From NCBI GenBank assembly GCA_009909065.1, contig JAAANZ010000023.1, positions 210 through 64,209 on the forward strand: a stretch of 64,000 bases of DNA. Direction: 5' to 3'. How positions within the stretch are numbered: position 1 is the stretch's first letter; every line of letters starts with the position of its first letter. A program made the position numbers and the translations under genes. Shown piece after piece: positions 1 through 64,000 of this stretch. The notes below the pieces were generated by a model. It was not told where the DNA came from and ran no database searches. It was given only the letters and a program-made list of their open reading frames with translations. This DNA comes from Alphaproteobacteria bacterium. GTDB lineage: Bacteria > Pseudomonadota > Alphaproteobacteria > Caulobacterales > Hyphomonadaceae.

Positions 1-1297
1 GCTTGCCATCGGCGGCGCGGGCCAGCGCCCCGGTCGGATACTGCACCTTGCCGAGGATCGGATTGCCTCGCGGCGGATAGCCGGCCAGGGTCATCGTGTG
101 GGAATGGTCCGCGGTGACGATGATCAGCGTGTCGGCTGGGTCGGTCATGTCGAGCGCGGCCTTCACCGCCTGGTCGAGCGCGTCAGTGTCCTCAAGCGCG
201 CGGGCGGCATTGGTGCCATGATGGGCATGGTCGATCCGCCCGCCTTCGACCATGAGCAAATAGCCATCCTCCTCACGCGACAGCCGGGTGATCGCTGCGC
301 GGGTCATCTGCGCGAGCGAGGGTTCGCCCATCGGGTCCTCGGCGCGGTCGAGTTCATATTGCATGTGGCTGTCCTGGAAGAGGCCCAGCACGCGCGTTTC
401 GCTGTCGAAATCCGTCGCTTCGAAGCCCGGCAGGCCGAAAACCACCCTGTGATCCGGCGTGATGCGGGTCCAGGCCTGCGCAAGGTCATTGCCATCGCGC
501 CGCCGGCCGGTCTTGCCGTCCGCCTCGGGATCTTCGGTGTCTTCCGTGAAGAAATGGCGTCGTCCCCCGCCCATGGCGATCTCCAGCCCGTCGCCGGCCG
601 GCCATTCGACCAGCTGGCGGGCAATATCGACGCAGCCATCGGCCTCGCCGCGGAAATCGCTGTCATCTTCCCAGTTCCGGCTGGCGCTCTCGGCATAGGT
701 GCTGGCCGGGGTTGCGTGGGTGATGCGGGCGGTGGAGATGATGCCGGTGGCCAGGCCGGCCGTCTCGGCGATCTCGAAGATCGTGTCCGTGCCATTGCCC
801 GCCGCGCTGGCGCAATTGCCGAAACTGGCTGCCTGGGTCACGCCGAGCGTGCGCAGCGGCGACTTGACCCCAGCGACCATGGCCGTGCCCGTGGCGGCAC
901 TGTCGGACACCTGGCCGTCATGGGCATAGGTCTTTGACAGGGCGAGATGCGGCAGGGTCTCCATGGCCAGGCGGTAACTCTCGCCATCCTTTCCGCGTTT
1001 CTGTCCGGCATAGATGCGGGCTGCGGTGACCGTCGACACGCCCATGCCATCGCCGACAAAAAGGATCACATTCTTCGCGCGCCTGGTGGGAAGGCTTTCA
1101 GCGCGCCGGGCGACCATTTGCGCCGCGGAGACATAATAGCTGTCACCGGCCTGTTTCGGGATCACGGCCTGGCGGTCGAGCCCGTCTGCGCCATGGCTGC
1201 CATCCTGCGCATTGGCGCGTCCGGGCGCTTCGGACGGGCTGCAGGCGGCGGCGAGTGCGGACAAGACGAAGACAAGGGCAGCATAGGCCAGGCGCAT
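1..1297 (-). CDS. alkaline phosphatase (PhoA family) with lipoprotein-type signal; the 3' end runs off the left window edge
   Basis: Absent from the ORF track because it is open at position 1. Manual translation of the minus strand from ATG 1297..1295 gives MRLAYAALVFVLSALAAACS..., then DGMGVSTVTAARIY, GQVSDSAATGTAMV and, near the edge, TLIIVTADHSHTMTLAGYP. These are the classic alkaline phosphatase active-site Ser and metal-ligand motifs. The + ORF 98..937 is its antisense shadow. Confidence 0.9.
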   Translation of the reverse strand, partial: MRLAYAALVFVLSALAAACSPSEAPGRANAQDGSHGADGLDRQAVIPKQAGDSYYVSAAQMVARRAESLPTRRAKNVILFVGDGMGVSTVTAARIYAGQKRGKDGESYRLAMETLPHLALSKTYAHDGQVSDSAATGTAMVAGVKSPLRTLGVTQAASFGNCASAAGNGTDTIFEIAETAGLATGIISTARITHATPASTYAESASRNWEDDSDFRGEADGCVDIARQLVEWPAGDGLEIAMGGGRRHFFTEDTEDPEADGKTGRRRDGNDLAQAWTRITPDHRVVFGLPGFEATDFDSETRVLGLFQDSHMQYELDRAEDPMGEPSLAQMTRAAITRLSREEDGYLLMVEGGRIDHAHHGTNAARALEDTDALDQAVKAALDMTDPADTLIIVTADHSHTMTLAGYPPRGNPILGKVQYPTGALARAADGK

Positions 1298-1342
1298 GGG
1301 AACGGCTCCGGTGACGGCGACGATTTTGGGTCTACAACACAA

Positions 1343-2275
1343 TCATGACACTTGTGAAACGGGTTTGATCGCTCGCCTGGCCGCCCCGCGCTGGGCAAGG
1401 AAGACCCCGACAAGGATCAGCGCCGCGCCGGCGGCCTGGATGGCATTGAGGGGTTCCTCGAAGAGCTGCCAGGATATCGCCGCAGCCGTCACGGGCTGGA
1501 CCAGCACCAGGACGCCGGCAATGGCCGCTGGTGTGCGCCCGAGGCCGGCAACGATCAGGCCCTGGCCGCCAATCTGCACGACCACGGCCAGGAATAGCGG
1601 GGCAGCGAAGCCACTGGCCTGCGCCGGCAAGAGGGCCTCTCCAGAAACCAGCGTCAGGCCGAGGGCGACGACCGCCTCGGTTGCGGTGAGCCAGAAAATG
1701 ACATCCATCGCGCCGAGCCCGACACGGGCCACCTTGGAGTAGAGCATGTAGAAAGCGACCATCACCGCTGCGGCGAGCGCGAGAAGGTCGCCCGACAGGC
1801 TGGACTTGCCGTCCTCCGGCCCGCCGAGCGAGAGGAAACCGGCGCCGGTGATGGCCACGAGCACGGCCGCGCCCCAGACGAGGGTCGGGCGCTCCTTGAG
1901 GATCAGCCAGGCGAGCACGCCGACGCAGACATTGCCCAGATTGACGATGAATGTCGCGTTGGCGACCGTCGTGCGCTCGAGCGCCCAGTGCCAAAGGCCG
2001 ATATCGAGCGCGAAACAGGCCCCGGCCACGATGATCGGCGCGACCGGCCGGGCTGGCGCGCGCCGCTCGATGACGAGCAGCATGGCCAGGAGGAGCGGCA
2101 GGGCGAACAGATAGCGCCAGAAGGCGATGGCCTGCGGTCCGAGTTCATCAAGACCGAGCCGCAACCCGATCGGCGCGAAGCCGATGCAGATCCCCCCACA
2201 CAGGACGAGCAGCGGGCCGATCCAGGCGCGCGGCGAGGAGGCAGGTATCGGGGCAGTCTGTGGCGTCTCGCTCAT
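1343..2275 (-). CDS. DMT (EamA-like) family permease
   Basis: 310-aa ORF that is hydrophobic throughout with about 10 predicted helices and EamA-like halves. It overlaps the upstream gluQ-like gene by 4 nt (2272..2275). Confidence 0.85.
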   Translation of the reverse strand: MSETPQTAPIPASSPRAWIGPLLVLCGGICIGFAPIGLRLGLDELGPQAIAFWRYLFALPLLLAMLLVIERRAPARPVAPIIVAGACFALDIGLWHWALERTTVANATFIVNLGNVCVGVLAWLILKERPTLVWGAAVLVAITGAGFLSLGGPEDGKSSLSGDLLALAAAVMVAFYMLYSKVARVGLGAMDVIFWLTATEAVVALGLTLVSGEALLPAQASGFAAPLFLAVVVQIGGQGLIVAGLGRTPAAIAGVLVLVQPVTAAAISWQLFEEPLNAIQAAGAALILVGVFLAQRGAARRAIKPVSQVS

Positions 2276-3117
2276 GGCCGGCTGGTCATGCGACGGATTT
2301 GCTCCGGCGTCACCCCGGATTCGCGCAGATGACGCAAGGTCACGGACGCGTCACGCTTGGCAAACCGTTTGCCGTTCTCGTCGAGGAGCAGACGGTGATG
2401 ATGGTAGACCGGCCGCGGCCAGCCCATGAGCGCCTGGAGCAGCACATGGACCGGCGTTGAGGGAACCAGGTCCTCGCCGCGGATCACATGGCTGACCCCT
2501 TGCAGGGCATCGTCATGACAGGCGGCGAGATGGTAGCTGGCCGGACTGTCCTTGCGCCCGATCACCACGTCACTGAGCGTGTCGGTGGCCACCCTGACCT
2601 GCGTCTCTCCCGGCATGCCGGTCTCTGTATAGACAAGATTGTCCGCATCGGCGCCGAGCCAGTCGCGCGCTGCGGCAATCGACAGCCGCCAGGCATGCGG
2701 ATCGCCGGCCGAAAGGCGCGCCTGCTCCTCGGCAACCGGCAGCGGCGAGCCCCTGAAAACCGCTTCGCGCTGATGTGGCGCCCGGTCGGCTTCGGCGGCC
2801 ACTTCGCGGCGTGTGCGGAAACAGCGATAGGCGAGGCCGCGCTGATGCAGTTTGTCAATTACCTGCGCATACGCCTCGAAATGCTCCGACTGGCGGCGCA
2901 CCGGCCCCTGCCATTCAAGGCCCAGCCAGGCGAGATCCTCGAGGATCGCCGCCTCGAATTCGGGCCGGCAGCGGGCCGTGTCGATGTCCTCGATCCGCAG
3001 GCGTATCGTGCCGCCGGCCGCCTGCGCCAGGTCCTGGACCCTCAAGGCCGATGCGGCATGGCCGAGATGCAGCAGCCCTGTCGGAGATGGCGCAAAACGT
3101 GTGACGAAACCGCTCAT
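2272..3117 (-). CDS. gluQ: glutamyl-Q tRNA(Asp) synthetase (GluQRS, YadB-like)
   Basis: 281 aa. Starts RFAPSPTGLLHLGHAASAL (class I HIGH-type motif), followed by RIEDID and a later IRGEDL..ST. The short length, lacking an anticodon-binding domain, matches GluQRS rather than GltX. Confidence 0.85.
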   Translation of the reverse strand: MSGFVTRFAPSPTGLLHLGHAASALRVQDLAQAAGGTIRLRIEDIDTARCRPEFEAAILEDLAWLGLEWQGPVRRQSEHFEAYAQVIDKLHQRGLAYRCFRTRREVAAEADRAPHQREAVFRGSPLPVAEEQARLSAGDPHAWRLSIAAARDWLGADADNLVYTETGMPGETQVRVATDTLSDVVIGRKDSPASYHLAACHDDALQGVSHVIRGEDLVPSTPVHVLLQALMGWPRPVYHHHRLLLDENGKRFAKRDASVTLRHLRESGVTPEQIRRMTSRP

Positions 3118-3252
3118 TCGCCCGCCATGGCGCAGCCGGGCCCAGCTTGTAAATGCGTTTTGCCGCAGGCTTGTCTCAGTTCATGCTGTATGGAGTGTTG
3201 CAATCTCGCCGCCGCCTCGTGTATCGCCAAGTAAAACGACAAGACGAAAATC

Positions 3253-4350
3253 ATGGCCGACGCGTCTCTCATCGCCAGCCTGTCCGGCTGGCTGGAATCC
3301 CACATATTCGGTTCTGCGGCCCTGGCGGCCGTGGGGTTTGCCGCGCTTGTCGGTTTCGCGACCACGGTGCTGGTCTGGCTGATCCGGCTGGTGATGCATG
3401 TCTTGCGCGCCTCGAACGCATCCTCCAACCGCACGATCCGCAAGGCGGCCTCGCAGCCCGGCTACAGGGTTCTGGTCGGTGAATTCGACGGGCCGGGCGG
3501 TCATGAGGCCGGCCGGGTGCTTTCCCGCGCGCTGGGCCGGCACCTGCCCGAATTCTGCTTCGGCGCCAGGTTCCAGCTTTTCAGGGTCCTCACGCAGCAG
3601 GGGCGCCCGGAAGGCAAGACACTGCAACAGGCCCGCAAGCGGCTCGAAAAGACCGGCGCGGACATCCTCATCTGGGGGGAGCGCTCCGGGAACGGCCCGG
3701 AAGGGCTGCGGGTGGATGGCGTGACGCGGTCGGGCAGCCAGCGGGCGAGCGAGGCGACGCCATTCGTGCTACACCTGCCCGGTGACCTCGTGTCCGGGGA
3801 TGATAGGCTCGATCGGATCATCGCCTATCTTGTCGCCAAGAGACTGCAGCCCGCGCTCGGCCGGCCCGAGGCCTTTCGCGCCGAGCGGATGGCCGAGCTC
3901 GGCGAAGTCCTCGACGAATTGCTCGCCCGGGATGACGAGATACGCGGCCCCGACGCGGATGCCGGCCTCATGCCGCCGGCGGTGCGCCGCGAATTCGAGC
4001 AGGATTTCGGCGCCATCACGATGCATCTGGAAGGCACGGCCCGCCAGCAGGAATGGCTGGCCCGGGTCATCGCGCGGCGGCGGGCCACGCTGGAGCGGCT
4101 GAAAGGCCTGCCCGATGCCAGTGCGCTCACCGAAGCGCGGCTCGATCTCGGCCAGGCCCTGCTCAAGCGCGCAGAGAGCCATTTCGATCCCGTCGCCGTG
4201 CGTGAAGCGACGGTCCACCTCAACTCCGTGGTAGATACCCTTCGTTCCAGCGATGCCATCCGCAAGGTCCAGCGCGCGAGTGACGGGCTGCAACGCGCCC
4301 AGAACATGGTCGAGACGCGCCGCCGGTTCGCTGTGAATTTCTCGGCCTGA
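3253..4350 (+). CDS. hypothetical membrane-anchored protein
   Basis: 365-aa ORF with one N-terminal hydrophobic helix (AALAAVGFAALVGFATTVLVWLIRLV) and a helical Arg/Glu/Leu-rich remainder. I recognise no family. Coding is supported by its length and by the lack of a better competing ORF. Confidence 0.6.
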   Translation: MADASLIASLSGWLESHIFGSAALAAVGFAALVGFATTVLVWLIRLVMHVLRASNASSNRTIRKAASQPGYRVLVGEFDGPGGHEAGRVLSRALGRHLPEFCFGARFQLFRVLTQQGRPEGKTLQQARKRLEKTGADILIWGERSGNGPEGLRVDGVTRSGSQRASEATPFVLHLPGDLVSGDDRLDRIIAYLVAKRLQPALGRPEAFRAERMAELGEVLDELLARDDEIRGPDADAGLMPPAVRREFEQDFGAITMHLEGTARQQEWLARVIARRRATLERLKGLPDASALTEARLDLGQALLKRAESHFDPVAVREATVHLNSVVDTLRSSDAIRKVQRASDGLQRAQNMVETRRRFAVNFSA

Positions 4351-4367
4351 CCGGGCCTGCCCCCTTG

Positions 4368-5024
4368 TCAGCCGGCCGGCAGCGGGCAGCTGACGCCGGT
4401 GCCACCGATCCCGCAATAGCCGTTCGGGTTCTTGGCCAGGTATTGCTGGTGATAATCCTCGCCATAATAGAAGGTGTCGAGCGGGGCGATCTCGGTCGTG
4501 ATCTCCCGGCCCCGCCCGGCGTCTGCGAGCGCGGCCTCATAGGTGTCTTTCATGGCTCGTGCGGCGGCCTCCTGTTGCGGCGAGAGGGTATAAATCGCCG
4601 AGCGGTATTGCGTGCCGACATCATTGCCCTGGCGCATGCCCTGGGTGGGATCATGGTTTTCCCAGAACAGACGCAGGAGGGCCTCGAAACTGACGCGCGA
4701 AGGGTCGTAGACAATCCTGACCACTTCCGCATGGCCCGTGCGGCCGGAACAGGCCTCCTCATAGGTCGGATTGGGCGTTGTGCCCCCGGCATAGCCGACG
4801 GCGGTGAGCCAGACGCCGGGGGTTTGCCAGAATATCCGCTCGGCCCCCCAGAAGCAGCCCATGCCGAAAACGGCCGTTTCATACCCTTCCGGCGGCTCGG
4901 CCTTGAGCGGCCGGTTGAAGACGAAATGCGTATCCGCAGTGGGGATGGGCTCCGGCCGACCGGCAAGAGCCTCGGTGTCTGAAGGCAGGCTCATGGGTTT
5001 GCGGGTGAAAAACATCTTCGTCAT
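4368..5024 (-). CDS. msrA: peptide-methionine (S)-S-oxide reductase MsrA
   Basis: Contains [26 protein letters not shown]-like ([20 protein letters not shown]), [24 protein letters not shown] and YHQQYL..NP.GYCG, nearly colinear with E. coli MsrA. The track ORF 4368..5246 is over-extended across the tRNA gene. I start it at ATG 5024 (MTKMFF..); ATG 4994 is an alternative. Confidence 0.92.
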
Positions 5025-5128
5025 CCTGTCGTGTGGCCTTTGCCTGAATATGGCGCTCCGGGCAGCGGGAACAATCCTGCCCTTGCGGCCCGCCCCCGCC
5101 TGCGTATATAGCGGGCGCTTCAGAATAC

Positions 5129-5218
5129 GGTGAGGTGGCCGAGTGGTCGAAGGCGCACGCCTGGAACGCGTGTAGGCTGGCAACAGTCTCCAGGGTTCGA
5201 ATCCCTGTCTCACCGCCA
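5129..5218 (+). tRNA. tRNA-Ser (anticodon GGA)
   Basis: GGTGAGGTGGCCGAGTGGTCGAAGGCGCACGCCTGGAACGCGTG...CAGGGTTCGAATCCCTGTCTCACCGCCA. It has a 7-bp acceptor stem, anticodon stem CACGC/GCGTG with loop CTGGAAC, a long variable arm typical of tRNA-Ser, a TPsiC arm GGTTCGAATCC and an encoded CCA. Confidence 0.93.
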
Positions 5219-5400
5219 CGCTCAAGTTTGTCCATTCCGGAGACATGAGTAACAGAATGTTCCGGAGAGATGGGTTACACTTTTTTCCGAACGGGTTATC
5301 GATAGGGTTCGGTGCGGCCGGAGTCCGCTCCGGCTTGTCCCGGATGAGTGCGCCTGCGGCGGGGGGTGAGCCCCGGAGCGGTCCGTGAGCGGCCTGGCCC

Positions 5401-7347
5401 TTATCGGCTTTCTGAGACGGCCTGTTCGATCAGCACGCCGGCGCCCTCGCCCTGCTTGACCAGGGTGAACCCGTCGCGCAGACGCCCCTCGGTGTCGCGC
5501 AGCTGGTAGGTGATCGTGTCACCCGAGACATCGAACAGGCCGAAATGATAGCCGCGATGGGACGCAGCACTGTAGGCTTGCCGGGTCGGCGTGAAATCCT
5601 CGAGATTGCCGCCACCCCCGCCGGCGCCGATATAGACCGTCCCGCCCAGGACATCGACTGCGTCCTCGCGCATCGGGTGGGAGCGCTCGTAGATATGCAT
5701 GTGACCATACAGGACAAGATCGACATTGTGGCGGTCATACAGGTCCATGAAGTCATCGCGCACCCGGCGGTCGCCGGTGGCGCGGCCGGCCTCGCGCCAG
5801 CTGTCGCCATAATCATTCTCGTCGGACGTATAGACCGGATGGTGGTGGACCGCGATCTTCCAGGTCGCCTCCGAGGCGGCCAGCGCAGCCTCCAGCCATT
5901 TGCGCTGGCGCGCGCGGAAGCCCGGTTCTTCCCTTTCGCGATCCCCCAGATTGCTGTCGAGGACGAAGAATTCGGCATTGCCATAGCGCCAGGAATAGAA
6001 ATTCTCTTCGCCCGGCTGGGCATGATAGTGTCGGAACCAGTGCAGGTCCGCATCGCCATTTCCGGGCGTTGCCATGAAAGGCACACGCGCGGCGAGCTGG
6101 CCGATGCCGGTGAAATACTCATGTGTCCACTCGAAGCGGCGTTCCTGGTAGCCGCCATCGGTGAGGTCGCCGAGCACCAGGGCGAAATGCGGACGCGCAT
6201 CCCACACGCCCAGCGAGACCTGGTGGTTCACGAAGGGGCGCGCCTCGGTGTCGCCGATGATGGCAAAGCGGAAGGGCGCATCACCCTCGACAGCGGTCTG
6301 GAAAGTCAGAAGCCCCGACGAGATGTCCTCGCCGCCGGCCTCGCGGGCCGTGACCTCGTAGAAATAAGGCGTATCGCCAGCCAGGCCGCTCAGCGAGAAT
6401 TCATGGCGGCGGCGCAGCTCGGGGCTTTCCAGTGCCTCACTCAGCGGCGTGTCCCGGCCAAAGCGCAGCGTCATCCGCGAGGGCCGGTCGGTCTCGACCA
6501 CGAGATTGATGCTGTTCGGCCCCGGCGTGTTGAGATACGGCCCGGCCGTGAAATGGAACAGGCCGGGATGGACATGACCGGCATCGGCGGCCCCGGTGCG
6601 TTCCGCAAACAGCCCGGCCACCTCGTCACCGGCGAGGGCATGGTCATACAGCCGGACCCCCTGGACGAGGTTCTCCAGCGCCATGTAGGGCTCGCGGCTT
6701 GTAAAGCTGACGAGTTCGAACTGCGCATCCGCGGGAAGCTCCGGCCAGGTGTCCGGCGCGCGCGCGGCCACCAGGCGGCCATTATGGTAGAGGCGCAGCA
6801 TCTCGCCATCCCAGCTGCCGACAAGCTGGATCCAGCGGCGCTTCCAGGCTTCCAGATCGGCCTTGGCCAGGTCGAGCGTGATGGCCCGTCCGTCCTCTTC
6901 GAGTGCGCCGAAGACAAGCGCGTCGCCATGCCGGCCGAGCGCCCAGTGCGCTTTTCGCAGGCCTTCGCCTGAAAACACGCCGGCCAGGGCGCCCACATCC
7001 GTATTCACATGATCGAGCATCCACAGTTCCAGTGTGAACGGGCCCTCGGGCAATTGGCGGGCGTCCAGAGCGCCGCTGATACGCCCTGTCTCCCGCGCGC
7101 CGAGAAAGCTCAGCCGGGCCGGCGCGCTATCGAGAACGCGGCGCGGCGCAGACGGGGTGGGGTGGCGCGGCCAGTCCGTGGCGGCATTGCCGGGCAGCTG
7201 GTAATCGGGCTGGAGATGCCAGTCGGCGATGGGCGCGTGCTCGGGGTCATGGTCGCCGCCGGCCTCATGGGCACAGGCGCCGGCCAGCGGCAGGGACACG
7301 GCCGCAAGGCCGCCCAGCAGGGCTCTGATCGGGTCACGCACGGTCAT
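5401..7347 (-). CDS. secreted/lipoprotein metallophosphoesterase (purple-acid-phosphatase-like) with an N-terminal LamG/concanavalin-like domain
   Basis: Calcineurin-like motifs are present: [34 protein letters not shown]. The preceding region resembles a Laminin_G_3 domain (LELWM...[10 protein letters not shown]...VRLYDHAL) and a PAP N-terminal Fn3-like segment. Likely start is ATG 7347 ([25 protein letters not shown], lipobox) behind AAGGAG. The track ORF extends to 7416. Confidence 0.85.
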
Positions 7348-7434
7348 TTCTCCTTGAAAACGGGGAAAGCCGCCGCCCCGGGGGTCCTGCGGGGCGGCGG
7401 CCATTGGCTTCATCACAGGTTCGAGGGGGCCTGA

Positions 7435-10400
7435 TCAGAAGCGGTAATCGATGCCGAGATAGAAGGTGCGACCGTTCTCGACATAATCCTTCTGGAAGCT
7501 GTCACCGTTCTCGCCGCGGATGGCCCAGTAATTGTGGCCATCGAGGATGTTCTGCACCTCGCCGCGCAGGGTCACGCCATTATCGAAGGTGTAGCGCAGC
7601 TGCGCATCCAGGCGGTCCCAGTCATGGATCCACTTGTTGATGCCATAATCGCGCAGGTCCTCGATAAAGCGGTCCGTGTACTGATAGGACAGGCGCCCTT
7701 CGAAGCCGTATTTCTCGTAGAAGATCTGGCCGTTGAACTGCGTCTCGGGGGCGTTGATGAAGTCGGTTTCCGAGCGCCAGTCATCGCCGGGCTCGGCTTC
7801 CGAGCGCTGCAGCGTGACATTGCCCGAGAAGCCGAAGCCGTCAAACGGTGCCGGCAGGGCCGTGAGCTGCTGGGTAAGGCCGAACTCGACGCCGTAGATA
7901 TAGGCGTCACCGCCATTCTTGATCGCTTCGAAGCTCACCGATTCGCCTTCGAAGACGGTGGGCACATCGCCTTCATTGGCGAAGTCGGAAAAGATGAAAT
8001 TGGTGATGTCCTTGTAGAAGAAGTTCACCGAGGCGAGCCCGCCATTGGGCGAATAATACTCCGCGCCGAGGTCGAAATTCACCGCTTCGGCCGGTTCGAG
8101 GCCCGGATTGCCACGCTCGATCGAGATCGAGTCCTCGACGAAGGACAGGATATTGCCATCGGCATCGACGATCACATCGGCTTCGATTTCCTCTTCCGCC
8201 GAGATGTCGTCATAGGAGGGCCGGGCGATCGAGGTCCAGACCGCGCCGCGATAAACGAGGCGGTCGGACTGGCGATAGTTGAAATGGAGGCTGGGCAGGA
8301 CATTGGTATAGGACGCGCTGTCGGCGCCGGGCTCGATGGTTTCGATATCGCCGAATTCGGTCCCGTCGGCGAGTTCGGCTTCGAACTCGGTGAAGCTGTT
8401 ATACTCGTTTTCGACCTGGGTGTCCTCGACACGAAGGCCGCCGATCACTTCCAGCTTGCCCCACTGCGCCGCGGCCATGGCATAGGCGGCCGTGATCGCC
8501 TCTTCCGACACGGTGTCGTCATTGATCTCCTCGTCAAAGCCCGAGCAATCCTCGAAGAAGACCGGATCGCATTCGCGGATCGCGGCGAGGGCGGCATTCC
8601 GGTCGAAGACGAAGCCGAAATCGTCATTGCCGGAATACTGGCCCGACAGGAAATCGCCATAGGTCTCCGAGGCCACGACCTGCGGCACATCGGCGAGCGT
8701 GATGTCCTGCTCGTCACCGTCGAACAGTTCGTCCTCATTGGTCTCATGTGTCTTCTTGCGATACTTCGCGCCGAACTTGACATAGGTCAGCGGACCGAAA
8801 TCGGAGAAATCGCGGCGGATATTGGCCTGTAGCAGGATATTTTCGTCGGTATGGTTCTCCACATCGCCGCCGGCGCCATCAAACGTGTAGGAAGCCGGGT
8901 CGAAATAGGCCGCGCGCTGGGCCGGTGTGAGCTGCCATTGCGGGTATTGCGGCTCCGGGAAGGAAAAGGTCACACCGGTGCCGGGATAGGGATTGTCGTT
9001 GTCGCGCGGGTCGGCAATGCCTGTGAAGGGCGGGGTTCTCTGCGCGCTCGTATCGTCGAAATCGAAATCATAATCATAGGGACGTTCGAATTCGGCGTAG
9101 GAGTAGGCCACGTCCCAGTCGAGCGTCCAGTCATTGCGGAAATGCTCACCGCCGGTGTTCAGCGAGTAGAGCGTCTCGGTCTCTTCCTTGAAGTCCGCGC
9201 CGCGCTGGAAGATAATCCGGCCGGGGTCCCAGATGCCGGACTGTCCGCCCAGCGTGTAGAAGCCGTCATCATCGACATCGGGTTCGTCCTTGTCGAAATC
9301 GGTGATGATGCCGTCACCATCGGTATCGACGATCTGGGCGGGGGTGTAGCTGTAGATGTTGCCGAGCGCCGGGTCGTAACCGATGATCGATTCCGAGGGC
9401 TGCGCCAGTGTCGTGTCGCTCGGGTCGACCTGGTTGAGGATCGACACCTCGTCATCATTCTGCACGTCGATGAAGTGATGATCCTCCCGGTCGGTGAATT
9501 CGGAGAATTGGCCGCGCAGATAGATTTTCGAGCCGTCATTGAATTTGTAGTCGAGCGTGAAATTGCCGCCGAACCGCTCAAGGTCATTCTCGAACAGGTC
9601 AAGGCCGAGGCCCTGCATCTGGAAGGAGGCCGGATCGACTGTCGTGTCCTCGTCACCCGCGGGGCGGTTGAAGGGCAGCCAGTCGCCCTCATTTTCCGAT
9701 TCCTGGCCGATCGAGTTCTTTTCCTCGTAATAGGCCGTGATATAGAGGCCGACCTTGTCGTCCATGAGGAAGTCGCTGAACGAGCCGGCAATGTCATAGC
9801 CGCCATCCTCGGCGCGATCATTATAGGTGCCGGTCAGCGACAGGCTGGCCGAGCGGCCGTCAAAGTCGAAGGCGCTGGGCGTGCGGAAATCGACCGAGCC
9901 GCCGATCGCGTCGCCATCCATGTCGGGGGTGATGGTCTTGGACACCTTGACCGAGGACAGGCCATCGGCGGGAAGCTGGGCGAGGTTGATGGCGCGATTG
10001 TTCTGGTCGGAGGTGGCGATGCGCACGCCATTGAGCGAATAGGCATTCAGGCGCGAGTCGAGGCCGCGAATGGTCACGAAGGCGCCTTCGCCGGTCTGCT
10101 GGTCACGCACCAGGGTGATGCCCGGCAGGCGCGAGACGCTTTCGGCGACATTGTTGTCGGGGAATTTCCCGATCAGGTCAGCCGAGACGATATTGGTAAT
10201 CGTGTCCTCGGTGCGCTGCTCGTTGAGCGCCTTGTTGAGGCCGAGCGCGGTGCCGCGCACGACGACCGTGTCGAGCGTCATCGCGCCCTGCTGGCCCAGC
10301 CGGATATCGGCATTGACGACGCCGGTTTCGCTGACCGTGACTTCCTGGCTGGCCGTCTGGTAGCCGAGATACTGCACCTCGATCGTGTAGGTTCCCGCCG

Positions 10401-10599
10401 GAAGATCGCCGATGCGGAACTGTCCGCTCGTGCCGGTCGAGGCCTCCTGACCGGTCTCGGCCACGCGGATAAGCGCGCCGGGAAGCGCCGTGCCATCGGC
10501 AGCCCCGGACACCCGCCCGGTGAGCACGCCGGCATGGGCGGACTCGACGATGGCGGCCACCGAAGCGGCTGTCAGGAGTGTGTGTTTGAGATAGGCCAT
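7435..10599 (-). CDS. TonB-dependent receptor with N-terminal carboxypeptidase-regulatory-like domain
   Basis: 1054 aa. It has a signal peptide (..AAIVESAHA), a CarboxypepD_reg-like segment (GVLTGRVSG...GTYTIEVQYLGYQ), a plug region (TLDTVVVRG, ..RLPGITLV..., VTIRGL) and a long beta-barrel ending ..TFYLGIDYRF with terminal Phe. Confidence 0.92.
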   Translation of the reverse strand: MAYLKHTLLTAASVAAIVESAHAGVLTGRVSGAADGTALPGALIRVAETGQEASTGTSGQFRIGDLPAGTYTIEVQYLGYQTASQEVTVSETGVVNADIRLGQQGAMTLDTVVVRGTALGLNKALNEQRTEDTITNIVSADLIGKFPDNNVAESVSRLPGITLVRDQQTGEGAFVTIRGLDSRLNAYSLNGVRIATSDQNNRAINLAQLPADGLSSVKVSKTITPDMDGDAIGGSVDFRTPSAFDFDGRSASLSLTGTYNDRAEDGGYDIAGSFSDFLMDDKVGLYITAYYEEKNSIGQESENEGDWLPFNRPAGDEDTTVDPASFQMQGLGLDLFENDLERFGGNFTLDYKFNDGSKIYLRGQFSEFTDREDHHFIDVQNDDEVSILNQVDPSDTTLAQPSESIIGYDPALGNIYSYTPAQIVDTDGDGIITDFDKDEPDVDDDGFYTLGGQSGIWDPGRIIFQRGADFKEETETLYSLNTGGEHFRNDWTLDWDVAYSYAEFERPYDYDFDFDDTSAQRTPPFTGIADPRDNDNPYPGTGVTFSFPEPQYPQWQLTPAQRAAYFDPASYTFDGAGGDVENHTDENILLQANIRRDFSDFGPLTYVKFGAKYRKKTHETNEDELFDGDEQDITLADVPQVVASETYGDFLSGQYSGNDDFGFVFDRNAALAAIRECDPVFFEDCSGFDEEINDDTVSEEAITAAYAMAAAQWGKLEVIGGLRVEDTQVENEYNSFTEFEAELADGTEFGDIETIEPGADSASYTNVLPSLHFNYRQSDRLVYRGAVWTSIARPSYDDISAEEEIEADVIVDADGNILSFVEDSISIERGNPGLEPAEAVNFDLGAEYYSPNGGLASVNFFYKDITNFIFSDFANEGDVPTVFEGESVSFEAIKNGGDAYIYGVEFGLTQQLTALPAPFDGFGFSGNVTLQRSEAEPGDDWRSETDFINAPETQFNGQIFYEKYGFEGRLSYQYTDRFIEDLRDYGINKWIHDWDRLDAQLRYTFDNGVTLRGEVQNILDGHNYWAIRGENGDSFQKDYVENGRTFYLGIDYRF

Positions 10600-10625
10600 G
10601 ATTTCCCCTCATGCTGGCTGACCGT

Positions 10626-10640
10626 ATGGTCCAGACCAGT
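10626..10640. promoter_or_regulatory. putative HutC/PhnF-type GntR operator (ATGGTCCAGACCAGT)
   Basis: Near-palindrome TGGTCCAGACCA lying between the Pho-box-like repeat and the TBDR start codon (10599). The same GGTCCAGACC core recurs at 13313..13322, and a close variant at 17324..17339. Confidence 0.5.
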
Positions 10641-10651
10641 GAGGGATATTC

Positions 10652-10669
10652 ATGACACGGGTATGACAC
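10652..10669 (-). promoter_or_regulatory. Pho-box-like direct repeat (GTGTCAT-ACCC-GTGTCAT on the minus strand)
   Basis: Two identical 7-mers separated by 4 nt (11-bp period), in the same orientation as the TBDR gene and about 53 nt upstream of its start. The geometry and the TGTCAT core match the PhoB box consensus CTGTCAT-N4-CTGTCAT. Confidence 0.6.
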
Positions 10670-10705
10670 TTCGTTGAAAGAATCGTTACTCCCGCGCCCG
10701 CCGGC

Positions 10706-11308
10706 TCATTGCGCCGCGCTCATGACCCGCCGCATCATCGGGAAATAGGTCTCCAGTTCCGGGGGCTGGCAATCGGTGCGCTTTCCTTCCTCGTCGCAGC
10801 GGCGCAGCAGGACGGCATCCTTGTGGTGGGGGTCGGCCTCGAAAGCGGCGATTTCCTCTGCGCTCATCAACCCGCCCTGGAGTTCGAGGCTGCGCTGCGA
10901 GGCGGGGCTGAGACTTTCCAGATAGCCTTCCTCCACTGTGCAGAGATACCGCTTGGCATCGACATGTAGCGCCACGGGCCGCGAGACAGATGGCGGAAAG
11001 AATTTGCGGAGGAATTTTTCCCCAATGATTTCATGGCGCATGTCCACGCCCTGCTCGGCTATATCCTCGCCGCGATCATGCATCAGGTGGCCGACATCAT
11101 GCAGCAGCGTGGCAATGATCAGCGCCTCGCTCGCCCCGCGGATACGGGCAGCTTCGGCGCATTGGAGCGCATGGGCGCGTTCGGTGACCGCCTCGCCATA
11201 CATGCGCTCGCCGCGTAAGCCGAATATCTCGGCGATGCGGGCAATCGTTTCACTCTCGCCCGGCCCGGGCGTTTCGATTCCGGTTGCGGTCGGGTCTGTG
11301 GAAGGCAA
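10706..11308 (-). CDS. phnZ: HD-domain phosphonate-degradation oxygenase (PhnZ/TmpB-like)
   Basis: 200 aa. It has the HD motif ATLLHDVGHL plus downstream His/Asp ligand-like positions (HEIIGEKFL, ALHVDAKRYL, RRCDEEGK). Size and context, next to a FAD oxidoreductase and phnX, fit the phosphonate-operon-associated HD family. Confidence 0.75.
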   Translation of the reverse strand: MPSTDPTATGIETPGPGESETIARIAEIFGLRGERMYGEAVTERAHALQCAEAARIRGASEALIIATLLHDVGHLMHDRGEDIAEQGVDMRHEIIGEKFLRKFFPPSVSRPVALHVDAKRYLCTVEEGYLESLSPASQRSLELQGGLMSAEEIAAFEADPHHKDAVLLRRCDEEGKRTDCQPPELETYFPMMRRVMSAAQ

Positions 11309-11363
11309 TTCTCGGTCTCGCTATTGGTGATTTGTCCAGTCTCGGTTTAGAAACGGGCGTTAT

Positions 11364-11377
11364 ACTGGTTCATACCA
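11364..11377. promoter_or_regulatory. weaker candidate GntR-type site (ACTGGTTCATACCA)
   Basis: Lies in the divergent phnZ-like / FAD-oxidoreductase promoter region. It keeps the TGGT...ACCA arms of the other sites, but the centre differs. Confidence 0.3.
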
Positions 11378-11395
11378 AATGTCGAGGAGGCGAAA

Positions 11396-12565
11396 CTGCG
11401 CAGCGGCCATCCGTCCACCGAGGAGTTTGACCTGGCAATCGTCGGCGGCGGGATTGTCGGTCTTGCCGCCGGCGTGCTGGCGGCGCGGGCCGGCGCGCGA
11501 ATTGTGCTCCTGGAGGCGGACAGCGCGCCGCAGGGCGCCTCGGTTCGCAATTTCGGCCTGGTCACGGTCAGCGGCCAGGCGCGCGGGGAGGTCTGGTCGC
11601 TCAGCCGCCGCAGCCGCGATCTCTGGCGGCAGATCGCCGATGAGGCGGGCCTTGCGGTCCTCCAGTCGGGCATGCTGATTGCCGCGCAATCGCGCGAGGC
11701 CGGCGACCTGCTCGAGGCTTTCCTGGCCAGCGAAATGGGACAAGCCTGCACGCCCCTTTCGCTCGGGCAGGCGGTTTCGCACTGTCCGCTCTTGCGGCGT
11801 GACGTGCTGGAAACGGCCGTCTGGAGCCCGGAGGAATTGCGGGTCGAACCGCGCGAAGTGGTGCCGCATCTGGCCCGCCATGCCGCCCGGCTCGGCGCGG
11901 TCGTGCGTTTCGACGCGCCCGTCGCAGCTGTCGAGAGCGGAGCGGTGCACCTGTTCAATGGCGAACGGGTCAGGGCCGGCCGCATACTGGTCTGCGCCGG
12001 CGCGGGCCTGCGCAATTTTGCGCCGCCGGAGCTTGCCGCCCGCCTGCCGGGTGTGACCAAGTTGCACATGTTGCGCCTGAGGCCCCGCACCGATGCGGGG
12101 CAGCTGGCCGTTCCGGTGATCAGTGACCTCACGCTCGCGCGCTATCCGGGCTTTGCCGAATTGCCGGAGGCGGCGGGCCTGAAGGCCCGGATCGCGGCCC
12201 GCCAGCCCGACATGCTGTCCGACGGCATTCATATTATCGCGGTGAGATGCGCCGATGGCTCGGTGATCATCGGCGACAGCCACCATCCCTGCGCTGGCGA
12301 CAGCGCGGACCCCTTCCAGCCGGCGGAAACCGATGCGCGCATCCTTAAGGCGGCGGGCGATTTTCTCGACCTGGATGGCGCGCAGGTCATCGAACGCTGG
12401 ACCGGCGCCTATCCGCGCGCCGAAGGCGGGGACTGGCTGATCGAGGAGACCCAACCGGGCGTCTGGCTCGCCGGTGTCCTGGGCGGCAAGGGCATGACAC
12501 TGGCATTCGGCTTTGCCGAGCGCGCACTGGCCCGGACTGGTCTTGGCGCAGGGGTCACCGCATGA
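11396..12565 (+). CDS. FAD-dependent (DAO-family) amine oxidoreductase associated with aminophosphonate catabolism
   Basis: The track ORF starts at GTG 11474, but the in-frame upstream sequence encodes the Rossmann motif DLAIVGGGIVGLAAG (11429..11473). The in-frame stop is at 11348, and the only start-like codon between is CTG 11396, 5 nt after GAGGAGG. The C-terminal part overlaps phnX by 4 nt. The start coordinate is uncertain. Confidence 0.8.
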   Translation: MRSGHPSTEEFDLAIVGGGIVGLAAGVLAARAGARIVLLEADSAPQGASVRNFGLVTVSGQARGEVWSLSRRSRDLWRQIADEAGLAVLQSGMLIAAQSREAGDLLEAFLASEMGQACTPLSLGQAVSHCPLLRRDVLETAVWSPEELRVEPREVVPHLARHAARLGAVVRFDAPVAAVESGAVHLFNGERVRAGRILVCAGAGLRNFAPPELAARLPGVTKLHMLRLRPRTDAGQLAVPVISDLTLARYPGFAELPEAAGLKARIAARQPDMLSDGIHIIAVRCADGSVIIGDSHHPCAGDSADPFQPAETDARILKAAGDFLDLDGAQVIERWTGAYPRAEGGDWLIEETQPGVWLAGVLGGKGMTLAFGFAERALARTGLGAGVTA

Positions 12566-13275
12566 AGCCCGATGCCGTGATCTTCGACTGGGCCGGCACG
12601 CTGATCGATCCGGGCTGCCGCGCGCCGGTTCTGGCCTTCCGGACCGCGTTTGCACAGGCCGGCATCTCATTGCCGGAGTCGCTGGTGCGCCGTGACATGG
12701 GACGCGGCAAGCTAGATCATACCTCCCGCCTGCTCGCGGAGCCGGAGGTCGGCGCCGCATTCTGCAAGGCGCATGGCCATGCGCCCGGCCCGGCGGATGT
12801 CGATTCACTTTACAATGCGGTGAGCCAGGCGATGGCCGGCGCGGTCCTGCAAAGCGCTGAGCCTGTTCCGGGCGCGGCGAGGATTCTTGACGAGCTGGCC
12901 GCGCAGGGCGTGCGGATCGGTTCGACCACGGGCTATCCGCGCGACGTCATGGACGCGCTCCTGCCATATGCGCGGGCGCAGGGTATTGCCCCGGAAATCG
13001 TGGTCTGTGCCGAAGAGGTGGCCGATCCGCGGCCCGGTCCCGGACAAATCCGCGCCTGTCTCGAGGCTTTCGCCATTACCGATCCCGGGCGCTGCGCAAA
13101 GGTGGATGACACGCTGGCCGGCCTGCAGGCCGGGCGGGGGGCCGGGTGTTTCAGTATTGCCGTGACCGCCTCGGGCAATCCCCTGGACCCGCACGACCTG
13201 GCGGGCTGCGCGGATGCGGCCTGTGCGAGCCTGGCCGACCTGCCGGCTTGCCTAGACGCCCTGTTTGCCGATTGA
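12562..13275 (+). CDS. phnX: phosphonoacetaldehyde hydrolase (phosphonatase)
   Basis: HAD fold with AVIFDWAGTLID (nucleophile Asp), MGRGKLDH (Schiff-base Lys region), IGSTTGY, RPGP and KVDDTLAGLQAGRGAG. It is colinear with Bacillus cereus PhnX. Confidence 0.85.
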   Translation: MKPDAVIFDWAGTLIDPGCRAPVLAFRTAFAQAGISLPESLVRRDMGRGKLDHTSRLLAEPEVGAAFCKAHGHAPGPADVDSLYNAVSQAMAGAVLQSAEPVPGAARILDELAAQGVRIGSTTGYPRDVMDALLPYARAQGIAPEIVVCAEEVADPRPGPGQIRACLEAFAITDPGRCAKVDDTLAGLQAGRGAGCFSIAVTASGNPLDPHDLAGCADAACASLADLPACLDALFAD

Positions 13276-13312
13276 CTCTGTTCAGGAATGCCTTTCGCTG
13301 TGAGGGCCAAAA

Positions 13313-13322
13313 GGTCCAGACC
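13313..13322. promoter_or_regulatory. putative autoregulatory GntR operator core (GGTCCAGACC)
   Basis: A 10-bp core identical to the centre of the 10626..10640 site, located about 30 nt upstream of the GntR-family gene start. Confidence 0.45.
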
Positions 13323-13352
13323 TCGGGAAAAAGGTGATGAATGGGAGGGGAC

Positions 13353-14135
13353 ATGCCGGGCGATATCGAGGCGACGATCGACACCATTGCCCGCGGCCTG
13401 GCGCGCGGGCCGCAGCCGCATTCCGGGCGCAGCTATATCGAGGTGCGAAACCTTATCGCCGACCTGATCGAGACCGGCGAGCTGGCACCGGGCATCCGCC
13501 TGCCGTCGGAACGGGTTCTGCACGAGCTGCTCGGTGTGGCCCGCGGAACCCTGCGCGATGCGCTCACCCTCCTCGAAGCCGAAGGCACGATGCATAGGCT
13601 GGACCGGCGCGGCTGGTTCGTTTCGCCCCCGCGGATCCGCTATGATCCGACGACGCTGGAAGGTTTTCATACCTTTGTCGCCGCACAGGGGCGCAAGCCA
13701 ACCACGCATACATTGTCAAAGCGACTGGTGCCCGTGAATGCCGAGGCGGCGAGCGTGTTCGGCCTCGACCGGAATGATCCGATCTTCCTGATCCTGCGCC
13801 GGCGCTGCATTGATGACCGCCCGGTCCTGCTGGAACATATTTATGTCGACCCGCAGCGGTTTCCCGGCCTGATCGAACAGGATCTTGACGGATCGCTCAG
13901 CGCGATCCTGCGCGAACATTACAGGATCCTGACCACGCATGCACAAGTGACCATGTATCCTTCCATCCTCACCGGTCCGGTCGCCCAGGAACTCAATGTC
14001 TCACAGGGCACGCCCTCGCTTTTCATTTCGCGTATCTGTCGCTCGGAAGAGGGTTATGTCACCGAATACAATCAGAATTTCTGGCATTACAATGCGCTGA
14101 AACTCGTCATGAGCGTGCAGGACCGTGCAAGATGA
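13353..14135 (+). CDS. GntR-family transcriptional regulator, HutC/PhnF-like (wHTH + UTRA effector domain)
   Basis: N-terminal GntR wHTH (LPSERVLHELLGVARGTLRDALTLLEAEG) and a C-terminal UTRA-like region (..ILRRRCIDDRPVLLEHIYV...GTPSLFISRI..). Preferred start is ATG 13353 behind GGGAGGGG; the track start is 13341. Confidence 0.85.
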   Translation: MPGDIEATIDTIARGLARGPQPHSGRSYIEVRNLIADLIETGELAPGIRLPSERVLHELLGVARGTLRDALTLLEAEGTMHRLDRRGWFVSPPRIRYDPTTLEGFHTFVAAQGRKPTTHTLSKRLVPVNAEAASVFGLDRNDPIFLILRRRCIDDRPVLLEHIYVDPQRFPGLIEQDLDGSLSAILREHYRILTTHAQVTMYPSILTGPVAQELNVSQGTPSLFISRICRSEEGYVTEYNQNFWHYNALKLVMSVQDRAR

Positions 14136-14216
14136 GGGTGGGGGACCTGGCTGCGCGCCGATGGAGCGGGCGATGAAGGCCGTTCGCAGGGCCCCGCCGC
14201 CCTCGCCCCGTGCGGT

Positions 14217-15944
14217 TCAACCGCGATGCGAGAGATCGAAAGCCACCTTGCGTGCCTGACCGTTATCGCCGAGGCGTTCGACGGCCAGGTCGAGCGTGAC
14301 GCCGCCATGATCCTCGAAATACCCGATTTCGATGGGGTGCGCGCCAGCTTCCAGGGCCACCATTCCGAAACGCGTGCGCGGGCTGTGCGAGCCGTCATTC
14401 TCGACCACGCGCTGGCCGGCAATATCGACGAGCGTTCCGTCATCCGAACGTGTCGAGAGGCGGTAGAGGCCTGTTTCCGGCACGGTCAGGAAACCGGTGA
14501 AGCGGATGGCATAATGGTCCTCGCGCTCCTGCAGCGCCTCGATGTCGAGATCCTTGCTGACCCCGCGGGTCAGGGGAGTGCCCAGACCGGCGAAATCCGG
14601 CACGGCCATGAATTCGCCCTCCCAATAGGCATAGGACAGCCCGGGGCTTGTCCTTCCGGGCGAGAGGGCCGCCACGGGGTCGGCCTTTTCATACCGGCGC
14701 ATGAAATCGCCGGAACGGCGAAAGCCTTCGGGGGCAAAATAGGCGGCCCGGACCGTCCGCGTGTCGGTGAGTTCGATCGGGCTTTCATAGAGAGCGGACT
14801 CGCGTGTCGGAGCGCTGCCATCGAGCGTGTAGCGTATATCGAGGCCGGGATACTGTGAATCGAGTTCGACGGCGTGGCGGGTCTCGAACAGGGTGCGCTC
14901 GGTCATCGGAAGATCCAGGTCGAGCTCCTCGAGATTGACCCGGTAGATGGATTCGGTCTGGCCGGTTTGTGTGTTGACGATTCGATAGAGCAGGTGGGCC
15001 AGATTCTCCGCATCATCTTCCCACTGGATATCGATCAGCGCCATCGAATGGGTGGATGTGTTCACCGCCGAGACACGCCAGGGATTGAGCTCCGGTGACT
15101 CGATCTGGTTAACCCCGGCAAACTGCAATTCGATGGCGTCATAGTCGAGTGCGCCGCGGCGCCGGGCGACCTCGCCGTAATGCTGGTCGCCCGTGATGAA
15201 CAGGACCCCGTCCTTGCCGGACCGGCGGACCGTGTCGAACAGGCGTTCGGCCGCGCCTTCATAATTGTCCCAGGTTTCCGAGCCGGCCTCGCGCGGCAGC
15301 AGGACCTGCGTCCCCGAGACGATAAGGGTGAGATCGGCAGGCACGCGGATCTGCTCTTCCAGCCAGCTCCATTGCGCCTCGCCGAGAATGTCGCCGCCGG
15401 TGTCCGGCGCGTCACGGTTCCAGCGCACATCCAGCATGATCACCTGCAGGCGTTTGCCATCCGTCTCGAAAACACGGGCGGAGTAAATGCCGTCGGCGGG
15501 ATTGGCCGGCACGCCCGCATCGCCCCAGAACTGGGTAAAGGCGCGTTTGCCATCTTCCTTGAGACGGTAGGTGCGATCCTCGTCATTGTCGCCATAATCA
15601 TGGTCGTCCCAGGTCGCCATGTGGTGGCCCGTGGCCCGCAGCGCCTCGAAACCCGGCTGGGCCGCCAGGTCGCGATAGCCCTGATAGATCGCCTCGGGAT
15701 TGTCCTGGGTATCGATATAGACATTGTCACCGACCCAGAGCGACAGGTCCGGCGCGGCCTGCGCATAGGATTGCAGGGCCGGGGCGGGCTCATACTGCTT
15801 GATGCAACCGAGCAGGGCGATCCGGTCGATCTCGGCCTCGCCCGCGGGCGTGCCGGCCTGTCCCTGTGCCGGTTGCACGGTTCCGGCACAGGCCGCAAGG
15901 GCGGTCAGGGTGGCGACGAGGCTTGCGCGCATGAAGGTCTCCAT
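14217..15944 (-). CDS. phoD: PhoD-like phosphodiesterase/alkaline phosphatase D fused to a chitobiase-C-like Ig module and a PA14 domain (lipoprotein signal)
   Basis: METFMRASLVATLTALAAC (lipobox). PhoD-type metallophosphatase motifs are present (WVGDNVYID, TWDDHDYGDND, FITGDQHYGE), followed by IRYTLDGSAPT...VRAAYF and a PA14-like block (YAYWEGEF...HYAIRFTGFLTVPETGLYRLSTRSDDGTLVDI...). The track ORF 14217..16844 is over-extended into the upstream gene. Confidence 0.85.
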   Translation of the reverse strand: METFMRASLVATLTALAACAGTVQPAQGQAGTPAGEAEIDRIALLGCIKQYEPAPALQSYAQAAPDLSLWVGDNVYIDTQDNPEAIYQGYRDLAAQPGFEALRATGHHMATWDDHDYGDNDEDRTYRLKEDGKRAFTQFWGDAGVPANPADGIYSARVFETDGKRLQVIMLDVRWNRDAPDTGGDILGEAQWSWLEEQIRVPADLTLIVSGTQVLLPREAGSETWDNYEGAAERLFDTVRRSGKDGVLFITGDQHYGEVARRRGALDYDAIELQFAGVNQIESPELNPWRVSAVNTSTHSMALIDIQWEDDAENLAHLLYRIVNTQTGQTESIYRVNLEELDLDLPMTERTLFETRHAVELDSQYPGLDIRYTLDGSAPTRESALYESPIELTDTRTVRAAYFAPEGFRRSGDFMRRYEKADPVAALSPGRTSPGLSYAYWEGEFMAVPDFAGLGTPLTRGVSKDLDIEALQEREDHYAIRFTGFLTVPETGLYRLSTRSDDGTLVDIAGQRVVENDGSHSPRTRFGMVALEAGAHPIEIGYFEDHGGVTLDLAVERLGDNGQARKVAFDLSHRG

Positions 15945-15970
15945 TGGTGTGTTTCCCGGCAGGCCGGCCA

Positions 15971-17284
15971 TCAGCCAGCCGCGGCCGGGGCGGGCGTCTT
16001 GGCACCGGCCGGGTCGGCGAGATGGCCCCTGCGGAAATAGAGAAAGGCGGCGGTGGTGCAGGTCGCGACAACAGCGGCAGAGATGTAACAAAAGCCGACA
16101 AAGAAATTCAGCCAGTCGAGATCGGCGGCGCCGAAATTCTTGTAGAGCATCAGCCCGACACTGCCGGCATAGCCGCTCGCATCGGCCAGATACATGAAGA
16201 AGGCGGCATTGCCGGGCGTCTTCAGCGCCGCCGTCATGCGATCCACGAGGATACAGTTGTAAGGCACATAGCCCATATACAGGCCGGCCCCGACGGCGAT
16301 CATCCAGCTCACCGGGCCGATGGCGCCGGTCTGGAAACCGAATGTGGACAGCGCAACGAGCCCTGCGCCGGCGAATATGATCCAGTGATGGGTCAGGACG
16401 GCATTGCGGTTGGACTTGATGACGATGGTCGAGGCCATGAAGGCGAGCACCACCGCGGCGACGGGAATCTCGGACAGCGCAAAGATCGAGGGCGTGTCGG
16501 CATAACCGACCGCCTCCCAGATCTCGACGGCGAAATTGTCGCGAAAATCGCGCAGGGCGGTGAGCACGACATAGGCCAGGATCAGCATGGTCAGCCCGAA
16601 GGCATTGTTCCAGAAAAACGCTTTCCGCTCGGCGGCATGCATCGGCACCCGCGGTTTGCGCTCGGCCTTGTCCGCCTCGCTTGGCGCCGGCGTGAGCGAA
16701 AGAAACCAGACCGAGATCGCAAGGATCGGCATGAAGATCACACCGGTCAGCGCCGGCATCCAGACATCCGGCACGCCCTGCTCGACGATCAGCCAGCGGC
16801 CGACGGATTTGACCACGCCTGACGAGATGATGAAACTGGCACACAGCCCGGCACCGATGATCTCACTGATCCGGCGCCCCTCCATATAGGCAAAGACCAG
16901 CCCCCAGATCATGCCCAGTGGCAGGCCGTTCATGAAGATCGCCGCGATCTTCCAGTTGGCCGGCAATATCGCGAAGAGGACAAGGGCCAGCCAGGCCGTG
17001 GCGATGAAGCCGAGGATCATCAGTGCGCGCCGGTTCGGTTCGGCTTCGGAGACGATTTTCACGCCGATCAGCTTGGAAAGCGCATAGCCGAGAACCTGGC
17101 AGATCACGATGGCGATCTTGAAATCGATCGCGAACCCCCAGGCTTCGATGCCTTCATAAGTCGCCACCGTGAATGGCTTGCGGAAGGCATACATGGAGAA
17201 ATAGGTCGTGAAGGCGGCCGCCAGGGCATAAGCGCCGATCCAGAAGGTTCCCGAGCGCTGGACAGTGCGCGTGATCACATTCAT
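15971..17284 (-). CDS. MFS-like polytopic permease (resembles the DUF5690 family seen in phosphonate loci)
   Basis: 437 aa with about 12 hydrophobic helices. The N-terminal YFSMYAFRKPFTVATYEG...QVLGYALSKLIGVKIVSE resembles DUF5690 as I recall it. It sits 26 nt upstream of the PhoD-like gene on the same strand. The membrane transporter call is secure; the family name is less so. Confidence 0.8.
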   Translation of the reverse strand: MNVITRTVQRSGTFWIGAYALAAAFTTYFSMYAFRKPFTVATYEGIEAWGFAIDFKIAIVICQVLGYALSKLIGVKIVSEAEPNRRALMILGFIATAWLALVLFAILPANWKIAAIFMNGLPLGMIWGLVFAYMEGRRISEIIGAGLCASFIISSGVVKSVGRWLIVEQGVPDVWMPALTGVIFMPILAISVWFLSLTPAPSEADKAERKPRVPMHAAERKAFFWNNAFGLTMLILAYVVLTALRDFRDNFAVEIWEAVGYADTPSIFALSEIPVAAVVLAFMASTIVIKSNRNAVLTHHWIIFAGAGLVALSTFGFQTGAIGPVSWMIAVGAGLYMGYVPYNCILVDRMTAALKTPGNAAFFMYLADASGYAGSVGLMLYKNFGAADLDWLNFFVGFCYISAAVVATCTTAAFLYFRRGHLADPAGAKTPAPAAAG

Positions 17285-17323
17285 CGGGCCCCTCCCTGCT
17301 TGAGGGCTCCCTAATACGGTCCA

Positions 17324-17339
17324 ACTGGTCTAGTCCAGT
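17324..17339. promoter_or_regulatory. putative HutC/PhnF-type GntR operator (ACTGGTCTAGTCCAGT)
   Basis: A 16-bp near-palindrome embedded in a perfect 9-bp inverted repeat, TCCAACTGG-N6-CCAGTTGGA (17320..17343), 40 nt upstream of the permease start. It closely resembles the GGTCTAGACC-type operators of HutC-subfamily regulators. Confidence 0.55.
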
Positions 17340-17655
17340 TGGAAGTTTGAATGTCATCAAAATTTCAAACGCACTCAGCCGCGCTGATCCGGCGCGAGCT
17401 GCACGCCTTTCCGGCTCTCGGCGGCCGCCGGACATCTCCCGGCGCCAGCGGCTCGCGGCCCGGAACGATTCTTGAGCGCAGCCGGAAAGCGGCCGGACCG
17501 GGCTGGCCATGCCGCTGCGACGTCTTGTCGGTTTTTGATGATGCGGAAATCAAAAAGCACAAAGTATCCAATATTCGACAATACCAGCGCGGTTCAGGGC
17601 TTGTTAACCGAAATCGTCACATCTGGGGCCATCAATGCTGACCAGAGGTGCCCCA

Positions 17656-18132
17656 ATGATTCGCGCTGCCCTATTTGCCCTTTCACTGACCACGGCGTTC
17701 GTCGCTCCCGTCCACGCGTCCGGGCTGACGGCCGAACAGTCCGTCCTGAAAATCGTCGAAACTGTCGACGAATCCGGCGAGACGGTGACAAATCTCGTCC
17801 CGGCCGACAAGGTGGCGCCCGGTGACACGGTTGTCTATGCTCTGGAATATGCCAATGGCGCGAGCGACCCGGCCGACAATGTGAAGCTGACCATGCCCGT
17901 CCCCGCAGAGGTGAGCTATCTCGAGAACTCGGCCACGACGGATGGCGTTTCGGTCTCTTTCTCGGCCGATGGCGGAGAGCGGTTCGCCAGCCGCGGAGAT
18001 CTGACCGTCAGCGTTGACGGCGAGCCGCGCGAGGCCCTGTCCGGCGACATCACGCATGTCCGCTGGGTGTTTGAAGAGCCGATCGCCGCCGGCGCCACCG
18101 GAAAGGTCTCTTACAGGGCCGTCCTCGACTGA
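17656..18132 (+). CDS. small secreted single-DUF11-domain protein (locus gene A)
   Basis: Signal peptide MIRAALFALSLTTAFVAPVHA. The mature ~135 aa carries the DUF11 'conserved repeat' signature (PGDTVVYALEYANGASDPADNVKLTMPVPAEV...GATGKVSYRAVL). Alternative start is ATG 17635 (track). Confidence 0.8.
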   Translation: MIRAALFALSLTTAFVAPVHASGLTAEQSVLKIVETVDESGETVTNLVPADKVAPGDTVVYALEYANGASDPADNVKLTMPVPAEVSYLENSATTDGVSVSFSADGGERFASRGDLTVSVDGEPREALSGDITHVRWVFEEPIAAGATGKVSYRAVLD

Positions 18133-18165
18133 CGGCAGGTCCACAGCCAGAAATGCCTCCCAGGA

Positions 18166-18198
18166 ACGGCCGGATTCGCAATCCGGCCGTAACCTTTT
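18166..18198 (+). terminator. stem-loop with short T-tract after gene A
   Basis: ACGGCCGGAT-tcgca-ATCCGGCCGT (10-bp perfect stem) followed by AACCTTTTG. It lies 34 nt after the gene A stop. Confidence 0.6.
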
Positions 18199-18345
18199 GA
18201 GAAGTATTTGAACGTATCTGAATACACATTCAGAAAAAAGATCGAGAATCACAGCCCAATATTATATTTCACCTTGGCGGTTTAGCCCGGAATTAAGATT
18301 TCTCGCCGATTCTCCGACGGGTCCAATGGAGAGAGGCGAATCCCT

Positions 18346-19596
18346 ATGAACTTGCTCAGAAACATCCCGAAACTGGCTCTGGCGGCCAGTGCCACCGCCC
18401 TGATGGCCGGCGCGGCCCATGCCGGCGGCACCGATGCCGGCACATCGGTGGAAAACACCTTCACCCTCGATTATGACGTCGATGGCACCCCGCAGGGCAC
18501 GATCACCAACGACTCGACTTACTCGGCAGGTGCCGGCGATCCGTCGCCGATTATCGACCCGGACGGTCCGACCGATTTCACCGTCGACCGCCTGATCGAC
18601 CTGACCGTCACGGCCAACAATTCGGGCCTCCTGGTCCCGCCGAATGCCGACGATCGCATCCTGGAATTCACGCTGACCAATACCGGCAACGACAATCAGG
18701 CCTATTCCTTCAGCATTGATGATGTCAGCGGCGATGATTTCGATGCCACTGGCCTCGAGATCACGTATTCCCGCGCGGCGGTCGACCTCAATGATGACGG
18801 CGACACATCTGACACCTGCGAAGCGGCGGTGACCGATGCGCCGCTGACCGTGACGACACTGGGCGCCGCGGCCGGATCGGCCGACGTGACCTGCGACATT
18901 CCGAAGGACGGCACGGCCACGATCAATATTTCCGGTGACATTCCGGATTCGCTTACAGAGGCGGACATCGACGACCTGATCCTTGTCGCCGAAACCCGTG
19001 ATCCGACAGTCTGGGCCACGGAAGGCAATCCGGCGACCCCGGCGGCGGTGACGGCTGAGGATGGGGACGCAACCAACACAATTGACGGCGTGGCCGAAAA
19101 TGTCTTCGCCGATGATTCCGGTTCGTCTTCCGAAGTGGCCAATGACGGCCTGCACTCGGCACCGTCGAGCTATGTCATCTCCTCACCGGACTTGACGGCT
19201 GAGAAGGATGTCTGGGTCCTGGCCACGGCCTCGGACGAGACCAACTGCGCCGCCGAGACGGTTCCCGGCTCCGAGCCGACGGACCAGTATTCTTCGCCGA
19301 CGGCTTGTGTGCTCTACACGATCACGACAACCAATACCGGCGAGGTGGCCGGCTCCGACGCCACCGGCATCGAGATCGTGGACGTGCTTCCCGAAGACGT
19401 CGCTTTCGTGAAAGCCGAGACGAGTGGTTTCGATAGCGCGCCCGCGCTGACCTTCAAGAAGGCCGACGGCACGACCGATTGCGATGGCGCGGCCGGCGAG
19501 ACCTGCACGGTCACGGTGAGTGGAGCCAATCTCTCGGCGACAGCCGGCGCCACGGACAGCCTCGCATATCTGCGCATCTGGGCGCTGGTCCGCTGA
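18346..19596 (+). CDS. secreted acidic multi-domain protein ending in a DUF11 domain (locus gene B)
   Basis: Signal peptide MNLLRNIPKLALAASATALMAGAAHA. The protein is Asp/Thr/Gly-rich, and its C-terminal module has the DUF11 pattern (CVLYTITTTNTGEVAGSDATGIEIVDVLPEDV...). SD GGAGAGAGG lies upstream. Confidence 0.8.
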   Translation: MNLLRNIPKLALAASATALMAGAAHAGGTDAGTSVENTFTLDYDVDGTPQGTITNDSTYSAGAGDPSPIIDPDGPTDFTVDRLIDLTVTANNSGLLVPPNADDRILEFTLTNTGNDNQAYSFSIDDVSGDDFDATGLEITYSRAAVDLNDDGDTSDTCEAAVTDAPLTVTTLGAAAGSADVTCDIPKDGTATINISGDIPDSLTEADIDDLILVAETRDPTVWATEGNPATPAAVTAEDGDATNTIDGVAENVFADDSGSSSEVANDGLHSAPSSYVISSPDLTAEKDVWVLATASDETNCAAETVPGSEPTDQYSSPTACVLYTITTTNTGEVAGSDATGIEIVDVLPEDVAFVKAETSGFDSAPALTFKKADGTTDCDGAAGETCTVTVSGANLSATAGATDSLAYLRIWALVR

Positions 19597-19635
19597 ACCG
19601 AGAAGGGCCCTTTCAAGGCCCATGGTGACATCCCG

Positions 19636-19673
19636 GAGCCCCCGCGAAGCCCGTTCGCGGGGGCTCTTCAATT
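19636..19673 (+). terminator. strong GC stem-loop after gene B (terminator/attenuator-like, weak T-tract)
   Basis: GAGCCCCCGCGAA-gcccg-TTCGCGGGGGCTC (13-bp perfect stem) followed by TTCAATT. Confidence 0.5.
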
Positions 19674-19815
19674 CCGGAGATGGGTGAAATTCAACAGATC
19701 GGCAGGACCTGATTTTAACCATTCTCCATTACTCTCAAGATCGAGAGGCAATAAAGAGCAAGTATTGCCAAAATAAAACGGCACGACACACCAAAAGGTG
19801 GCGGCCAGGAATGTG

Positions 19816-22800
19816 ATGGTTGGTGTAATGGCTTTTTTCAAGAAGTCGACAAGAGCGGTATGCGCGTTTTTCGGCGCACTGATGGCCGGGGCTCTCTCAG
19901 TCGGGGCGACGACGCCGCTGGGCGAACAGGTGACCAATATCGCCCAGGTCACCTATGAGCATTCAAGCGGTCCGCTGAGCATGGACACGAATGCGGCCGA
20001 TTTCACCGTCGTTGCGCGCCCCACGCCGTCGACGGTCGAATTCTTTCGCTATGCCCCGAACGCCAGCGATCGTTTCACCACGCGCATCCATGGCAGCGAC
20101 TACAGCCCCACGGGCGAAGGCCCCGACGCCGAGTTCGTGGCGATCGGCCCGCCGGTCACGATGGGCGGAACCGAGCTGGATTTTTCCGGCGAGGTGCCAC
20201 TGATCCCGGCCGAAACCTATTTCTCCGGCGAGCTGATGGTCGTGCGTGTGATCGACAAGGGCCAGAATGGCGACCCGGAGCGCATCGAGACCCTGACCAC
20301 CATGATCACGACCGATGGCAGCGACCAGATCTGCCTGAGGCTTTATGAGAGCGGCACGGATACGGGGCATTTCTATGGCTATATGCCGAGCACGGCCGAG
20401 CCCACCGCCGCCAATGATGCCAGGATCACCGCGCCGAAGGACAGCCAGCTGACAGCGACATATGTCGATGTCTTCGACTCGACGGAAGTGTCCATCGATA
20501 CGGCCCTCGTCGATCCCTTTGGCCGGCTTTTCGATTCGCTGACGGGTGAATTCATCGATGGGGCGCAAGTCACGATCGTCGAGGATGAAACCGGCGCGCC
20601 CGCCGATGTCTATGGTGTCGATGGCGTGTCCGAATATCCCTCGACACTTGTCACGGGCGGAACGGTCACCGATGCCGGCGGATCGGTATATGATCTGGAT
20701 CCCGGCGAGTTCCTCTTCCCGCTGATGGCGCCCGGCGAATACCGCCTGATCATCGAGCCGCCGGAAGGCTATGTCTATCCGTCCGGCTTCCCGGCCGACC
20801 AGTTCGGATCGCTGGAAAACGCGCCCTTCGAAATCATCGACGGCTCTTACGGGCGCAGCTTCACGGTCAGCGCAACAGGCCCGCTGAATTTCGACGTGCC
20901 CCTCGACACGACGCGCGGCCTGACGGTCACCAAGCGGTCCGGCCAGACACAGGCCGCGATCGGCGATTTCGTGTCCTACTCGGTGACGGCCGAGAACCGT
21001 TCCGACACCGCCCTTCCGATGATTGTTCGCGATGAGCTGCCGCGCGGGCTGCGTTATGAAGCTGGCTCGGCCGAGATTGAAGGCGCCGATACAGAGACGG
21101 CCGAGATTTCGGAAAATGGCCGCACACTGACATTCGATGCCGGGCTGATCGCGCCGGGCACCAAGCGCACGCTGAATTATGTCGCGGCCGTCGGAGCCGG
21201 CACGCCGCCGGGAACGGCGGTCAACAGCGCAGCCGCTGTCAATCCGCTTGGCCGCTCGATCTCGAACACGGCCGAAGCGGCCATCGAGATCCGCGAGGAT
21301 TTCCTGCGCTCGGAACTGACCCTCGTCGGCCGCGTCACCGAGGATGCCTGCCAGGCCGACCAGGACTGGGCGCGCGATATCGCGGACGGGTCCGGAGTGG
21401 CGGGCGTCCGGCTCTATCTGGAGACCGGTGAATATGTCGTCACGGACGAGGACGGGCTGTTCCATTTCGAGGGTGTCGAGGCGCGCACGCATGTGCTCCA
21501 GCTCGACCGCGAGACCCTGCCAGACGGGCTTGAGCCGGTCGTGTGCGAGGAAAATACCCGCTATGCCGGTTCAGCCTATTCGAAATTCATCGATGCCGAA
21601 GGCGGCACGGTCTGGCGCGCCAATTTCTACCTCACCCGAACCGAGGAGCAGAGCGCCGAGAAGGCGGAGGAATACTTCGACGATGCGGTCGAATACAGGA
21701 AATTCGATCAGGACTGGCTGGACGCTCAGTCGGCTGATATCGAATGGGTCTATCCCGACACGACGCGAACCCCGTCGCACCAGAGTGTCAATCTGGGGAT
21801 CAAGACACCTTTCCGCGCCTCGGTGTCCCTGAAGGTGAACGGCCGGCCGGTGCCCGCCACGAATGTGCAGTCGCGCCTGACCTCGGCTGACCGCAGCGCC
21901 GACCTTCATCGCTGGCGCGGCGTGGATATCAACCGTGGCCGGAACCGGTTCGTGGCGACGATACGCCAGGCCGACGGAACCGAAACAACGCTCGAGCGCA
22001 CCATCTGGTTTGTCGATGAGGCCCAGCGCGCGCGCCTCGTTGATGACCAGTCCGTGCTGGTCGCCGACGGGCGAACCCGTCCGGTCGTCGCGGTCCGCCT
22101 GGAGGATGCCGAGGGCCATGCCGTCCATGCCGGGCGTGTCGTCGATGTCGATGTGGCCGATCCCTATCGCCTGGTGGCCGATGCGCGCCGTGAAGAGCGC
22201 AACCCGGTCGCCACCAACACGATCGAGGTGTCCGGTGTGCATGTCGATCCCGATGGTATCGCCCGGATCGAGCTCGAACCGACTCTGGTGACGGGGCGTG
22301 TGCGGGTGCGTGTGCCCCTGAAGGACGGGCGCCATGAGGATATCACGGCTTATCTTCGCCCGGAAAAGCGCGACTGGATCGTCGTTGGCCTGGCCGAGGG
22401 AGAAGCGGGGCTTCAGGAAATTGACGGCCCGGGATCCTTCAGTGCCGAGGAGACCCTGACCGATGGCCGGCTGGCCTTCTTCGCCAAGGGCATGATCCGC
22501 GGCGACTGGCTGCTGACCCTGGCGGTGGATACGGCGAAACGCCGGGGGCGCGAGGATGATGCGCTGTTCGAGCAGATCAATCCGAATGCCTATTACACGC
22601 TGTATGGCGACCGCACCTGGCAGAACCATGACGCCGAAAGCCGCTATCCGGTCTATGTGAAGCTTGAAAAGGACACCGCGCAGATCCTCTTCGGCGATTT
22701 CAACACCGATATGAGCGATACCGAGCTGGGTCGCTACAACCGCCGCCTGTCGGGCCTTCGCGGTGTGTTCGAAGGCGAGAATGTCCGGGCGACCGGCTTT

Positions 22801-24885
22801 GCCGCCGAAACCAATCAGGGCTTTGTCAAGGACGAGTTCGCCGCCGACGGCACGTCCGGCCCCTATCGTCTCTCGACAACGCCGATCGTGCGCAACTCGG
22901 AGGTTATCACGGTGGAGACCCGTGAAAGGCTGCGACCGGACAAGGTGGTGAGCGTGCGCACGCTGACCCGGTATGTCGACTACGAGATCGACTACGAAAC
23001 AGGCGAGCTCCTGTTCCGCGCGCCGATAAATGCCACGGATACGCAGTTCAATGAGAATGTCATTGTCGCCGACTATGAGACGTTCAGCGATACCGAACGC
23101 AACACGACCTATGGCGGACGCGTGGCCGTGCGCACCGATGACAAGCGGCTTGAAGTCGGCCTCAGCCATGTCCACGAGGAAGGCCGCGCCAACCAGCCGG
23201 GTTCGCAATCGGAGGTGACGACCGTCGATGCGACCGCCCGGGTCAGCGACAATACGGAGCTGCGCGCGGAAGCGGCCCGCTCGGAACGAAGGCCCGGCCC
23301 GGATGGCGAGGCCAGCCAGTCCGCCGATGCCTATCTGCTCGAGGCGATCCATCAGGGTGAGGCGGTCACCGTCACCGGTTATGTCCGCGAGGAGCAGGCC
23401 GGCTTCGGTGTCGGCCAGACCGGATCCAACACCAACGGCATCCGCCGGTATGGGTTGCAGGGCAGCGCACTTGTCGCGGAGATCAACAATATGGAGACCG
23501 GCGAACGCGCCACGCGCACGCTGACGGCGCAGGCCTATCGCGAGGAGGCCCTTGGCCGCGATGAGGTGCGCACGGTCGGCGAACTCGGCGTGCAGCATAC
23601 CGGCCAGCTGACGACCCTTGGCGCGGGTCTGCGCGCGGTTGACGAGGCGCTCGATACCGGGCCACGCGAATCACTTCAGGCCACGGCCAATGCCTCACGC
23701 GCCTTCCCCGAAATCGGCCTGACCGTGACGGCCGCGCATGAACAGCCGCTGGGCGATGATAATGCGAATGAAGCCAGCCTCTTCCCGAGGCGCACCCTCC
23801 TGGGCGCCGACAAGCTGCTGACCCAGCGTGCGACGCTGAACCTGCGCCACGAGATCATCGACGGGGCAAATGCTTCGGGCCGGAACACGACAGCTGGCAT
23901 CTCCTATGTCCCCTGGACGGGTGGGCGTGTGACCACCTCGCTCAACGATATTACCCAGGACTCCGCCCGCCGCCTGTCAGCCACGGTTGGTGTCGACCAG
24001 ACCTTCCAGATCGATGAGCGCTGGAGCGCCAGTCTCGGCATGGCGGATCGCTCGCAGATCGATGGCGGGGAAGCTCCGCGCGATCCGCTGGCCGATGATG
24101 CGGTCTCCCCGCTGGCGGAGGGCGAGCGCAGCCGCCTGACGCTGGATGAAAGCTTTACATCCGCTTATGCAGGTCTGGGTTATCGCGACCTGGCCACAAC
24201 CGGCTCGCTGCGTGGGGAATATCGCGAAACACCCCAGTCCCAGCGCTGGGCGGTGATCCTCGGCGGTGCGCGCGAGGCTTCGGAAACGCTGTCCTTTGCG
24301 GGAACGGGCCGTTACCAGAGCGAAACCTCGGAGTTTGCCGGCCAGAGACGGGCCATCGACATGCGCCTCGGCACCGCCTGGCGTCCGCGCGGGGAAGGTC
24401 CGATCGTGTTCAATCGCCTGGACTTCAAACAGGAAGAGGTCGTCGGCGATTTCTCGACATGGAAGCTGGTCAACAATCTCGGCGCGAACACGATGCTCTC
24501 GGACGCGACGCAGATGTCCATCTTCAACGGCATCAAATATACCGACACCAGCCTGGCCGGCGCCGATGTCGAGGGCTGGGCCTGGCTGCTCGGCGGCGAG
24601 CTGCGCCACGACATCACGCCGCGGATCGATCTGGGCCTGCATGGCTCCGTGATGCACACCACCGCGACCGGCACGACGGAATTGTCCGCGGGCCCCAGCA
24701 TCGGTTTCTCGCCGAAGGACAATGTCTGGGCGTCGGTGGGCTACAATTTCATCGGTTTCCGCGACGAGGACTTCGAGGCGGCGGAATACACCCGCAACGG
24801 TCTCTACGTGAAGCTCCGGTTCAAGTTCGATGAAGAGAGCCTGGATGGACTGCTTGAGCGAATCTCGCCGCGCGGGCGTCACTGA
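19816..24885 (+). CDS. giant secreted protein: DUF11 + Cna-B/SdrD-B-like + Big_1-like modules with a large C-terminal beta-barrel-like region (locus gene C)
   Basis: The signal peptide region is ..MAFFKKSTRAVCAFFGALMAGALSVGA. Cna-B-like blocks are (GEYRLIIEPPEGYVYPSGF; VAGVRLYLETGEYVVTDEDGLFHFEGVEARTHVLQL). The DUF11 block is (GDFVSYSVTAENRSDTALPMIVRDELPRGL). The Big_1-like block is (SVLVADGRTRPVVAVRLEDAEGHAV). The last ~600-700 aa show alternating hydrophobic strands ending GLYVKLRFKF plus a 20-aa tail. Possible starts are GTG 19798, ATG 19816 and ATG 19828. Confidence 0.8.
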   Translation: MVGVMAFFKKSTRAVCAFFGALMAGALSVGATTPLGEQVTNIAQVTYEHSSGPLSMDTNAADFTVVARPTPSTVEFFRYAPNASDRFTTRIHGSDYSPTGEGPDAEFVAIGPPVTMGGTELDFSGEVPLIPAETYFSGELMVVRVIDKGQNGDPERIETLTTMITTDGSDQICLRLYESGTDTGHFYGYMPSTAEPTAANDARITAPKDSQLTATYVDVFDSTEVSIDTALVDPFGRLFDSLTGEFIDGAQVTIVEDETGAPADVYGVDGVSEYPSTLVTGGTVTDAGGSVYDLDPGEFLFPLMAPGEYRLIIEPPEGYVYPSGFPADQFGSLENAPFEIIDGSYGRSFTVSATGPLNFDVPLDTTRGLTVTKRSGQTQAAIGDFVSYSVTAENRSDTALPMIVRDELPRGLRYEAGSAEIEGADTETAEISENGRTLTFDAGLIAPGTKRTLNYVAAVGAGTPPGTAVNSAAAVNPLGRSISNTAEAAIEIREDFLRSELTLVGRVTEDACQADQDWARDIADGSGVAGVRLYLETGEYVVTDEDGLFHFEGVEARTHVLQLDRETLPDGLEPVVCEENTRYAGSAYSKFIDAEGGTVWRANFYLTRTEEQSAEKAEEYFDDAVEYRKFDQDWLDAQSADIEWVYPDTTRTPSHQSVNLGIKTPFRASVSLKVNGRPVPATNVQSRLTSADRSADLHRWRGVDINRGRNRFVATIRQADGTETTLERTIWFVDEAQRARLVDDQSVLVADGRTRPVVAVRLEDAEGHAVHAGRVVDVDVADPYRLVADARREERNPVATNTIEVSGVHVDPDGIARIELEPTLVTGRVRVRVPLKDGRHEDITAYLRPEKRDWIVVGLAEGEAGLQEIDGPGSFSAEETLTDGRLAFFAKGMIRGDWLLTLAVDTAKRRGREDDALFEQINPNAYYTLYGDRTWQNHDAESRYPVYVKLEKDTAQILFGDFNTDMSDTELGRYNRRLSGLRGVFEGENVRATGFAAETNQGFVKDEFAADGTSGPYRLSTTPIVRNSEVITVETRERLRPDKVVSVRTLTRYVDYEIDYETGELLFRAPINATDTQFNENVIVADYETFSDTERNTTYGGRVAVRTDDKRLEVGLSHVHEEGRANQPGSQSEVTTVDATARVSDNTELRAEAARSERRPGPDGEASQSADAYLLEAIHQGEAVTVTGYVREEQAGFGVGQTGSNTNGIRRYGLQGSALVAEINNMETGERATRTLTAQAYREEALGRDEVRTVGELGVQHTGQLTTLGAGLRAVDEALDTGPRESLQATANASRAFPEIGLTVTAAHEQPLGDDNANEASLFPRRTLLGADKLLTQRATLNLRHEIIDGANASGRNTTAGISYVPWTGGRVTTSLNDITQDSARRLSATVGVDQTFQIDERWSASLGMADRSQIDGGEAPRDPLADDAVSPLAEGERSRLTLDESFTSAYAGLGYRDLATTGSLRGEYRETPQSQRWAVILGGAREASETLSFAGTGRYQSETSEFAGQRRAIDMRLGTAWRPRGEGPIVFNRLDFKQEEVVGDFSTWKLVNNLGANTMLSDATQMSIFNGIKYTDTSLAGADVEGWAWLLGGELRHDITPRIDLGLHGSVMHTTATGTTELSAGPSIGFSPKDNVWASVGYNFIGFRDEDFEAAEYTRNGLYVKLRFKFDEESLDGLLERISPRGRH

Positions 24886-24974
24886 CGGCTTTGGCAAAGA
24901 CGGGCGCCTTTAGTCTTGGATTTCAATCGCGACCAAACGTCCTTTCTCGGCTTGGTCATCACGCGAGGCAGGAA

Positions 24975-27900
24975 ATGAATCAGCGGAACACCAACAAGAT
25001 CCAGACGGCCTGGCGGCTGCTTGTGCTGTCTCTGGCAGCGATGGGCTTCGCCGGCGCGGCCATGGTGGCCACGGCGCAGACATGCGGGACCGGATCGTCA
25101 GCGACGGGTTCGGGCTTTGCGTCGTCCGGCTCTGGCAATTTCACCGAGGAGGTCTTCTGGCTCGACTGGAACTGCCCCGGCCACTCAACTTTCGCGCCCG
25201 GATCGACCGTCACACGCAGCTGGGATGTGGGCGACGGCACGATTGTTTCGGCCACGATCACGGGTGCGACATTCTCCATTCAACCCTATGATACCGGTTC
25301 CTATTTCGAGGACACGCTGCCAAGCCTCTATGGCGGACTGAACCCCCTCGGGCTGCAAGGCGCGGTCGATGGACAGGATCCGCAATTCGACATCAGCTTC
25401 AGCGCCACCCATAATGGCGACCCGATCGATGTCGATCTTGTCGTCGCGGACGCCGAGACGACGTCGCCCGGCGAAAGCATTGTCGTGAACACGAGCGGCG
25501 GTGCCTTTACCTTGTTGGAGCAATCGGGCGGCATCTCCGTGGCCGGTGCCGGCACCCAGACAGCAACGTTCTCCCATGGCGGCAGCGCCGGAACCGCGCT
25601 TCTGGAGTCCAGCGGCAGCCCGACCTTGTCGACCACGCTGAACCAGGGCGGCCGGCAGGCCGTTGCCTTCGGCGTGCGCTTCAGGAGAGACTTCTCCGAT
25701 GCACCGACAGCCGGCTATGGCGGCGCAAACCACCGCCAGAAGGGAAACTGGCGTCTCGGCGCCACGCTCACCACCGAGACGGCGGATTACAATGATCCGA
25801 ATGCGGCGGGGGACGCCGATGACGGCGTGACTTTCCCGACGCTCACTCAGGGGCAGAGCGCGACCCTCCCGGTGAGCGTGACCCAGCCGAGTGGCAATCA
25901 GGGTTATCTCCAGGCCTGGATCGACTGGAACGGCGACGGCGACTTTGCCGATGCCGGCGAGCAGGTTGCGAGCGACCTGCAAAGCGCGAGCGCAGGAACG
26001 AGCACGATCAGCGTGCCGGTCACTGTGCCTGCCACGGCAACCACCAGCCCCACCTTCGTCCGGTTCCGCTGGTCGTCGACGCAGGGCCTCGATAGCACCA
26101 CCGCCGCGCCCGATGGCGAGGTGGAGGATTATCAGGTGACGGTGCAGGCGTCGCCAACACCCAACTTCACCACAGACGACTCCCTCGGCAATGCCTGTGT
26201 GGCAAGCGGTGGCGTTCTAGGCACGACGAATTTCTTCACCGACCTCGATGGGGGCACGTTTGGAACGGGCTCCGGTGCGGCTGACGAAATACCGACAACC
26301 AACCCCTATGCCGCACAGATTTCCGGCGGCACCTATCGCAACACCCTCACAGGGTTCCAGCATGGTGATTACACCATCATCTCGAACAACCAGACGCCCC
26401 GCAATTCCTACCAGTATGGCAACGGGATCTTTGATCCTGTGAACGGCTTCACGGGCCGCTTCTTTATCTCTGATCCGAATATGAGCGCGCCGGCCTTCAC
26501 AAGCACGCTCAATGGTCTCGTTCCAGGTGAGAGCTATGAGCTCTCTTTCTGGGCCGCCGATTCGGAGACCGGAACCGGCGCAAAGCAGCGGATTGGGATA
26601 TTCGTTGATGGCGTGGAAGTATATAATACAGGATTCATTGCCAACCCGCCTTCGGGAATGGTCTGGCGTAAGTATTCATTCGTCTATGTGCACCCGACCG
26701 CTGCGTCAAGCGCAAACATTCAGATACGGGCGCTGGAGACGGGTTCGGCTGGTCGCGATATATTTTTCGACGAAATCCGGCTGTTTGAATGTAACTCACC
26801 TGCCGATTTTGGCGATGCACCGTCCACTGGCACCAGCTATGGCGAGCCACAGCACAGGATCGTGACAGGTCTTCAGCTCGGTGCTGCCGTGACCGATGAA
26901 ACGGTCGGTTATGACGATGCGAACGCCGCAGGGGACGCTGATGATGGCGTGACTTTCCCGACGCTCACTCAGGGGCAGAGCGCGACCATTCCAGTGAGCG
27001 TGACGCAAGCGAGCGGCAATCAGGGTTATCTGCAGGCCTGGATCGACTGGAACGGCGACGGCGACTTTGCCGATGCCGGCGAGCAGGTCGCAACCGACCT
27101 GCAGAGCGCGACCGCAGGAACGAGCACGATCAGTGTGCCGGTCACTGTGCCCGCCACGGCAACCACCAGCCCCACCTTCGCCCGATTCCGCTGGTCCACC
27201 ACGGCCGGCCTCGACGCCACGGCCGCTGCGCCCGATGGCGAGGTGGAGGATTATCAGGTGACGGTGGCCCCGCCCCCTCCCCCACCATCGAGCGGCGTGA
27301 TCAATTATCCCAACTCAGGCAATGGGCTCTATCGCGGCAGCATCGGCCTGCTCGACTGGGCGGGCAGCGGTCTTGATGATGGTATTCGGGATGGCGATTC
27401 GGTCAGTTTCGCCCTGCCGGAATGCCGTGCCGGCACACTGACGGCGACCTTCAGCAATGTCACCAATCCGGCCAATGCGACGACTTATGTGCCGTCCGAT
27501 ATGAATACTTGGTCCGGGGCGCCCTTCCACAACGCTTATAACGGGCCAGGCAATGGCGAGGCACTCCACGGCGCCTTTGGTGCCAGCGCGTCCTTTCGAA
27601 TCGACTGGACCATGACGGTCAATGGTGTCGCGAGGAGCCCCGACATCTTTTTCTTCGATGCAGAGGCCAGTGATTCGGGACCAGAGGCTGTGAGCGCCAC
27701 CACAAATGGCGGTGTATGGGCGCTGGTCGAGAATATCGGAGGCGCCGGTTACACTGCCACCGGGATCGGAACTCAGTCCGTCACGATTGAGCAGTCTCAA
27801 TCACCGTCCAATACTCCTCTTTTGCTTTCCATGGCCACGAGCCGCACGGATATCGACATAAATGCAGATGGTGGGCTGCAGGCGGTCGGCTTCGGCGTTC

Positions 27901-29651
27901 TGCTGCCTTGCGACAGCGGCGATGCAGGTGGGATGCCGGATGCCGCTCACGCTTTCGAGCAGCGGCCGGCTTCCGGTTCCGGGCTCGAATTCACACCCGG
28001 CCAGCTGTATCTCGGCAGCGCGCCGCCGGATGCCGAGACTGGCAGCCAGGCCAATACGGGTGCCACGGGCGACGACGCCGATGCGCTCGGCGATGACGAG
28101 GACGGCGTGACGCTGCCGACACTGACGCAAGGGACGAGCTCGACCCTTCCGGTGAACGTGACCCAGGCGAGCGCGAACCAGGGCTATCTGCAGGCCTGGA
28201 TCGACTGGAATGGTGATGGCGATTTTGCCGATACCGGCGAACAGGTCGCTTCTGATGTCACGGATGGGGGCCTGGACGATCTCGACGGAAGTGCCAATGG
28301 CGTGATCGAGCTCGACCTTGCCACACCGGCTGGCGCGACTATCGGCCAGACGGTCTCGCGTTTCCGCTGGTCATCAGCGAGCGGACTTGGTCCTGATGGC
28401 GCGGCCGCTGACGGCGAAGTCGAGGACTATCCCGTCACCATTCAGGCGAACCCGCTGGCGGGGGCGACACCCTTTACCTGTGACAGTCGGCTGTGGCAGC
28501 TGGCGCGCAAAGACACCCAGCTCATCTCGATCTCGCTTTCCGGCACAACGGCAACCTTTACCGATACCGGGAGCCCGGCCGGTGGTGGGCGCAATGCCGG
28601 TTGGGGGTATAATGAGACCGACCAGCTGGCCTATGGCTTGTCCAATACCCGTATGTGGGCCGTGGACGGGGCCGGAACCTTCTATGATCTCGGCACTGTC
28701 GGCGGCCTGGGCAGCTATTCCGGGTCCAATGCGGGCGATGTCCTGCCTGATGGCACGATGTTGTTCAAGGCCGGTGGAGGCGGTAGCGTATTAGGTCGGA
28801 TAGACCTGACCCGCACACCTTACAGCCTCGAAAGCACGGTCACACTGACCGGCCCGGCCAGCGGCGCGAACTATATCGATTTTGCCTTTAATCCGGCGGA
28901 CGGAAATGTCTATTCCATCGATTCCTCAGCCGACCGGCTCTTCTATTTCAATCCGGATACTGGCGCGACAAGCTATTTTGGTCCCTCGACGCATTCCGGC
29001 AGTTTCGGAGCCCAGTGGTTCGACGAGGATGGCAACTTCTTCGCCTATGACAACAATACGAACGAAGTCTACCAGTTCGATGTCGGCACAAATGGTTCGG
29101 GAAGCGGAGCGGCGACCTATCTGGCGACCAGCAGTGCAGATGAGGGCGGTAGGAACGACGGATTCAGCTGCCGCGGGCCGTCGCCGCTCGGTTCGGCTGA
29201 GCTGGCTGCCTCGAAGACGATTGAGCTGTTCGATGGTGGCGGTACGGGCGATGTCTACGCACTGCCCGGTGAGGATGTGATCTATACGATCAATGTCAGC
29301 AATACCGGCAGCGGCCCGACCGATCTCGACAGCGTCGTCCTGATCGACCGGATGCCGCCTGAGGTCGAATTCTTCACCGGCGACATCGATACAGGCGGAC
29401 CGGACACGTATCCGGGAAGCGACCCTGTCGGCTTTCTGGATAATGGCTCGGGCCTGACCTTTAACTATGCCAGCGATGTGGGTTTTTCGGACCAGGCCAC
29501 GCAGCCTGCAGGCTTTTCAGCCTGCACCTATACGCCGACCGGGACCTATGACCCGGATGTGACCTATATCTGTTTCAATCCGAAGGGACAGATGCCCGCC
29601 GGCGACCCGGACCCGGAATTCTCGCTCGCCCTACGTGCGCGCATTCGTTGA
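24975..29651 (+). CDS. giant secreted multi-module adhesin-like protein with three GEVED modules and a C-terminal DUF11 domain (locus gene D)
   Basis: Signal peptide MNQRNTNKIQTAWRLLVLSLAAMGFAGAAMVATA. There are three copies of ..GYLQAWIDWNGDGDFAD.GEQVA...RFRWS....DGEVEDY.VT. Two paralogous ~230-aa modules precede GEVED copies 1 and 3. Also present are a jelly-roll/CBM-like block (ELSFWAADSE...IFFDEIRLFEC), a Gly/Asp/Tyr-rich propeller-like block (28.4-29.1 kb) and a terminal DUF11 (GEDVIYTINVSNTGSGPTDLDSVVLIDRMPPEV). The track start 24891 is probably too early. Confidence 0.8.
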   Translation: MNQRNTNKIQTAWRLLVLSLAAMGFAGAAMVATAQTCGTGSSATGSGFASSGSGNFTEEVFWLDWNCPGHSTFAPGSTVTRSWDVGDGTIVSATITGATFSIQPYDTGSYFEDTLPSLYGGLNPLGLQGAVDGQDPQFDISFSATHNGDPIDVDLVVADAETTSPGESIVVNTSGGAFTLLEQSGGISVAGAGTQTATFSHGGSAGTALLESSGSPTLSTTLNQGGRQAVAFGVRFRRDFSDAPTAGYGGANHRQKGNWRLGATLTTETADYNDPNAAGDADDGVTFPTLTQGQSATLPVSVTQPSGNQGYLQAWIDWNGDGDFADAGEQVASDLQSASAGTSTISVPVTVPATATTSPTFVRFRWSSTQGLDSTTAAPDGEVEDYQVTVQASPTPNFTTDDSLGNACVASGGVLGTTNFFTDLDGGTFGTGSGAADEIPTTNPYAAQISGGTYRNTLTGFQHGDYTIISNNQTPRNSYQYGNGIFDPVNGFTGRFFISDPNMSAPAFTSTLNGLVPGESYELSFWAADSETGTGAKQRIGIFVDGVEVYNTGFIANPPSGMVWRKYSFVYVHPTAASSANIQIRALETGSAGRDIFFDEIRLFECNSPADFGDAPSTGTSYGEPQHRIVTGLQLGAAVTDETVGYDDANAAGDADDGVTFPTLTQGQSATIPVSVTQASGNQGYLQAWIDWNGDGDFADAGEQVATDLQSATAGTSTISVPVTVPATATTSPTFARFRWSTTAGLDATAAAPDGEVEDYQVTVAPPPPPPSSGVINYPNSGNGLYRGSIGLLDWAGSGLDDGIRDGDSVSFALPECRAGTLTATFSNVTNPANATTYVPSDMNTWSGAPFHNAYNGPGNGEALHGAFGASASFRIDWTMTVNGVARSPDIFFFDAEASDSGPEAVSATTNGGVWALVENIGGAGYTATGIGTQSVTIEQSQSPSNTPLLLSMATSRTDIDINADGGLQAVGFGVLLPCDSGDAGGMPDAAHAFEQRPASGSGLEFTPGQLYLGSAPPDAETGSQANTGATGDDADALGDDEDGVTLPTLTQGTSSTLPVNVTQASANQGYLQAWIDWNGDGDFADTGEQVASDVTDGGLDDLDGSANGVIELDLATPAGATIGQTVSRFRWSSASGLGPDGAAADGEVEDYPVTIQANPLAGATPFTCDSRLWQLARKDTQLISISLSGTTATFTDTGSPAGGGRNAGWGYNETDQLAYGLSNTRMWAVDGAGTFYDLGTVGGLGSYSGSNAGDVLPDGTMLFKAGGGGSVLGRIDLTRTPYSLESTVTLTGPASGANYIDFAFNPADGNVYSIDSSADRLFYFNPDTGATSYFGPSTHSGSFGAQWFDEDGNFFAYDNNTNEVYQFDVGTNGSGSGAATYLATSSADEGGRNDGFSCRGPSPLGSAELAASKTIELFDGGGTGDVYALPGEDVIYTINVSNTGSGPTDLDSVVLIDRMPPEVEFFTGDIDTGGPDTYPGSDPVGFLDNGSGLTFNYASDVGFSDQATQPAGFSACTYTPTGTYDPDVTYICFNPKGQMPAGDPDPEFSLALRARIR
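25803..26144 (+). repeat. GEVED-module DNA repeat, copy 1
   Basis: Aligns base-for-base with 26925..27266 (offset 1122 nt). Perfect runs of 42 nt (ggcgtgactttcccgacgctcactcaggggcagagcgcgacc) and 56 nt (caggcctggatcgactggaacggcgacggcgactttgccgatgccggcgagcaggt) are shared. Confidence 0.9.
26925..27266 (+). repeat. GEVED-module DNA repeat, copy 2
   Basis: See copy 1. The near-identical antisense shadow ORFs 25904..26101 and 27026..27220 in the track independently show the duplication. Confidence 0.9.
28092..28446 (+). repeat. GEVED-module DNA repeat, copy 3 (diverged)
   Basis: It encodes the same protein motif (GYLQAWIDWNGDGDFADTGEQVA...RFRWSS...DGEVEDYPVT), but many synonymous and non-synonymous differences separate it from copies 1 and 2. 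Confidence 0.8.
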
Positions 29652-29709
29652 CAGGCGGCTGAAGAACGGACCCTTCGGCGATCCAATGGCCCGGACAGTC
29701 GTGCGACTC

Positions 29710-29824
29710 TCCATCCTTCGAGACGCGCTTCGCGCTCCTCAGGATGAGGTGAGTGCGTTGTTTCGAAGGCTCAAAACCCTCATCCTGAGGAGCGATCCGT
29801 CCAGGGATCGCGTCTCGAAGGATG
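29710..29824. repeat. long imperfect palindromic intergenic element (REP/MITE-like)
   Basis: CCATCCTTCGAGACGCG..GCTCCTCAGGATGAGG (29710..29748) pairs with CCTCATCCTGAGGAGC..CGCGTCTCGAAGGATGG (29777..29824). It lies between convergent gene D and xerD. Elements with this 'LILRS..RVSKDG'-type translation recur in alphaproteobacterial intergenic regions, as far as I recall. Confidence 0.6.
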
Positions 29825-29884
29825 GCGGCGCGATCATGCTTCCAGGTTCGCAAGAGCCAATTGCAGGAGTGTTTCAGCCGCCTG

Positions 29885-30826
29885 TTAGGACAGGTTTGGC
29901 GCAGGGGGCGCAAGCGGATGTGCGGTTTCCAGCAATTCCTGCAATTCGTCGGTCAGGACATGCGTGTAGATCTGCGTCGTTGAAATGTCGGCATGGCCCA
30001 GAAGCGTCTGGACGCTGCGCATATCGGCCCCGCCCTGTAAAAGATGAGTCGCATAGGCATGGCGCAGCGCATGCGGATGGACGCGGTCGGGCGCGATCCC
30101 GGCCGCGCCGGCAAGCGCGTCCAGCATCTGACCGAGCCGCCGGCGCGAGAGGTGGCCGCTGGCCGCGCGGGAGGGAAACAGGAACCGCTCCGCCCGCGCG
30201 CGTGCGGTAGCCGCCTTCGGCAGGCTTGCCTCGCGCACCCCAAGCCAGGTCACCAGTGAATCAAGCGCCGGCGGGCCGAGCGGGCAGACCCTTTCGCGCC
30301 CGCCCTTTCCGCGTACCGTGATTTCCGCGCTCTCCCAGCGCCCGTTCCGCCGTCTCGGCAAGGCGCCAAGCGGCAAGCCGACGAGTTCACTCGCGCGCAG
30401 ACCGGTGGCGTATAACAGTTCGACAAGGCAGGTCAGGCGCGGATCGTCCCGGCAGGCTTCGAGGAGACGCGTCATTTCCTGGCGTGACAGGACGTCCGGC
30501 ACTTCACGTCTCGCGGCCGGGGATTCGAGCCTGGCGGTCGGGTCGTCGGTGCGCTCGCCCTCCTGGAATTCGAAGCGAAAGAAGCGCCGCAATGCCGACA
30601 TTTTCCGGGATACGGTCGACGCGGCGAGGCCGCGGGCCGCATAATCGCGCTGCAAACCTGAAAGCTCTTCAGCGCTCGCCCGGCTGAGTGCGCCGCCCAG
30701 CGCCTCGGAAGCCTCGCGAAGGTCGCGGGCATAGGCTTCCAGCGTATTGCGCGCCGCGCCGCGCTCGGCGCTCATCATTTCGAGAAACGCCTCTATCCGG
30801 ATCCTGTCAGTCATGACAGGTTCCAT
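29885..30826 (-). CDS. xerD: site-specific tyrosine recombinase XerD
   Basis: N-terminal IEAFLEMMSAERGAARNTLEAYARDLRE (the XerD core-binding-domain pattern) and a C-terminal catalytic region, HALRHAYATHLL..GADMRSVQTLLGHADISTTQIYTHV. Conserved neighbourhood with aroK-aroB. Confidence 0.9.
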   Translation of the reverse strand: MEPVMTDRIRIEAFLEMMSAERGAARNTLEAYARDLREASEALGGALSRASAEELSGLQRDYAARGLAASTVSRKMSALRRFFRFEFQEGERTDDPTARLESPAARREVPDVLSRQEMTRLLEACRDDPRLTCLVELLYATGLRASELVGLPLGALPRRRNGRWESAEITVRGKGGRERVCPLGPPALDSLVTWLGVREASLPKAATARARAERFLFPSRAASGHLSRRRLGQMLDALAGAAGIAPDRVHPHALRHAYATHLLQGGADMRSVQTLLGHADISTTQIYTHVLTDELQELLETAHPLAPPAPNLS

Positions 30827-30850
30827 CGCACCGAAAGGGTTATGAAACCG

Positions 30851-32461
30851 CTAGCGCACCGACTTCCAGTATCCCGCCGCCTCCAGCGCCAGGTCACGCG
30901 ACACATCCTCAGCCCCGATGGCGGCGAGCGCGTCGATGATGGCGATGAGGTCGGCTTCCGGAAGCCGGCTGGGGTCACCGCGCGTCAGCGAAAGGATGGA
31001 CAGGACGGCTTCGCCGGCCGCATCGGCTTCGGCGGCCGCCTGGATCGCCAGCATCCGCCAGTCCGAACCGCCGGCTTCGCGATTGGGCGGCTGGGACGCC
31101 ATGAGGGCCCGCCCGGCGGCTGTCGGCGGAATGTCGAGCGCGGTCCAGAGCGCGAACAGCCGCGCGGCATCGCCCTTGCGTGCCTGTCCCTGCGCATGTT
31201 CGACGAGCCTGTCGGCGACCGCCTCGAGGCGTTCGGTTTCCTGCCGGGGCCGGGCCAGGAGGATCAGACCGTCGACCAGGGCATGATCGAATTCATCAAC
31301 CGGCGGGGCATCCTTTATACGCGTGGCCCGGCTCCAGGCCCCGGCCCGCTCCAGTCGGCCGGCAGCAAGTTCCGCGCGCGCGAAGGTCAGAGCATAGCGG
31401 ACGGTTTGCGGATTGCGCGGCAGGCGCATCAGGTCATCGGCGAAGAGACGCGAGACCGCAGCGAACCGGGCCGGATTGGCCGCAGAAGAGCGCAGGGCCA
31501 TGGCCAGTTTCCGGGCCCGTTCGGAATCGCCGGCATCTGTGTCGTCAAAGGCGAGAACGGCCACCTCGATCGGGCGCGCGGGTTGGAAACCCTCGGTTTC
31601 GAGCAGGCGGGAATAGAGCTCGCGGTGCGTGCTTGCATCCATGAGCCCGGACTCAGCTGCCAGCCCGGCGGCAAGCACGCGGATGCCCACCGGCAGGGAT
31701 TGGCGCGTCGCCATCGCCGTGGCGAGATCGGGACGGGTTGGCGTGATGGCATTGTCCGGCGGCTCAAGCCCGAGTTTCGTCGACAATTCGAGATTGAGGC
31801 CGGTATCGAAGCGCGCCGGCGGGCGCTCGGCGTCCTCCGGCAGGCCGGGCGAGAGAACCGCCTCGTAGAACCAGTCATCCTCGACACCGGCCGACTGGGC
31901 AAATTCCACTGCGAGTTCCGCCGCGCCCTGATCTTCCTGCAACACCGCGCAGACGGCACGCAACTTGGCCCAGAACCGGCCATCCTGGGGCTGGGACGCA
32001 TCACGGCAGGCGCTGCGCCGGTTACCGAGGGCGAGTTGCAGATCGACGGCAACGGCCTCGCCGTCAAGGCCGCGGGGGTTTTCCTCCAGCCGGCCCATGA
32101 GGTCGGCCGCCGCCCTTGCTTCACCCAGTTCGTAAAGGATGCGCGCGCGCTCGGCGAGGACATCTTCGGCATCATCGCCATCGGGCCGCGCCGCCGGCGA
32201 GAGCACGACACGTCTCAGCAGGCTGCGCTCGGCCGGCGTGAGGTTGCGCGTGCGCACCTTTCGCATCAGCGGCAAGAGGTCGTCAGTGCGCGAGGCCTTC
32301 CACATGTCTGTCGGCATGGCGCGTTCGCCGTCTTCAAGAAAGCCGATGCCGAACGGATCGACGGCCTCCAGACCGCCCACCTCGACCTGCGCGGACGCCG
32401 CCGGCAGGGCCAGTGTGAAGGCGCCCGCCAGGGCCAGGGCTCTCAGCGGCCTAGAAAACAT
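30851..32461 (-). CDS. conserved hypothetical secreted protein (helical-repeat-like)
   Basis: 536 aa with signal peptide MFSRPLRALALAGAFTLALPAASA. The Ala/Leu/Arg-rich helical composition resembles TPR-like periplasmic proteins. The family is not recognised. Confidence 0.65.
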   Translation of the reverse strand: MFSRPLRALALAGAFTLALPAASAQVEVGGLEAVDPFGIGFLEDGERAMPTDMWKASRTDDLLPLMRKVRTRNLTPAERSLLRRVVLSPAARPDGDDAEDVLAERARILYELGEARAAADLMGRLEENPRGLDGEAVAVDLQLALGNRRSACRDASQPQDGRFWAKLRAVCAVLQEDQGAAELAVEFAQSAGVEDDWFYEAVLSPGLPEDAERPPARFDTGLNLELSTKLGLEPPDNAITPTRPDLATAMATRQSLPVGIRVLAAGLAAESGLMDASTHRELYSRLLETEGFQPARPIEVAVLAFDDTDAGDSERARKLAMALRSSAANPARFAAVSRLFADDLMRLPRNPQTVRYALTFARAELAAGRLERAGAWSRATRIKDAPPVDEFDHALVDGLILLARPRQETERLEAVADRLVEHAQGQARKGDAARLFALWTALDIPPTAAGRALMASQPPNREAGGSDWRMLAIQAAAEADAAGEAVLSILSLTRGDPSRLPEADLIAIIDALAAIGAEDVSRDLALEAAGYWKSVR

Positions 32462-32585
32462 TCTCGATCTCCATTCTCACCTCGCCGGGCTCGGGACGTG
32501 CGGCATCAACGCTGCCGGCAAGCCAGACGGCCAGGGCTGCGAGCGCCAGGACAAGCAGCAGGAAGATTATCAGCCATTTTCGCAT
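32451..32585 (-). CDS. possible 44-aa single-pass membrane protein
   Basis: MRKWLIIFLLLVLALAALAVWLAGSVDAARPEPGEVRMEIENVF. GAAGGG lies 7 nt upstream of the ATG, and the stop overlaps the start of the downstream 536-aa gene by 11 nt. It appears only as the tail of the over-extended track ORF 32451..33194. Confidence 0.45.
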   Translation of the reverse strand: MRKWLIIFLLLVLALAALAVWLAGSVDAARPEPGEVRMEIENVF

Positions 32586-32675
32586 CGTCGGGCCCTTCAG
32601 CTTCGTCGGCGGGTGGCAGGCATTGCCCGTCAGCCCCGCAGCATATAGGACAGACTGACAGGAGCCGAAAAGACC

Positions 32676-33248
32676 ATGGGCGCAGACACAACACTGCTCG
32701 GCAATTCCCGCCAGAACAAGACGCATTATGCAGATCGCACGATTGCCCTTGTCGGCCTGATGGGCGCGGGCAAGTCCACCGTGGGCAAACGCCTGGCCGA
32801 GGCGCTCGGCCGGGAATTCTATGACAGCGACGCCGAAATCGAAAAGGCGGCGGGCCTGTCCATATCGGACATCTTCGCGATTCATGGGGAGAACGAGTTC
32901 CGCCGCGGCGAGAGACGCGTGCTTGAACGCCTGCTCGGCGAGACGCCTCATGTCCTGGCCACGGGCGGGGGGGCCTATCTCGACCCGTCCACGCGCGACC
33001 TCCTGCGCGAAAAGGCGGTCACGGTCTGGTTGAACGCGGACCTCGAAACGCTGTGGAACCGGGTGTCGCGGCGTAATACGCGTCCGCTGCTGCGTGATCC
33101 GGACCCCAAGGGAGTTCTGCAGCGCCTGTTTGATGAACGCGAACCGATCTATGCGCAGGCCGACCTGTCGGTGCGCAGCCATGACGGTCCCCATGACCGC
33201 ACGGTGCGCGACATTCTCGCCGCCCTGGAGAGCTGGAGGCCTGCATGA
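32676..33248 (+). CDS. aroK: shikimate kinase
   Basis: P-loop LVGLMGAGKSTVGKRLA, then FYDSD..IE and GE..FR..E. It overlaps aroB by 4 nt. Confidence 0.92.
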   Translation: MGADTTLLGNSRQNKTHYADRTIALVGLMGAGKSTVGKRLAEALGREFYDSDAEIEKAAGLSISDIFAIHGENEFRRGERRVLERLLGETPHVLATGGGAYLDPSTRDLLREKAVTVWLNADLETLWNRVSRRNTRPLLRDPDPKGVLQRLFDEREPIYAQADLSVRSHDGPHDRTVRDILAALESWRPA

Positions 33249-34375
33249 TCGGAGAGGAGACGACCGTGCGCAGCGTCGGCGTCGAACTGGGCGCCCGCCG
33301 CTACGAGATCCTGATCGGGCCCGGTCTTGTGCGCGAAGCCGGGCGGCACATCGCCCCGCTCGCCGGCGGGGCGCGCGCCTTCATCATGTCCGACGAGACT
33401 GTCGCGGCCCATCATCTCGAGCCGCTCACGGACTCGCTCGCCCGCGCCGGACTTGCATCGAGCGCGCATGTGCTCGCCCCCGGGGAGGCAAGCAAATCCT
33501 TCGGCGAGCTCTCGCGCGCACTCGACTGGCTCCTGGAAGCCGGTGCCAATCGCGGCGACGTGCTGGTGGCCCTCGGCGGCGGTGTGATCGGCGATCTTGC
33601 CGGGCTGACGGCGGCGCTGATGAAACGCGGCATGGCATTCGTCCAGGTGCCGACAACGCTGCTTGCCCAGGTCGACAGCTCGGTGGGCGGCAAGACCGCC
33701 GTCAATACGCGCCAGGGCAAGAATCTGGTCGGCGCCTTCTATCAGCCACGACTGGTGCTGGCCGATACTGCGACACTTTCCACGCTGGCCCATCGCGAAC
33801 GGGCCGCCGGCTATGCCGAGATTGTCAAATATGGCCTGATCGGTGACCCGGAATTCTTTGACTGGCTGGAGGCGAATGGCGCCGGCGTCATGGACCTGGA
33901 CGCAGGCCTGCTTGCCCGGGCGGTGGCGCGCTCCTGCGAGGCCAAGGCGCAGATCGTCGCCCGGGATGAACGCGAAGGCGGTCTGCGCGCGCTGCTCAAT
34001 CTCGGACACACATTCGGCCATGCGCTGGAAGCGGCGAACGGTTACGGGCCTGGGCTGCTGCATGGGGAGGCGGTGGCCTGCGGCATGTGCCTGGCTGCGC
34101 GTTATTCGGTGCGCGCGGGCCTGATGGCCGACTCTGAAGCCGGCCGCGCGGAAGACGTGCTGGCCCGGGCGGGGTTGGCGACACGGCTTCCCCGGCTGTC
34201 CGGCGGCCCGTATGACCCCTCCGCGCTGCTTGAGCATATGCAGCAGGACAAGAAAGTGCGCGGAAATGCCCTGCCGCTCATTCTCATGCGCGGGATCGGA
34301 CGTGCTTTCATCCAGCCCGAAGCGGACCGGGCGGATCTGCTCGATTTCCTGCAAGCCGAGGCCGCCGCGGAATAG
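33245..34375 (+). CDS. aroB: 3-dehydroquinate synthase
   Basis: LGGGVIGDLAG, VQVPTTLLAQVDSSVGGKTAVN, GKNLVGAFYQP, LNLGHTFGHALE and LHGEAVA are all AroB signatures. Confidence 0.93.
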   Translation: MIGEETTVRSVGVELGARRYEILIGPGLVREAGRHIAPLAGGARAFIMSDETVAAHHLEPLTDSLARAGLASSAHVLAPGEASKSFGELSRALDWLLEAGANRGDVLVALGGGVIGDLAGLTAALMKRGMAFVQVPTTLLAQVDSSVGGKTAVNTRQGKNLVGAFYQPRLVLADTATLSTLAHRERAAGYAEIVKYGLIGDPEFFDWLEANGAGVMDLDAGLLARAVARSCEAKAQIVARDEREGGLRALLNLGHTFGHALEAANGYGPGLLHGEAVACGMCLAARYSVRAGLMADSEAGRAEDVLARAGLATRLPRLSGGPYDPSALLEHMQQDKKVRGNALPLILMRGIGRAFIQPEADRADLLDFLQAEAAAE

Positions 34376-34381
34376 ACCAAG

Positions 34382-35668
34382 ATGATCATCGGAACTGCCA
34401 TCGCCATTCTCTGCCTGCTCTGCATGTCGGGTTTCTTTTCCGGCTCGGAGACCGCCCTGACCGCGGCCTCGCGTGCGCGTATGCACTCGCTCGAAAAGGA
34501 GGGCGACAAGCGCGCCGCCGCTGTCAACCGCCTGCTGGCCGACCGCGAGGGCCTGATCGGTGCCATCCTGCTGGGCAACAATCTCATCAATATCCTCGCC
34601 TCGGCACTGGCCACCTCGCTGTTCATCTCGCTGTTCGGGCCTGGCGGACTGGCGACGGCCCTGGCGACGGCTTTGATGACCATACTGGTCCTCGTCTTTG
34701 CCGAGGTCCTGCCCAAGACCTATGCGATCACGCGGTCGGATTCGATGGCGATGAGCGTGGCACGACCGATCGGCTGGGTTGTCATGTCTGTCGGCTGGAT
34801 CGTCACCGGCATACAGGCGATCGTGAATACCACGCTGCACCTGATCGGCGTGCGCGAGGCCAGCGAAATGGTCGCTTTCGAGGAAGAGATCCGCGGTGTC
34901 GTGGAATACCACCATTCGGAAGGCGGCATGGGCCCGGCCGAGCGGCACAGGCTGGTCGGGGCGCTCGATATCATGGACCTGACCATCGAGGAGGTCATGA
35001 TCCACCGGAAGAATATCAACATGCTGGACGCCGAGCTCGGCCCGCGTGAACTGATCATGAAAGCGCTGGCCAGCCCGCATACGCGCCTGCCGCTTTATCG
35101 CGGCGACCAGGAAGAGATTGTCGGCATCCTCCACGCCAAGGATCTGCTTCGCGTGATTGCGGCGCAGGGCGGAGACCTGGACAATCTGGACATTTCCGAG
35201 ATCATCCGAGAACCCTGGTTCGTGCCGGAAACGACGCCGGTGCAGGACCAGCTCGACCAGTTCCTGCAGAAGCGCAGTCATTTTGCGCTGGTTGTCGATG
35301 AATATGGCGCCTTGCAGGGCCTGGTGACGCTGGAGGACATTCTCGAGGAAATCGTCGGCGATATCCGCGACGAGCACGATGTCCCGGTTCAGGGCGTGCG
35401 CCCGCAGCCCGATGGCTCGGTCAATGTCGATGGATGGGTCACGATCCGCGATCTCAACCGTGCCACTGGCTGGGACCTGCCCGATGAGGGGGCGGTCACG
35501 GTGGCCGGGCTCGTTATCCACGAGGCCCAGACCATTCCCGAGCCCGGCCAGTGCTTCGCCTTTCACGGTTACCAGTTCGATGTCCTGCGCCGCATGCGCA
35601 ACCAGATCACCGGACTGAAGGTTCAGGCGCTTGACGCCGACGAGAGCGTCGAGGCCGTGGGCAACTGA
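34382..35668 (+). CDS. HlyC/CorC (CNNM/TlyC) family transporter
   Basis: N-terminal DUF21 membrane domain (FFSGSETALT), a CBS pair, and a C-terminal CorC_HlyC domain (ALVVDEYGALQGLVTLEDILEEIVGDI...). Confidence 0.88.
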   Translation: MIIGTAIAILCLLCMSGFFSGSETALTAASRARMHSLEKEGDKRAAAVNRLLADREGLIGAILLGNNLINILASALATSLFISLFGPGGLATALATALMTILVLVFAEVLPKTYAITRSDSMAMSVARPIGWVVMSVGWIVTGIQAIVNTTLHLIGVREASEMVAFEEEIRGVVEYHHSEGGMGPAERHRLVGALDIMDLTIEEVMIHRKNINMLDAELGPRELIMKALASPHTRLPLYRGDQEEIVGILHAKDLLRVIAAQGGDLDNLDISEIIREPWFVPETTPVQDQLDQFLQKRSHFALVVDEYGALQGLVTLEDILEEIVGDIRDEHDVPVQGVRPQPDGSVNVDGWVTIRDLNRATGWDLPDEGAVTVAGLVIHEAQTIPEPGQCFAFHGYQFDVLRRMRNQITGLKVQALDADESVEAVGN

Positions 35669-35741
35669 ACGCGCCGGCATGGTTGACTTCCCCAGCGTCG
35701 GACCTCTCGCATGAGCGCGACGACAAACTGGAGGAAGATCA

Positions 35742-36746
35742 ATGAAGGTTGCGTGCCTGAAAAAGCCCGGCGGACTTGAAAATATCGTGATCGAGGAGCG
35801 CAAGGATCCTGCGCCGGGACCGGGTGAAGTGCTGATGCGGTGCCGGGCGAGTTCCCTGAACTTCCATGACTTCGCGGTCGTTTCAGGGATGATTTCCTGC
35901 GATGACGGACGCATTCCGATGTCTGACGGAGCTGGCGAGGTTGCGGCTGTGGGCGATGGCGTGCGGCGCTTCATGCCGGGCGACCTGGCGGTCTCCACCT
36001 TTTTCCCGAACTGGACGGGCGGCGAACCGGAGCTGGCGCGCCTTCTGGGGGTGCCGGGCGATCATGCCGACGGTTTTGCCGCCGAATATGTCGTGATGCC
36101 CGAAACGGCGCTGACCCGCGCGCCGGCCGGCTATGATGCCGGTGAGGCGGCGACGCTGCCCTGCGCGGCGCTGACCGCCTGGCGTGCCCTCATGGTGGAA
36201 GCGAAGGTCAAGCCCGGCGACTGGGTGCTCACACAGGGCACGGGCGGTGTGTCGATCTTTGCGCTGCAGTTTGCCAAGGCCGCCGGATGCCGGGTGATCG
36301 CCACCTCATCCTCGGATGAAAAGCTCGAAAGGCTGAAATCGCTGGGTGCCGATCATCTCATCAATTACAAGGAAACCCCGGAATGGGGAAAGGCGGCCAA
36401 GGAATTCACCGGCGGGCGCGGGGTCGATGAGGTTGTCGAGATCGGCGGGCCCGGCACGCTCGCCCAATCGATCACGGCCGCGCGCATAGGCGGCCATATC
36501 TCGCTCATCGGCGTGCTGACGGGAATTTCCGGAGAAGTGCCCACGGCCCAGCTGTTCAGCGCGAACATCACGCTGAAGGGCATCACTGTCGGCTCACGCG
36601 ACGAACAGGAAGACATGATCGCCGCGATCGAGGCCAATGGCATCAAGCCGGTGATCAGCGACCGTTTCCCCTTGGACGACCTGGCCGGCGCCTTCGCCCA
36701 TCAGGCCGCCCAGAAGCATTTCGGGAAGATTGTTGTCGATATCTAG
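35742..36746 (+). CDS. zinc-type/MDR-family NAD(P)-dependent oxidoreductase
   Basis: GroES-like N-terminal part (GPGEVLMRCRASSLNFHD) and the Rossmann motif VLTQGTGGVSIFALQFAKAAGCRVIATSSS. Confidence 0.85.
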   Translation: MKVACLKKPGGLENIVIEERKDPAPGPGEVLMRCRASSLNFHDFAVVSGMISCDDGRIPMSDGAGEVAAVGDGVRRFMPGDLAVSTFFPNWTGGEPELARLLGVPGDHADGFAAEYVVMPETALTRAPAGYDAGEAATLPCAALTAWRALMVEAKVKPGDWVLTQGTGGVSIFALQFAKAAGCRVIATSSSDEKLERLKSLGADHLINYKETPEWGKAAKEFTGGRGVDEVVEIGGPGTLAQSITAARIGGHISLIGVLTGISGEVPTAQLFSANITLKGITVGSRDEQEDMIAAIEANGIKPVISDRFPLDDLAGAFAHQAAQKHFGKIVVDI

Positions 36747-36865
36747 AGCCCATTCGGAGCCAACGGATCTCTCTTCGAACGAAGAGGCGCGGCGAAACAG
36801 GAAACCCGCGTATCTCGATTGGCTCCGATTGACTTGAAGACGCGTCGGAACGGGACTGAGCGCGC

Positions 36866-37096
36866 TCAAGCCGGGCGGGTCTTGAGGGCGAGGGCATGCA
36901 GTTCCCCGCCCATCTTGCCCTTGAGCGCGCTATAGACAAGCTGGTGCTGGCGAACCCGGCTGAGCCCCTCGAAGGCGGGGGAGACGATTTCGGCCTGCCA
37001 GTGATCATTGTCCCCGGCCAGGTCGGTCAGTGTGATCTCGGCGTCGGGAAAAGCCTCTTTCAGGTGCGTTTCCAGTGTATCTCGGTCCATGGCCAT
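36866..37096 (-). CDS. BolA-family protein
   Basis: MAMDRDTLETHLKEAFPDAEITLTDLAGDNDHWQAEIVSPAFEGLSRVRQHQLVYSAL...HALALKT matches the BolA pattern (F.G.S...RH..V...L...IHA). The track ORF extends to 37231 into the rnpB region, so I use ATG 37096. Confidence 0.8.
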   Translation of the reverse strand: MAMDRDTLETHLKEAFPDAEITLTDLAGDNDHWQAEIVSPAFEGLSRVRQHQLVYSALKGKMGGELHALALKTRPA

Positions 37097-37151
37097 GGGC
37101 AGCATCCTTGTCTTTTCCTCCCGAGGGATGGGGCCAGTCCGTCTCCGGTTC

Positions 37152-37540
37152 AAGAGGCGACCAGGCGGCCTGTAAGCCGGGTTCTGTCCTTTCCTGGCGG
37201 AAAGGGGCAGCCATTCCTCTGCACGGCCCATTGCTGGGCCGCGTCAAGCGACACACCCGGGGCGCATGGCCGGAGACGGGCCCTGTGCGCCCCCTACTCG
37301 GTCTTGCTCCGGGCGGGGTTTACCATGCCGCGACCGTTGCCGGCCGCGCGGTGGGCGCTTACCCCACCCTTTCACCCTTACCGCTGACCAAAGTCAGCGG
37401 CGGTCTGCTTTCTGTGGCACTTTCCCTCGGCTTGCGCCGGGCGGGTGTTACCCGCCGCCCTGTCTCCATGGAGCCCGGACTTTCCTCCATCACCGGCCCG
37501 AAGGCCGGCAACAGCGGCTGCCCGGCCGCCTGGTCAGTCA
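37152..37540 (-). ncRNA. rnpB: RNase P RNA (bacterial type A)
   Basis: The minus strand reads ..CCAGGCGGCC...GGAGGAAAGTCCGGGCTCCATGGAGACAGGGCGGCGGGTAACACCCGCC...GGTAAGGGTGAAAGGGTGGGGTAAGCGCCCACCG...GGTAAACCCCGCCCGGAGCAAGACC...ACAGAACCCGGCTTACAGGCCGCCTGG. It carries the universally conserved P4 and J-regions, and a P1 pairing CCAGGCGGCC/GGCCGCCTGG. The ends are approximate (+/-10 nt). Confidence 0.92.
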
Positions 37541-37635
37541 GTTACATAAGCGGTTCAGGCCGCACATGCCAGAGACTGGCCAAACTTCAGTGCGCCGTTT
37601 AGGGCAGGTCTCGACAAGGGAGCCCGGACCTGGGA

Positions 37636-38511
37636 ATGACCGACATGCACAGCGAATCGAAGCCGCGACCCTGGTGGATGTGGTGGCTTGTCCTGCCCCT
37701 CTGGCGCGCATTCCGGCGCATGTCGCACCCCAATGTCCGGATCGTGACGGGCGGCATCGCCTTCTATGCGCTGTTCTCGATTTTCCCGCTGATCTATTTG
37801 ACGCTGACGGTCCTGATCGCCGTTGTGCCCGACGATATGAGCGAGCAGATCGCCGGCTCGATCAGCCAGGTCTTGTCGAGTAATGTCGCGCCGCTCAACC
37901 GGGAAGATGTGAGCATCATCTCGCAGCTCACCCCGCAGGGACTGACCGTGCGCGCCGTGGTCGCCTTCATTCTCGTGGCCTATACCGCCTCGGCCGGCGC
38001 CAAGGCGGCGATCACGGGCGTGCGCATGATCGCGGGCGGTGAGCAGAAGACGCGCATGCTGCGCTTCCAGGCGACCTCCCTTCTCATGACCACCCTCATG
38101 GTCCTGCTGGTCTGGGGACTTGGCGCCGCGCAACTGACCATCACCGCGATCCGCGAAGCCAGCGGGCCGGCCGCGGAGTTTGCAGGCCTGATCGCCCGGG
38201 CGGCCTCGACGCTCTGGATCACCAAATGGGTGGCGAGCTTCCTGCTTTTCTATCTCGTGATCGCATTGTCGCTTCGCCAGCATAGCGGGCGCGCCCGACT
38301 GGTCGGGGCGGCGGTCGGCGCAGTTGGCTGGCTGGCCATCACCTGGGGGTTCCAGCTCTATCTGCGCTTTTCCGTTCTGGACACGATTTATGGCGCCCTG
38401 GCCTCGCTGATCCTGGCCTTTATCTGGCTGACCGCCTCGGTCTCCTCGCTCCTGTTCGGGGCCGCGCTGGCGGTCGAACTCGCCAGGGTTCAGCCGCGCC
38501 AGGCCCGGTAG
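37636..38511 (+). CDS. YihY/BrkB-family inner-membrane protein
   Basis: 291 aa, polytopic, with the N-terminal signature GGIAFYALFSIFPLI. Confidence 0.8.
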   Translation: MTDMHSESKPRPWWMWWLVLPLWRAFRRMSHPNVRIVTGGIAFYALFSIFPLIYLTLTVLIAVVPDDMSEQIAGSISQVLSSNVAPLNREDVSIISQLTPQGLTVRAVVAFILVAYTASAGAKAAITGVRMIAGGEQKTRMLRFQATSLLMTTLMVLLVWGLGAAQLTITAIREASGPAAEFAGLIARAASTLWITKWVASFLLFYLVIALSLRQHSGRARLVGAAVGAVGWLAITWGFQLYLRFSVLDTIYGALASLILAFIWLTASVSSLLFGAALAVELARVQPRQAR

Positions 38512-39254
38512 GCGTCGTTCACGGCCGCGATCATGGCAAGGCAGGAAAGGTCCGCTTCGCCGGTGACCTGCCGTGGGCGCCAGCGACGCTGGAAGGCCGT
38601 GACGACCGCTTCGGTCCGGGCGTCGAAGACGCCGCTCCGGGGCAGGTCATAGCCGATGGCGGCGAGCTGGTCCTGCATGCGGCGCACCGCCGGGCCGCTC
38701 TCGCCGGAGACAAGCCCGCGCCCGCGCAGGGCTTGCCCCGTCAGCTGCGGCGCCTTCTCAGGCCAGAGGCCGATTCCGTGCCTGGCCAGGCGTTCCCAGG
38801 GGAAATGCTCGCCGGGATCGCGCTTTCGCTCCGGGGCGATGTCGCTATGGCCGACAATGCGTGTCTGGGGAATGGCATGGCGCGTGAGTATTGCCTGGCA
38901 GAGGCTGGTGACAGCGGCGACCTGCACATCGCGAAACGGGGACAGGCCACCCTCGTCGAGCGGGAAGTCATGCCCGCCATTGACGATCTCGACGCCGATG
39001 CTGCGTGAATTGAGGTCGTCATCGCCCTGCCAGGAGGCCGCACCGGCATGCCAGGCGCGGTGGGCCTCATCCACCATCTGGATGATAAGGCCATCCTCGA
39101 GCACAACATAATGGGCCGAGACGCTGGCCTCCGGGTCCGCCAGCCGCGACAGCGCCGCCTCGGCGCTCTTCATGCCGGTATAATGCAGGACCAGCATGTC
39201 CAGCCGATGCCGGCGGGCATTGAAATTGGGGCTGGCTCGCCAGGCGATCCGCAT
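38490..39254 (-). CDS. N-acetylmuramoyl-L-alanine amidase (Amidase_2/AmpD-like) with C-terminal peptidoglycan-binding domain
   Basis: LVLHYTGM, SAHYVV..DG.I.QMV....AWHAG.S.W and SIGVEIVN are present, along with a C-terminal PG_binding_1-like segment GPAVRRMQDQLAAIGYDL..SGVFDARTEAVVTAFQRRW. Confidence 0.88.
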   Translation of the reverse strand: MRIAWRASPNFNARRHRLDMLVLHYTGMKSAEAALSRLADPEASVSAHYVVLEDGLIIQMVDEAHRAWHAGAASWQGDDDLNSRSIGVEIVNGGHDFPLDEGGLSPFRDVQVAAVTSLCQAILTRHAIPQTRIVGHSDIAPERKRDPGEHFPWERLARHGIGLWPEKAPQLTGQALRGRGLVSGESGPAVRRMQDQLAAIGYDLPRSGVFDARTEAVVTAFQRRWRPRQVTGEADLSCLAMIAAVNDAYRAWRG

Positions 39255-40153
39255 CAGCTCGCCCCCCCGATCTTGCGCCCGAAAGCGGCTTCGGGAAGCG
39301 CCTTGTTGCGTCGCACGGCAATGACGAAAACCCCGCTCAGGGAAATGGCGGCCCCGGCGATGAGGCGCAGCGTCAGCGGTTCGCCAAGCAGGGTGATGCC
39401 GAACACCACGCCCCAGATCGGCGTCATCAGGGTCAGTGGCGAGAGCAGCGAGACATCATATTTCTTGATTAGGCTGTAAAAGCCGCCATGGCCGAAAATC
39501 GACACGCCGAGCACGGCAAAGGCGGTCGCAAGCCAGACCATCCAGCCGCCGGCGGAATAGCTCGCCGCCTGACCCGACTCCAGGGCAAAGGAGAGCGCGA
39601 AGAGTGGGGCAAACGAGAACATGCCCACCCAGGCCTGCATCCGAAAGGCCGAGATCGGCGCCATCCGCTTCATCAGGATGCCGCCGCACGCGCCGATAAA
39701 GGCGGATATCACGACATAGACGAGGCCGAAGGACAGTGCCATGCCGTCCGGGTCGATCGCGATCAGCATGGAGCCGGCAAAGGCCAGCATGATGCCCAGC
39801 CCGCGCCGCCAGCCCACGGTTTCTCCGAGAAACGCCATGGACAGCAGCGTGGAAAACGGCACGCCCAGCTGGCCGACCACGGCCACTGCGCTCGCCTCGG
39901 CGCTGGCAAGGCCCAGGAACAGGAGGGCGAAATGGGCCGCGCCGATACACATCGATATGATGAAGAGGGTCTTCAGGTCGCCGGGAAGGGGGCGCAGGAA
40001 CGGCGCAAGCACCAGCGCAATCCCGGCAAAGCGCACTGCCGCAAAGAAGATCGGCGGCACGCCGGCATCGGCCACCACCCAGCGCGTGACCACGATATTC
40101 AGCCCCCAGACGAGGCAGACGGCGAAAAGGAGGGCGAAGTCGCGGAAATTCAT
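39254..40153 (-). CDS. DMT (EamA-like) family permease
   Basis: 299 aa with 10 hydrophobic helices and duplicated EamA halves. Its stop overlaps the downstream amidase start (TGATG). Confidence 0.85.
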   Translation of the reverse strand: MNFRDFALLFAVCLVWGLNIVVTRWVVADAGVPPIFFAAVRFAGIALVLAPFLRPLPGDLKTLFIISMCIGAAHFALLFLGLASAEASAVAVVGQLGVPFSTLLSMAFLGETVGWRRGLGIMLAFAGSMLIAIDPDGMALSFGLVYVVISAFIGACGGILMKRMAPISAFRMQAWVGMFSFAPLFALSFALESGQAASYSAGGWMVWLATAFAVLGVSIFGHGGFYSLIKKYDVSLLSPLTLMTPIWGVVFGITLLGEPLTLRLIAGAAISLSGVFVIAVRRNKALPEAAFGRKIGGAS

Positions 40154-40205
40154 TCCGCGGGGCCTAGCAGGCTTTCATGTCGCTTGGGAGACAGAAATGC
40201 GGTCG

Positions 40206-40562
40206 TCAGTTCAGTACCTTGACCCTGTTGCGATCTTCGAGAAGGATCACCGTCGGCGCATATTGTTTGGCCTCCTCGGCATCGATCTGGGCGAAGGCGG
40301 CGATGATCACCGTATCGCCGACCGCGAAATGGCGCGCGGCGGCGCCGTTCACCCCGATCGTCTTCGAGCCGCGCGGCGCTTCCAGGGCATAGGTGGAGAT
40401 ACGCGCCCCATTGGTGACATTCCAGATATCCACGCGCTCATGGGGCAGAATGCCGGAGGCGTCGAGCAGGTCCTGGTCGATGGAAACCGAGCCTTCATAA
40501 TGAAGGTCGCACTGCGTCACGGTGGCAGAATGCAGTTTGGCTTTCAGCATGTTGAGCAGCAT
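40206..40562 (-). CDS. panD: aspartate 1-decarboxylase
   Basis: [29 protein letters not shown] contains the G-S self-cleavage site. It also has [15 protein letters not shown] and is 118 aa long. Confidence 0.93.
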
Positions 40563-40769
40563 GCTCCATAACTCCCTGTCGTTCCTTGTGGCGCACCTCT
40601 CCGGGCCGCCGCGGCGGCGTTGATACCCGCCACCTGTGACCTAACGTAACTTGTTTCGCTGCAACGCAGAACAGCGGCAGATATGCATTTTCTGCGCCCA
40701 GGGTCAAAACCTGAGTCGGATAGACAGGTTCCGCCTGTGCGCGCGGGATTTTCTGCAGGTGCGAAAATG

Positions 40770-41735
40770 TCAGGCTCCGGTCATGTCGGCCAGGACATGC
40801 GCGAGCAGCTTCTGGAAGCCCTTCGCGAACAAGGGCGACCAGGTATGGTCGTCACTGTCGATCGGTTTGGTCGAATTAAGCCCCGCCACCAGCATGTCGC
40901 CATCTGATAGCATCATCCAGGGCCCGCCGGAGGAGCCCTCGGTCAGACCGTTTTGCGCCTTCATCACATGCAGCGCGCCGCTATCAAGGCGTTGGCCGGT
41001 GCTGGCGAACAGGAACCGTCCGTCGAATTCGAAGCCCGATCCGGGACGGCGCGGATAGCCGAGGCTGGAAAACGGCCCGTCCGGAACCGTGTTGGCGAGG
41101 AGGCCAGCGGTGCCTGTCACGTGCGAGATGGGCGCATCGATGCGGATGAAGGCAAAATCATGCGCCCCGGCGCCGGTGCCGGGCGCAGGAGCTTTCCATC
41201 CGCTGAGAATATAGGCGCGTTTGCCTGCCCAGTTGCCGGCGCCGCGCTCGCCCTTGTATTGCGGCTGGAACAGTACCCAGTCGGCAAAGCCGCGCTGGCC
41301 GGTCAGGTCGGCGCCGCGCGAGAAGGCGCAGTGGGCGGCTGTCAGAACAACCCGCTCGGTGACCACGGTGCCCGTGCAATAGCGGATACGTCCGTCAAAG
41401 CTGGCCGTGATGCGTCCCACGGCCGAAACCGGGTGTCGGGCCGGGTCAGCAACGGCTTCGGTGATCGCGCCGTCCAGCCTTTCCGGGGCGGACACAAGCC
41501 GCTGGAGGCCATCGGTTTGCGGGCCAGCATCGGCCGGCGCAATGCCCGGCTTGACGAGCGTGGCCGCTTCCAGCCGGTCGATACTGCCCGGCCCGGGCTT
41601 GCGCGAAAGATCGAGCTGCATCTCGAATACGCCCGCACCGGCCGGCGGGGGCTCGGCCTGCGACACCGCGCGTTCATGGCCCGGCGGCGGCTGCAAGGCG
41701 GCTTGCAGTACGTCAAGATTGGCGTCGATATCCAT
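40770..41735 (-). CDS. trypsin-like (S1, V8/glutamyl-endopeptidase-like) serine peptidase
   Basis: The catalytic triad context is visible: TAAHC (His), HDFAFIRI (Asp), EGSSGGPW (Ser). About 110 aa of N-terminal extension carries no obvious signal peptide. Confidence 0.75.
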   Translation of the reverse strand: MDIDANLDVLQAALQPPPGHERAVSQAEPPPAGAGVFEMQLDLSRKPGPGSIDRLEAATLVKPGIAPADAGPQTDGLQRLVSAPERLDGAITEAVADPARHPVSAVGRITASFDGRIRYCTGTVVTERVVLTAAHCAFSRGADLTGQRGFADWVLFQPQYKGERGAGNWAGKRAYILSGWKAPAPGTGAGAHDFAFIRIDAPISHVTGTAGLLANTVPDGPFSSLGYPRRPGSGFEFDGRFLFASTGQRLDSGALHVMKAQNGLTEGSSGGPWMMLSDGDMLVAGLNSTKPIDSDDHTWSPLFAKGFQKLLAHVLADMTGA

Positions 41736-41795
41736 GGTCGCATCATGCCGGCCGGGAATGAAGAAAGTCCAGCATGCCGGACAGTTTCACGCCGT

Positions 41796-43565
41796 TCAGG
41801 CGATATCGAACAGGGCCTCGCCCTCTTCGATAGCGAATTTTCCGCCCTCGGTGATGCCGGCGACACGCCCCGGGGCCTCCGCGAGCGCGGTTTCCGCAAA
41901 GAAACCGGCCAGGGCGGTCATTCGCGCGCGCTGGCGGGCATTTTCCTCCCGGGCCGCCACAGCGCTGCGCGCCAGGAAATGCCCGCCAATCACATCGCCG
42001 GCAAGCTCGAGATAGGCGGTCGCGCCGGCCAGCGCGCGCTGGCGGTCGGACTGCATCGCATCCACCAGCCAGGCCGTTGCGCTGTCCAGCGCACCGGCAG
42101 CCGCTTCGAGCCGGTCGGCAACCTGCACCAGCTGGGGGTCGTTTGTTGCGCGGGCCTCGCGCACGGTGTCATGGATCTCGCCCAGCATGGCATTCATGGC
42201 CGCGCCGCCGTCACGCGCGACCTTTCGCCCGGCAAGATCGATGGCCTGGATGCCGTTCGTGCCTTCATAGATCGGCGCGATCCGGGCATCGCGATACAAC
42301 TGCGCGGCCAGGGTTTCATCCATGAATCCCATGCCGCCATGCACCTGAACGCCGAGACTGGCCATTTCCACGCCCATATCGGTGGACCAGGCCTTGGCGA
42401 TCGGGGTGAGCAGGTCCTCGCGCGCGGCCGCGGCGGTGCGCGCCTCGTCGCTGTCAGCGGTTTCGGCGAGATCGGCGGCCACACCGCAGGCATAGCAGAT
42501 CGCGCGTGCCGCCATGACATGGGCCCGCATCGTGGTCAGCGTGCGCCGGATATCGGCATGGTGAAGGATCGGGGCGGGGCCCTCCACACCCTCGGCTCGG
42601 CCCTGCTTGCGCTCCTGGGCATGGGACCAGGCGGTCTGCCAGGCGGCCTCGCCCACGCCCACGCCCTCCAGGCCGACATTCAGGCGCGCCGAGTTCATCA
42701 TGGTGAACATATGGGCAAGCCCCTTGTTCTCCTCGCCAACCAGCCAGCCCGTTGCGCCATCATACTCCATCACGCAGGTCGGGCTGGCATGGATGCCGAG
42801 CTTCTTTTCCAGGCCGATACAGGTCACGCCATTGCGCGGCCCCGGCGACCCGTCCGCATTCACGAGCCTCTTGGGCACCACGAAGAGGGAGACGCCTTTC
42901 GAGCCCTCGGGCGCGTCCGGCAGGCGGGCGAGCACCAGGTGGATGATATTCTCCGCCATGTCATGATCGCCCCAAGTGATATAGATCTTCTGCCCGGACA
43001 GGGCATAGCTGCCATCGCCATTCGCCACCGCACGAGTCTTGAGCGCGCCGACATCGGAGCCGGCCTGGGGCTCGGTCAGGTTCATGGTCCCGGTCCACTC
43101 GCCCGATATGAGCCGCGGCAGGAACATCTCCTGCTGGTGCGGCGTGCCGTGCGCGATGAGCGCTTCGATCGCGCCGAATGTCAGCAGAGGGCACAGCCCG
43201 AAGGACATGTTGGCGCCATGCACCATTTCCATCACCGCCAGCGCGAGGCCCTTGGGCAGCCCCTGCCCGCCAAATTCCTCGGGAAAGGCGAGGCCCATCC
43301 AGCCGCCATCGCGAAACGCACCATAGGCCTCGGCAAATCCGGGGGCGGTCTTCACGCCGTCTGCGGTCAGTTGCGCCCCGATCCGGTCGCCTTCGGCATT
43401 GAGCGGCGCGAGAATATCTCGCGAGAGTTTTCCGGCTTCTTCGAGGATCGGCGCGACCAGTTCGGGATCGAAAGCGTCCATTCCGGGCCGGCCTTCCAGC
43501 CGCCCGAGGCCGGCGACGCGCTCCAGAATGAAGGCGATGTCATCTGTCGGTGCGGTGTAGCTCAT
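41796..43565 (-). CDS. long-form acyl-CoA dehydrogenase (FadE/AidB-like with extra C-terminal domain)
   Basis: ACAD middle-domain and C-terminal motifs are present (GTMNLTEPQAGSD, KIYITWGDHD, QVHGGMGFMDE, RIAPIYEGTNGIQ). Preferred start is MSYTAPTDD at 43565; the track ORF starts at 43583. Confidence 0.88.
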   Translation of the reverse strand: MSYTAPTDDIAFILERVAGLGRLEGRPGMDAFDPELVAPILEEAGKLSRDILAPLNAEGDRIGAQLTADGVKTAPGFAEAYGAFRDGGWMGLAFPEEFGGQGLPKGLALAVMEMVHGANMSFGLCPLLTFGAIEALIAHGTPHQQEMFLPRLISGEWTGTMNLTEPQAGSDVGALKTRAVANGDGSYALSGQKIYITWGDHDMAENIIHLVLARLPDAPEGSKGVSLFVVPKRLVNADGSPGPRNGVTCIGLEKKLGIHASPTCVMEYDGATGWLVGEENKGLAHMFTMMNSARLNVGLEGVGVGEAAWQTAWSHAQERKQGRAEGVEGPAPILHHADIRRTLTTMRAHVMAARAICYACGVAADLAETADSDEARTAAAAREDLLTPIAKAWSTDMGVEMASLGVQVHGGMGFMDETLAAQLYRDARIAPIYEGTNGIQAIDLAGRKVARDGGAAMNAMLGEIHDTVREARATNDPQLVQVADRLEAAAGALDSATAWLVDAMQSDRQRALAGATAYLELAGDVIGGHFLARSAVAAREENARQRARMTALAGFFAETALAEAPGRVAGITEGGKFAIEEGEALFDIA

Positions 43566-43693
43566 GCGCGCCTCGGAGTTCACGAATTTGTGTTCAACTG
43601 CTGTTTATCGTAACGCGCCTCTGGCATGTCTCAAAGGGTGCGCTATCTGGTCGCAAGTCGATCAGGCAATCAACCGGGAAGGAGTCCGATCCG

Positions 43694-44335
43694 ATGCGCT
43701 CATTCATGACGGCCACTGCGGCCATTGCTCTCGCCACAGGCTGCGCGACCGCCGAACAGACGCTGGAAGGCGTTCCGAGCGGAGCCTACGAACTGGAAAA
43801 CACGCATGCGATGCTGATCTGGAAGGTGAATCATCTCGGCCTGTCCACTTACATTTCGCGTTTCACCGAATTCGATGCCAGCCTCGACTTCAATCCCGAG
43901 GATCCGGCCGCGTCCAGCCTGTCCGTGTCGGTCAATCCCGCATCGGTCGAGACCGATTATCCGGGCGACTTCAAGGAAGGCCATCCGGACAGCGAGTATG
44001 ACACCTGGAATGACGAGCTGGCTTTCGGCGACAGCTGGCTGAATGCCGACGAGCATCCCGAAATAACCTTCGTTTCGACTGGCATCGAGACGACCGGCGA
44101 TTATACCGGCGAGGTCACCGGCGACCTCACTTTCCTGGGTGTGACAAAGCCTGTGACGCTGGATGTGACCTATAACGGCACGCAGAACATGCGCGGGCGC
44201 AAGATCGGTTTCTCGGCCACCGGCACGATCGACCGCACCGAATTCGGACTGGGCACTTATGCCCCGATGATCGGCACGGATGTCGAGCTGGAAATTGAAG
44301 CCGAGTTCGTCCCGGCGAGCGACGACGCCGAATAA
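43694..44335 (+). CDS. YceI-family periplasmic lipid/polyisoprenoid-binding protein (lipoprotein signal)
   Basis: MRSFMTATAAIALATGC, then YELENTHAMLIWKVNHLGLSTYISRF..FDASL.F...P..S.. and GDLTFLGVTKPVTLDV (YceI signature). The track ORF 43550 is over-extended. Confidence 0.85.
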   Translation: MRSFMTATAAIALATGCATAEQTLEGVPSGAYELENTHAMLIWKVNHLGLSTYISRFTEFDASLDFNPEDPAASSLSVSVNPASVETDYPGDFKEGHPDSEYDTWNDELAFGDSWLNADEHPEITFVSTGIETTGDYTGEVTGDLTFLGVTKPVTLDVTYNGTQNMRGRKIGFSATGTIDRTEFGLGTYAPMIGTDVELEIEAEFVPASDDAE

Positions 44336-44428
44336 GGACCGGCCGCAAGCCGCAGGGGCCGCCGTTTCGCATTGCGCCGGGACGGCGGCCCGCTTATTTC
44401 TGGCGCAGCGGATTTCAGGGAGCAGAGT

Positions 44429-45670
44429 ATGGTCGCAGGATCGCAGGCCGGTTCCGGACACAGATCCCCGCGCTATACCAGCGTGGCCATCGCGCTTCAC
44501 TGGGCGATCGCACTGGCCATTATCGGCATGATCGCGCTGGGCTGGTTCATGGGCGACCTGCCGGACAGCGATCCGCGCAAACAGGATCTTTACCAGCTGC
44601 ACAAATCGGTCGGTATAACGATCCTTGTTCTGACACTGGCGCGCATTGCCTGGCGCGTGATGAACCCGCCGCCGGCCTTGCCGACCGGAATGGCCGGCTG
44701 GGAGCAGAAGCTGTCCCATGGGGTCCATGTCGGCTTCTATGCGCTGATGATCCTGATGCCGCTTTCGGGCTGGCTCTATGTGTCCACGGCCCATGAATTC
44801 GACGTCGCCACCGTCCTGTTCGGCATGCTTTCCTGGCCGGACATTCCCTTTGTGGGCTTTCTTGCCAATGAGACCGGCCATGCCGTGGTCGAATTCATCC
44901 ATTCGAAGCTGGCCTGGGCAGCGATCATCCTGCTGGCCATGCATGTCGGCGGCGCGCTGAAGCATGACATCCTCGATGAGGAAGGCGTGCTGAAACGCAT
45001 GATCCCGGGCCTGTTCGGGCGCACCGGTCCCCCCGCCAGCCCTGCACGCGGCTTCATTCCGGCCTTTGGCGGCGCGCTGGGCGTTTTTGCCATTGTGGCC
45101 TGCGCCCCCATGCTGACCTCCGGCGGCGGTAGCGGCGCCGCCGTCAACAGTGCGGCGCCTCTGGATGGCGCCAATTGGGAGGTGGTGCCCGATGAATCCG
45201 AAATCGTTTTTTCCGGCACGCACGAAGGCAATCCTTTCGAGGGCCGTTTTGAGAACTGGTCGGCCTCAATCGCCTTTGACCCGGCCCGCCTCGATGAAAG
45301 CGAGGTCTCTGTCGAGGTGCGCACAGGATCGGCCGTCACCGGCACCAAGCTTTACGATGATACGCTGCGCCAGGGCGAGTGGTTTGCGGTCAGCGATTTC
45401 CCGGTGGCGCGCGTTTCGCTTGGCGAGTTTCGCGAAACCGAGGCTGGCTATTCCGCCACCGCGAGTGTGACGATCAAGGAAGCCACGCAAACCGTGCCCC
45501 TTGAGTTCACGCTCGATATCGAAGAGGGCCGGGCCCGCATGGAGGGCGGGACCGTTCTGTTGCGCGACTCGCTCGATCTCGGTCAGCAAAGCGATCCCGA
45601 TGCGAACTGGGTATCCGACAAGATCGAGGTGGATGTACGCGTCGAGGCCGTGCGCGCAGGTGGCGATTGA
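44429..45670 (+). CDS. cytochrome b561-family membrane protein fused to a C-terminal YceI-like domain
   Basis: The N-terminal part has the b561 pattern (ALHWAIALAIIGMIALGW, HKSVGITILVLTLARIAWR, LHVGGALKH). The C-terminal 170 aa is YceI-like (SEIVFSGTHEGNPFEGRF.NWSASIAFDP...). Start is ATG 44429 behind GGGAG. Confidence 0.85.
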   Translation: MVAGSQAGSGHRSPRYTSVAIALHWAIALAIIGMIALGWFMGDLPDSDPRKQDLYQLHKSVGITILVLTLARIAWRVMNPPPALPTGMAGWEQKLSHGVHVGFYALMILMPLSGWLYVSTAHEFDVATVLFGMLSWPDIPFVGFLANETGHAVVEFIHSKLAWAAIILLAMHVGGALKHDILDEEGVLKRMIPGLFGRTGPPASPARGFIPAFGGALGVFAIVACAPMLTSGGGSGAAVNSAAPLDGANWEVVPDESEIVFSGTHEGNPFEGRFENWSASIAFDPARLDESEVSVEVRTGSAVTGTKLYDDTLRQGEWFAVSDFPVARVSLGEFRETEAGYSATASVTIKEATQTVPLEFTLDIEEGRARMEGGTVLLRDSLDLGQQSDPDANWVSDKIEVDVRVEAVRAGGD

Positions 45671-45704
45671 CACGGCGTCCCGTGAGGCGCAGGCCCATGA
45701 AACG

Positions 45705-46646
45705 ATGACCGCACCGGTTCAAAAGGCTACCCCTGATGCCATCGCCGAGGCTGCGGATATTCTGCGCCGTGGCGGACTCGTCGCGGTTCCCACCGAAACC
45801 GTCTATGGACTTGCCGTCGATGCGGCCAATCCTGATGCCGTGGCCCGGCTCTACGAGGTCAAGGGCCGGCCGCGTTTCAATCCGCTCATCGCTCATGTCA
45901 ACGGGCCGGAAATGGCGAAGCGCGAAGCCGTCCTGGAAGGCGCGGCCGCATTCGCCGCGGGCTTTTACTGGCCGGGGCCGCTCACGCTTGTCCTGCCGGC
46001 CGCGCCTTCGGGAAGGGTCTGCGATCTGGCGCGGGCGGGCCTCGACACGATTGCCCTTCGCCATCCCAGCCATTCGGTCGCCCATGACCTGGTCACGGTC
46101 TTTGGCGGCCCGCTCGTCGCGCCATCGGCCAATCCTTCAGGGCGCATAAGCCCGGTCACGGCCCGGGATGTCGCCGCCGATCTTGGCGACGGTATCGATC
46201 TCATCCTGGATGGCGGACGCTGCCCTGTGGGGATTGAATCCACCATTGTCTCCTTTGTCGGCGACCCGCCGGAACTGTTGCGGCCCGGCGGGCTCGACCC
46301 GGCGGCGCTGGAAAGGTTCCTGAGCGTCAGTCTGGCCCGGCCGGGCGATGAGACCGCGAGCCCGCGCGCGCCGGGACAGCTTGCCCGTCATTACGCGCCG
46401 AATGCGCAATTGCGGTTGAACGCGGTGTCTGCGCAGGCCGATGAAGTATTGCTGGGTTTCGGACCGGTGGCCGGGGCAAGCGCCAATCTCTCGCCCCGCG
46501 GCAATCTGGCCGAAGCGGCGGCCAACCTGTTTGCCATGCTGCGCTGGCTCGACGGGCGCCACGAGCGCATCGCCATTTCGCCCATCCCGCAAGAGGGGCT
46601 GGGCGAGGCGATCAATGACCGTCTGCGGCGGGCGGCGGCGCGATAA
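45705..46646 (+). CDS. tsaC: L-threonylcarbamoyladenylate synthase (Sua5/YrdC/TsaC family, long form)
   Basis: GGLVAVPTETVYGLAVDA, YEVKGRPRFNPLIAHV, WPGPLTLVL, ALRHPSH and APSANPSGRISP are present, plus a Sua5-type C-terminal domain. The track ORF 45501 is over-extended. Confidence 0.9.
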   Translation: MTAPVQKATPDAIAEAADILRRGGLVAVPTETVYGLAVDAANPDAVARLYEVKGRPRFNPLIAHVNGPEMAKREAVLEGAAAFAAGFYWPGPLTLVLPAAPSGRVCDLARAGLDTIALRHPSHSVAHDLVTVFGGPLVAPSANPSGRISPVTARDVAADLGDGIDLILDGGRCPVGIESTIVSFVGDPPELLRPGGLDPAALERFLSVSLARPGDETASPRAPGQLARHYAPNAQLRLNAVSAQADEVLLGFGPVAGASANLSPRGNLAEAAANLFAMLRWLDGRHERIAISPIPQEGLGEAINDRLRRAAAR

Positions 46647-47012
46647 GGTCCCAGGGATTGCCCCAGGGATCCTCGAACACCACGACGCGGCCGTAAGGTT
46701 CGCTGCGCGGCTCGCCCCGGATGACGACGCCAGCGGCCTTCAGCGCCGCGAAATCGCGTGCGAAATCGTCGGTGTGCAGGAAAAACCCGACCCGGCCGCC
46801 GGCCTGGCGCCCTATGGCGGTGCGCTCCTCGGCATTCTTCGGCTGGGCCAGCAGGAGCGCGGTCTCGCCGCCGCGCGGACGCACGCGCACGAAGCGCTTT
46901 GTTTCGCTGAGCACGGTGTCCTCGACAAGCTCGAAACCGAGCACGCTGGTGAAGAAGGCGATGGCGGCGTCATAATCGGGAATGACGAGGGTGATATTGG
47001 CGAGATGGGGCA

Positions 47013-47016
<4 letters not shown>
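46612..47016 (-). CDS. VOC (glyoxalase/bleomycin-resistance) family protein
   Basis: 134 aa with a beta-alpha-beta-beta-beta pattern ([26 protein letters not shown]..., [14 protein letters not shown]). Its start overlaps the metH stop by 4 nt (ATGA). Confidence 0.8.
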
Positions 47017-49648
<2,632 letters not shown>

Positions 49649-49652
<4 letters not shown>

Positions 49653-50074
49653 GCGAATGTCCTTCCGGCCTCGAGCGGCCAGTTTCCGTCTGCAATGAAG
49701 GGATAGGCGCCGGAGGGGCGATTGAACCAGTAGACAAAGGCTTGCTCGCCGGTCTGCCGGCCAAGATCGTCCAGGAGTTCCGTCCGGCGCCTGAGATAGA
49801 GCGATGTCGAAGGATCGTCGCTCACGTCTTCGAAAGCGTCCAGCGCGGGCACGATCGCGGTGTCCGAGATACGCCACCTGACGGCGTGGCATAGCGTTTC
49901 GCCTTCCACGATGCCGGGAAAGCCGCCCAGATCATGCATCGCGGCGCGAAACCGGCACGGGCCTTCGAAACGGCCCGCCGCCTCAAGGTCGATATGCGCC
50001 GGCATGCCGGCCGCTCCCTTTTTCAGCAGGCCGTAAAAGGCGAACAGGTCGCCGGGTGAGACGGGCGGAGGCAT
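49649..50074 (-). CDS. gamma-glutamylcyclotransferase-like (AIG2/GGACT family) protein
   Basis: 141 aa with [11 protein letters not shown]...[10 protein letters not shown]....V.G.......LD..E.., the AIG2-like pattern. It has a 4-nt start/stop overlap with the metH fragment. Confidence 0.65.
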
Positions 50075-50081
50075 TGCAGGT

Positions 50082-51119
50082 TCACCCCGCCAGGTCGAAC
50101 GGCTCGAGACCCGACAAGCGCATCATGGGCGCCGGGCTGGGGATCTCGCGCGGCGGCTTTCCCTTCGCGGCGCTCGCAATCGCGGCGATATGGGCCGGCG
50201 TCGTGCCGCAGCAGCCACCGAGAATGTTGACAAGGCCGGAGCTTGCCCATTCCCCGAGCTGCGCGGAGGTTTCCTCCGGCGTTTCATCATACTCGCCGAA
50301 CTCGTTCGGCAGGCCGGCATTGGGATAGGCGATCACACGTGTATCGGCCAGATTGGCGATGGCCGCGATATGTGGGCGCATGGCCTCGGCGCCGAGGGCG
50401 CAGTTCAGCCCGATGGCCCAGGGCCGGGCATGTCGTACGGAATACCAGAAGGCTTCCGCCGTCTGTCCCGAGAGCGTGCGGCCGGAGGCATCGGTAATCG
50501 TGCCGGAAATGACGACAGGCAAGTCTGTGCCCAGATCGACCAGCGCCTTGATGGCCGCCTTGGCGTTCAGCGTGTCGAAAATGGTCTCGATCAGGAAGGC
50601 GTCGATATGCGGCGCCATGGCCGCGGCCTGTTCCTGATAGGCGGCCTGAACCTGGTCGAATGTGACTTCGCGATAGCCGGGATTGTTCACGTCCGGGCTG
50701 AGCGAGAGTGTCTTGTTTGTTGGTCCGATGGCGCCGAGCACGCCGACTGGACGCCCGGCCGAATCTGCCGCACGGCGCGCGGCTTTCGCCCCTTCTTCCG
50801 CGATCTCGGATGCCAGGGCCTCCATCGCGTAATCGGCCTGTGCAATGGAGGTGGCGCTGAATGTGTTCGTCTCGACCAGGTCGGCGCCGGCGGCGATGAA
50901 CTCGCCATGGATCGCCTCGATCATGTCGGGCCGTGTGAGATTCAGCAGGTCATTATTGCCCTGAAGGGGCTTGTCCCAGTCGGTAAAGCGCGACCCGCGA
51001 AAATCCGCTTCGCCCGGCTCGCGCGCCTGGATCATCGTGCCCATGGCGCCGTCGAGTATGAGAATACGGCTCTTCGCCTCCGCTGTGAGCGCGGAGAGTG
51101 TTTCTGTCAGTTCGGGCAT
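50082..51119 (-). CDS. metH: homocysteine S-methyltransferase domain protein (N-terminal module of split MetH)
   Basis: ILILDGAMGTMIQ, DLLNLTRPD.I..IH..FI.AGADLVETNTF, GLNCALG and GGCCGTTP (Zn-binding Cys cluster) are present. Confidence 0.9.
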   Translation of the reverse strand: MPELTETLSALTAEAKSRILILDGAMGTMIQAREPGEADFRGSRFTDWDKPLQGNNDLLNLTRPDMIEAIHGEFIAAGADLVETNTFSATSIAQADYAMEALASEIAEEGAKAARRAADSAGRPVGVLGAIGPTNKTLSLSPDVNNPGYREVTFDQVQAAYQEQAAAMAPHIDAFLIETIFDTLNAKAAIKALVDLGTDLPVVISGTITDASGRTLSGQTAEAFWYSVRHARPWAIGLNCALGAEAMRPHIAAIANLADTRVIAYPNAGLPNEFGEYDETPEETSAQLGEWASSGLVNILGGCCGTTPAHIAAIASAAKGKPPREIPSPAPMMRLSGLEPFDLAG

Positions 51120-51122
51120 GGT

Positions 51123-52043
51123 TCAGGCCGCCTTCGCTTGGGCATCGGCCGGTTTCAGGCCGAGGAGATGGCAGGTCGACAGTGCCAGGTTGGCACGGTT
51201 GAGCGTGTAGAAGTGGAAATATTCCACGCCTTCGCCGGCCATGTGATGGCACAGCTCGGCGGCCACATTCGCGGTGACGAGGTCGCGGGTTTCCGGATCG
51301 TCTTCGAGCCCTTCATAAAGCTGATGCAGCCAGTCGGGCAGGTACGCCTCGCAAAGTCCGGCAATCCTTTTCAGCCCCTTGAAATTCGGCTGCAGCATGA
51401 TGCCGGGCACGAGCGGCATGGTGACTCCGGCGGCGGCGGCGCGGTCGCGAAAACGCAGGAACGTGTCCGGTTCGAAAAAGAACTGGGTAATGGCCCGGTC
51501 CGCGCCGGCTTCCTGCTTGGCCTTGAGCAGCGCCATGTCCTCGTCCCATCCGAGGCTGTCGGGGTGGCGCTCGGGATAGCAGGCGACCGACACTTCGAAC
51601 ACCTTGCCGAGGTCGGGGCGGTGTGCGCGCAGCCCGGCGACCAGGTCCACCGAGCTTTCATAGCCGCCCGGATGCGGCTTGAACGGTTCGCCCATGCCGT
51701 TCGGGCTGTCGCCGCGAAGGGCCACGATATGCTTCACGCCGGCTTGCCAATACGCCTCGGCCACGGCGTGGACGTCGCGCTTCGTGGCATCGACGCAAGT
51801 CAGATGAGCGGCCGGCGTCAGGCTGGTTTCCTGGGCCAGGCGCTTGACAGTGGCGTGGGTGCGCTCACGCGTGGACCCGCCGGCGCCATAGGTCACCGAA
51901 ACGAAATCCGGCGCCATCGGTTCAAGACGGCGCACACACTCCCAAAGACGCTCGGACATGGTTTCGTTCTTCGGAGGGAAGAATTCAAACGAGACATGCG
52001 GCGTCGCCTGTGCCTGGCTGCGAGCTATGGACATCACGCTCAT
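51123..52043 (-). CDS. metF: 5,10-methylenetetrahydrofolate reductase
   Basis: SFEFFPPK, VSVTYGAGGSTRERT, AHLTCV and ALRGD are present, plus typical C-terminal MTHFR blocks. Confidence 0.92.
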   Translation of the reverse strand: MSVMSIARSQAQATPHVSFEFFPPKNETMSERLWECVRRLEPMAPDFVSVTYGAGGSTRERTHATVKRLAQETSLTPAAHLTCVDATKRDVHAVAEAYWQAGVKHIVALRGDSPNGMGEPFKPHPGGYESSVDLVAGLRAHRPDLGKVFEVSVACYPERHPDSLGWDEDMALLKAKQEAGADRAITQFFFEPDTFLRFRDRAAAAGVTMPLVPGIMLQPNFKGLKRIAGLCEAYLPDWLHQLYEGLEDDPETRDLVTANVAAELCHHMAGEGVEYFHFYTLNRANLALSTCHLLGLKPADAQAKAA

Positions 52044-53017
52044 GCGGCGACCTCCTTTTTGCTGGCGGGCTTGTCGAATGCCCAGATGTGAACGCCCAGC
52101 CCGTCCGGACGTTTTTCGGGCGGCTGGAACTGGCGGAAATGCGCCAGGTCGAGGCCGGTGCCATCGACCCAGCCACGCAGTGTCTCATCGCCAATACCCA
52201 GGCGATGATGGCCATGCTGATCCCGCAGGAATTCGATATCATGCGGGGCGAAATCGACGATCACGAGCCGACCGCCCGGCGCGAGAACGCGGCTGGCCTC
52301 GCCCAGCACCCGTTCCGGCGCGTCTATGAAGTGCAGAACCTGGTGAATAATGACAAGATCGGCCGAGGCGTCGGCAAAAGGCGTTGCGCAGGCGTCCCCC
52401 TGGCGCACGCGCGCATGGTCCAGTCCCGCTTCGGCCAGGCGGGTGCGCGCGACCGTCAACATGGCGTGGCTCAGATCAAGCCCTTCGGCGCGCCGGGCAT
52501 GTGGCGCAAGCAGGACAAGCATGCGTCCGGTGCCGGTTCCGATATCAATCACCTGGCGGAACGGGCCTTCACCGGCGATCGACAGGATCGCCCCCTCGAT
52601 CGCTTCATTCGGGAAATGCAGGCTGCGTTCGGCATCCCAGCTCTCAGCCACCCTGTTGAAATAGGCTTCGGCCTTGGCGGCACGAACGGCGCGGATATGC
52701 TCCAGCTGGCCGAGGTCACGCGCCAGCGCTCCGGTGTCATCGTCGATATCGGTGAAGATCTGATCGAGCAGGTGCCCGGCCGGCCCGCGTGACGCGGCGC
52801 GGTAGAAGACGCGTGCGCCTTCGGGCATGCGTTCGGCCAGGCCGGCGGAAGTGAGGACCTTGAGATGATGCGACAGGCGCGGTTGGCTCTGGCCGAGGAT
52901 CTGGACCAGTTCCCCGACGGACAGCTCGCCCTGGCGCAATAAGGCGAGAATCCGCAGGCGCGTCGGCTCGCCAGCCGCGCGCAGGTGTTCCACCGTATGT
53001 GCGATCCCATGTGTCAC
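52040..53017 (-). CDS. ArsR/SmtB-family HTH fused to a SAM-dependent methyltransferase domain
   Basis: N-terminal ArsR wHTH (EPTRLRILALLRQGELSVGELVQILGQSQPRLSHHLKVL) and a C-terminal class I methyltransferase (VIDIGTGTGRM, LVIIHQVLHF, LAPGGRLVIVDF). It starts at GTG 53017 and overlaps metF by 4 nt. Confidence 0.85.
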   Translation of the reverse strand: MTHGIAHTVEHLRAAGEPTRLRILALLRQGELSVGELVQILGQSQPRLSHHLKVLTSAGLAERMPEGARVFYRAASRGPAGHLLDQIFTDIDDDTGALARDLGQLEHIRAVRAAKAEAYFNRVAESWDAERSLHFPNEAIEGAILSIAGEGPFRQVIDIGTGTGRMLVLLAPHARRAEGLDLSHAMLTVARTRLAEAGLDHARVRQGDACATPFADASADLVIIHQVLHFIDAPERVLGEASRVLAPGGRLVIVDFAPHDIEFLRDQHGHHRLGIGDETLRGWVDGTGLDLAHFRQFQPPEKRPDGLGVHIWAFDKPASKKEVAA

Positions 53018-53025
53018 ATCGGCAT

Positions 53026-53041
53026 ATAAAGATATATTTAT
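53026..53041. promoter_or_regulatory. AT-rich 14/16 palindrome (ATAAAGATATATTTAT) just upstream of the ArsR-MT start
   Basis: This is the only AT-rich stretch in the divergent region. It lies 9 nt from the GTG start with no Shine-Dalgarno between. It could be an operator and/or the -10 region of a leaderless transcript. Confidence 0.4.
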
Positions 53042-53158
53042 CGGTTGGGCAAGGGGTGTGACCGGAAAGGCACTTAATGCGTGCTCTTAGGGGCACTCAC
53101 AGTGGTGTGTATTGCTTGTATTCATGTCGCATCACATATCGCTTCCGCGAGAAGAAGG

Positions 53159-53914
53159 ATGCGGTGGATGCGCGCGATAATTGCTGGAATTGTTTTTACG
53201 GCATCGGCTGGCGGATGCGCCAGCACCGGCGCCGGTGGCGGCGAGGTCAACGATCCTCTGGAACCGCTCAACCGCCGCGTCTTCGCCTTCAACGAGGCGG
53301 CCGACAGAGCGGTGATCGGGCCGGCCGCGGATGCCTATGTGGCTGTGACGCCGGGCTTTGCGCGCACCGGCGTGTCCAATGCCGTCAGCAATCTCAACTC
53401 GCCGGTCGTCTTTGCCAATGATGTGCTGCAGGGCGAACCCGAACGGGCCGCCGAGACCTTCTATCGTTTCCTCGTGAATTCGACCCTCGGCGTGCTGGGC
53501 CTTTTCGACCCCGCCGCGGAATTCGGTGTCGAAGGCCATTCGGAGGATTTCGGACAGACACTGGCGGTTTGGGGGGTTGGTGAAGGTCCGTTCCTGGTGC
53601 TGCCGCTGATGGGGCCCAGCAATCTGCGCGATGCAAGCGGGCGCGGTGTCGATGCGTTTATCGACCCTTTGAACACCGGCGAGATCAACAATGACGAAGA
53701 CCTCACCGAAACCGTGCGCTGGACGAGTTTCGCCCTCGGGCTCCTGCAAACGCGCGTCGAGATCGAGCCGCAACTGGAGTCGCTGCGCGACCAGCCTGAA
53801 CCCTATGTCGCCATGCGCCGCGCTTACACCTCGCAACGCCAGGCTGCGGTGAGGAATGGGCGTGCGCAGGACGACCCCTACAAAGATTTGCCCGATTTTG
53901 ATGATTTTGAGTGA
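53159..53914 (+). CDS. mlaA: MlaA/VacJ-family outer-membrane lipoprotein
   Basis: Lipobox (FTASAGGC), DPLEPLNRRVFAFNE..D, NSPVVFANDVLQG, NSTLGVLGLFD, EDFGQTL and PFLVLPLMGPSNLRD are present. Alternative start is ATG 53168; the track ORF begins at 53081. Confidence 0.9.
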   Translation: MRWMRAIIAGIVFTASAGGCASTGAGGGEVNDPLEPLNRRVFAFNEAADRAVIGPAADAYVAVTPGFARTGVSNAVSNLNSPVVFANDVLQGEPERAAETFYRFLVNSTLGVLGLFDPAAEFGVEGHSEDFGQTLAVWGVGEGPFLVLPLMGPSNLRDASGRGVDAFIDPLNTGEINNDEDLTETVRWTSFALGLLQTRVEIEPQLESLRDQPEPYVAMRRAYTSQRQAAVRNGRAQDDPYKDLPDFDDFE

Positions 53915-53948
53915 CGGCGGCCGCGAGCCGCTCAGAAGGGAGAGCCAG

Positions 53949-54623
53949 ATGACAGGCTTGAAATGGATGATCGCCGCGGGTGTCAGCGCGGCACTGATGG
54001 CCGGAACCGCTTTGGCCGACGCCCGAACCGAGGCTTATGTCGAGAAGAATGCCAACAGGGTGCTCGACACGCTGAATGATCCCGAACTTGATGCTGAGGC
54101 GCGCACGGAAAATTTTTCCGAATACATGAACGAGTTTACCGACCTCAAGGCGGTGTCGAATTTCGTGATCGGGCGGTATGCAAAGCAGTTCAGCCAGGCC
54201 GAACTGGAACGCTATCGCGAAGCGTTTCGCGAATATGCCCTCGCCGTCTATGAAAACGAGCTTGACCAGTATCGCGGCGAAAGCGTCGAGGTTCAGGGAT
54301 CGGTTGACCGTTCCCCGCGCGATTCCATCGTCAATACGCGCATCCCGCGCGCCGACGGGCGGGCCATGGATGTGCGCTGGCGTGTTCTCGATCGCGGTGA
54401 TGAATATCAGGTCGTCGATGTCGCGCTGAATATCGACGGCAATCTGATCTGGCTGGCCATTGAGCAGCGTGCCCAGTTCCTTTCGCTGCTCGACCGGACA
54501 AACGGATCGGTCGATGCGCTGATCGACAAGATCGAGGACATGACCCGTTCGCTGGAAGCGGACAAGCGGGCCGGAACGGCTGGCAGCCCTGTGTCATCCG
54601 AAGCGGTTGGCAATCAGGGCTGA
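53949..54623 (+). CDS. mlaC: MlaC/Ttg2D-family periplasmic phospholipid-binding protein
   Basis: Signal peptide MTGLKWMIAAGVSAALMAGTALA. Also present are ..F......D....S.FV.GRYAKQFSQAE...F...F..Y....Y and W.V....YQVVDV...G..L. The track ORF 53856 is over-extended. Confidence 0.85.
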   Translation: MTGLKWMIAAGVSAALMAGTALADARTEAYVEKNANRVLDTLNDPELDAEARTENFSEYMNEFTDLKAVSNFVIGRYAKQFSQAELERYREAFREYALAVYENELDQYRGESVEVQGSVDRSPRDSIVNTRIPRADGRAMDVRWRVLDRGDEYQVVDVALNIDGNLIWLAIEQRAQFLSLLDRTNGSVDALIDKIEDMTRSLEADKRAGTAGSPVSSEAVGNQG

Positions 54624-54644
54624 CCTCTCAGCCGGCGGGCCTTT

Positions 54645-56072
54645 TCAGTCGGTCTCGACCGGCGCGATCCCCTCGGGCTCGCCGACAAGGACAAAGGTAA
54701 ACCGCTCGGGCTTGAGCCATTCGGCCGCGACGCGATTGGCGTCGTCCAGCGTTACCGCTTCGATCGCGCCATTGCGCCGGTCGAAATAGTCGACACCGAG
54801 TTCCTGCTGGCGGACACCCATCATCTGGCCGGCGATCTTCGAATTGCTGTCAAAGGCCAGCGGATAGGCGCCGGTCAGATAGGATTTGGCATCGGCCAGT
54901 TCCTGCTCCGTGATTCCCTGCCGGGAAATCGCCCGCATCTGATCCTTGATCCCTTTCACGAAGCGGCCCGCAGTCTCGTTGCGGGTCTGGCCACGGCCTG
55001 ACCAGGTCGCCAGCTCGCCGCCAAATCCCAGCCCCGTTCCGATCCCGTATGTCAGGCCCTGCGCCACGCGCAGTTCCTTCATCAGCCGGCTTTCGAAACC
55101 CCCGCCGCCGAAAGTGTAGTTCAGGACATAGGCGGCGAAGAAATCCGGATGGTCGCGTTGCAGACCCGGCGCGGTGAACCTGACGAGGGTTTGCGGCTGA
55201 GGCAGGTCGACGCGTTTTGGGGCGGCCAGCGGATCTTCCAGCACCACCTCGCCGGGCAGGTCGAGATCGCCTTCAGCGGGTAGCCCCGCGAAGGCCTTGT
55301 CGATCATGGGCGCAAGCTTGCCGGGCGTGATCGCGCCGACTGCGGTGACCAACATGCCTTCACGCACCATCAGATCATCCTTGTGCGACAGGGCCAGCGA
55401 CGGCGACAGCGCATTGATACTGGCCGCGCTGGTTTCGCGCGCATAGGGATGATCGGGATAGAGCGCTTCTTCCATCGCTTCGCTGGCGAGGAAATCCGGC
55501 GAGGTCACGCGTCGCTTGATACCAATCAGGGCTTCTCGCTGGAAGCGCTCGAACGGGCCGTCATCGAAGCGCGGTTCGTTCATCGCCAGGGCGACCAGGT
55601 CCATGGCCTCGCCGGCATTCTCTCGCAGCATATCGGCCGAGCAGGAGGTCCAGTCGCGCCCCGCCGAACAGCCGAAACTCATATTCAGCTCTTCCATCCG
55701 GGTCTGGAAAGCGAGCGCGTCAAGCTCGCCGGCGCCTTCATTCATCTGGTAGACGACAGAATTGGCAAGGCCTTCCAGCCCTTGCGGATCACTGGCCGAT
55801 CCGCCGGGCCAGGCCGCATTGATCGATACGATCGGTATGGAGGGTTCATTGACCAGCCAGACGGAAATGCCTTCCGGCGTTTCGAATTGCTGGATCTCGA
55901 CGAAATCGCCCTCATGCGTGGCAATATCGAGCCCCGGCGCCGGCGCGGACGCCGGTTCATCCGCGGAGGGCGGGCTGTCGGCTTCGCGCGCGTTGCCGCC
56001 GCAGGACGACAATGCAGCCATGGAAACAAGGCTGAGCGCGGCGAGCGCTGATCTCAACGAGGCTTGCATCAC
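54645..56072 (-). CDS. M16-family (pitrilysin-like) peptidase, probable non-catalytic subunit, lipoprotein signal
   Basis: Signal/lipobox ..MAALSSCGG and M16 N- and C-domain architecture. No HxxEH motif was seen. It overlaps the upstream M16 gene by 4 nt. Confidence 0.85.
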   Translation of the reverse strand: MMQASLRSALAALSLVSMAALSSCGGNAREADSPPSADEPASAPAPGLDIATHEGDFVEIQQFETPEGISVWLVNEPSIPIVSINAAWPGGSASDPQGLEGLANSVVYQMNEGAGELDALAFQTRMEELNMSFGCSAGRDWTSCSADMLRENAGEAMDLVALAMNEPRFDDGPFERFQREALIGIKRRVTSPDFLASEAMEEALYPDHPYARETSAASINALSPSLALSHKDDLMVREGMLVTAVGAITPGKLAPMIDKAFAGLPAEGDLDLPGEVVLEDPLAAPKRVDLPQPQTLVRFTAPGLQRDHPDFFAAYVLNYTFGGGGFESRLMKELRVAQGLTYGIGTGLGFGGELATWSGRGQTRNETAGRFVKGIKDQMRAISRQGITEQELADAKSYLTGAYPLAFDSNSKIAGQMMGVRQQELGVDYFDRRNGAIEAVTLDDANRVAAEWLKPERFTFVLVGEPEGIAPVETD

Positions 56073-57436
56073 ATCGCCTCCGGCAGGAGATGGGCTTCGA
56101 CATGCGCGCCATTGCCTTCACGGCCGAATACCGTGCGCAGCGCGGCGAGGGCTTCATCCGCGCTCACGGCGCGAACGCGATCCGGATAAGCGGCGATATC
56201 CTCGATTGTCAGCCCGATGGAAAGCGCGCGGCCATAGCGGTTGGCCATGCCCGACTGGCTGTCGCGCGCATAGATGGCCTGGGCTGCCAGTGAATTGCGC
56301 GCCCGTTTGACATCGTCTTCCGGAAGGCCCTCCTCCAGGATACGCGCGACTTCGGCCATGAATGCCGTCTCCAGTTCATCGAGCGAGACACCTTCGGCCG
56401 GCGTAGCCGAAAACCCGGCCGGGGCGGTGTCATGCAGGCTGAGCCAGGCCCAGGAGGAGGCCGCAATCGCCACTTTCTGCTCCTCGACCAGGGATTGGTA
56501 GAGCAGGCTGGTCTGCCCGCCGCCCAGCACTTCGGTGCCCACGGCGAGGGCATAGGCCAGGTCGCTGTCCTGACGGAAGGAGGTCGATAAATAGTAGCGG
56601 TCCCATTCGGGCTGGCGCACTTTCGGGTCCGAGTGGGTCAGGGTCTGGCTCGTTTCCAGCGGAGCCACTTCGCGCCAGCCGCGCGCGGGGCGTTTCTCGG
56701 CCGGCTCCAGTTCGCCATAAATCCGTTCGGCCAGCGGGCGCACTTCCGCGGCGGTCACGTCGCCGGCAATCACCAGTATGGCGGCATCGGGCGCATACCA
56801 GGTCTCGTAGAATTCGATGCCGTCCTGAGGTGTCAGCGCGGCCACCTCGTCCATGTGCCCGATAACCGGGATGCCATAGGGGTGATCGGGATAGAGCGCG
56901 GCCATGACCTTTTCGAAGAGGATGGCGCCGGGATTGTTCTCGACCCGTTGGCGGCGTTCTTCCTTGACCACGTCACGTTCGGTGATGAACGGGCCTTCAG
57001 GGTCGTCATTGACAAGCAGGTCGCGCATCCGCTCGGCTTCCAGCTCCATTACGAGTTCCAGCCGGTCGCGCGCCACGCGCTCATAATAGGCGGTATAATC
57101 CCAGGACGTGAAAGCGTTGAGCTGGCCGCCATTGCGCTGGACGATCGAGGTGAATTCCTCCGGCCCCAGATCGTCGGTCTCCTGGAACATGACATGCTCG
57201 AAGAGATGGGCGATGCCGGATTTCCCGGGCGCCTCGTCGACCGCGCCGACCTTGTACCAGACCATGTGCGTGACCACCGGGGCGCGGTGGTCGGGCAGGA
57301 CCACGACCTCCATGCCATTGTCGAGGGTGAAGGTTTCCGGCGCCCAGCCGGTTTCGCCGGTGTCGGCCAGGGTCGCTGGGGCGAGTATCGCAGCCGCCAG
57401 TGCCGCCAATAGGTATCTGAGCTTCGCCAAGGTCAA
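56069..57436 (-). CDS. M16-family zinc peptidase (catalytic subunit)
   Basis: An inverted zinc motif, HLFEHVMF (HxxEH), is present, with a downstream Glu region (NAFTSWDYTAYY). It has a signal peptide. Confidence 0.9.
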   Translation of the reverse strand: MTLAKLRYLLAALAAAILAPATLADTGETGWAPETFTLDNGMEVVVLPDHRAPVVTHMVWYKVGAVDEAPGKSGIAHLFEHVMFQETDDLGPEEFTSIVQRNGGQLNAFTSWDYTAYYERVARDRLELVMELEAERMRDLLVNDDPEGPFITERDVVKEERRQRVENNPGAILFEKVMAALYPDHPYGIPVIGHMDEVAALTPQDGIEFYETWYAPDAAILVIAGDVTAAEVRPLAERIYGELEPAEKRPARGWREVAPLETSQTLTHSDPKVRQPEWDRYYLSTSFRQDSDLAYALAVGTEVLGGGQTSLLYQSLVEEQKVAIAASSWAWLSLHDTAPAGFSATPAEGVSLDELETAFMAEVARILEEGLPEDDVKRARNSLAAQAIYARDSQSGMANRYGRALSIGLTIEDIAAYPDRVRAVSADEALAALRTVFGREGNGAHVEAHLLPEAM

Positions 57437-57471
57437 TTCCTCTAAAAGGGCTCGCCGCGCGGAGCGAGGTG

Positions 57472-57969
57472 TCAGGTGCCGGGCAACTTGATCGCGCTGC
57501 CGCTTGCCGGCTCGATCTCCACGCGCTCACCTCCGGTCGCGCTGTCGCTTTCGGCGGCCGCGCGCTCTTCCTCGCTGCCCCGCCAGAACAGGACACGGTC
57601 GGCGAAACTGTCGGACTTGCGGATCATTCCGGCTTCTTCATAGTCGATCTGCGCCCGGATGACGGGGCTGACCGCATTCGCATCGGCAGCGGCCACGAGC
57701 GCGCGCTCGGCTGCAGAGGCATCGGCGCCCACGGTTGAGCCGAATGCCGTGACCTGGGCGCGTGTCTCGTCGACCTCGGCGGGCTGGGCCACGCCGGCGC
57801 GAGGCGGGCGCAGCGAATAATTCGGCGGCACCGTCAGCGGTGCTTTCTTCACGACGCGGAATTCATCCTGCTGGGCATCGTTCACGCCCGGATCGCGCGG
57901 GCCGCTGGCGCAGGCGCTTGTCAGAACCAGCGCGCATGTGGCGGAGAAGAATATCAGGGATCGCTTCAT
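57472..57969 (-). CDS. DUF3035-like small lipoprotein
   Basis: MKRSLIFFSATCALVLTSAC (lipobox), then DEFRVVKKAPLTVPPNYSLRPP, as in DUF3035 proteins commonly found next to lspA in alphaproteobacteria. Confidence 0.7.
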   Translation of the reverse strand: MKRSLIFFSATCALVLTSACASGPRDPGVNDAQQDEFRVVKKAPLTVPPNYSLRPPRAGVAQPAEVDETRAQVTAFGSTVGADASAAERALVAAADANAVSPVIRAQIDYEEAGMIRKSDSFADRVLFWRGSEEERAAAESDSATGGERVEIEPASGSAIKLPGT

Positions 57970-58014
57970 TGGGCTTACCTTGCCTTTGTCATGTCTGCAC
58001 GCCCGGGCTGCGGG

Positions 58015-58611
58015 TCAGTCCTGGGGCGCATCCTTTCGCGAGAGTAGAAACTGATCGAAAAACAGCAAGACCGCTCCGACAGTGATGGCCGCATCGGCGA
58101 CATTGAACACATAGGGGAAGAACAGTCCCGAGAAATCGAAAAAATCGACCACGGCGCCAAAACGCACCCGGTCGATGAGATTGCCGATGGCGCCCCCGAC
58201 GACGAGGGCCAGTGCCAGCGCTGTCAGCCATCGGCTCGCACGCAGGAGCCAGACGGCAAAACCGATGGCGATGGCCAGGGTCACCCCCACAAGCACCCAG
58301 CGCATGGCCCCTTCGGACTGGAACAGGCCATAGCTCATCCCGCGATTCCAGAGCATGGTCAGATCGAAAATGCCCGAAATCTCGATCTTTCCACACGGTG
58401 TCGTGCGCTCGAGACAGCCGAGCGCATTGAAGCGCGGCTCATTGAGGACCAGCCATTTCGCAAACTGATCCACAGCCACGATGAGCGGCACCAGCAGGCC
58501 CGCCAGCGCCGAGCGCGCGGCCAGGGAGGGCGCACCGGTGGCGCCGATCATTTGCTGCGAACGATCCGTCATTCCGGCAAAGCAAATCACCCGTCCGGGC
58601 GATCCGGTCAA
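58015..58611 (-). CDS. lspA: lipoprotein signal peptidase (signal peptidase II)
   Basis: DQFAKWLV, WNRGMSYGLF, GGAIGNLIDR, VVDFFDF and FNVADAAI are present. The true start may be an internal Met (58572 or 58551). Confidence 0.9.
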   Translation of the reverse strand: MTGSPGRVICFAGMTDRSQQMIGATGAPSLAARSALAGLLVPLIVAVDQFAKWLVLNEPRFNALGCLERTTPCGKIEISGIFDLTMLWNRGMSYGLFQSEGAMRWVLVGVTLAIAIGFAVWLLRASRWLTALALALVVGGAIGNLIDRVRFGAVVDFFDFSGLFFPYVFNVADAAITVGAVLLFFDQFLLSRKDAPQD

Positions 58612-58664
58612 GCCTTTCAGGTCAGGCCCTTGATCGCGGCGCGCGCCGGCGCGATCTGTCCGGA

Positions 58665-59951
58665 ATGAGCGCGCCCGCCGACAGTCCTGACAGAACGGCC
58701 CCTTCCGTCATCACCCTGGGATGCCGGCTGAACAGCTATGAGTCCGAAGTCATGCGCCGGCATGCCGGGGCGGCCGGGCTGGAGGATGCGGTGATCGTCA
58801 ATACCTGCGCGGTGACGCAGGAGGCGGTGCGTTCCTCGCGCCAGGCCATCCGCCGGGCGGCGAAAGCCCGTCCGGGCGCGCCCGTCATCGTTACCGGCTG
58901 CGCCGCGCAGATCGACCCGGCCGCCTTTGCCGAAATGCCGGAGGTCACCCGCGTTCTCGGCAATGCCGAAAAGATGCGCGCGGAAAGCTGGACACCGGCC
59001 GACCTGCTCGGCGGCGGGGAGAAGGTGCGCGTCAATGACATTATGTCCGTGCGCGAAACCGCCGGCCATCTCATTGACGGCATGGAGGAGCGCGCGCGCG
59101 CCTATGTGCAGGTTCAGCAGGGCTGTGACCATCGCTGCACCTTCTGCATCATACCCTATGGTCGCGGGAATTCGCGGTCCGTGCCGGCCGGCGAGGTGGT
59201 CGCGCAGGTGCGCGCACTTGCGCAAAGCGGCCATCATGAAGTGGTACTGACCGGCGTGGACCTGACAAGCTGGGGAAATGACCTGCCGGGTGCTCCCCCG
59301 CTCGGCAATCTGGTCCAACGGATCCTGAAACTCGTGCCGGAGCTTCCACAGCTGCGGATTTCCTCCATTGATGCGATCAAGATGGACGAGGCCCTGATCG
59401 AGGCCATGGCCGAACCGCGGCTGGCGCCCTTCATGCACCTGTCGCTGCAGCATGGGGATAATCTCATCCTGAAACGGATGAAACGCCGGCATTCGCGCGA
59501 GGAGGCCATCGCGCTCGCCAAGCGCCTGCGTGAGGTGCGCCCCGAGATTGCGCTTGGCGCCGATATCATTGCCGGCTTCCCGACCGAGAGCGACGCGCAT
59601 TTCGAGAACAGCCTGCGCCTGATCACCGATTGCGGGCTCGCCTTCACGCATGTCTTCCCCTACAGCCCGCGGCCCGGCACGCCGGCTGCACGCATGCCTC
59701 AGCTTGAAAGGGACGTCATCAAGTCTCGCGCTGCACGGTTGCGCGAGGCGGCCGCGCAAGCCCTGGGGCGCCATCTTGAGGCCCATGTCGGGCGGGAGGC
59801 TGACGCGCTGGTCGAGCGCGGCGAGGCCGCCCGTCTGCCTGATTTCACGCCGGTGCGCATTGAAGGTGACGGCCTGCCCCCGGCTGGACGGACCGCAAGG
59901 CTCGCGATAACCGGCCATGATGGCGAAAGACTTTTCGGGGTGCCCGCATGA
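58665..59951 (+). CDS. mtaB: tRNA t6A37 methylthiotransferase MtaB (radical SAM)
   Basis: N-terminal UPF0004 domain (TLGCRLNSYESE, VNTCAVT), radical-SAM CDHRCTFCIIP and a TRAM-like C-terminus. The absence of MiaB-specific features is my judgement only. Confidence 0.85.
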   Translation: MSAPADSPDRTAPSVITLGCRLNSYESEVMRRHAGAAGLEDAVIVNTCAVTQEAVRSSRQAIRRAAKARPGAPVIVTGCAAQIDPAAFAEMPEVTRVLGNAEKMRAESWTPADLLGGGEKVRVNDIMSVRETAGHLIDGMEERARAYVQVQQGCDHRCTFCIIPYGRGNSRSVPAGEVVAQVRALAQSGHHEVVLTGVDLTSWGNDLPGAPPLGNLVQRILKLVPELPQLRISSIDAIKMDEALIEAMAEPRLAPFMHLSLQHGDNLILKRMKRRHSREEAIALAKRLREVRPEIALGADIIAGFPTESDAHFENSLRLITDCGLAFTHVFPYSPRPGTPAARMPQLERDVIKSRAARLREAAAQALGRHLEAHVGREADALVERGEAARLPDFTPVRIEGDGLPPAGRTARLAITGHDGERLFGVPA

Positions 59952-61294
59952 TCCTCTGGTTCGGCAAGAAGAAGAAAAAGAAGGAACTGGAAGAGGCCGG
60001 CAAGGCGATCGAGGACGAGGAGGCGCGCGCCGCCGGGGCCGAAACGGGCGACGCTGAAGGGCCGGTCCCGGCCGAACCCGCACCCGATCAGCCGCCGCTG
60101 CCGTCCGATCGCCCCGGTGTCGAAACGGAAAGTGCCGCTTCGCCTGATTTCGGCCCAGCGTCGCCCGAAAGTGATCAGGCGCCCGGCCCCCTGCCGTCCG
60201 ATCGCCCGGGCCTGGAGACCGAGAGCGCCGCTGATGAGGCCTTTGACGCCGAACCGCCGGCGCCTGAACCTTCAGGCGCGTCTGAAACCGAAGCGGGCCC
60301 GGCGCCGGAACCGGACCCCGCGCCGGAGCCGGAACCGGAAACCCAGCCGGAGCCGGACGATCCGGTTGCCGAGACGAAGAAACCCGGTTTTCTGAGCCGG
60401 CTGACATCGGGTCTGTCGCGCTCTTCCTCCCGGCTCGCCGAAGGCATCACGGGCGTGTTCACCCGGCGCAAGCTCGATGACGAGACGCTGGAGGAACTGG
60501 AGGACCTGCTCATCGCCTCCGATCTCGGCGCGGGCGTGGCCGCCAGGGTCACGGCCAACCTGGCGAAAGACCGATTCGACAAGGAAGTCAGCGACGAGGA
60601 AATCAAGCTCGCCCTCGCCGAAGAGATCGCCGGGGTGCTGGCGCCACGCGAGCAACTGGTCGATTTCGCGGACGGCCCGCGTCCGCGCATCGTCCTGTTT
60701 GTCGGCGTCAACGGGTCCGGCAAGACAACCACGATCGGCAAGATCGCTTCCAAACTCAAGGCGCAGGGCGCGAAGGCACTGCTCGTTGCAGGCGACACAT
60801 TCCGCGCCGCCGCCATCGAACAACTCACCGTCTGGGGGGAGCGGGCCGGCATCCCCGTCCTGTCCCGGGACACGGGCGCGGATGCGGCCGGTCTCGTCTA
60901 TGAAGCCGTGGAGAAGGCCCGGGCGGAGAACCTGGATCTCGTCCTCGTGGACACGGCCGGGCGGCTCCAGAACAAGAGCGAGCTCATGGCCGAGCTTGCC
61001 AAGATCATCCGCGTGACGCGCAAACTTGACCCTACCGCACCGCATGATGTCATTCTCGTGCTCGACGCCACCGTCGGACAGAACGCGCTGAGCCAGGTCG
61101 AGGCTTTCCGCCACAGCGCGCAGGTGAGCGGCCTTGTCATGACCAAGCTTGACGGCACGGCCAAGGGCGGCGTGCTCGTGGCGATTGCCGACAAGCATGA
61201 CCTGCCGATCCATTTCGTCGGCGTCGGCGAAAGGGCCGAGGACCTGCATCCTTTCTCGGCGGATGCGTTCGCGCGGGCGCTGGTCGGGCTTTGA
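59948..61294 (+). CDS. ftsY: signal recognition particle receptor FtsY
   Basis: Acidic/Pro-rich N-terminal region, followed by an NG domain: LFVGVNGSGKTTTIGK, LVAGDTFRAAA, DTAGR and TKLDGTAKGG. Confidence 0.93.
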   Translation: MILWFGKKKKKKELEEAGKAIEDEEARAAGAETGDAEGPVPAEPAPDQPPLPSDRPGVETESAASPDFGPASPESDQAPGPLPSDRPGLETESAADEAFDAEPPAPEPSGASETEAGPAPEPDPAPEPEPETQPEPDDPVAETKKPGFLSRLTSGLSRSSSRLAEGITGVFTRRKLDDETLEELEDLLIASDLGAGVAARVTANLAKDRFDKEVSDEEIKLALAEEIAGVLAPREQLVDFADGPRPRIVLFVGVNGSGKTTTIGKIASKLKAQGAKALLVAGDTFRAAAIEQLTVWGERAGIPVLSRDTGADAAGLVYEAVEKARAENLDLVLVDTAGRLQNKSELMAELAKIIRVTRKLDPTAPHDVILVLDATVGQNALSQVEAFRHSAQVSGLVMTKLDGTAKGGVLVAIADKHDLPIHFVGVGERAEDLHPFSADAFARALVGL

Positions 61295-61296
61295 TT

Positions 61297-62121
61297 TCAG
61301 ACGGCCGGTTCGGCCGGTGAGAGACGCCCGCCAATGCGGATCGGCTCGACGCGCCTGGCAAGGCCCGTGGCATCATCGGTCTCGACGAACACGCCGGCCA
61401 GGGTTGCCTCGCCGAGCGCCGGCTCGTAGCGCTGGCCGGGAAGCTGTGTTTCGAACCGGTAGATGGAATTTTCTTTCCGCATGCCGATGACGCTGTCATA
61501 ATCGCCGCACATGCCGGCATCGCTCTGATACGCGGTGCCGTTTTCAAGGATCATCGTGTCGGCGGTCGGCACATGCGTGTGCGAGCCGACAACGAGGCTC
61601 GCCCGGCCGTCGCAGAAATGGCCCATGGCCATTTTCTCCGAGGTCGCCTCGCAATGCACATCGACAATCACCGCGTCGCTGACGCGCCGCAGCGGAAACT
61701 CCTCCAGCGCCGCCTCGGCATGGGCAAAGGGGCATTCAAGATTGTCGCGCATGAAGACATTGCCCTGAACCTGGACCACGCCGACCCGCCGTCGGTCTGC
61801 CAGTTCGAAAAGGTGGGCGCCATGGCCCGGCGCATTGGCGCGGGCCGGATAATTGCGCGGGCGAAGAATCCGCGGGTCACGATCGATATGGATGAGCATT
61901 TCGCGCTGGTCCCAGGCATGGTCGCCCAGGGTCAGGCAGTCGGCACCGGCGGTGAAGAAATCCTCGGCAATGGCCCCCGTCAGGCCGAATCCGCCGGCCG
62001 CATTCTCGGCATTGACAACAACAAAATCGAGGCAGAGCCGCGCTCTCAGGGCGGCAAGATGGTCCAGAACAGCCTTTCGGCCGGGTTTTCCGACCACATC
62101 GCCAAAGAATGCCAGTTTCAT
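61297..62121 (-). CDS. YmdB-like (TIGR00282-type) metallophosphoesterase
   Basis: MKLAFFGDVVGKPGR, VVVNAENAAGGFG, TLGDHAWD, DVHCEATSEK and GSHTHVPTAD are present. The track ORF to 62187 is over-extended. Confidence 0.88.
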   Translation of the reverse strand: MKLAFFGDVVGKPGRKAVLDHLAALRARLCLDFVVVNAENAAGGFGLTGAIAEDFFTAGADCLTLGDHAWDQREMLIHIDRDPRILRPRNYPARANAPGHGAHLFELADRRRVGVVQVQGNVFMRDNLECPFAHAEAALEEFPLRRVSDAVIVDVHCEATSEKMAMGHFCDGRASLVVGSHTHVPTADTMILENGTAYQSDAGMCGDYDSVIGMRKENSIYRFETQLPGQRYEPALGEATLAGVFVETDDATGLARRVEPIRIGGRLSPAEPAV

Positions 62122-62146
62122 GATAATGACTATGGGGCATCGCAAT

Positions 62147-62184
62147 TGAAAAGCAAAGCGCGCACCCGCCGGGCGGGTGCGCGC
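62147..62184 (-). terminator. Rho-independent terminator of the upstream lipoprotein gene
   Basis: On the minus strand, GCGCGCACCCG-cccgg-CGGGTGCGCGC (11-bp stem) is followed by TTTGCTTTTC. Confidence 0.7.
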
Positions 62185-62242
62185 CAATTTTCAGTTTCTT
62201 GTTCGGGGCCCCGAGTCTGGCGCATCTTCAAGTCAATCCCGG

Positions 62243-63961
62243 TCAGTGAAGATGCGCGAGTGTCTTGTCCTCGCGCATTTTCTTGACGCGAACCGGCGCC
62301 CACTTGGCTTGAAACGGCCCTAGTTCCTCGTGCCTGGCCGAGAAGCCGAGATAGGACTTGGTCAGCTGGCTGGGGTCTTCCATGGCGGCAATGCTCTCCA
62401 TCGACAGCGGCGCCTCCGGGTCCAGTGCCAGGGTCAGCGTGCCCGGCTCCTGGAGGAAGCCCTGGACCGCGGTCACCGCTTCATTGACGATTTCCATGTC
62501 GATCCCGCTTTCGGCAGCCATCATCGGGGCCATGGATGTCATCCCCACGACCTGGGTGCGCAGCTGTTCGGGGTCTTCGCCCGATTGCGCGGCGGCGAGA
62601 TTGAACAGCCGGTCAACGATGGAGTTGTCGGTCAGCTGCAGATTGAAGCCGTGCAGCTTGAGCTGGGAAATTGCCTGCTGCATCATCTGATCGTCAGGGG
62701 CCGAGCCGCTCATCATCTGCTCGAAATCCATGCCGGCAAAGGATTCGGCATAGGCGCTGTAACCTTCCAGCTTGCCGCCGAAACGCATCTCGAAACCATC
62801 GGTCAGCTTGAGGAAATTGCTTTTGGAGTCAAAGCTCATCGTATCGGTTTCCGGATCATAGTCGGTCACGCCCGCGCCGGAGAGTTCAAGCGACTCATAT
62901 CCGACCATGCCCAGACCGGCGGCCAGCTGGCTGCCAGGTTCGCCGCCCTCGGCATCGGCTTCCAGCGTCATTGTATAGGGCTGGGTAACATATTTGACCG
63001 GCTGGCCATCCGCGTTGCGCTCGACCGAGGTATTGAGACCGGGAAGGGCGAAACTGACCCCGCCGGCATCGAAGGCGAAATCGTCGATGACGACGCTGTC
63101 ATAGCCCGGGTCCAGCGGATTCTGATAGGCCGCCGACATCATCGCCGCGACCATTTCTTCCTCGTCGCCGGCATTGTTGCGCAGGGCATCGACAAAGCTC
63201 CTGTTCGCGCCGAGCAGGCTCATCGAGCCGAGATTCATGTTGAAAGGTGTGCCTTCGGCCGTGCCGTCCATGGTGATCCCGCTGATCGCCGCGACCGCCA
63301 CTTCATCATTGCCGACACCGCCAAGCTCGATCGATTCCAGCGCGAAATTCATCGCGCCCTCGTCACCTTCCTCGATCTGCATGTCGATGTCGGACAGGCT
63401 CCAGCGGTCGAACGAGAGGTCTTCGCCCGCCGGGAAGGGGCCGGGCTCGCCTTCGCCATTCAGGCTGGCGATCCAGGCCGCCAGCCCGGGCGAGGGATTG
63501 ATCAGTTCCATGCCGCCGATCCTGATCTCGCCCTGGGTCTCTTCGTCCTCGTCGGGCATGATCACGATGTCCGACAAGCTCAGCTTGGCAAAGCTTGCGC
63601 CCTCTTCTGTCATGTCGAGGCCGTCAAAGGCCATCTGGCCGATGGTGAAATTCGTGTCCTCCTCGGGGACCGAAAAATTCAGGCTGTCAAAGCTCGCCGC
63701 GGCCGCGTCCGAACTGCTGTCATCGAATTCGATACGCCCGGCGCCCGAGGCGTCCAGAGACATGGCCGCCAGGGCTTGAGCCGCTTCGGAGGCATCGCCT
63801 TCGCGCAGTGTGATATTGCCAAGATCGCTGATCGCGCTTTCCGCGCTCTTGACGGCGGCCTCGCCGGCGCCGGCGATTTCCTTGCTGACATCGCCATTGT
63901 CCGAACCTCCGCAAGCGGTGAGAAGGGCGATGGCGGCTGCGCCGAAAAACAGATGTTTCAT
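62243..63961 (-). CDS. hypothetical acidic lipoprotein
   Basis: MKHLFFGAAAIALLTACGG (lipobox), followed by about 550 aa of Asp/Glu/Gly/Ala-rich sequence with internally similar segments. The family is not recognised. The track ORF is extended to the window edge (64000) by a GTG artefact. Confidence 0.7.
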   Translation of the reverse strand: MKHLFFGAAAIALLTACGGSDNGDVSKEIAGAGEAAVKSAESAISDLGNITLREGDASEAAQALAAMSLDASGAGRIEFDDSSSDAAAASFDSLNFSVPEEDTNFTIGQMAFDGLDMTEEGASFAKLSLSDIVIMPDEDEETQGEIRIGGMELINPSPGLAAWIASLNGEGEPGPFPAGEDLSFDRWSLSDIDMQIEEGDEGAMNFALESIELGGVGNDEVAVAAISGITMDGTAEGTPFNMNLGSMSLLGANRSFVDALRNNAGDEEEMVAAMMSAAYQNPLDPGYDSVVIDDFAFDAGGVSFALPGLNTSVERNADGQPVKYVTQPYTMTLEADAEGGEPGSQLAAGLGMVGYESLELSGAGVTDYDPETDTMSFDSKSNFLKLTDGFEMRFGGKLEGYSAYAESFAGMDFEQMMSGSAPDDQMMQQAISQLKLHGFNLQLTDNSIVDRLFNLAAAQSGEDPEQLRTQVVGMTSMAPMMAAESGIDMEIVNEAVTAVQGFLQEPGTLTLALDPEAPLSMESIAAMEDPSQLTKSYLGFSARHEELGPFQAKWAPVRVKKMREDKTLAHLH

Positions 63962-64000
63962 TTCTAGATCCCCAGTTTCGTGGTGAAGTCCTACACTCAC

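What the first reader, a model, noticed from the sequence alone, without database searches (positions are those of the whole stretch)
17285..29884. Four-gene locus of Sec-signal DUF11 / Cna-B / GEVED proteins with a built-in giant beta-barrel and no known assembly partner: candidate undescribed surface-fibre or adhesin system
Seen in sequence: four co-directional genes, A (158 aa), B (416 aa), C (~1690 aa) and D (1558 aa), fill 17.6-29.7 kb. Each opens with a classical Sec signal peptide. None has a lipobox, an LPXTG sorting signal, RTX nonapeptides or a T9SS-type C-terminal domain. A, B and D each end in a DUF11-type Ig-like 'conserved repeat' domain. C joins DUF11, two Cna-B/SdrD-B-like modules and a Big_1-like module to a ~600-700-aa C-terminal region of amphipathic beta strands ending in ..LYVKLRFKF. 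D looks like an adhesive tip, with two paralogous ~230-aa modules, a jelly-roll/CBM-like module, three GEVED modules and a Gly/Asp/Tyr-rich propeller-like block. No space is left in the locus for a PapD-like chaperone, FimD-like usher, sortase, POTRA/TpsB partner or ABC/MFP/TolC set. Established knowledge: Cna-B, SpaA and DUF11-type Ig folds build sortase-linked pili in monoderms and S-layer or outer-membrane-complex proteins elsewhere. In a diderm such proteins need a dedicated outer-membrane route. Inference: C could be the outer-membrane pore or anchor (usher-like or autotransporter-like), with A, B and D as fibre subunits and tip. That would be an assembly logic distinct from chaperone-usher, type IV, type V, curli and sortase pili.
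Basis: partly seen in the sequence, partly recalled or inferred. Interest (0 to 1): 0.88.

Follow-up and report, generated by a model that had tools for sequence, protein, structure and literature searches.

The report
Uncharacterised outer-membrane fibre system, split pilin domains
Four adjacent genes in a marine Hyphomonadaceae genome belong to a widespread but undescribed envelope system, in which a giant outer-membrane barrel protein probably anchors, and perhaps exports, a surface fibre whose subunits appear to join by sharing the two halves of one domain.

Summary
A (165 aa), B (416), C (1695) and D (1558) are real co-directional Sec-signal genes carrying DUF11 (now called CLIPPER) domains. 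D carries adhesin modules. AlphaFold2 predicts a C-terminal beta-barrel of at least 32 strands in C. This barrel matches no Pfam or NCBIfam model, and no solved structure by sequence.

The locus is not a local oddity. The barrel module has 3,138 cluster representatives. The gene order (D)-X-A-B-C(-D) recurs in Alpha- and Gammaproteobacteria, Desulfobacterota and Nitrospirota. B and C form the core; A and D are frequent but optional. I found no homology to ushers or PapD chaperones, no sortase, and no published description.

New finding: A, B and D end right after strand 7 of a CLIPPER fold. B and every C-family protein begin, right after the signal peptide, with the missing strand 8-9 hairpin, which carries the isopeptide Asn. 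B's truncated domain keeps the Lys and Asp invariant.

Best model (about 0.5): a head-to-tail fibre D-(B)n-C built by strand complementation in trans, probably locked by Lys-Asn isopeptide bonds, with no sortase. Insertion of the hairpin in cis, the export route and the role of A remain untested.

The parts
17635..18132 (+). Gene A (165 aa; probable start Met8 at 17656). Signal peptide plus a single CLIPPER-like domain that ends after a strand-7-type motif (..ITHVRWVFEEPIAAGATGKVSYRAVLD*). It lacks the strand-1 Lys. Met (window) or Asn (other phyla) replaces the catalytic Asp. Candidate non-covalent cap or chaperone.
   Evidence: DUF11 25.3 bits, TIGR01451 32.4 bits. Family conserved to other phyla at E ~1e-46. 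Residue pattern. The C-terminal fragments of five of the six A proteins, from several phyla, map to strands 6-7 of a canonical model (the window's own A gave only a single-position, negative-score hit), with weak scores.
18346..19596 (+). Gene B (416 aa), the universal partner of C and candidate shaft subunit. Layout: signal peptide, N-terminal hairpin, one complete CLIPPER-like domain, one truncated CLIPPER domain.
   Evidence: AlphaFold2 pLDDT 92.5. Directly upstream of C in 64 of 67 loci.
18430..18519 (+). B N-terminal strand 8-9 hairpin (aa 29-58, AGTSVENTFTLDY..GTITN). Asn37 is invariant in 82 sequences. Proposed donor element.
   Evidence: The motif matches canonical strand 8, which carries the isopeptide Asn806 of PDB 9IFR. 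Strands 34-45 and 48-54 in the model. Hairpin fragments map to model positions 93-126.
18571..19191 (+). B domain 1 (aa 76-282). A complete nine-strand DUF11-like sandwich without the Lys/Asn pair.
19192..19593 (+). B C-terminal truncated CLIPPER domain (aa 283-416). Seven strands; Lys287 and Asp346 invariant; no conserved Asn; conserved Cys pairs. The protein stops after strand 7. Proposed acceptor.
   Evidence: The L089 B homologue aligns to canonical model positions 5-90 of 128 with one residue left over.
19798..24885 (+). Gene C (1695 aa; the start may be Met7 or Met11). Outer-membrane anchor and candidate translocon.
19915..20013 (+). C N-terminal orphan strand 8-9 hairpin (aa 40-72, LGEQVTNIAQVTY..DTNAADFTVVA), sitting directly before RPTPSTVEFFRYAP.
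   Evidence: The motif is present in 212 of 236 family members. Rosetta-stone fusions in P0455, P0483, P0452 and P0472. Concatenation test.
20014..21642 (+). C N-terminal stalk. It comprises a conserved domain (aa 73-240), a prealbumin/CnaB-like domain (~241-370), a complete CLIPPER domain with the triad Lys379/Asp412/Asn476 (375-500) and an SdrD_B/CarboxypepD_reg-like domain (~510-615).
21745..22362 (+). Two Ig-like (Big_1/invasin-like) domains just before the barrel (aa ~650-855). In most distant homologues an OmpA peptidoglycan-binding domain lies just upstream of this region.
   Evidence: pLDDT ~90..
22366..24885 (+). Conserved C-terminal barrel module (aa ~857-1695). It has 32 long antiparallel strands from aa 1086 to 1677, plus 8 earlier strands and a small beta insert at aa ~1020-1080 that may act as a plug. 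A beta-signal-like motif ..GLYVKLRFKF is followed by a short helical tail.
   Evidence: Family size. No Pfam, NCBIfam or PDB sequence match.
24975..29651 (+). Gene D (1558 aa from the ATG; the ORF opens at 24891). Candidate tip adhesin. Domains: CshA_NR2 x2, GEVED x3, a CBM-like module and a DUF6923 propeller-like block (28506-29174).
29190..29648 (+). D C-terminal CLIPPER-type domain (aa 1434-1586 of the ORF). It is the only part of D conserved across loci and phyla. It keeps the strand-1 Lys and the Asp, has a Cys pair, and ends ..AGDPDPEFSLALRARIR*. Proposed acceptor that fixes the adhesin to the fibre.
   Evidence: (E 1e-35 in L089, 4e-26 in L088).

Best explanation
The locus is one member of a large, undescribed envelope system of diderm bacteria. 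The system builds a surface fibre, or stalked adhesin, from CLIPPER (DUF11, CnaA-like) domains and anchors it in the outer membrane through protein C.

Proposed mechanism:
- All four proteins are exported by Sec and fold in the periplasm. The conserved Cys pairs fit this.
- A, B and D each end with a CLIPPER domain that stops after strand 7.
- B and C each start with the missing strand 8-9 hairpin.
- The hairpin of one protein inserts into the truncated domain of another (donor-strand complementation in trans). This gives a head-to-tail chain: tip adhesin D (acceptor only), then B repeated (donor and acceptor), then C (donor only).
- The acceptor supplies the Lys and the catalytic Asp, and the donor hairpin supplies the Asn. 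The junction therefore probably locks itself with a spontaneous Lys-Asn isopeptide bond, without sortase.
- A is an acceptor that lacks Lys and Asp. It probably binds hairpins reversibly, as a cap or chaperone, or serves as a minimal tip.
- C's giant barrel holds the base in the outer membrane and is the only candidate conduit for the folded subunits.

Shown here: the gene set and its conservation; the domain truncation and hairpin pattern; the residue conservation; the predicted barrel.

Inferred: pairing in trans, the covalent bond, passage through the barrel, and surface location.
For: Predicted barrel:
- AlphaFold2 on C aa 620-1695 gives pLDDT 78.6 and pTM 0.66, with 32 long strands plus 8 shorter ones.
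- Foldseek finds only large outer-membrane barrels: SlpA, TonB-dependent receptors, FimD, SprA, LptD and MtrB.
- The strands are amphipathic.

Family size and spread:
- The barrel module has 3,138 representatives at 50% identity, 1,170 of them at E<1e-30.
- Members occur in Gammaproteobacteria, Desulfosudis, Nitrospirota and Thermodesulfobacteriota.

Synteny:
- B lies directly upstream of C in 64 of 67 loci, A is present in 46 of 65, and a D-type gene in 22 of 65.
- The order X-A-B-C with D-type genes is seen in L083, L084, L086, L088 and L089.
- HMM confirmation: A at 1e-46, the D C-terminal domain at 1e-35.

Split domain:
- Alignment to PDB 9IFR places the isopeptide Asn806 in the 'G..vN.a.v' strand 8.
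- B has invariant N37, K287 and D346, and no conserved Asn in its C-terminal domain.
- The B model has only 7 strands in the C-terminal domain, plus N-terminal strands 34-45 and 48-54.
- The L089 B homologue ends at position 90 of a 128-position canonical model.
- The hairpin motif is present in 212 of 236 C-family proteins, always at the extreme N-terminus, even when cadherin repeats follow.
- The B HMM N-terminus hits C N-termini at E ~4e-6.
- Rosetta stone: Desulfobacterota C proteins carry a complete B-type CLIPPER domain (E 8e-9). Its strands 8-9 occupy exactly the place of the window C hairpin, before 'RTPxxxEFLRYAP'.
- Appending a hairpin extends the canonical-HMM alignment across the junction. 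Scores rise from 10.7 to 17.8 for B and from 17.9 to 27.0 for A. Reversed hairpins give no gain.
- A-type proteins lack the Lys and Asp in all lineages seen. D-type C-terminal domains keep both in the three lineages aligned (window/Hyphomonadaceae, L083, L086).

D carries adhesin modules.
Against: - No multimer prediction and no model coordinates were available. B's hairpin could therefore fill its own C-terminal domain in cis. The monomer model is confident at the N-terminus, and this may reflect exactly that.
- Statistics for the short hairpin are weak. hhalign gives E 0.019-0.14 and fragment scores run from -1.5 to 9 bits.
- For A and D, truncation after strand 7 rests on motif comparison. 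One hhalign alignment instead read D as a complete nine-strand domain, and MAFFT aligned the last strand to strand 9.
- Some X paralogues lack the hairpin Asn.
- A is absent from one clade.
- Nothing shows that the subunits pass through C's barrel. The barrel's closure and pore size could not be inspected.
- In most family members a periplasmic OmpA domain sits between the stalk and the barrel. This forces an unusual topology if the stalk is external.
Confidence: 0.5

Rival explanations
1. Stalked hetero-complex, not a polymer. B's hairpin closes its own C-terminal domain in cis, giving a stapled monomer. Only C's orphan hairpin pairs in trans, with A or with D. The result is one adhesin (D) fixed on one C stalk, with B as an accessory surface or periplasmic protein.
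For: AlphaFold2 places B's N-terminal segment confidently in a monomer (pLDDT 93-96, pTM 0.81). C has a donor but no acceptor. A and D have acceptors but no donor. D-type genes are single copy per locus.
Against: The universal pair is B+C, not D+C. In a linear two-domain arrangement B's 21-residue linker is too short to return the hairpin to its own C-terminal domain; this is an inference from canonical tandem topology. Paralogous X and B subunits, each with both donor and acceptor ends, recur, as expected for shaft and adaptor subunits.
Confidence: 0.2
2. C is a self-contained envelope protein. It could be an autotransporter-like fibrillar adhesin, or an outer-membrane-to-peptidoglycan tether analogous to Deinococcus SlpA or to OmpA. 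In this reading A, B and D are merely co-regulated secreted DUF11 proteins that reach the surface by another route, such as type II secretion.
For: The best Foldseek hits are the SlpA barrels. Most family members carry an OmpA peptidoglycan-binding domain. Some C proteins carry their own N-terminal cadherin repeats.
Against: This does not explain why B, X and C all start with a strand 8-9 hairpin while A, B, X and D all stop after strand 7. It does not explain the fused Rosetta-stone forms. It does not explain synteny held across four phyla or classes. The window's C lacks an OmpA domain.
Confidence: 0.15
3. Nutrient-capture machine in the style of Sus-like systems. C would be a large uptake channel. 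A, B and D would be surface glycan- or substrate-binding proteins.
For: C has a CarboxypepD_reg-like domain, as in SusC-type receptors, and D has a weak CBM_4_9 hit. The neighbouring genes include a TonB-dependent receptor and phosphatases.
Against: C has no Plug or TonB_dep_Rec domain. There are no lipoproteins. The flanking genes are not conserved between genomes. D's modules are adhesin-type (CshA_NR2, GEVED).
Confidence: 0.05
4. A highly divergent chaperone-usher pilus, with C as usher and A or B as chaperone.
For: The operon logic is similar: adhesin, small Ig-like proteins, a large barrel protein. FimD appears among the Foldseek hits. A small beta domain may be inserted early in the barrel.
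Against: No Usher or PapD Pfam hits. hhalign gives probability 1.3% for C against FimD and 0.2% for B against FimC. Foldseek TM-score is only 0.19. B is a tandem of CLIPPER-type sandwiches, not a PapD fold.
Confidence: 0.02

Closest known systems
Chaperone-usher pili (Fim, Pap, Csu)
   Same: Sec-exported Ig-like subunits with an incomplete fold, completed by an N-terminal element of the next subunit. The operon combines an adhesin that has a C-terminal 'pilin' domain, small subunits and one large outer-membrane barrel protein. No ATPase is involved. The polarity predicted here (incoming subunit donates, last-incorporated subunit accepts) matches chaperone-usher pili as I recall them; it was not tested.
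   Different: No PapD-like chaperone and no usher homology. Two strands are donated instead of one. The subunit fold is CnaA-like CLIPPER. A covalent lock is predicted. The barrel has at least 32 strands (against 24 for ushers, from my own knowledge), sits at the C-terminus of a 1,700-3,000 aa protein, and that protein itself carries a donor hairpin.
Sortase-assembled pili of Gram-positive bacteria (SpaA, Spy0128)
   Same: Tip, shaft and base logic. Pilins are built from CnaA/CnaB-type domains with Lys-Asn isopeptide chemistry and disulfides. Subunits are joined covalently.
   Different: No LPXTG, no sortase and no cell-wall anchoring (and the neighbourhood calls). The inter-subunit bond would be autocatalytic, formed inside a reconstituted domain. 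The anchor is an outer-membrane barrel.
Archaeal thread filaments (Saci_0406)
   Same: Head-to-tail donor-strand complementation by an N-terminal tail, plus proposed spontaneous inter-subunit isopeptide bonds. No known assembly machine (PMC9715654).
   Different: The thread subunit carries no Pfam domain (PMC9715654). Sequence relatedness to A-D was not tested here. The thread bond links Asn57 to the N-terminal amine of subunit n+2. Here a canonical Lys/Asp/Asn triad is split between neighbouring subunits, and an outer-membrane component exists.
CLIPPER/DUF11 fibrillar adhesins (PDB 9IFR, Acinetobacter silvestris B9T28_05395) and CshA-type adhesins
   Same: The same domain family, including the triad in C's internal domain. 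D has the CshA_NR2-GEVED head described for these adhesins (PMC12617251, PMC10952558).
   Different: Those are described as single polypeptides with tandem, complete, internally cross-linked domains and an 'OmpA-like anchor'. Here the stalk is divided among several genes at a fixed point in the fold, and a giant barrel absent from Pfam and NCBIfam is present.
SpyTag/SpyCatcher (engineered split CnaB2 domain)
   Same: A strand bearing one reactive residue docks into a truncated isopeptide domain bearing the partner and catalytic residues, and the two ligate spontaneously (reviewed in PMC6539128, listed).
   Different: That system is engineered and uses Lys-Asp in a CnaB fold. This would be a natural, operon-encoded Lys-Asn version in a CnaA-like fold, used for polymerisation.
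Type V secretion (autotransporters, intimin/invasin) and large barrels (SprA, LptD, SlpA)
   Same: An Ig-like 'passenger' and a barrel lie in one polypeptide. Big_1-like domains sit next to the barrel. Foldseek returns SprA, LptD and SlpA as the kind of barrel most alike. My own knowledge puts their strand counts at 26-36.
   Different: No Autotransporter, IAT_beta, POTRA or SprA family match. The barrel is about three times the size of a type V barrel. Partner subunits are encoded alongside.

Membership tests
Chaperone-usher pilus | PapD-like periplasmic chaperone encoded in the operon | tested here: not met
   No PapD_N or PapD_C hit in A-D or the flanking genes. hhalign of the B family against FimC gives probability 0.2%. 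The B model is a tandem of CLIPPER-type sandwiches.
Chaperone-usher pilus | Usher-family (PF00577) 24-strand barrel with plug, N-terminal and C-terminal domains | tested here: not met
   No Usher hit. hhalign of the C family against FimD gives probability 1.3%. Foldseek to FimD gives a TM-score of 0.15-0.19 only.
Chaperone-usher pilus | Subunits with an incomplete Ig fold completed by the N-terminal extension of the next subunit | tested here: inconclusive
   An analogous pattern was found: truncation after strand 7, with N-terminal strand 8-9 hairpins. Pairing in trans was not demonstrated.
Sortase-dependent pilus | LPXTG-type sorting signal on the pilins and a sortase gene in the locus | tested here: not met
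   No LP.TG in A-D. No sortase in the window locus or in nine related loci.
Sortase-dependent pilus | Pilins made of CnaA/CnaB domains with Lys/Asp(Glu)/Asn isopeptide triads | tested here: met
   C's internal domain has K379/D412/N476, aligned to K715/D748/N806 of PDB 9IFR. B has K287 and D346, plus N37 on the hairpin.
CLIPPER / DUF11 domain family (PF01345, TIGR01451) | Score at or above the curated cut-off | tested here: met
   A scores 25.3 against a cut-off of 24.6, C 35.8 and D 24.6. TIGR01451 gives A 32.4, C 28.8 and D 31.1 against a cut-off of 24. B is just below threshold (24.5 and 22.1).
Classical or inverse autotransporter (type Va / Ve) | 12-strand Autotransporter (PF03797) or IAT_beta barrel | tested here: not met
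   No such Pfam hit. The predicted barrel has at least 32 strands.
Two-partner secretion / Omp85 | POTRA domains plus a ShlB/Bac_surface_Ag barrel | tested here: not met
   No hits in C or its neighbours.
Type IX secretion | Por_Secre_tail C-terminal domain on the cargo and a SprA-family translocon | tested here: not met
   No T9SS C-terminal domain hit in A, B or D. SprA appears only as a generic Foldseek barrel hit with TM-score ~0.15.
OmpA-family peptidoglycan anchor | PF00691 OmpA domain | tested here: not met
   Absent from the window's C. Present in most distant family members, between the stalk and the barrel or after the barrel.
Donor-strand plus isopeptide filaments (archaeal thread type) | Inter-subunit covalent isopeptide bond | not testable with these tools
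   This needs mass spectrometry or a structure. Only the split conservation of Lys/Asp on the acceptor and Asn on the donor supports it.

The most novel reading that the evidence does not exclude
A previously unrecognised pilus and secretion pathway of diderm bacteria. Subunits polymerise by a natural SpyTag/SpyCatcher-like reaction. Each carries the last two strands of a CLIPPER domain at its N-terminus and a seven-strand acceptor with Lys and Asp at its C-terminus. The fibre is therefore covalent without sortase. It ends in, and is extruded through, a single-chain barrel of about 32-40 strands that is itself the last subunit (usher, terminator and anchor in one protein). A catalytically dead acceptor (A) acts as a strand-capping chaperone. 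If so, the same barrel, which is absent from Pfam and NCBIfam, might also be the missing outer-membrane component of some 'OmpA-anchored' CLIPPER fibrillar adhesins of Gram-negative bacteria. That last link was not tested.
Probability: 0.35. Interest if true: 0.93.

Novelty: categorically new. Interest (0 to 1): 0.82.

Why it matters
If the model is right, this would add a new way for diderm bacteria to build surface fibres.

- **Mechanism.** The fibre would be covalent and sortase-free, made by dividing an isopeptide domain between neighbouring subunits. It would be anchored, and possibly exported, by an outer-membrane barrel family with thousands of members that has no curated model and no solved relative.
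- **An open problem made testable.** It is not known how Gram-negative CLIPPER/DUF11 fibrillar adhesins, whose only annotated anchor is an OmpA domain, reach and hold the cell surface. This model offers a testable route.
- **Ecology.** It identifies likely adhesion machinery in abundant marine and sediment lineages: Hyphomonadaceae, Pseudomonadales-like Gammaproteobacteria, Desulfobacterota and Nitrospirota.
- **Biotechnology.** It offers natural orthogonal donor and acceptor pairs for protein ligation.
- **Even if the fibre model fails.** The conserved A-B-C module and the giant barrel remain a well-defined family of unknown function.

Tried and rejected
**Known secretion and pilus families**
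- Searched Pfam and NCBIfam for every known outer-membrane secretion or pilus family in A-D and the flanking genes. None was found.
- Ran profile comparisons of the C family against FimD and the B family against FimC. No homology.

**Structure and sequence searches**
- Sequence and profile searches of the PDB found only the CLIPPER domain 9IFR.
- Foldseek on the C model gave only generic large barrels with TM-scores around 0.2.
- Foldseek on the B model gave generic Ig tandems: integrin legs, antigen I/II, RbmA and CfaE. There was no functional lead.

**Mobile element idea**
- The adjacent XerC/D-type recombinase lies next to aroK-aroB and RNase P RNA in ordinary chromosomal context. I dropped this idea.

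**Literature**
- Nine searches found no description of the operon or the barrel.
- The 'tafi' paper was a false lead: the term matched DUF1102, not DUF11.

**Tests of the split-domain idea that gave weak or ambiguous results**
- hhalign of the 45-residue hairpins against a canonical domain is statistically weak and picks only one of the two motifs.
- Global MAFFT aligned the last strand of B-type proteins to strand 9.
- hhalign read D's C-terminal domain as complete.
- I resolved this in favour of truncation after strand 7. The basis is canonical repeats within the same proteins, the L089 B alignment that ends at model position 90, and the concatenation test. It remains a soft point for A and D.

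**Other dead ends**
- The 166-aa gene upstream of B in Hyphomonas sp. Mor2 is not an A homologue.
- The look-up of P0489 failed.
- One Pfam call exceeded the residue limit.

Full report
**Observation**

The four ORFs exist as described:
- A: 17635-18132, 165 aa.
- B: 18346-19596, 416 aa.
- C: 19798-24885, 1695 aa.
- D: ORF from 24891, probable ATG at 24975, stop at 29651; 1558 aa.

Each starts with a basic, then hydrophobic, then AxA-type N-terminus. This was read from the sequence, as no signal-peptide predictor was available. None has LPXTG, GGxGxD repeats or a lipobox.

Pfam and NCBIfam results:
- DUF11 is found in all four proteins, with B 0.1 bit below the cut-off.
- D has CshA_NR2 x2, GEVED x3, DUF6923, a weak CBM_4_9 hit and a C-terminal DUF11.
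- In C only DUF11 is significant. The CnaB/SdrD_B-type calls are sub-threshold here but recur in homologues.
- Nothing in Pfam, NCBIfam or PDB sequences covers C aa ~620-1695.

The flanking genes are a DUF5690 gene and a PhoD/PA14 phosphatase upstream, and a XerC/D-type recombinase followed by aroK-aroB downstream. There is no chaperone, usher, sortase, POTRA protein or ABC/MFP/TolC set.

DUF11 was renamed CLIPPER in 2025. It has been shown crystallographically (PDB 9IFR) to be a CnaA-like fold with a Lys715-Asn806 isopeptide bond, presumably catalysed by Asp748 (PMC12617251).

**The barrel**

I ran AlphaFold2 on C aa 620-1695 with 66 homologues. The model has pLDDT 78.6 and pTM 0.66. Its layout is:
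- two Ig-like domains at aa ~650-855;
- eight strands of 7-12 residues, interrupted by a poorly predicted loop with two short helices;
- a small beta insert at aa ~1020-1080;
- 32 long antiparallel strands from aa 1086 to 1677, joined by short turns.

The protein ends with ..GLYVKLRFKF and a short helical tail.

Foldseek against the PDB returns only large outer-membrane barrels: Deinococcus SlpA, TonB-dependent receptors, FimD, SprA, LptD and MtrB. Probability is 1.0 but TM-scores are only 0.1-0.27. The fold class is therefore clear, but no close relative is known.

The strands show the alternating hydrophobicity expected of a membrane barrel. I could not inspect coordinates, so closure, the exact strand count (32 to about 40) and a plug remain unverified.

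**How widespread it is**

- C has 461 word-indexed homologues of ~1,690 aa, named only 'hypothetical' or 'DUF11', from Hyphomonas, Henriciella and Hirschia.
- A scan of one genome per species found 282 loci in Hyphomonadaceae and related Caulobacterales, including Hellea, Robiginitomaculum, Litorimonas and Algimonas.
- An exhaustive HMMER search with the C-terminal 865 aa found 3,138 representatives at 50% identity, 1,170 of them at E<1e-30. In nearly all of the 150 representatives listed the module lies at the C-terminus of proteins of 1,600-3,000 aa.
- Named examples are 'OmpA family protein', 'cadherin domain-containing protein' or 'DUF11' proteins. They come from Gammaproteobacteria, Pseudomonadales, Thiohalomonas denitrificans, Desulfosudis oleivorans, Nitrospirota and Thermodesulfobacteriota.
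- Most of these carry an OmpA peptidoglycan-binding domain between the SdrD_B-like domain and the barrel, or after the barrel in P0190. Some add N-terminal cadherin repeats.

**Co-conservation**

Among the Hyphomonadaceae loci:
- B lies directly upstream of C in 64 of 67.
- A is detected in 46 of 65.
- A D-type gene follows C in 22 of 65.

Only D's last ~150 aa and its GEVED modules are conserved. One clade lacks A altogether.

Far outside the family the same order recurs:
- a gammaproteobacterial metagenome contig: 1230-aa CLIPPER protein, X, A, B, C;
- a Pseudomonadales MAG: X, A, B, C;
- D. oleivorans Hxd3: X, A, B, C, then a 612-aa CLIPPER protein;
- a Nitrospirota contig;
- a 5.7-Mb genome: lectin-CLIPPER protein, X, A, B, C.

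Support for these assignments:
- X is a paralogue of B.
- A is 33-38% identical between phyla.
- HMMs built from the alphaproteobacterial sequences recover A at 1e-46 and the D-type C-terminal domain at 1e-35 in loci fetched afterwards.

The module is therefore ancient. Its core is B+C, usually with A and X, plus a variable adhesin that always ends in the same domain.

**The split CLIPPER domain (new here)**

Aligning the C-family profile to 9IFR places the isopeptide Asn806 in the strand 'G..vN.a.v' (strand 8). C's internal domain has the full triad K379/D412/N476.

A set of canonical domains gives this consensus order:
- strand 1: 'l.v.K';
- strand 3: 'v.D.lP';
- strands 6-7: 'tW.iGnL.pG...tv.v.v.V';
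- strand 8: 'G..v.NtA.v';
- strand 9: 'sN.a...v.v'.

B consists of an N-terminal segment AGTSVENTFTLDY..GTITN, a complete nine-strand domain without Lys or Asn, and a C-terminal domain. That last domain has only seven strands in a high-confidence model (pLDDT 92.5).

In 82 B sequences N37, K287 and D346 are invariant. No Asn is conserved in the C-terminal domain. The best-aligned homologue (L089 B) ends one residue after canonical model position 90 of 128, at the end of strand 7.

A-type and D-type proteins end with the same strand 6-7 signature:
- A: THIRW..pl.pG.kG.VSFRA.l*
- D: I.iNPKG.f.G.sGgn.P.F.lr.Rv.v*

Canonical repeats inside the same proteins continue at that point with 'G..itNtA'.

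Conversely, B, X and 212 of 236 C-family proteins begin right after the signal peptide with 'pGT.I.NTA.a.Y...SN.v..tV'. The motif stays at the extreme N-terminus even when cadherin or other domains are inserted behind it.

Further support:
- The B HMM's N-terminal part hits C N-termini at E ~4e-6.
- A Rosetta-stone case exists. In Desulfobacterota C proteins (P0455, P0483, P0452, P0472) a complete B-type CLIPPER domain (E 8e-9) is present. Its strands 8-9 sit exactly where the window C hairpin sits, directly before 'RTPxxxEFLRYAP'.
- Appending a hairpin to B's or A's C-terminus extends the canonical-HMM alignment across the artificial junction and raises the score. Reversed hairpins do not.
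- Fragment mapping puts 9 of 10 hairpins on model positions 93-126, and five of the six A-type and three of the five B-type C-termini on positions 59-90, though with weak scores.
- The strand-1 Lys and the Asp are kept in B, in most X, and in D-type acceptors. In A-type proteins the Asp is replaced by Asn or Met and the Lys is not conserved, in every lineage seen.

**Mechanism proposed**

Donors are B, X and C. Acceptors are A, B, X and D. The only arrangement that satisfies every orphan element is a chain:
- D at the tip (acceptor only, carrying the adhesin modules);
- then X and B repeated (donor and acceptor);
- then C at the base (donor only, carrying the barrel).

The reactive triad is divided between partners, so each junction should form a Lys-Asn isopeptide bond by itself, as in the engineered SpyTag/SpyCatcher pair.

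A, a catalytically dead acceptor, would bind hairpins reversibly. It could be a periplasmic cap or chaperone that prevents premature polymerisation, or a default tip where D is absent.

Conserved Cys pairs imply folding in the periplasm. C's barrel is the only plausible operon-encoded conduit wide enough for folded Ig domains. A rough geometric estimate for 32 strands is a C-alpha radius near 29 A; this is my estimate, not a tool result.

If D is external and linked to C's N-terminus, and the OmpA domain of most homologues is periplasmic, the chain must cross the membrane through the barrel lumen between the stalk and the OmpA domain. All of this paragraph is inference.

**Weak points**

- Pairing in cis of B's own hairpin cannot be excluded. 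The monomer model is confident at the N-terminus and no coordinates or multimer runs were available. My geometric argument against cis pairing assumes a linear two-domain arrangement.
- Truncation of A and D rests on motif comparison. One hhalign run and one MAFFT run gave the alternative register.
- Statistics for the short hairpin are weak.
- Some X proteins lack the Asn.
- No data bear on localisation, filament formation or transport through C.

**Comparison with known systems**

- Chaperone-usher membership fails on the chaperone and on the usher. The logic, including the polarity of donation, is nevertheless closest to it.
- Sortase pili share the domain chemistry and the tip-shaft-base plan, but not the sorting signal or the enzyme.
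- Archaeal threads combine donor strands with proposed spontaneous isopeptides, in a subunit that carries no Pfam domain and with different residues (PMC9715654).
- Type V, two-partner and type IX membership all fail on their defining domains.
- Published CLIPPER and CshA adhesins are described as single chains with an OmpA-like anchor (PMC12617251, PMC10952558). The barrel found here is not mentioned there.
- Nine full-text searches found no description of this operon. The library omits most subscription-journal papers, so prior work cannot be ruled out.

**Verdict**

- The system meets none of the defining features tested for any known pilus or secretion class. I rate it categorically new, with about 0.5 confidence in the fibre-by-complementation model and about 0.35 in the full covalent self-ushering version.

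Noticed in passing
window 24891-29651: D lies in a lower-GC stretch (0.607-0.611, against 0.64-0.68 nearby) and fails a GC3>0.72 filter that the other genes pass. D-type genes are the variable cassette of the system. In other phyla they sit upstream (D-X-A-B-C) rather than downstream.
   Followed up: partly
window 14217-17284 (-): The 875-aa ORF 14217-16844 is a PhoD-like phosphatase with CHB_HEX_C and PA14 domains. Its 5' part overlaps the real DUF5690 gene (15971-17284, E 1e-154), so the long ORF start is an artefact.
   Followed up: partly
window 5401-14135: A cluster that looks like phosphorus or organophosphonate scavenging. It holds a Laminin_G_3-metallophosphoesterase, a TonB-dependent receptor with an N-terminal CarboxypepD_reg domain, an HD hydrolase, a DAO oxidoreductase, a HAD hydrolase and a GntR/UTRA regulator.
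   Followed up: no
window 29885-34375: A XerC/D-type recombinase lies next to aroK-aroB. Between them are two long overlapping ORFs (30842-32824 on + and 30851-32461 on -) with no Pfam hit. This looks like ordinary chromosomal context, not a mobile element.
   Followed up: partly
window 37157-37533 (-) and 5129-5218 (+): RNase P RNA (class A, 302 bits) and tRNA-Ser(GGA).
   Followed up: no
L083 16689-18614; L086 22864-26357: In the gammaproteobacterial locus a gingipain-type Peptidase_C25 gene directly follows the C homologue. In D. oleivorans, cohesin-like genes lie nearby. These are possible accessory factors, for example proteolytic maturation as in type V pili. I did not examine them.
   Followed up: no
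L001 7124-8383 and the related Henriciella/Hyphomonas loci L038-L065: In this clade no A-family gene is detected. In L001 an unrelated 166-aa protein with a faint IalB hit sits upstream of B, preceded by an ECF sigma factor and a Cupin_7 gene (my reading: a possible ChrR-type anti-sigma factor). This hints at envelope-stress regulation of the B-C pair.
   Followed up: partly
P0190 (2127 aa); P0209, P0253 and P0264 (~3000 aa): Architectural variants of C. In P0190 the OmpA domain follows the barrel instead of preceding it. In the ~3000-aa proteins several cadherin repeats are inserted right behind the N-terminal hairpin.
   Followed up: partly
L014 17270-18430: A second B-like gene (42% identity) lies about 4.6 kb downstream of C in one Hyphomonas MAG.
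   Followed up: no
L083 6803-7870; L086 7215-8255: The X paralogues in these two loci have the hairpin motif but lack its Asn (GTIISSQA, GSIIPSQA). This suggests non-covalent adaptor subunits.
   Followed up: no

Follow-up and report, generated by a model that had tools for sequence, protein, structure and literature searches.

A secreted protein with an Ig-like stalk and a very large outer-membrane-barrel-type β-meander encoded beside DUF11-type genes in a Hyphomonadaceae bacterium

We analyzed a window of 64,000 nucleotides, the whole stretch of DNA under study, from an alphaproteobacterium of the family Hyphomonadaceae (contig JAAANZ010000023.1). The original prediction had considered a single gene of this window, here called gene C, alone; key mechanistic information sits in its operon partners A, B, and D. 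The genes and the features outside gene C are as follows.

17656..18132, + strand: gene A, 158 aa, secreted, a single DUF11-type domain
18166..18198, + strand: terminator-like hairpin after gene A (acggccggatt-cgc-aatccggccgt), then a T-run (aaccttttg)
18346..19596, + strand: gene B, 416 aa, secreted, about three Ig-like domains, putative donor and acceptor
18424-18531, + strand: region encoding the orphan strand AGTSVEN37TFTLDY of gene B, the putative donor motif
19177-19593, + strand: C-terminal DUF11 domain of gene B with K287 and D346, stopping after a β7-like strand
19636..19666, + strand: 13-bp, G+C-rich hairpin between genes B and C
19816-24885, + strand: gene C ORF, 1689 aa, with the frame open from 19798/19816
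24975..29651, + strand: gene D, 1558 aa, fibrillar adhesin with two CshA_NR2 domains, three GEVED domains, and DUF6923 (Pfam)
29190-29648, + strand: acceptor-type C-terminal DUF11 domain of gene D with Lys and Asp, ending ...EFSLALRARIR before the stop codon

The gene C ORF is real. The ATG at 19816 has AGGAA 5 nt upstream, and all the peptides that had been quoted from the ORF, including RATLNLRHEI and NGLYVKLRFKF, were found in its translation. The gene-caller start of a 94%-identical relative lies 15 codons downstream of the equivalent of ATG 19816. The following features were located within gene C.

19816..19908, + strand: signal peptide, aa 1-31, ...ALSVGA/TT, read from the translation
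19909..20013, + strand: N-terminal extension, aa 32-66, proposed donor
20014..22365, + strand: Ig-like domain array, aa 67-850
20920-21294, + strand: complete DUF11/CLIPPER domain, aa 369-493, triad K373/D406/N470
22378..24831, + strand: predicted giant β-barrel region, aa 855-1672, about 820 aa, all-β
22843..23052, + strand: inserted small β domain, aa 1010-1079, DGTSGPYRL...YEIDYETGELLFRAPI
24832..24885, + strand: charged C-terminal tail and stop codon, DEESLDGLLERISPRGRH, directly after NGLYVKLRFKF

Gene C encodes a secreted protein in which about seven Ig-like domains are followed by a very large β-meander of the outer-membrane-barrel type. AlphaFold2 and Foldseek both back the architecture that had been proposed, namely an Ig-fold stalk joined to an unusually large C-terminal barrel region of the outer-membrane type. 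The AlphaFold2 model has a helix at aa 9-25, in the signal-peptide region, and models aa 1-859 as a chain of all-β domains (pLDDT 85.3), for which the best Foldseek matches were the BcpA pilin, the MG domains of alpha-2-macroglobulin, UafA, and the B domains of SdrD. The array contains CnaB-like domains, a complete DUF11/CLIPPER domain, a CarboxypepD_reg-like domain, and a Big_1-like domain. The DUF11 domain expected at aa 380-480 was matched by Pfam DUF11 (PF01345) over aa 369-474, with E 1e-8 and a score of 35.8 bits where the gathering cutoff is 24.6, and the gene C family profile matched PDB 9IFR through this domain (E 6.5e-9). The isopeptide triad K373, D406, and N470 is kept in 73 of 73 close homologues; the above-gathering HMM score and the Lys/Asp/Asn triad together place gene C in the DUF11/CLIPPER group. 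The Cna-B-like segment predicted at aa 530-590 corresponds to a CarboxypepD_reg/CnaB-like segment at aa 523-563, whose match lies under the Pfam cutoff, and a C512-C577 pair is conserved in this domain. The Big_1-like domain, predicted at aa 730-830, was placed at aa ~740-850 by family-profile matches to GH2 structures, in their C-terminal Ig-like domains, and by Big_1/Invasin_D3 Pfam matches in the homologues P0254, P0270, and P0096. The β-sandwich part measures about 820 aa, not the claimed length of about 1000 aa. The label of passenger is not established for these 820 aa: homologues carry OmpA domains between the DUF11/CnaB domains and the barrel, and the N-terminal region is about as conserved as the barrel region.

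The barrel region starts at aa ~855, and its span of about 820 aa exceeds the 600-700 aa first proposed. The AlphaFold2 model of this region (pLDDT 84.9, pTM 0.79) contains 44 DSSP strands and suggests a barrel of an estimated 36 or so long antiparallel strands (range 32-40) with short loops on both sides, against the 24-26 strands of the usher and LptD barrels to which its size had been likened. Foldseek retrieved outer-membrane barrels only (SlpA, MtrB, FimD, LptD, and SprA), all of them poor matches with TM-scores of about 0.15-0.29. The top match was SlpA/SDBC (E 4e-11, TM 0.23); FimD gave a TM of 0.18-0.29, LptD 0.16-0.18, and SprA a TMq of 0.15-0.17. A soluble solenoid or Ig-repeat structure was the alternative to be checked by modeling, and AlphaFold2 returned instead a long β-meander whose Foldseek matches were membrane barrels only. 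A dyad hydrophobic pattern runs through the region in the family alignment (285 sequences), and many of the strands carry fairly polar residues. Mean-field DCA of the family, using 285 and then 385 sequences (Neff 246 and 291), picked up hairpins, including the one around the insert, and a hub of couplings; the signal between the first and last strands was weak (z 4-5.5, no clean ladder).

The final strand, NGLYVKLRFKF, resembles a β-signal, as had been noted of its aromatic C-terminal character, and distant homologues end at the last strand with a terminal aromatic or hydrophobic residue, which is the canonical form of the β-signal. Weak OMP_b-brl/DUF2490 Pfam matches were found at the C-termini of homologues, and gene C itself matched no curated outer-membrane-protein family in Pfam. 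The OmpA peptidoglycan-binding domain of homologues is located either between DUF11/CnaB and the barrel or after the barrel; its occurrence on either side in different homologues points to a periplasmic location of both barrel ends. Searches of Pfam and NCBIfam at permissive thresholds returned noise only over the barrel, and neither the single sequence nor the family profile, searched against PDB sequences, matched the barrel; both matched accessory Ig domains.

The insert is an all-β domain of 70 aa, located by DSSP at the turn of a long hairpin after about 6-8 strands, and aa 1010-1079 are the most conserved part of the family. The DCA pairs bracket the insert (202-210 with 281-291 and 191-200 with 297-307, in fragment numbering), and fragment region 140-250 is a hub of long-range couplings to many strands. 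The insert looks like a plug, with DCA suggesting a position in the lumen. No recognizable plug had been reported in the original prediction, and aa 1010-1079 are now the candidate. The charged tail that had been described after NGLYVKLRFKF is present, with a length of 17 aa rather than 20 aa. It is conserved family-wide as KFDQxTAxGLLxxISP, forms a short helix in the AlphaFold2 model, and is presumably periplasmic.

Genes A, B, and D each close with a DUF11 domain, the three domains being homologous to one another, and the A-B-C synteny is conserved. End-to-end hhalign comparisons of these C-terminal domains gave 96% for A with D, 88% for A with B, and 98% for D with B. In both B and C, a conserved orphan strand resembling one of DUF11 (G..V.N.A.V) follows directly on the signal peptide. 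In gene C this strand is LGEQVTN41IAQVTY, accompanied in the extension by a second strand, TNAADFTVV; L35, G36, V39, N41, and A43 are each at least 90% conserved, and the AlphaFold2 pLDDT of aa 32-66 (69-82) is below that of the domain that comes next. The motif occurs in 56 of 65 B sequences, 69 of 73 C sequences, and 187 of 249 full-length members of the C family. It is rare elsewhere (A, 1/51; D, 4/23; background, 4%) and absent from Vibrio-type members of the gene C family.

The residues of the isopeptide triad appear to be divided between the two ends. The acceptor residues K287 and D346 of gene B are each found in 65 of 65 sequences, and the Lys and Asp of the gene D acceptor in 24 of 24 each; the donor Asn is present in 63 of 65 B sequences (N37) and 70 of 73 C sequences (N41), or ~96%. 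Since the acceptors of B and D have the invariant Lys and Asp and no Asn in cis, and the donors have the Asn, the joint is probably isopeptide-locked. Global hhalign places the last residue of gene B at position 99/121 of a complete DUF11 domain. By motif reading, the last strand of D and A would be β7; global hhalign of these two domains has low confidence at the domain ends, and the Pfam local alignment of the gene D terminal domain fits a longer domain too. We infer that β8, which bears the isopeptide Asn, and β9 are missing from the terminal DUF11 domains of A, B, and D. Both donor extensions were placed by hhalign on the β9-like segment of a complete DUF11 domain, although weakly (E 0.015 and 0.28). 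A chimera of the B acceptor and the C donor lengthened the DUF11 HMM match without a gain in score, which makes this a weak test; reversed or shuffled chimera controls did not lengthen the match across the junction. The N- and C-terminal motifs of the split-domain type recur in distant operons.

Gene A, with matches to Pfam DUF11 and TIGR01451, ends in ...GKVSYRAVLD and the stop codon straight after a β7-like strand. Judged by its motifs, it would be an acceptor only, with no N-terminal donor motif. The position of the catalytic Asp is Met in 44 of 51 A sequences and the Lys is often absent too, so the role of gene A could be that of a tip, a cap, or a chaperone. D-type genes range from 383 to 1558 aa with a constant C-terminal DUF11 domain (24 loci). 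The D protein of the strain with the 94%-identical C shares with the present one no more than its last 166 aa (87%) and the GEVED modules.

The gene C family is large, widespread, and unannotated, with 3157 clusters at 50% identity and at least 576 species genomes; the names of its clusters give no functional annotation. Its culturable carriers include Hirschia litorea, Hellea balneolensis, and Novosphingobium sp. Gsoil 351. In the literature searched, we found no description of the family or of its A-B-C system. Two apparent DUF11 mentions were discarded on inspection, as the domain in a T11SS paper is DUF1194 and that in a haloarchaeal tafi paper is DUF1102. The family was possibly overlooked because of the size limit of the AlphaFold database, which omits uncurated predictions longer than 1280 residues (bioRxiv 10.64898/2026.03.07.710327), and because the barrel lies outside every Pfam and NCBIfam model. 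For the neighborhood comparison, a 13-sequence alignment was used as the query and 80 loci were compared. The A-B-C synteny is present in about 60 of the 80 loci, with gene B directly upstream of C in 64, gene A upstream of C in 50, and a D-type gene after C in 24. The X/A/B/C gene order is repeated in Sphingomonadales and Gammaproteobacteria. Across the 80 loci, gene C has no conserved neighbors other than A, B, and sometimes D; no PapD-like chaperone gene is conserved in the operons, in which A and B are DUF11-type, and no motor or energizer genes are conserved nearby. Gene fusions in homologues (Rosetta-stone) join the CLIPPER stalk, the OmpA domain, and the barrel, and Pfam found no OmpA or SLH domain in gene C and its Hyphomonadaceae clade.

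These observations are consistent with a model in which a dedicated, Sec-dependent machinery would assemble DUF11/CLIPPER proteins into surface fibers and anchor them, with gene C as its component in the outer membrane. The strands missing from the DUF11 domains of A, B, and D would come from the following subunit, whose N-terminal extension would complement the domain in trans as a donor strand, and the joint at the B and D acceptors would probably be locked by a Lys-Asn isopeptide bond that forms spontaneously between the two molecules ("exchange and lock"). The fiber would run from the tip D (A where D is absent) through one or many copies of B to the N-terminus of C, whose strand would end and hold it. 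The plugged giant barrel may anchor the fiber in the outer membrane and would most likely be the channel to the surface for the fiber, and possibly for the stalk of C itself; in other lineages, the OmpA domain may fasten the assembly to peptidoglycan. We give about an even chance to the reading in which a CLIPPER fiber, complemented by donor strands and probably locked by isopeptide bonds, has C as its base subunit, its anchor, and its export pore. The variable head and conserved acceptor domain of gene D in close strains were counted in its favor. It is unclear why some 36 strands would be needed for a fiber one Ig domain wide, which counts against it, and neither an energy source nor a chaperone is evident.

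Chaperone-usher pili are assembled through a 24-strand usher barrel with a plug between strands 6 and 7. Like them, the present system would combine in one operon small Ig-like subunits, a tip adhesin, and a large barrel of the outer membrane; its tip would lack a donor and its shaft subunits would carry one at the N-terminus, and a small β-sandwich appears to be inserted early in the putative barrel, which periplasmic β-sandwich domains would flank. Unlike FimD/PapC, gene C shows no sequence homology to ushers (hhalign of the family profile against E. coli FimD, probability 0.4%; no PF00577), has an estimated 36 or so strands rather than 24, and is encoded without a PapD-like chaperone gene; its subunits differ in being multi-domain DUF11/CLIPPER proteins whose C-terminal strands appear to be missing, with a likely isopeptide lock. 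As the barrel protein itself bears a proposed donor strand, usher and terminator/anchor would be fused, unlike in the usher systems, and C would work like an usher joined to the terminating subunit in an operon without a chaperone gene.

Exchange-and-lock has been documented for the TasA-like BsaA of Clostridium perfringens (bioRxiv 10.1101/2024.11.04.621531) and for the archaeal (Sulfolobus) thread filaments (PMC9715654). In both, an N-terminal donor strand enters the neighboring subunit, and an isopeptide bond links the Asn of the donor to the Lys of the acceptor, which supplies the acidic catalyst (bioRxiv 10.1101/2024.11.04.621531; PMC9715654). Those proteins have other folds and belong to other families, their organisms have no outer membrane and no barrel partner, and the lock is only inferred for A-B-C-D. 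The CLIPPER adhesin B9T28_05395 of Acinetobacter silvestris (PDB 9IFR) has a CshA_NR2 and GEVED head, a CLIPPER stalk with the Lys-Asn-Asp triad, and an OmpA-like anchor (PMC12617251, PMC10952558). The same head type is found on gene D, and the DUF11 domain of gene C matches 9IFR. The CLIPPER adhesins are described as single polypeptides with intramolecular bonds, and no outer-membrane conduit is named for them (PMC12617251, PMC10952558), whereas here the parts of the adhesin would be encoded by several genes, would end in truncated domains, and would be coupled with a giant barrel.

Turning to barrels, gene C is like type V secretion proteins in having stalk and barrel in one chain, and its Big_1-like domain beside the barrel recalls the invasin/intimin passenger. 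The type V barrels (autotransporter, intimin/invasin) have 12 strands. In contrast to classical autotransporters, gene C has no PF03797 match even at E 1, and its model shows some 40 long strands without a helical linker; in contrast to intimin/invasin, it has no IAT_beta match and the reverse domain order, a Big_1/Invasin_D3-like domain being the sole common feature. Pfam and NCBIfam likewise gave no matches to LptD (PF04453) or to Omp85 proteins (BamA, TpsB with POTRA). The view that C is not a classical or inverse autotransporter, an usher, or LptD is thus upheld. The single-chain barrels SprA, the T9SS translocon, and Deinococcus SlpA have 36 and 30 strands, respectively; the cargo of SprA bears an Ig-like domain at its C-terminus, and the periplasmic stalk of SlpA binds the cell wall. 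The two barrels are comparable to the gene C barrel in size, with no sequence similarity and TM values of 0.15-0.24. Gene C differs from SprA in having no Pfam/NCBIfam T9SS match and no further T9SS components, and from SlpA in its all-β stalk and in having neither an SLH domain nor a coiled coil.

Four other explanations were weighed. C might be a TPS-like or T9SS-like export pore without polymerization, for which the DUF11 domain at the end of A, B, and D would be a secretion tag, much as the T9SS recognizes its own Ig-like C-terminal domain, the proteins being released or displayed singly, and the N-terminal motifs being ordinary first strands of their own domains. The common Ig-like domain at the extreme C-terminus of the cargo A, B, and D, the SprA-sized barrel, and the constant C-terminal domain beneath varying D heads all agree with it. 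We nevertheless regard it as unlikely, as it leaves unexplained both the B-type N-terminal motif on C itself and the invariant Lys and Asp of acceptors that have no Asn in cis, and the loci have no conserved motor or energizer genes. The original prediction treated C as a self-contained giant adhesin of the autotransporter kind, whose N-terminal Ig stalk would be a passenger displayed through its own barrel; A, B, and D would on this view be independent surface proteins that merely co-occur. The N-terminal stalk and C-terminal barrel fit this explanation, as do the similarity of the stalk to pilins and adhesins and the P0184-type N-terminal regions, whose 2000 aa with cadherin domains exceed the periplasm. 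It is quite unlikely, given a stalk conserved like the barrel (in contrast to the variable D), OmpA domains within the N-terminal region of homologues, no 12-strand barrel and no helical linker, and a tight A-B-C synteny with complementary motifs for which it does not account.

It is distinctly unlikely that C is a tether or porin like Deinococcus SlpA, whose periplasm-spanning stalk would staple and space the outer membrane and peptidoglycan, with the DUF11 proteins as periplasmic or surface accessories. SlpA/SDBC did lead the Foldseek matches, many homologues have a peptidoglycan-binding OmpA domain, fused or adjacent, and the stalk is highly conserved; however, the TM to SlpA is just 0.23, neither OmpA nor SLH domains occur in C or its Hyphomonadaceae clade, and the variable adhesins with CshA_NR2/GEVED heads suggest surface display. 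The polarity of many strands and the lack of a curated OMP family matching gene C would also suit a soluble or secreted β-sheet structure in the C-terminal 820 aa, with a misleading AlphaFold2 model. This is very improbable in view of the high model confidence, the restriction of Foldseek matches to barrels, the β-signal-like last strand, the OMP_b-brl/DUF2490 matches in homologues, and the OmpA fusions on both barrel sides.

Returning to the fiber reading, its broadest form would be a new class of Gram-negative pilus or adhesin: split-DUF11 CLIPPER polymers with sortase-independent Lys-Asn locks, joined covalently to the N-terminus of a plugged single-chain barrel of about 36 strands or more, which would equal or surpass any known and act as usher, terminator, and anchor. 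Such a system would be widespread in marine Alpha- and Gammaproteobacteria. The complementation in trans is read from sequence patterns, and this broad form is rather less likely than not. If the split-domain reading is true, the system would be a new pilus class and the first case in diderm bacteria of a pilus joined covalently without a sortase, the usher-like platform would be the last subunit itself, and the donor peptide with its truncated CLIPPER domain would offer natural orthogonal Tag/Catcher-like pairs useful for protein ligation. The gene C family is also a testable candidate for the outer-membrane component of CshA-like and CLIPPER adhesins of Gram-negative bacteria, for which two papers give OmpA-like anchors but no such component (PMC10952558, PMC12617251). 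A preprint ranks SprA as the largest barrel formed by a single chain so far (bioRxiv 10.64898/2026.03.07.710327); with its estimated 36 or so strands, the gene C barrel would match or exceed it, which raises the question of folding by BAM.

The B-C intergenic hairpin folds at -48.9 kcal/mol (z -3.3), and 0 of 200 shuffled sequences fold as well. A hairpin 3' of major-pilin genes is a known pattern, and its position after gene B, the presumed major-subunit gene, is a further likeness to chaperone-usher pili. It could be an attenuator that sets a high B:C ratio.

Gene C, which encodes a protein with a signal peptide, an Ig-like stalk and a predicted giant C-terminal β-barrel region, is an uninterrupted 1689-aa ORF (19816-24885, + strand). 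Its ATG is preceded by AGGAA, 5 nt upstream; in a relative with a 94%-identical C, the gene caller places the start 15 codons later. The peptides quoted in the original prediction were all found in the translation. The arrangement it described, a stalk joined to a barrel-like region, was confirmed, but the domain boundaries needed correcting: the Ig-fold stalk is real, with CLIPPER, CnaB-like and Big_1-type evidence and an all-β AlphaFold2 model, and measures approximately 820 aa instead of approximately 1000 aa. Its interpretation, an N-terminal passenger on an outer-membrane barrel, is supported in part.

Pfam matched DUF11 (now called CLIPPER; PMC12617251) at aa 369-474 (E 1e-8) and a CarboxypepD_reg/CnaB-like domain at aa 523-563 (sub-threshold), and gave no match past aa ~600; NCBIfam added nothing further. 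The family profile matched the solved CLIPPER domain 9IFR (E 6.5e-9) and related the segment directly before the barrel to the Ig-like C-terminal domains of GH2 enzymes; homologues have Big_1 or Invasin_D3 matches in the same segment. AlphaFold2 modeled aa 1-859 from a 73-sequence alignment as an all-β string of domains (pLDDT 85.3, pTM 0.51), whose best structural matches were the Bacillus pilin BcpA, alpha-2-macroglobulin MG domains, UafA and SdrD B domains. Two cysteines of the CarboxypepD_reg-like domain (aa 512 and 577; 21349-21546) are invariant in 73 homologues, as would fit a conserved disulfide formed in an oxidising compartment.

The AlphaFold2 model of aa 800-1689, calculated from a 60-sequence alignment, had a pLDDT of 84.9 and a pTM of 0.79. 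Residues 855-1672 form an uninterrupted antiparallel meander of 44 DSSP strands, mostly of 10-17 residues, with short loops on both sides; a single small β domain (aa 1010-1079) is inserted in the meander, and the charged tail is a short C-terminal helix. Foldseek against the PDB returned only outer-membrane barrels, the largest ranking first: Deinococcus SlpA (30 strands, E 4e-11) was the top match, and MtrB, FimD, LptD and SprA were also found. All TM-scores were 0.24 or less, and therefore the barrel region has no close structural relative. The alternating hydrophobic face typical of membrane barrels was present in most strands across 285 family sequences. Homologues gave weak OMP_b-brl or DUF2490 matches at their C-termini, and distant members end with the last strand and a canonical terminal residue.

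Mean-field DCA of 385 family sequences (Neff 291) supported adjacent hairpins, with a mean score of 0.215 (background, 0.086), and in three cases a DSSP pair acts like one kinked strand. Couplings between fragment residues 202-210 and 281-291, and between 191-200 and 297-307, place the inserted domain in the turn of one long hairpin. Subtracting four strands for the insert and three for the merges from 44 leaves ~37, and we thus give the predicted barrel about 36 strands (range 32-40). The first-last strand coupling is only weakly indicated. Conservation within the family is highest in fragment region 140-250, on which long-range couplings to strands along the whole sequence also converge, a behavior expected of a plug inside the lumen of a single barrel. 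The barrel described as the largest known is that of SprA, with 36 strands (bioRxiv 10.64898/2026.03.07.710327). The AlphaFold database omits uncurated proteins of more than 1280 residues (bioRxiv 10.64898/2026.03.07.710327), a limit that may help explain why the searches brought up no description of the family.

At E 1e-3 or better, the C-terminal 890 aa of gene C matched the representatives of 3157 clusters (50% identity), 1175 of which also passed E 1e-30. These proteins are mostly 1600-3000 aa and finish with the barrel, and a relative is encoded in at least 576 species-representative genomes. The closest relatives among the matches listed belong to marine Hyphomonadaceae, Parvularculaceae, Hellea and Robiginitomaculum; the family also extends to Sphingomonadales, Gammaproteobacteria (Vibrio among them) and other phyla. 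In the source records they are named only as "hypothetical", "DUF11 domain-containing", "TIGR01451 repeat", "OmpA family" and "cadherin domain-containing". An OmpA peptidoglycan-binding domain lies between the DUF11/CnaB domains and the barrel in six homologues (P0137, P0126, P0143, P0071, P0045 and P0097), C-terminal to the barrel in P0180, and in the next gene in Vibrio. Since this domain is found before, after or beside the barrel, both barrel ends would be periplasmic, and the stalk, OmpA domain and barrel behave as one functional unit, variously fused. The stalk and the barrel of C are similarly conserved (e.g., 66% vs 74%; 47% vs 46%), which is unlike a diversifying passenger. The 2000-aa cadherin-bearing N-terminal regions of P0184-type members look too long for the periplasm to hold. 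The stalk may thus lie in the periplasm or pass outward through the barrel.

The genes and elements surrounding gene C are as follows.

Features flanking gene C
14217-15932, - strand: PhoD-like phosphatase with Fn3_assoc/CHB_HEX_C and PA14 domains, upstream of A-B-C-D
15971-17284, - strand: DUF5690 membrane protein, upstream of A-B-C-D
17656-18132, + strand: gene A, 158-aa secreted single-DUF11 protein
18166-18198: strong stem-loop directly 3' of gene A
18346-19596, + strand: gene B, 416-aa secreted Ig-like protein
19636-19666: strong stem-loop with a 13-bp G+C-rich stem directly 3' of gene B (z -3.3)
24975-29651, + strand: gene D, 1558-aa fibrillar adhesin
29885-30826, - strand: XerD-like tyrosine recombinase directly after D, beside aroK/aroB

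A B homologue lies directly 5' of C in 64 of 80 related loci and an A homologue upstream in 50, many of the remaining loci being truncated contigs. D-type genes of 383 to 1558 aa lie 3' of C in 24 of the 80 and always terminate in the same ~150-aa domain. Sphingomonadales and Gammaproteobacteria retain the order [adhesin]-X(~330 aa)-A(~160 aa)-B(~350-400 aa)-C, where X is an extra gene. No conserved neighbors beyond A, B, C, D and X were found in the related loci. By analogy with the hairpins after major-pilin genes, the stem-loops after A and B could set subunit stoichiometry.

The complete DUF11 of C comprises β1 with K373, a D406-x-L-P motif, β6 (RTLTFDAG), a PG loop, β7 (KRTLNYVAAV), β8 (GTAVN470SAAAV) and β9 (GRSISNTAEAAIEI). 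A and the C-terminal domains of B and D are homologous to the last residue (hhalign A-D 96%, A-B 88% and B-D 98%), and all three sequences end directly after the β6/loop/β7 motif.

C-terminal ends, each up to the stop
A: ITHVRWVFEEPIAAGATGKVSYRAVLD
B: TCTVTVSGANLSATAGATDSLAYLRIWALVR
D: VTYICFNPKGQMPAGDPDPEFSLALRARIR

Compared with the complete DUF11 of C, the terminal domain of A, B and D thus appears truncated. B's final residue falls at position 99 of 121 in the global hhalign alignment, and the match of a Novosphingobium B homologue to the model for the RrgB K-to-N isopeptide domain reaches only position 105 of 123, where the homologue ends. For D and A, the β-strands were assigned by reading motifs, and the Pfam local alignment would also allow D a longer domain. 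The acceptor Lys and Asp are conserved in B (K287 and D346, 65/65 each) and in D (24/24 each), and no Asn-bearing strand follows them in cis in either protein. In A, Lys is present in 32/51 sequences, and Met occupies the Asp position in 44/51.

Right after their signal peptides, B and C start with an orphan DUF11-type strand, AGTSVEN37TFTLDY and LGEQVTN41IAQVTY, respectively, the latter followed by a second strand. The donor Asn is conserved in 63 of 65 B (Asn37) and 70 of 73 C sequences (Asn41). The motif G..[VIL].N.[AFVTS] was found in 56/65 B and 69/73 C sequences within their first 80 aa, and in 187 of 249 full-length family members, those of 3000 aa included, within their first 100 aa. 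It was rare elsewhere (A, 1/51; D, 4/23; background windows, 4%), and Vibrio-type members do not have it. In distant operons, X, B and C share the N-terminal motif and X, A, B and D the C-terminal one. From this distribution we infer that D and, tentatively, A act only as acceptors, at a tip or as a cap, that B, and X where present, is a donor and acceptor serving as shaft or adaptor, and that C is a donor-only base. With an acceptor missing from C, and a donor from A and D, the pattern cannot come from each protein complementing itself. A domain split between proteins is no more than suggested by the chimera and donor-mapping tests.

In the mechanism proposed for such intermolecular complementation, subunits would reach the periplasm via Sec, where the tip subunit would take up the N-terminal strands of B in its truncated DUF11 domain. 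B may be added to B, and the last acceptor would finally be filled by the N-terminal strands of C. Each joint would probably be locked by a Lys-Asn isopeptide with the acceptor Asp as the catalyst; such locked joints are known from BsaA fibres and archaeal threads (bioRxiv 10.1101/2024.11.04.621531; PMC9715654). The barrel of C would anchor the fibre and would most likely form a channel to the surface that is gated by the conserved insert. Such a system would resemble a chaperone-usher system with the usher and terminator merged in one protein, but does not belong to that family; hhalign of the C family profile against FimD gave a probability of 0.4%. We consider the chances evenly balanced that C is the base, anchor and export channel of a donor-strand-complemented, probably isopeptide-locked CLIPPER fibre. 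The literature searched covers the intramolecular CLIPPER bond, CshA-like adhesins with OmpA anchors, large-barrel surveys and exchange-and-lock fibres; within it, other papers being possible, DUF11/CLIPPER proteins were not linked to donor-strand exchange or a giant barrel in Gram-negative bacteria. The C family is undescribed in the libraries and literature searched.

P0216 (2187 aa) carries TPR repeats and a second small outer-membrane barrel (OMP_b-brl/BBP2_2) after the giant barrel, an arrangement similar to Slam/T11SS, and P0180 (2127 aa) carries FlgD_ig and OmpA there; these modules could be real fusions or gene-calling artefacts. At the Vibrio-type locus L002/L003, a distant 1177-aa relative is flanked by a CLIPPER protein (more than 3687 aa) and an OmpA protein (298 aa), without A or B genes or the donor motif, which may be a different way to couple adhesin, barrel and peptidoglycan anchor.

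The strain of locus L088 is 96%, 91% and 94% identical to the window in A, B and C, respectively, and its D has only the last 166 aa (87%) and the GEVED modules in common. The D adhesins differ in their heads (CshA_NR2 in the window, 24975-29651; Choice_anch_L in L088, 15039-19985), and the difference looks like a cassette-type swap of the tip adhesin. DNA repeats within 25755-28249 (300 nt, 88% identity, 1122-nt spacing; third copy 179 nt, 78%) cover the GEVED modules of gene D and suggest that a ~374-aa module was recently duplicated within the gene. The phosphatase/DUF5690 pair is also upstream of the A-B-C-D cluster in L088. Since L088 has the same arrangement around the XerD-like gene, this gene looks like housekeeping xerD and not a mobile-element integrase.
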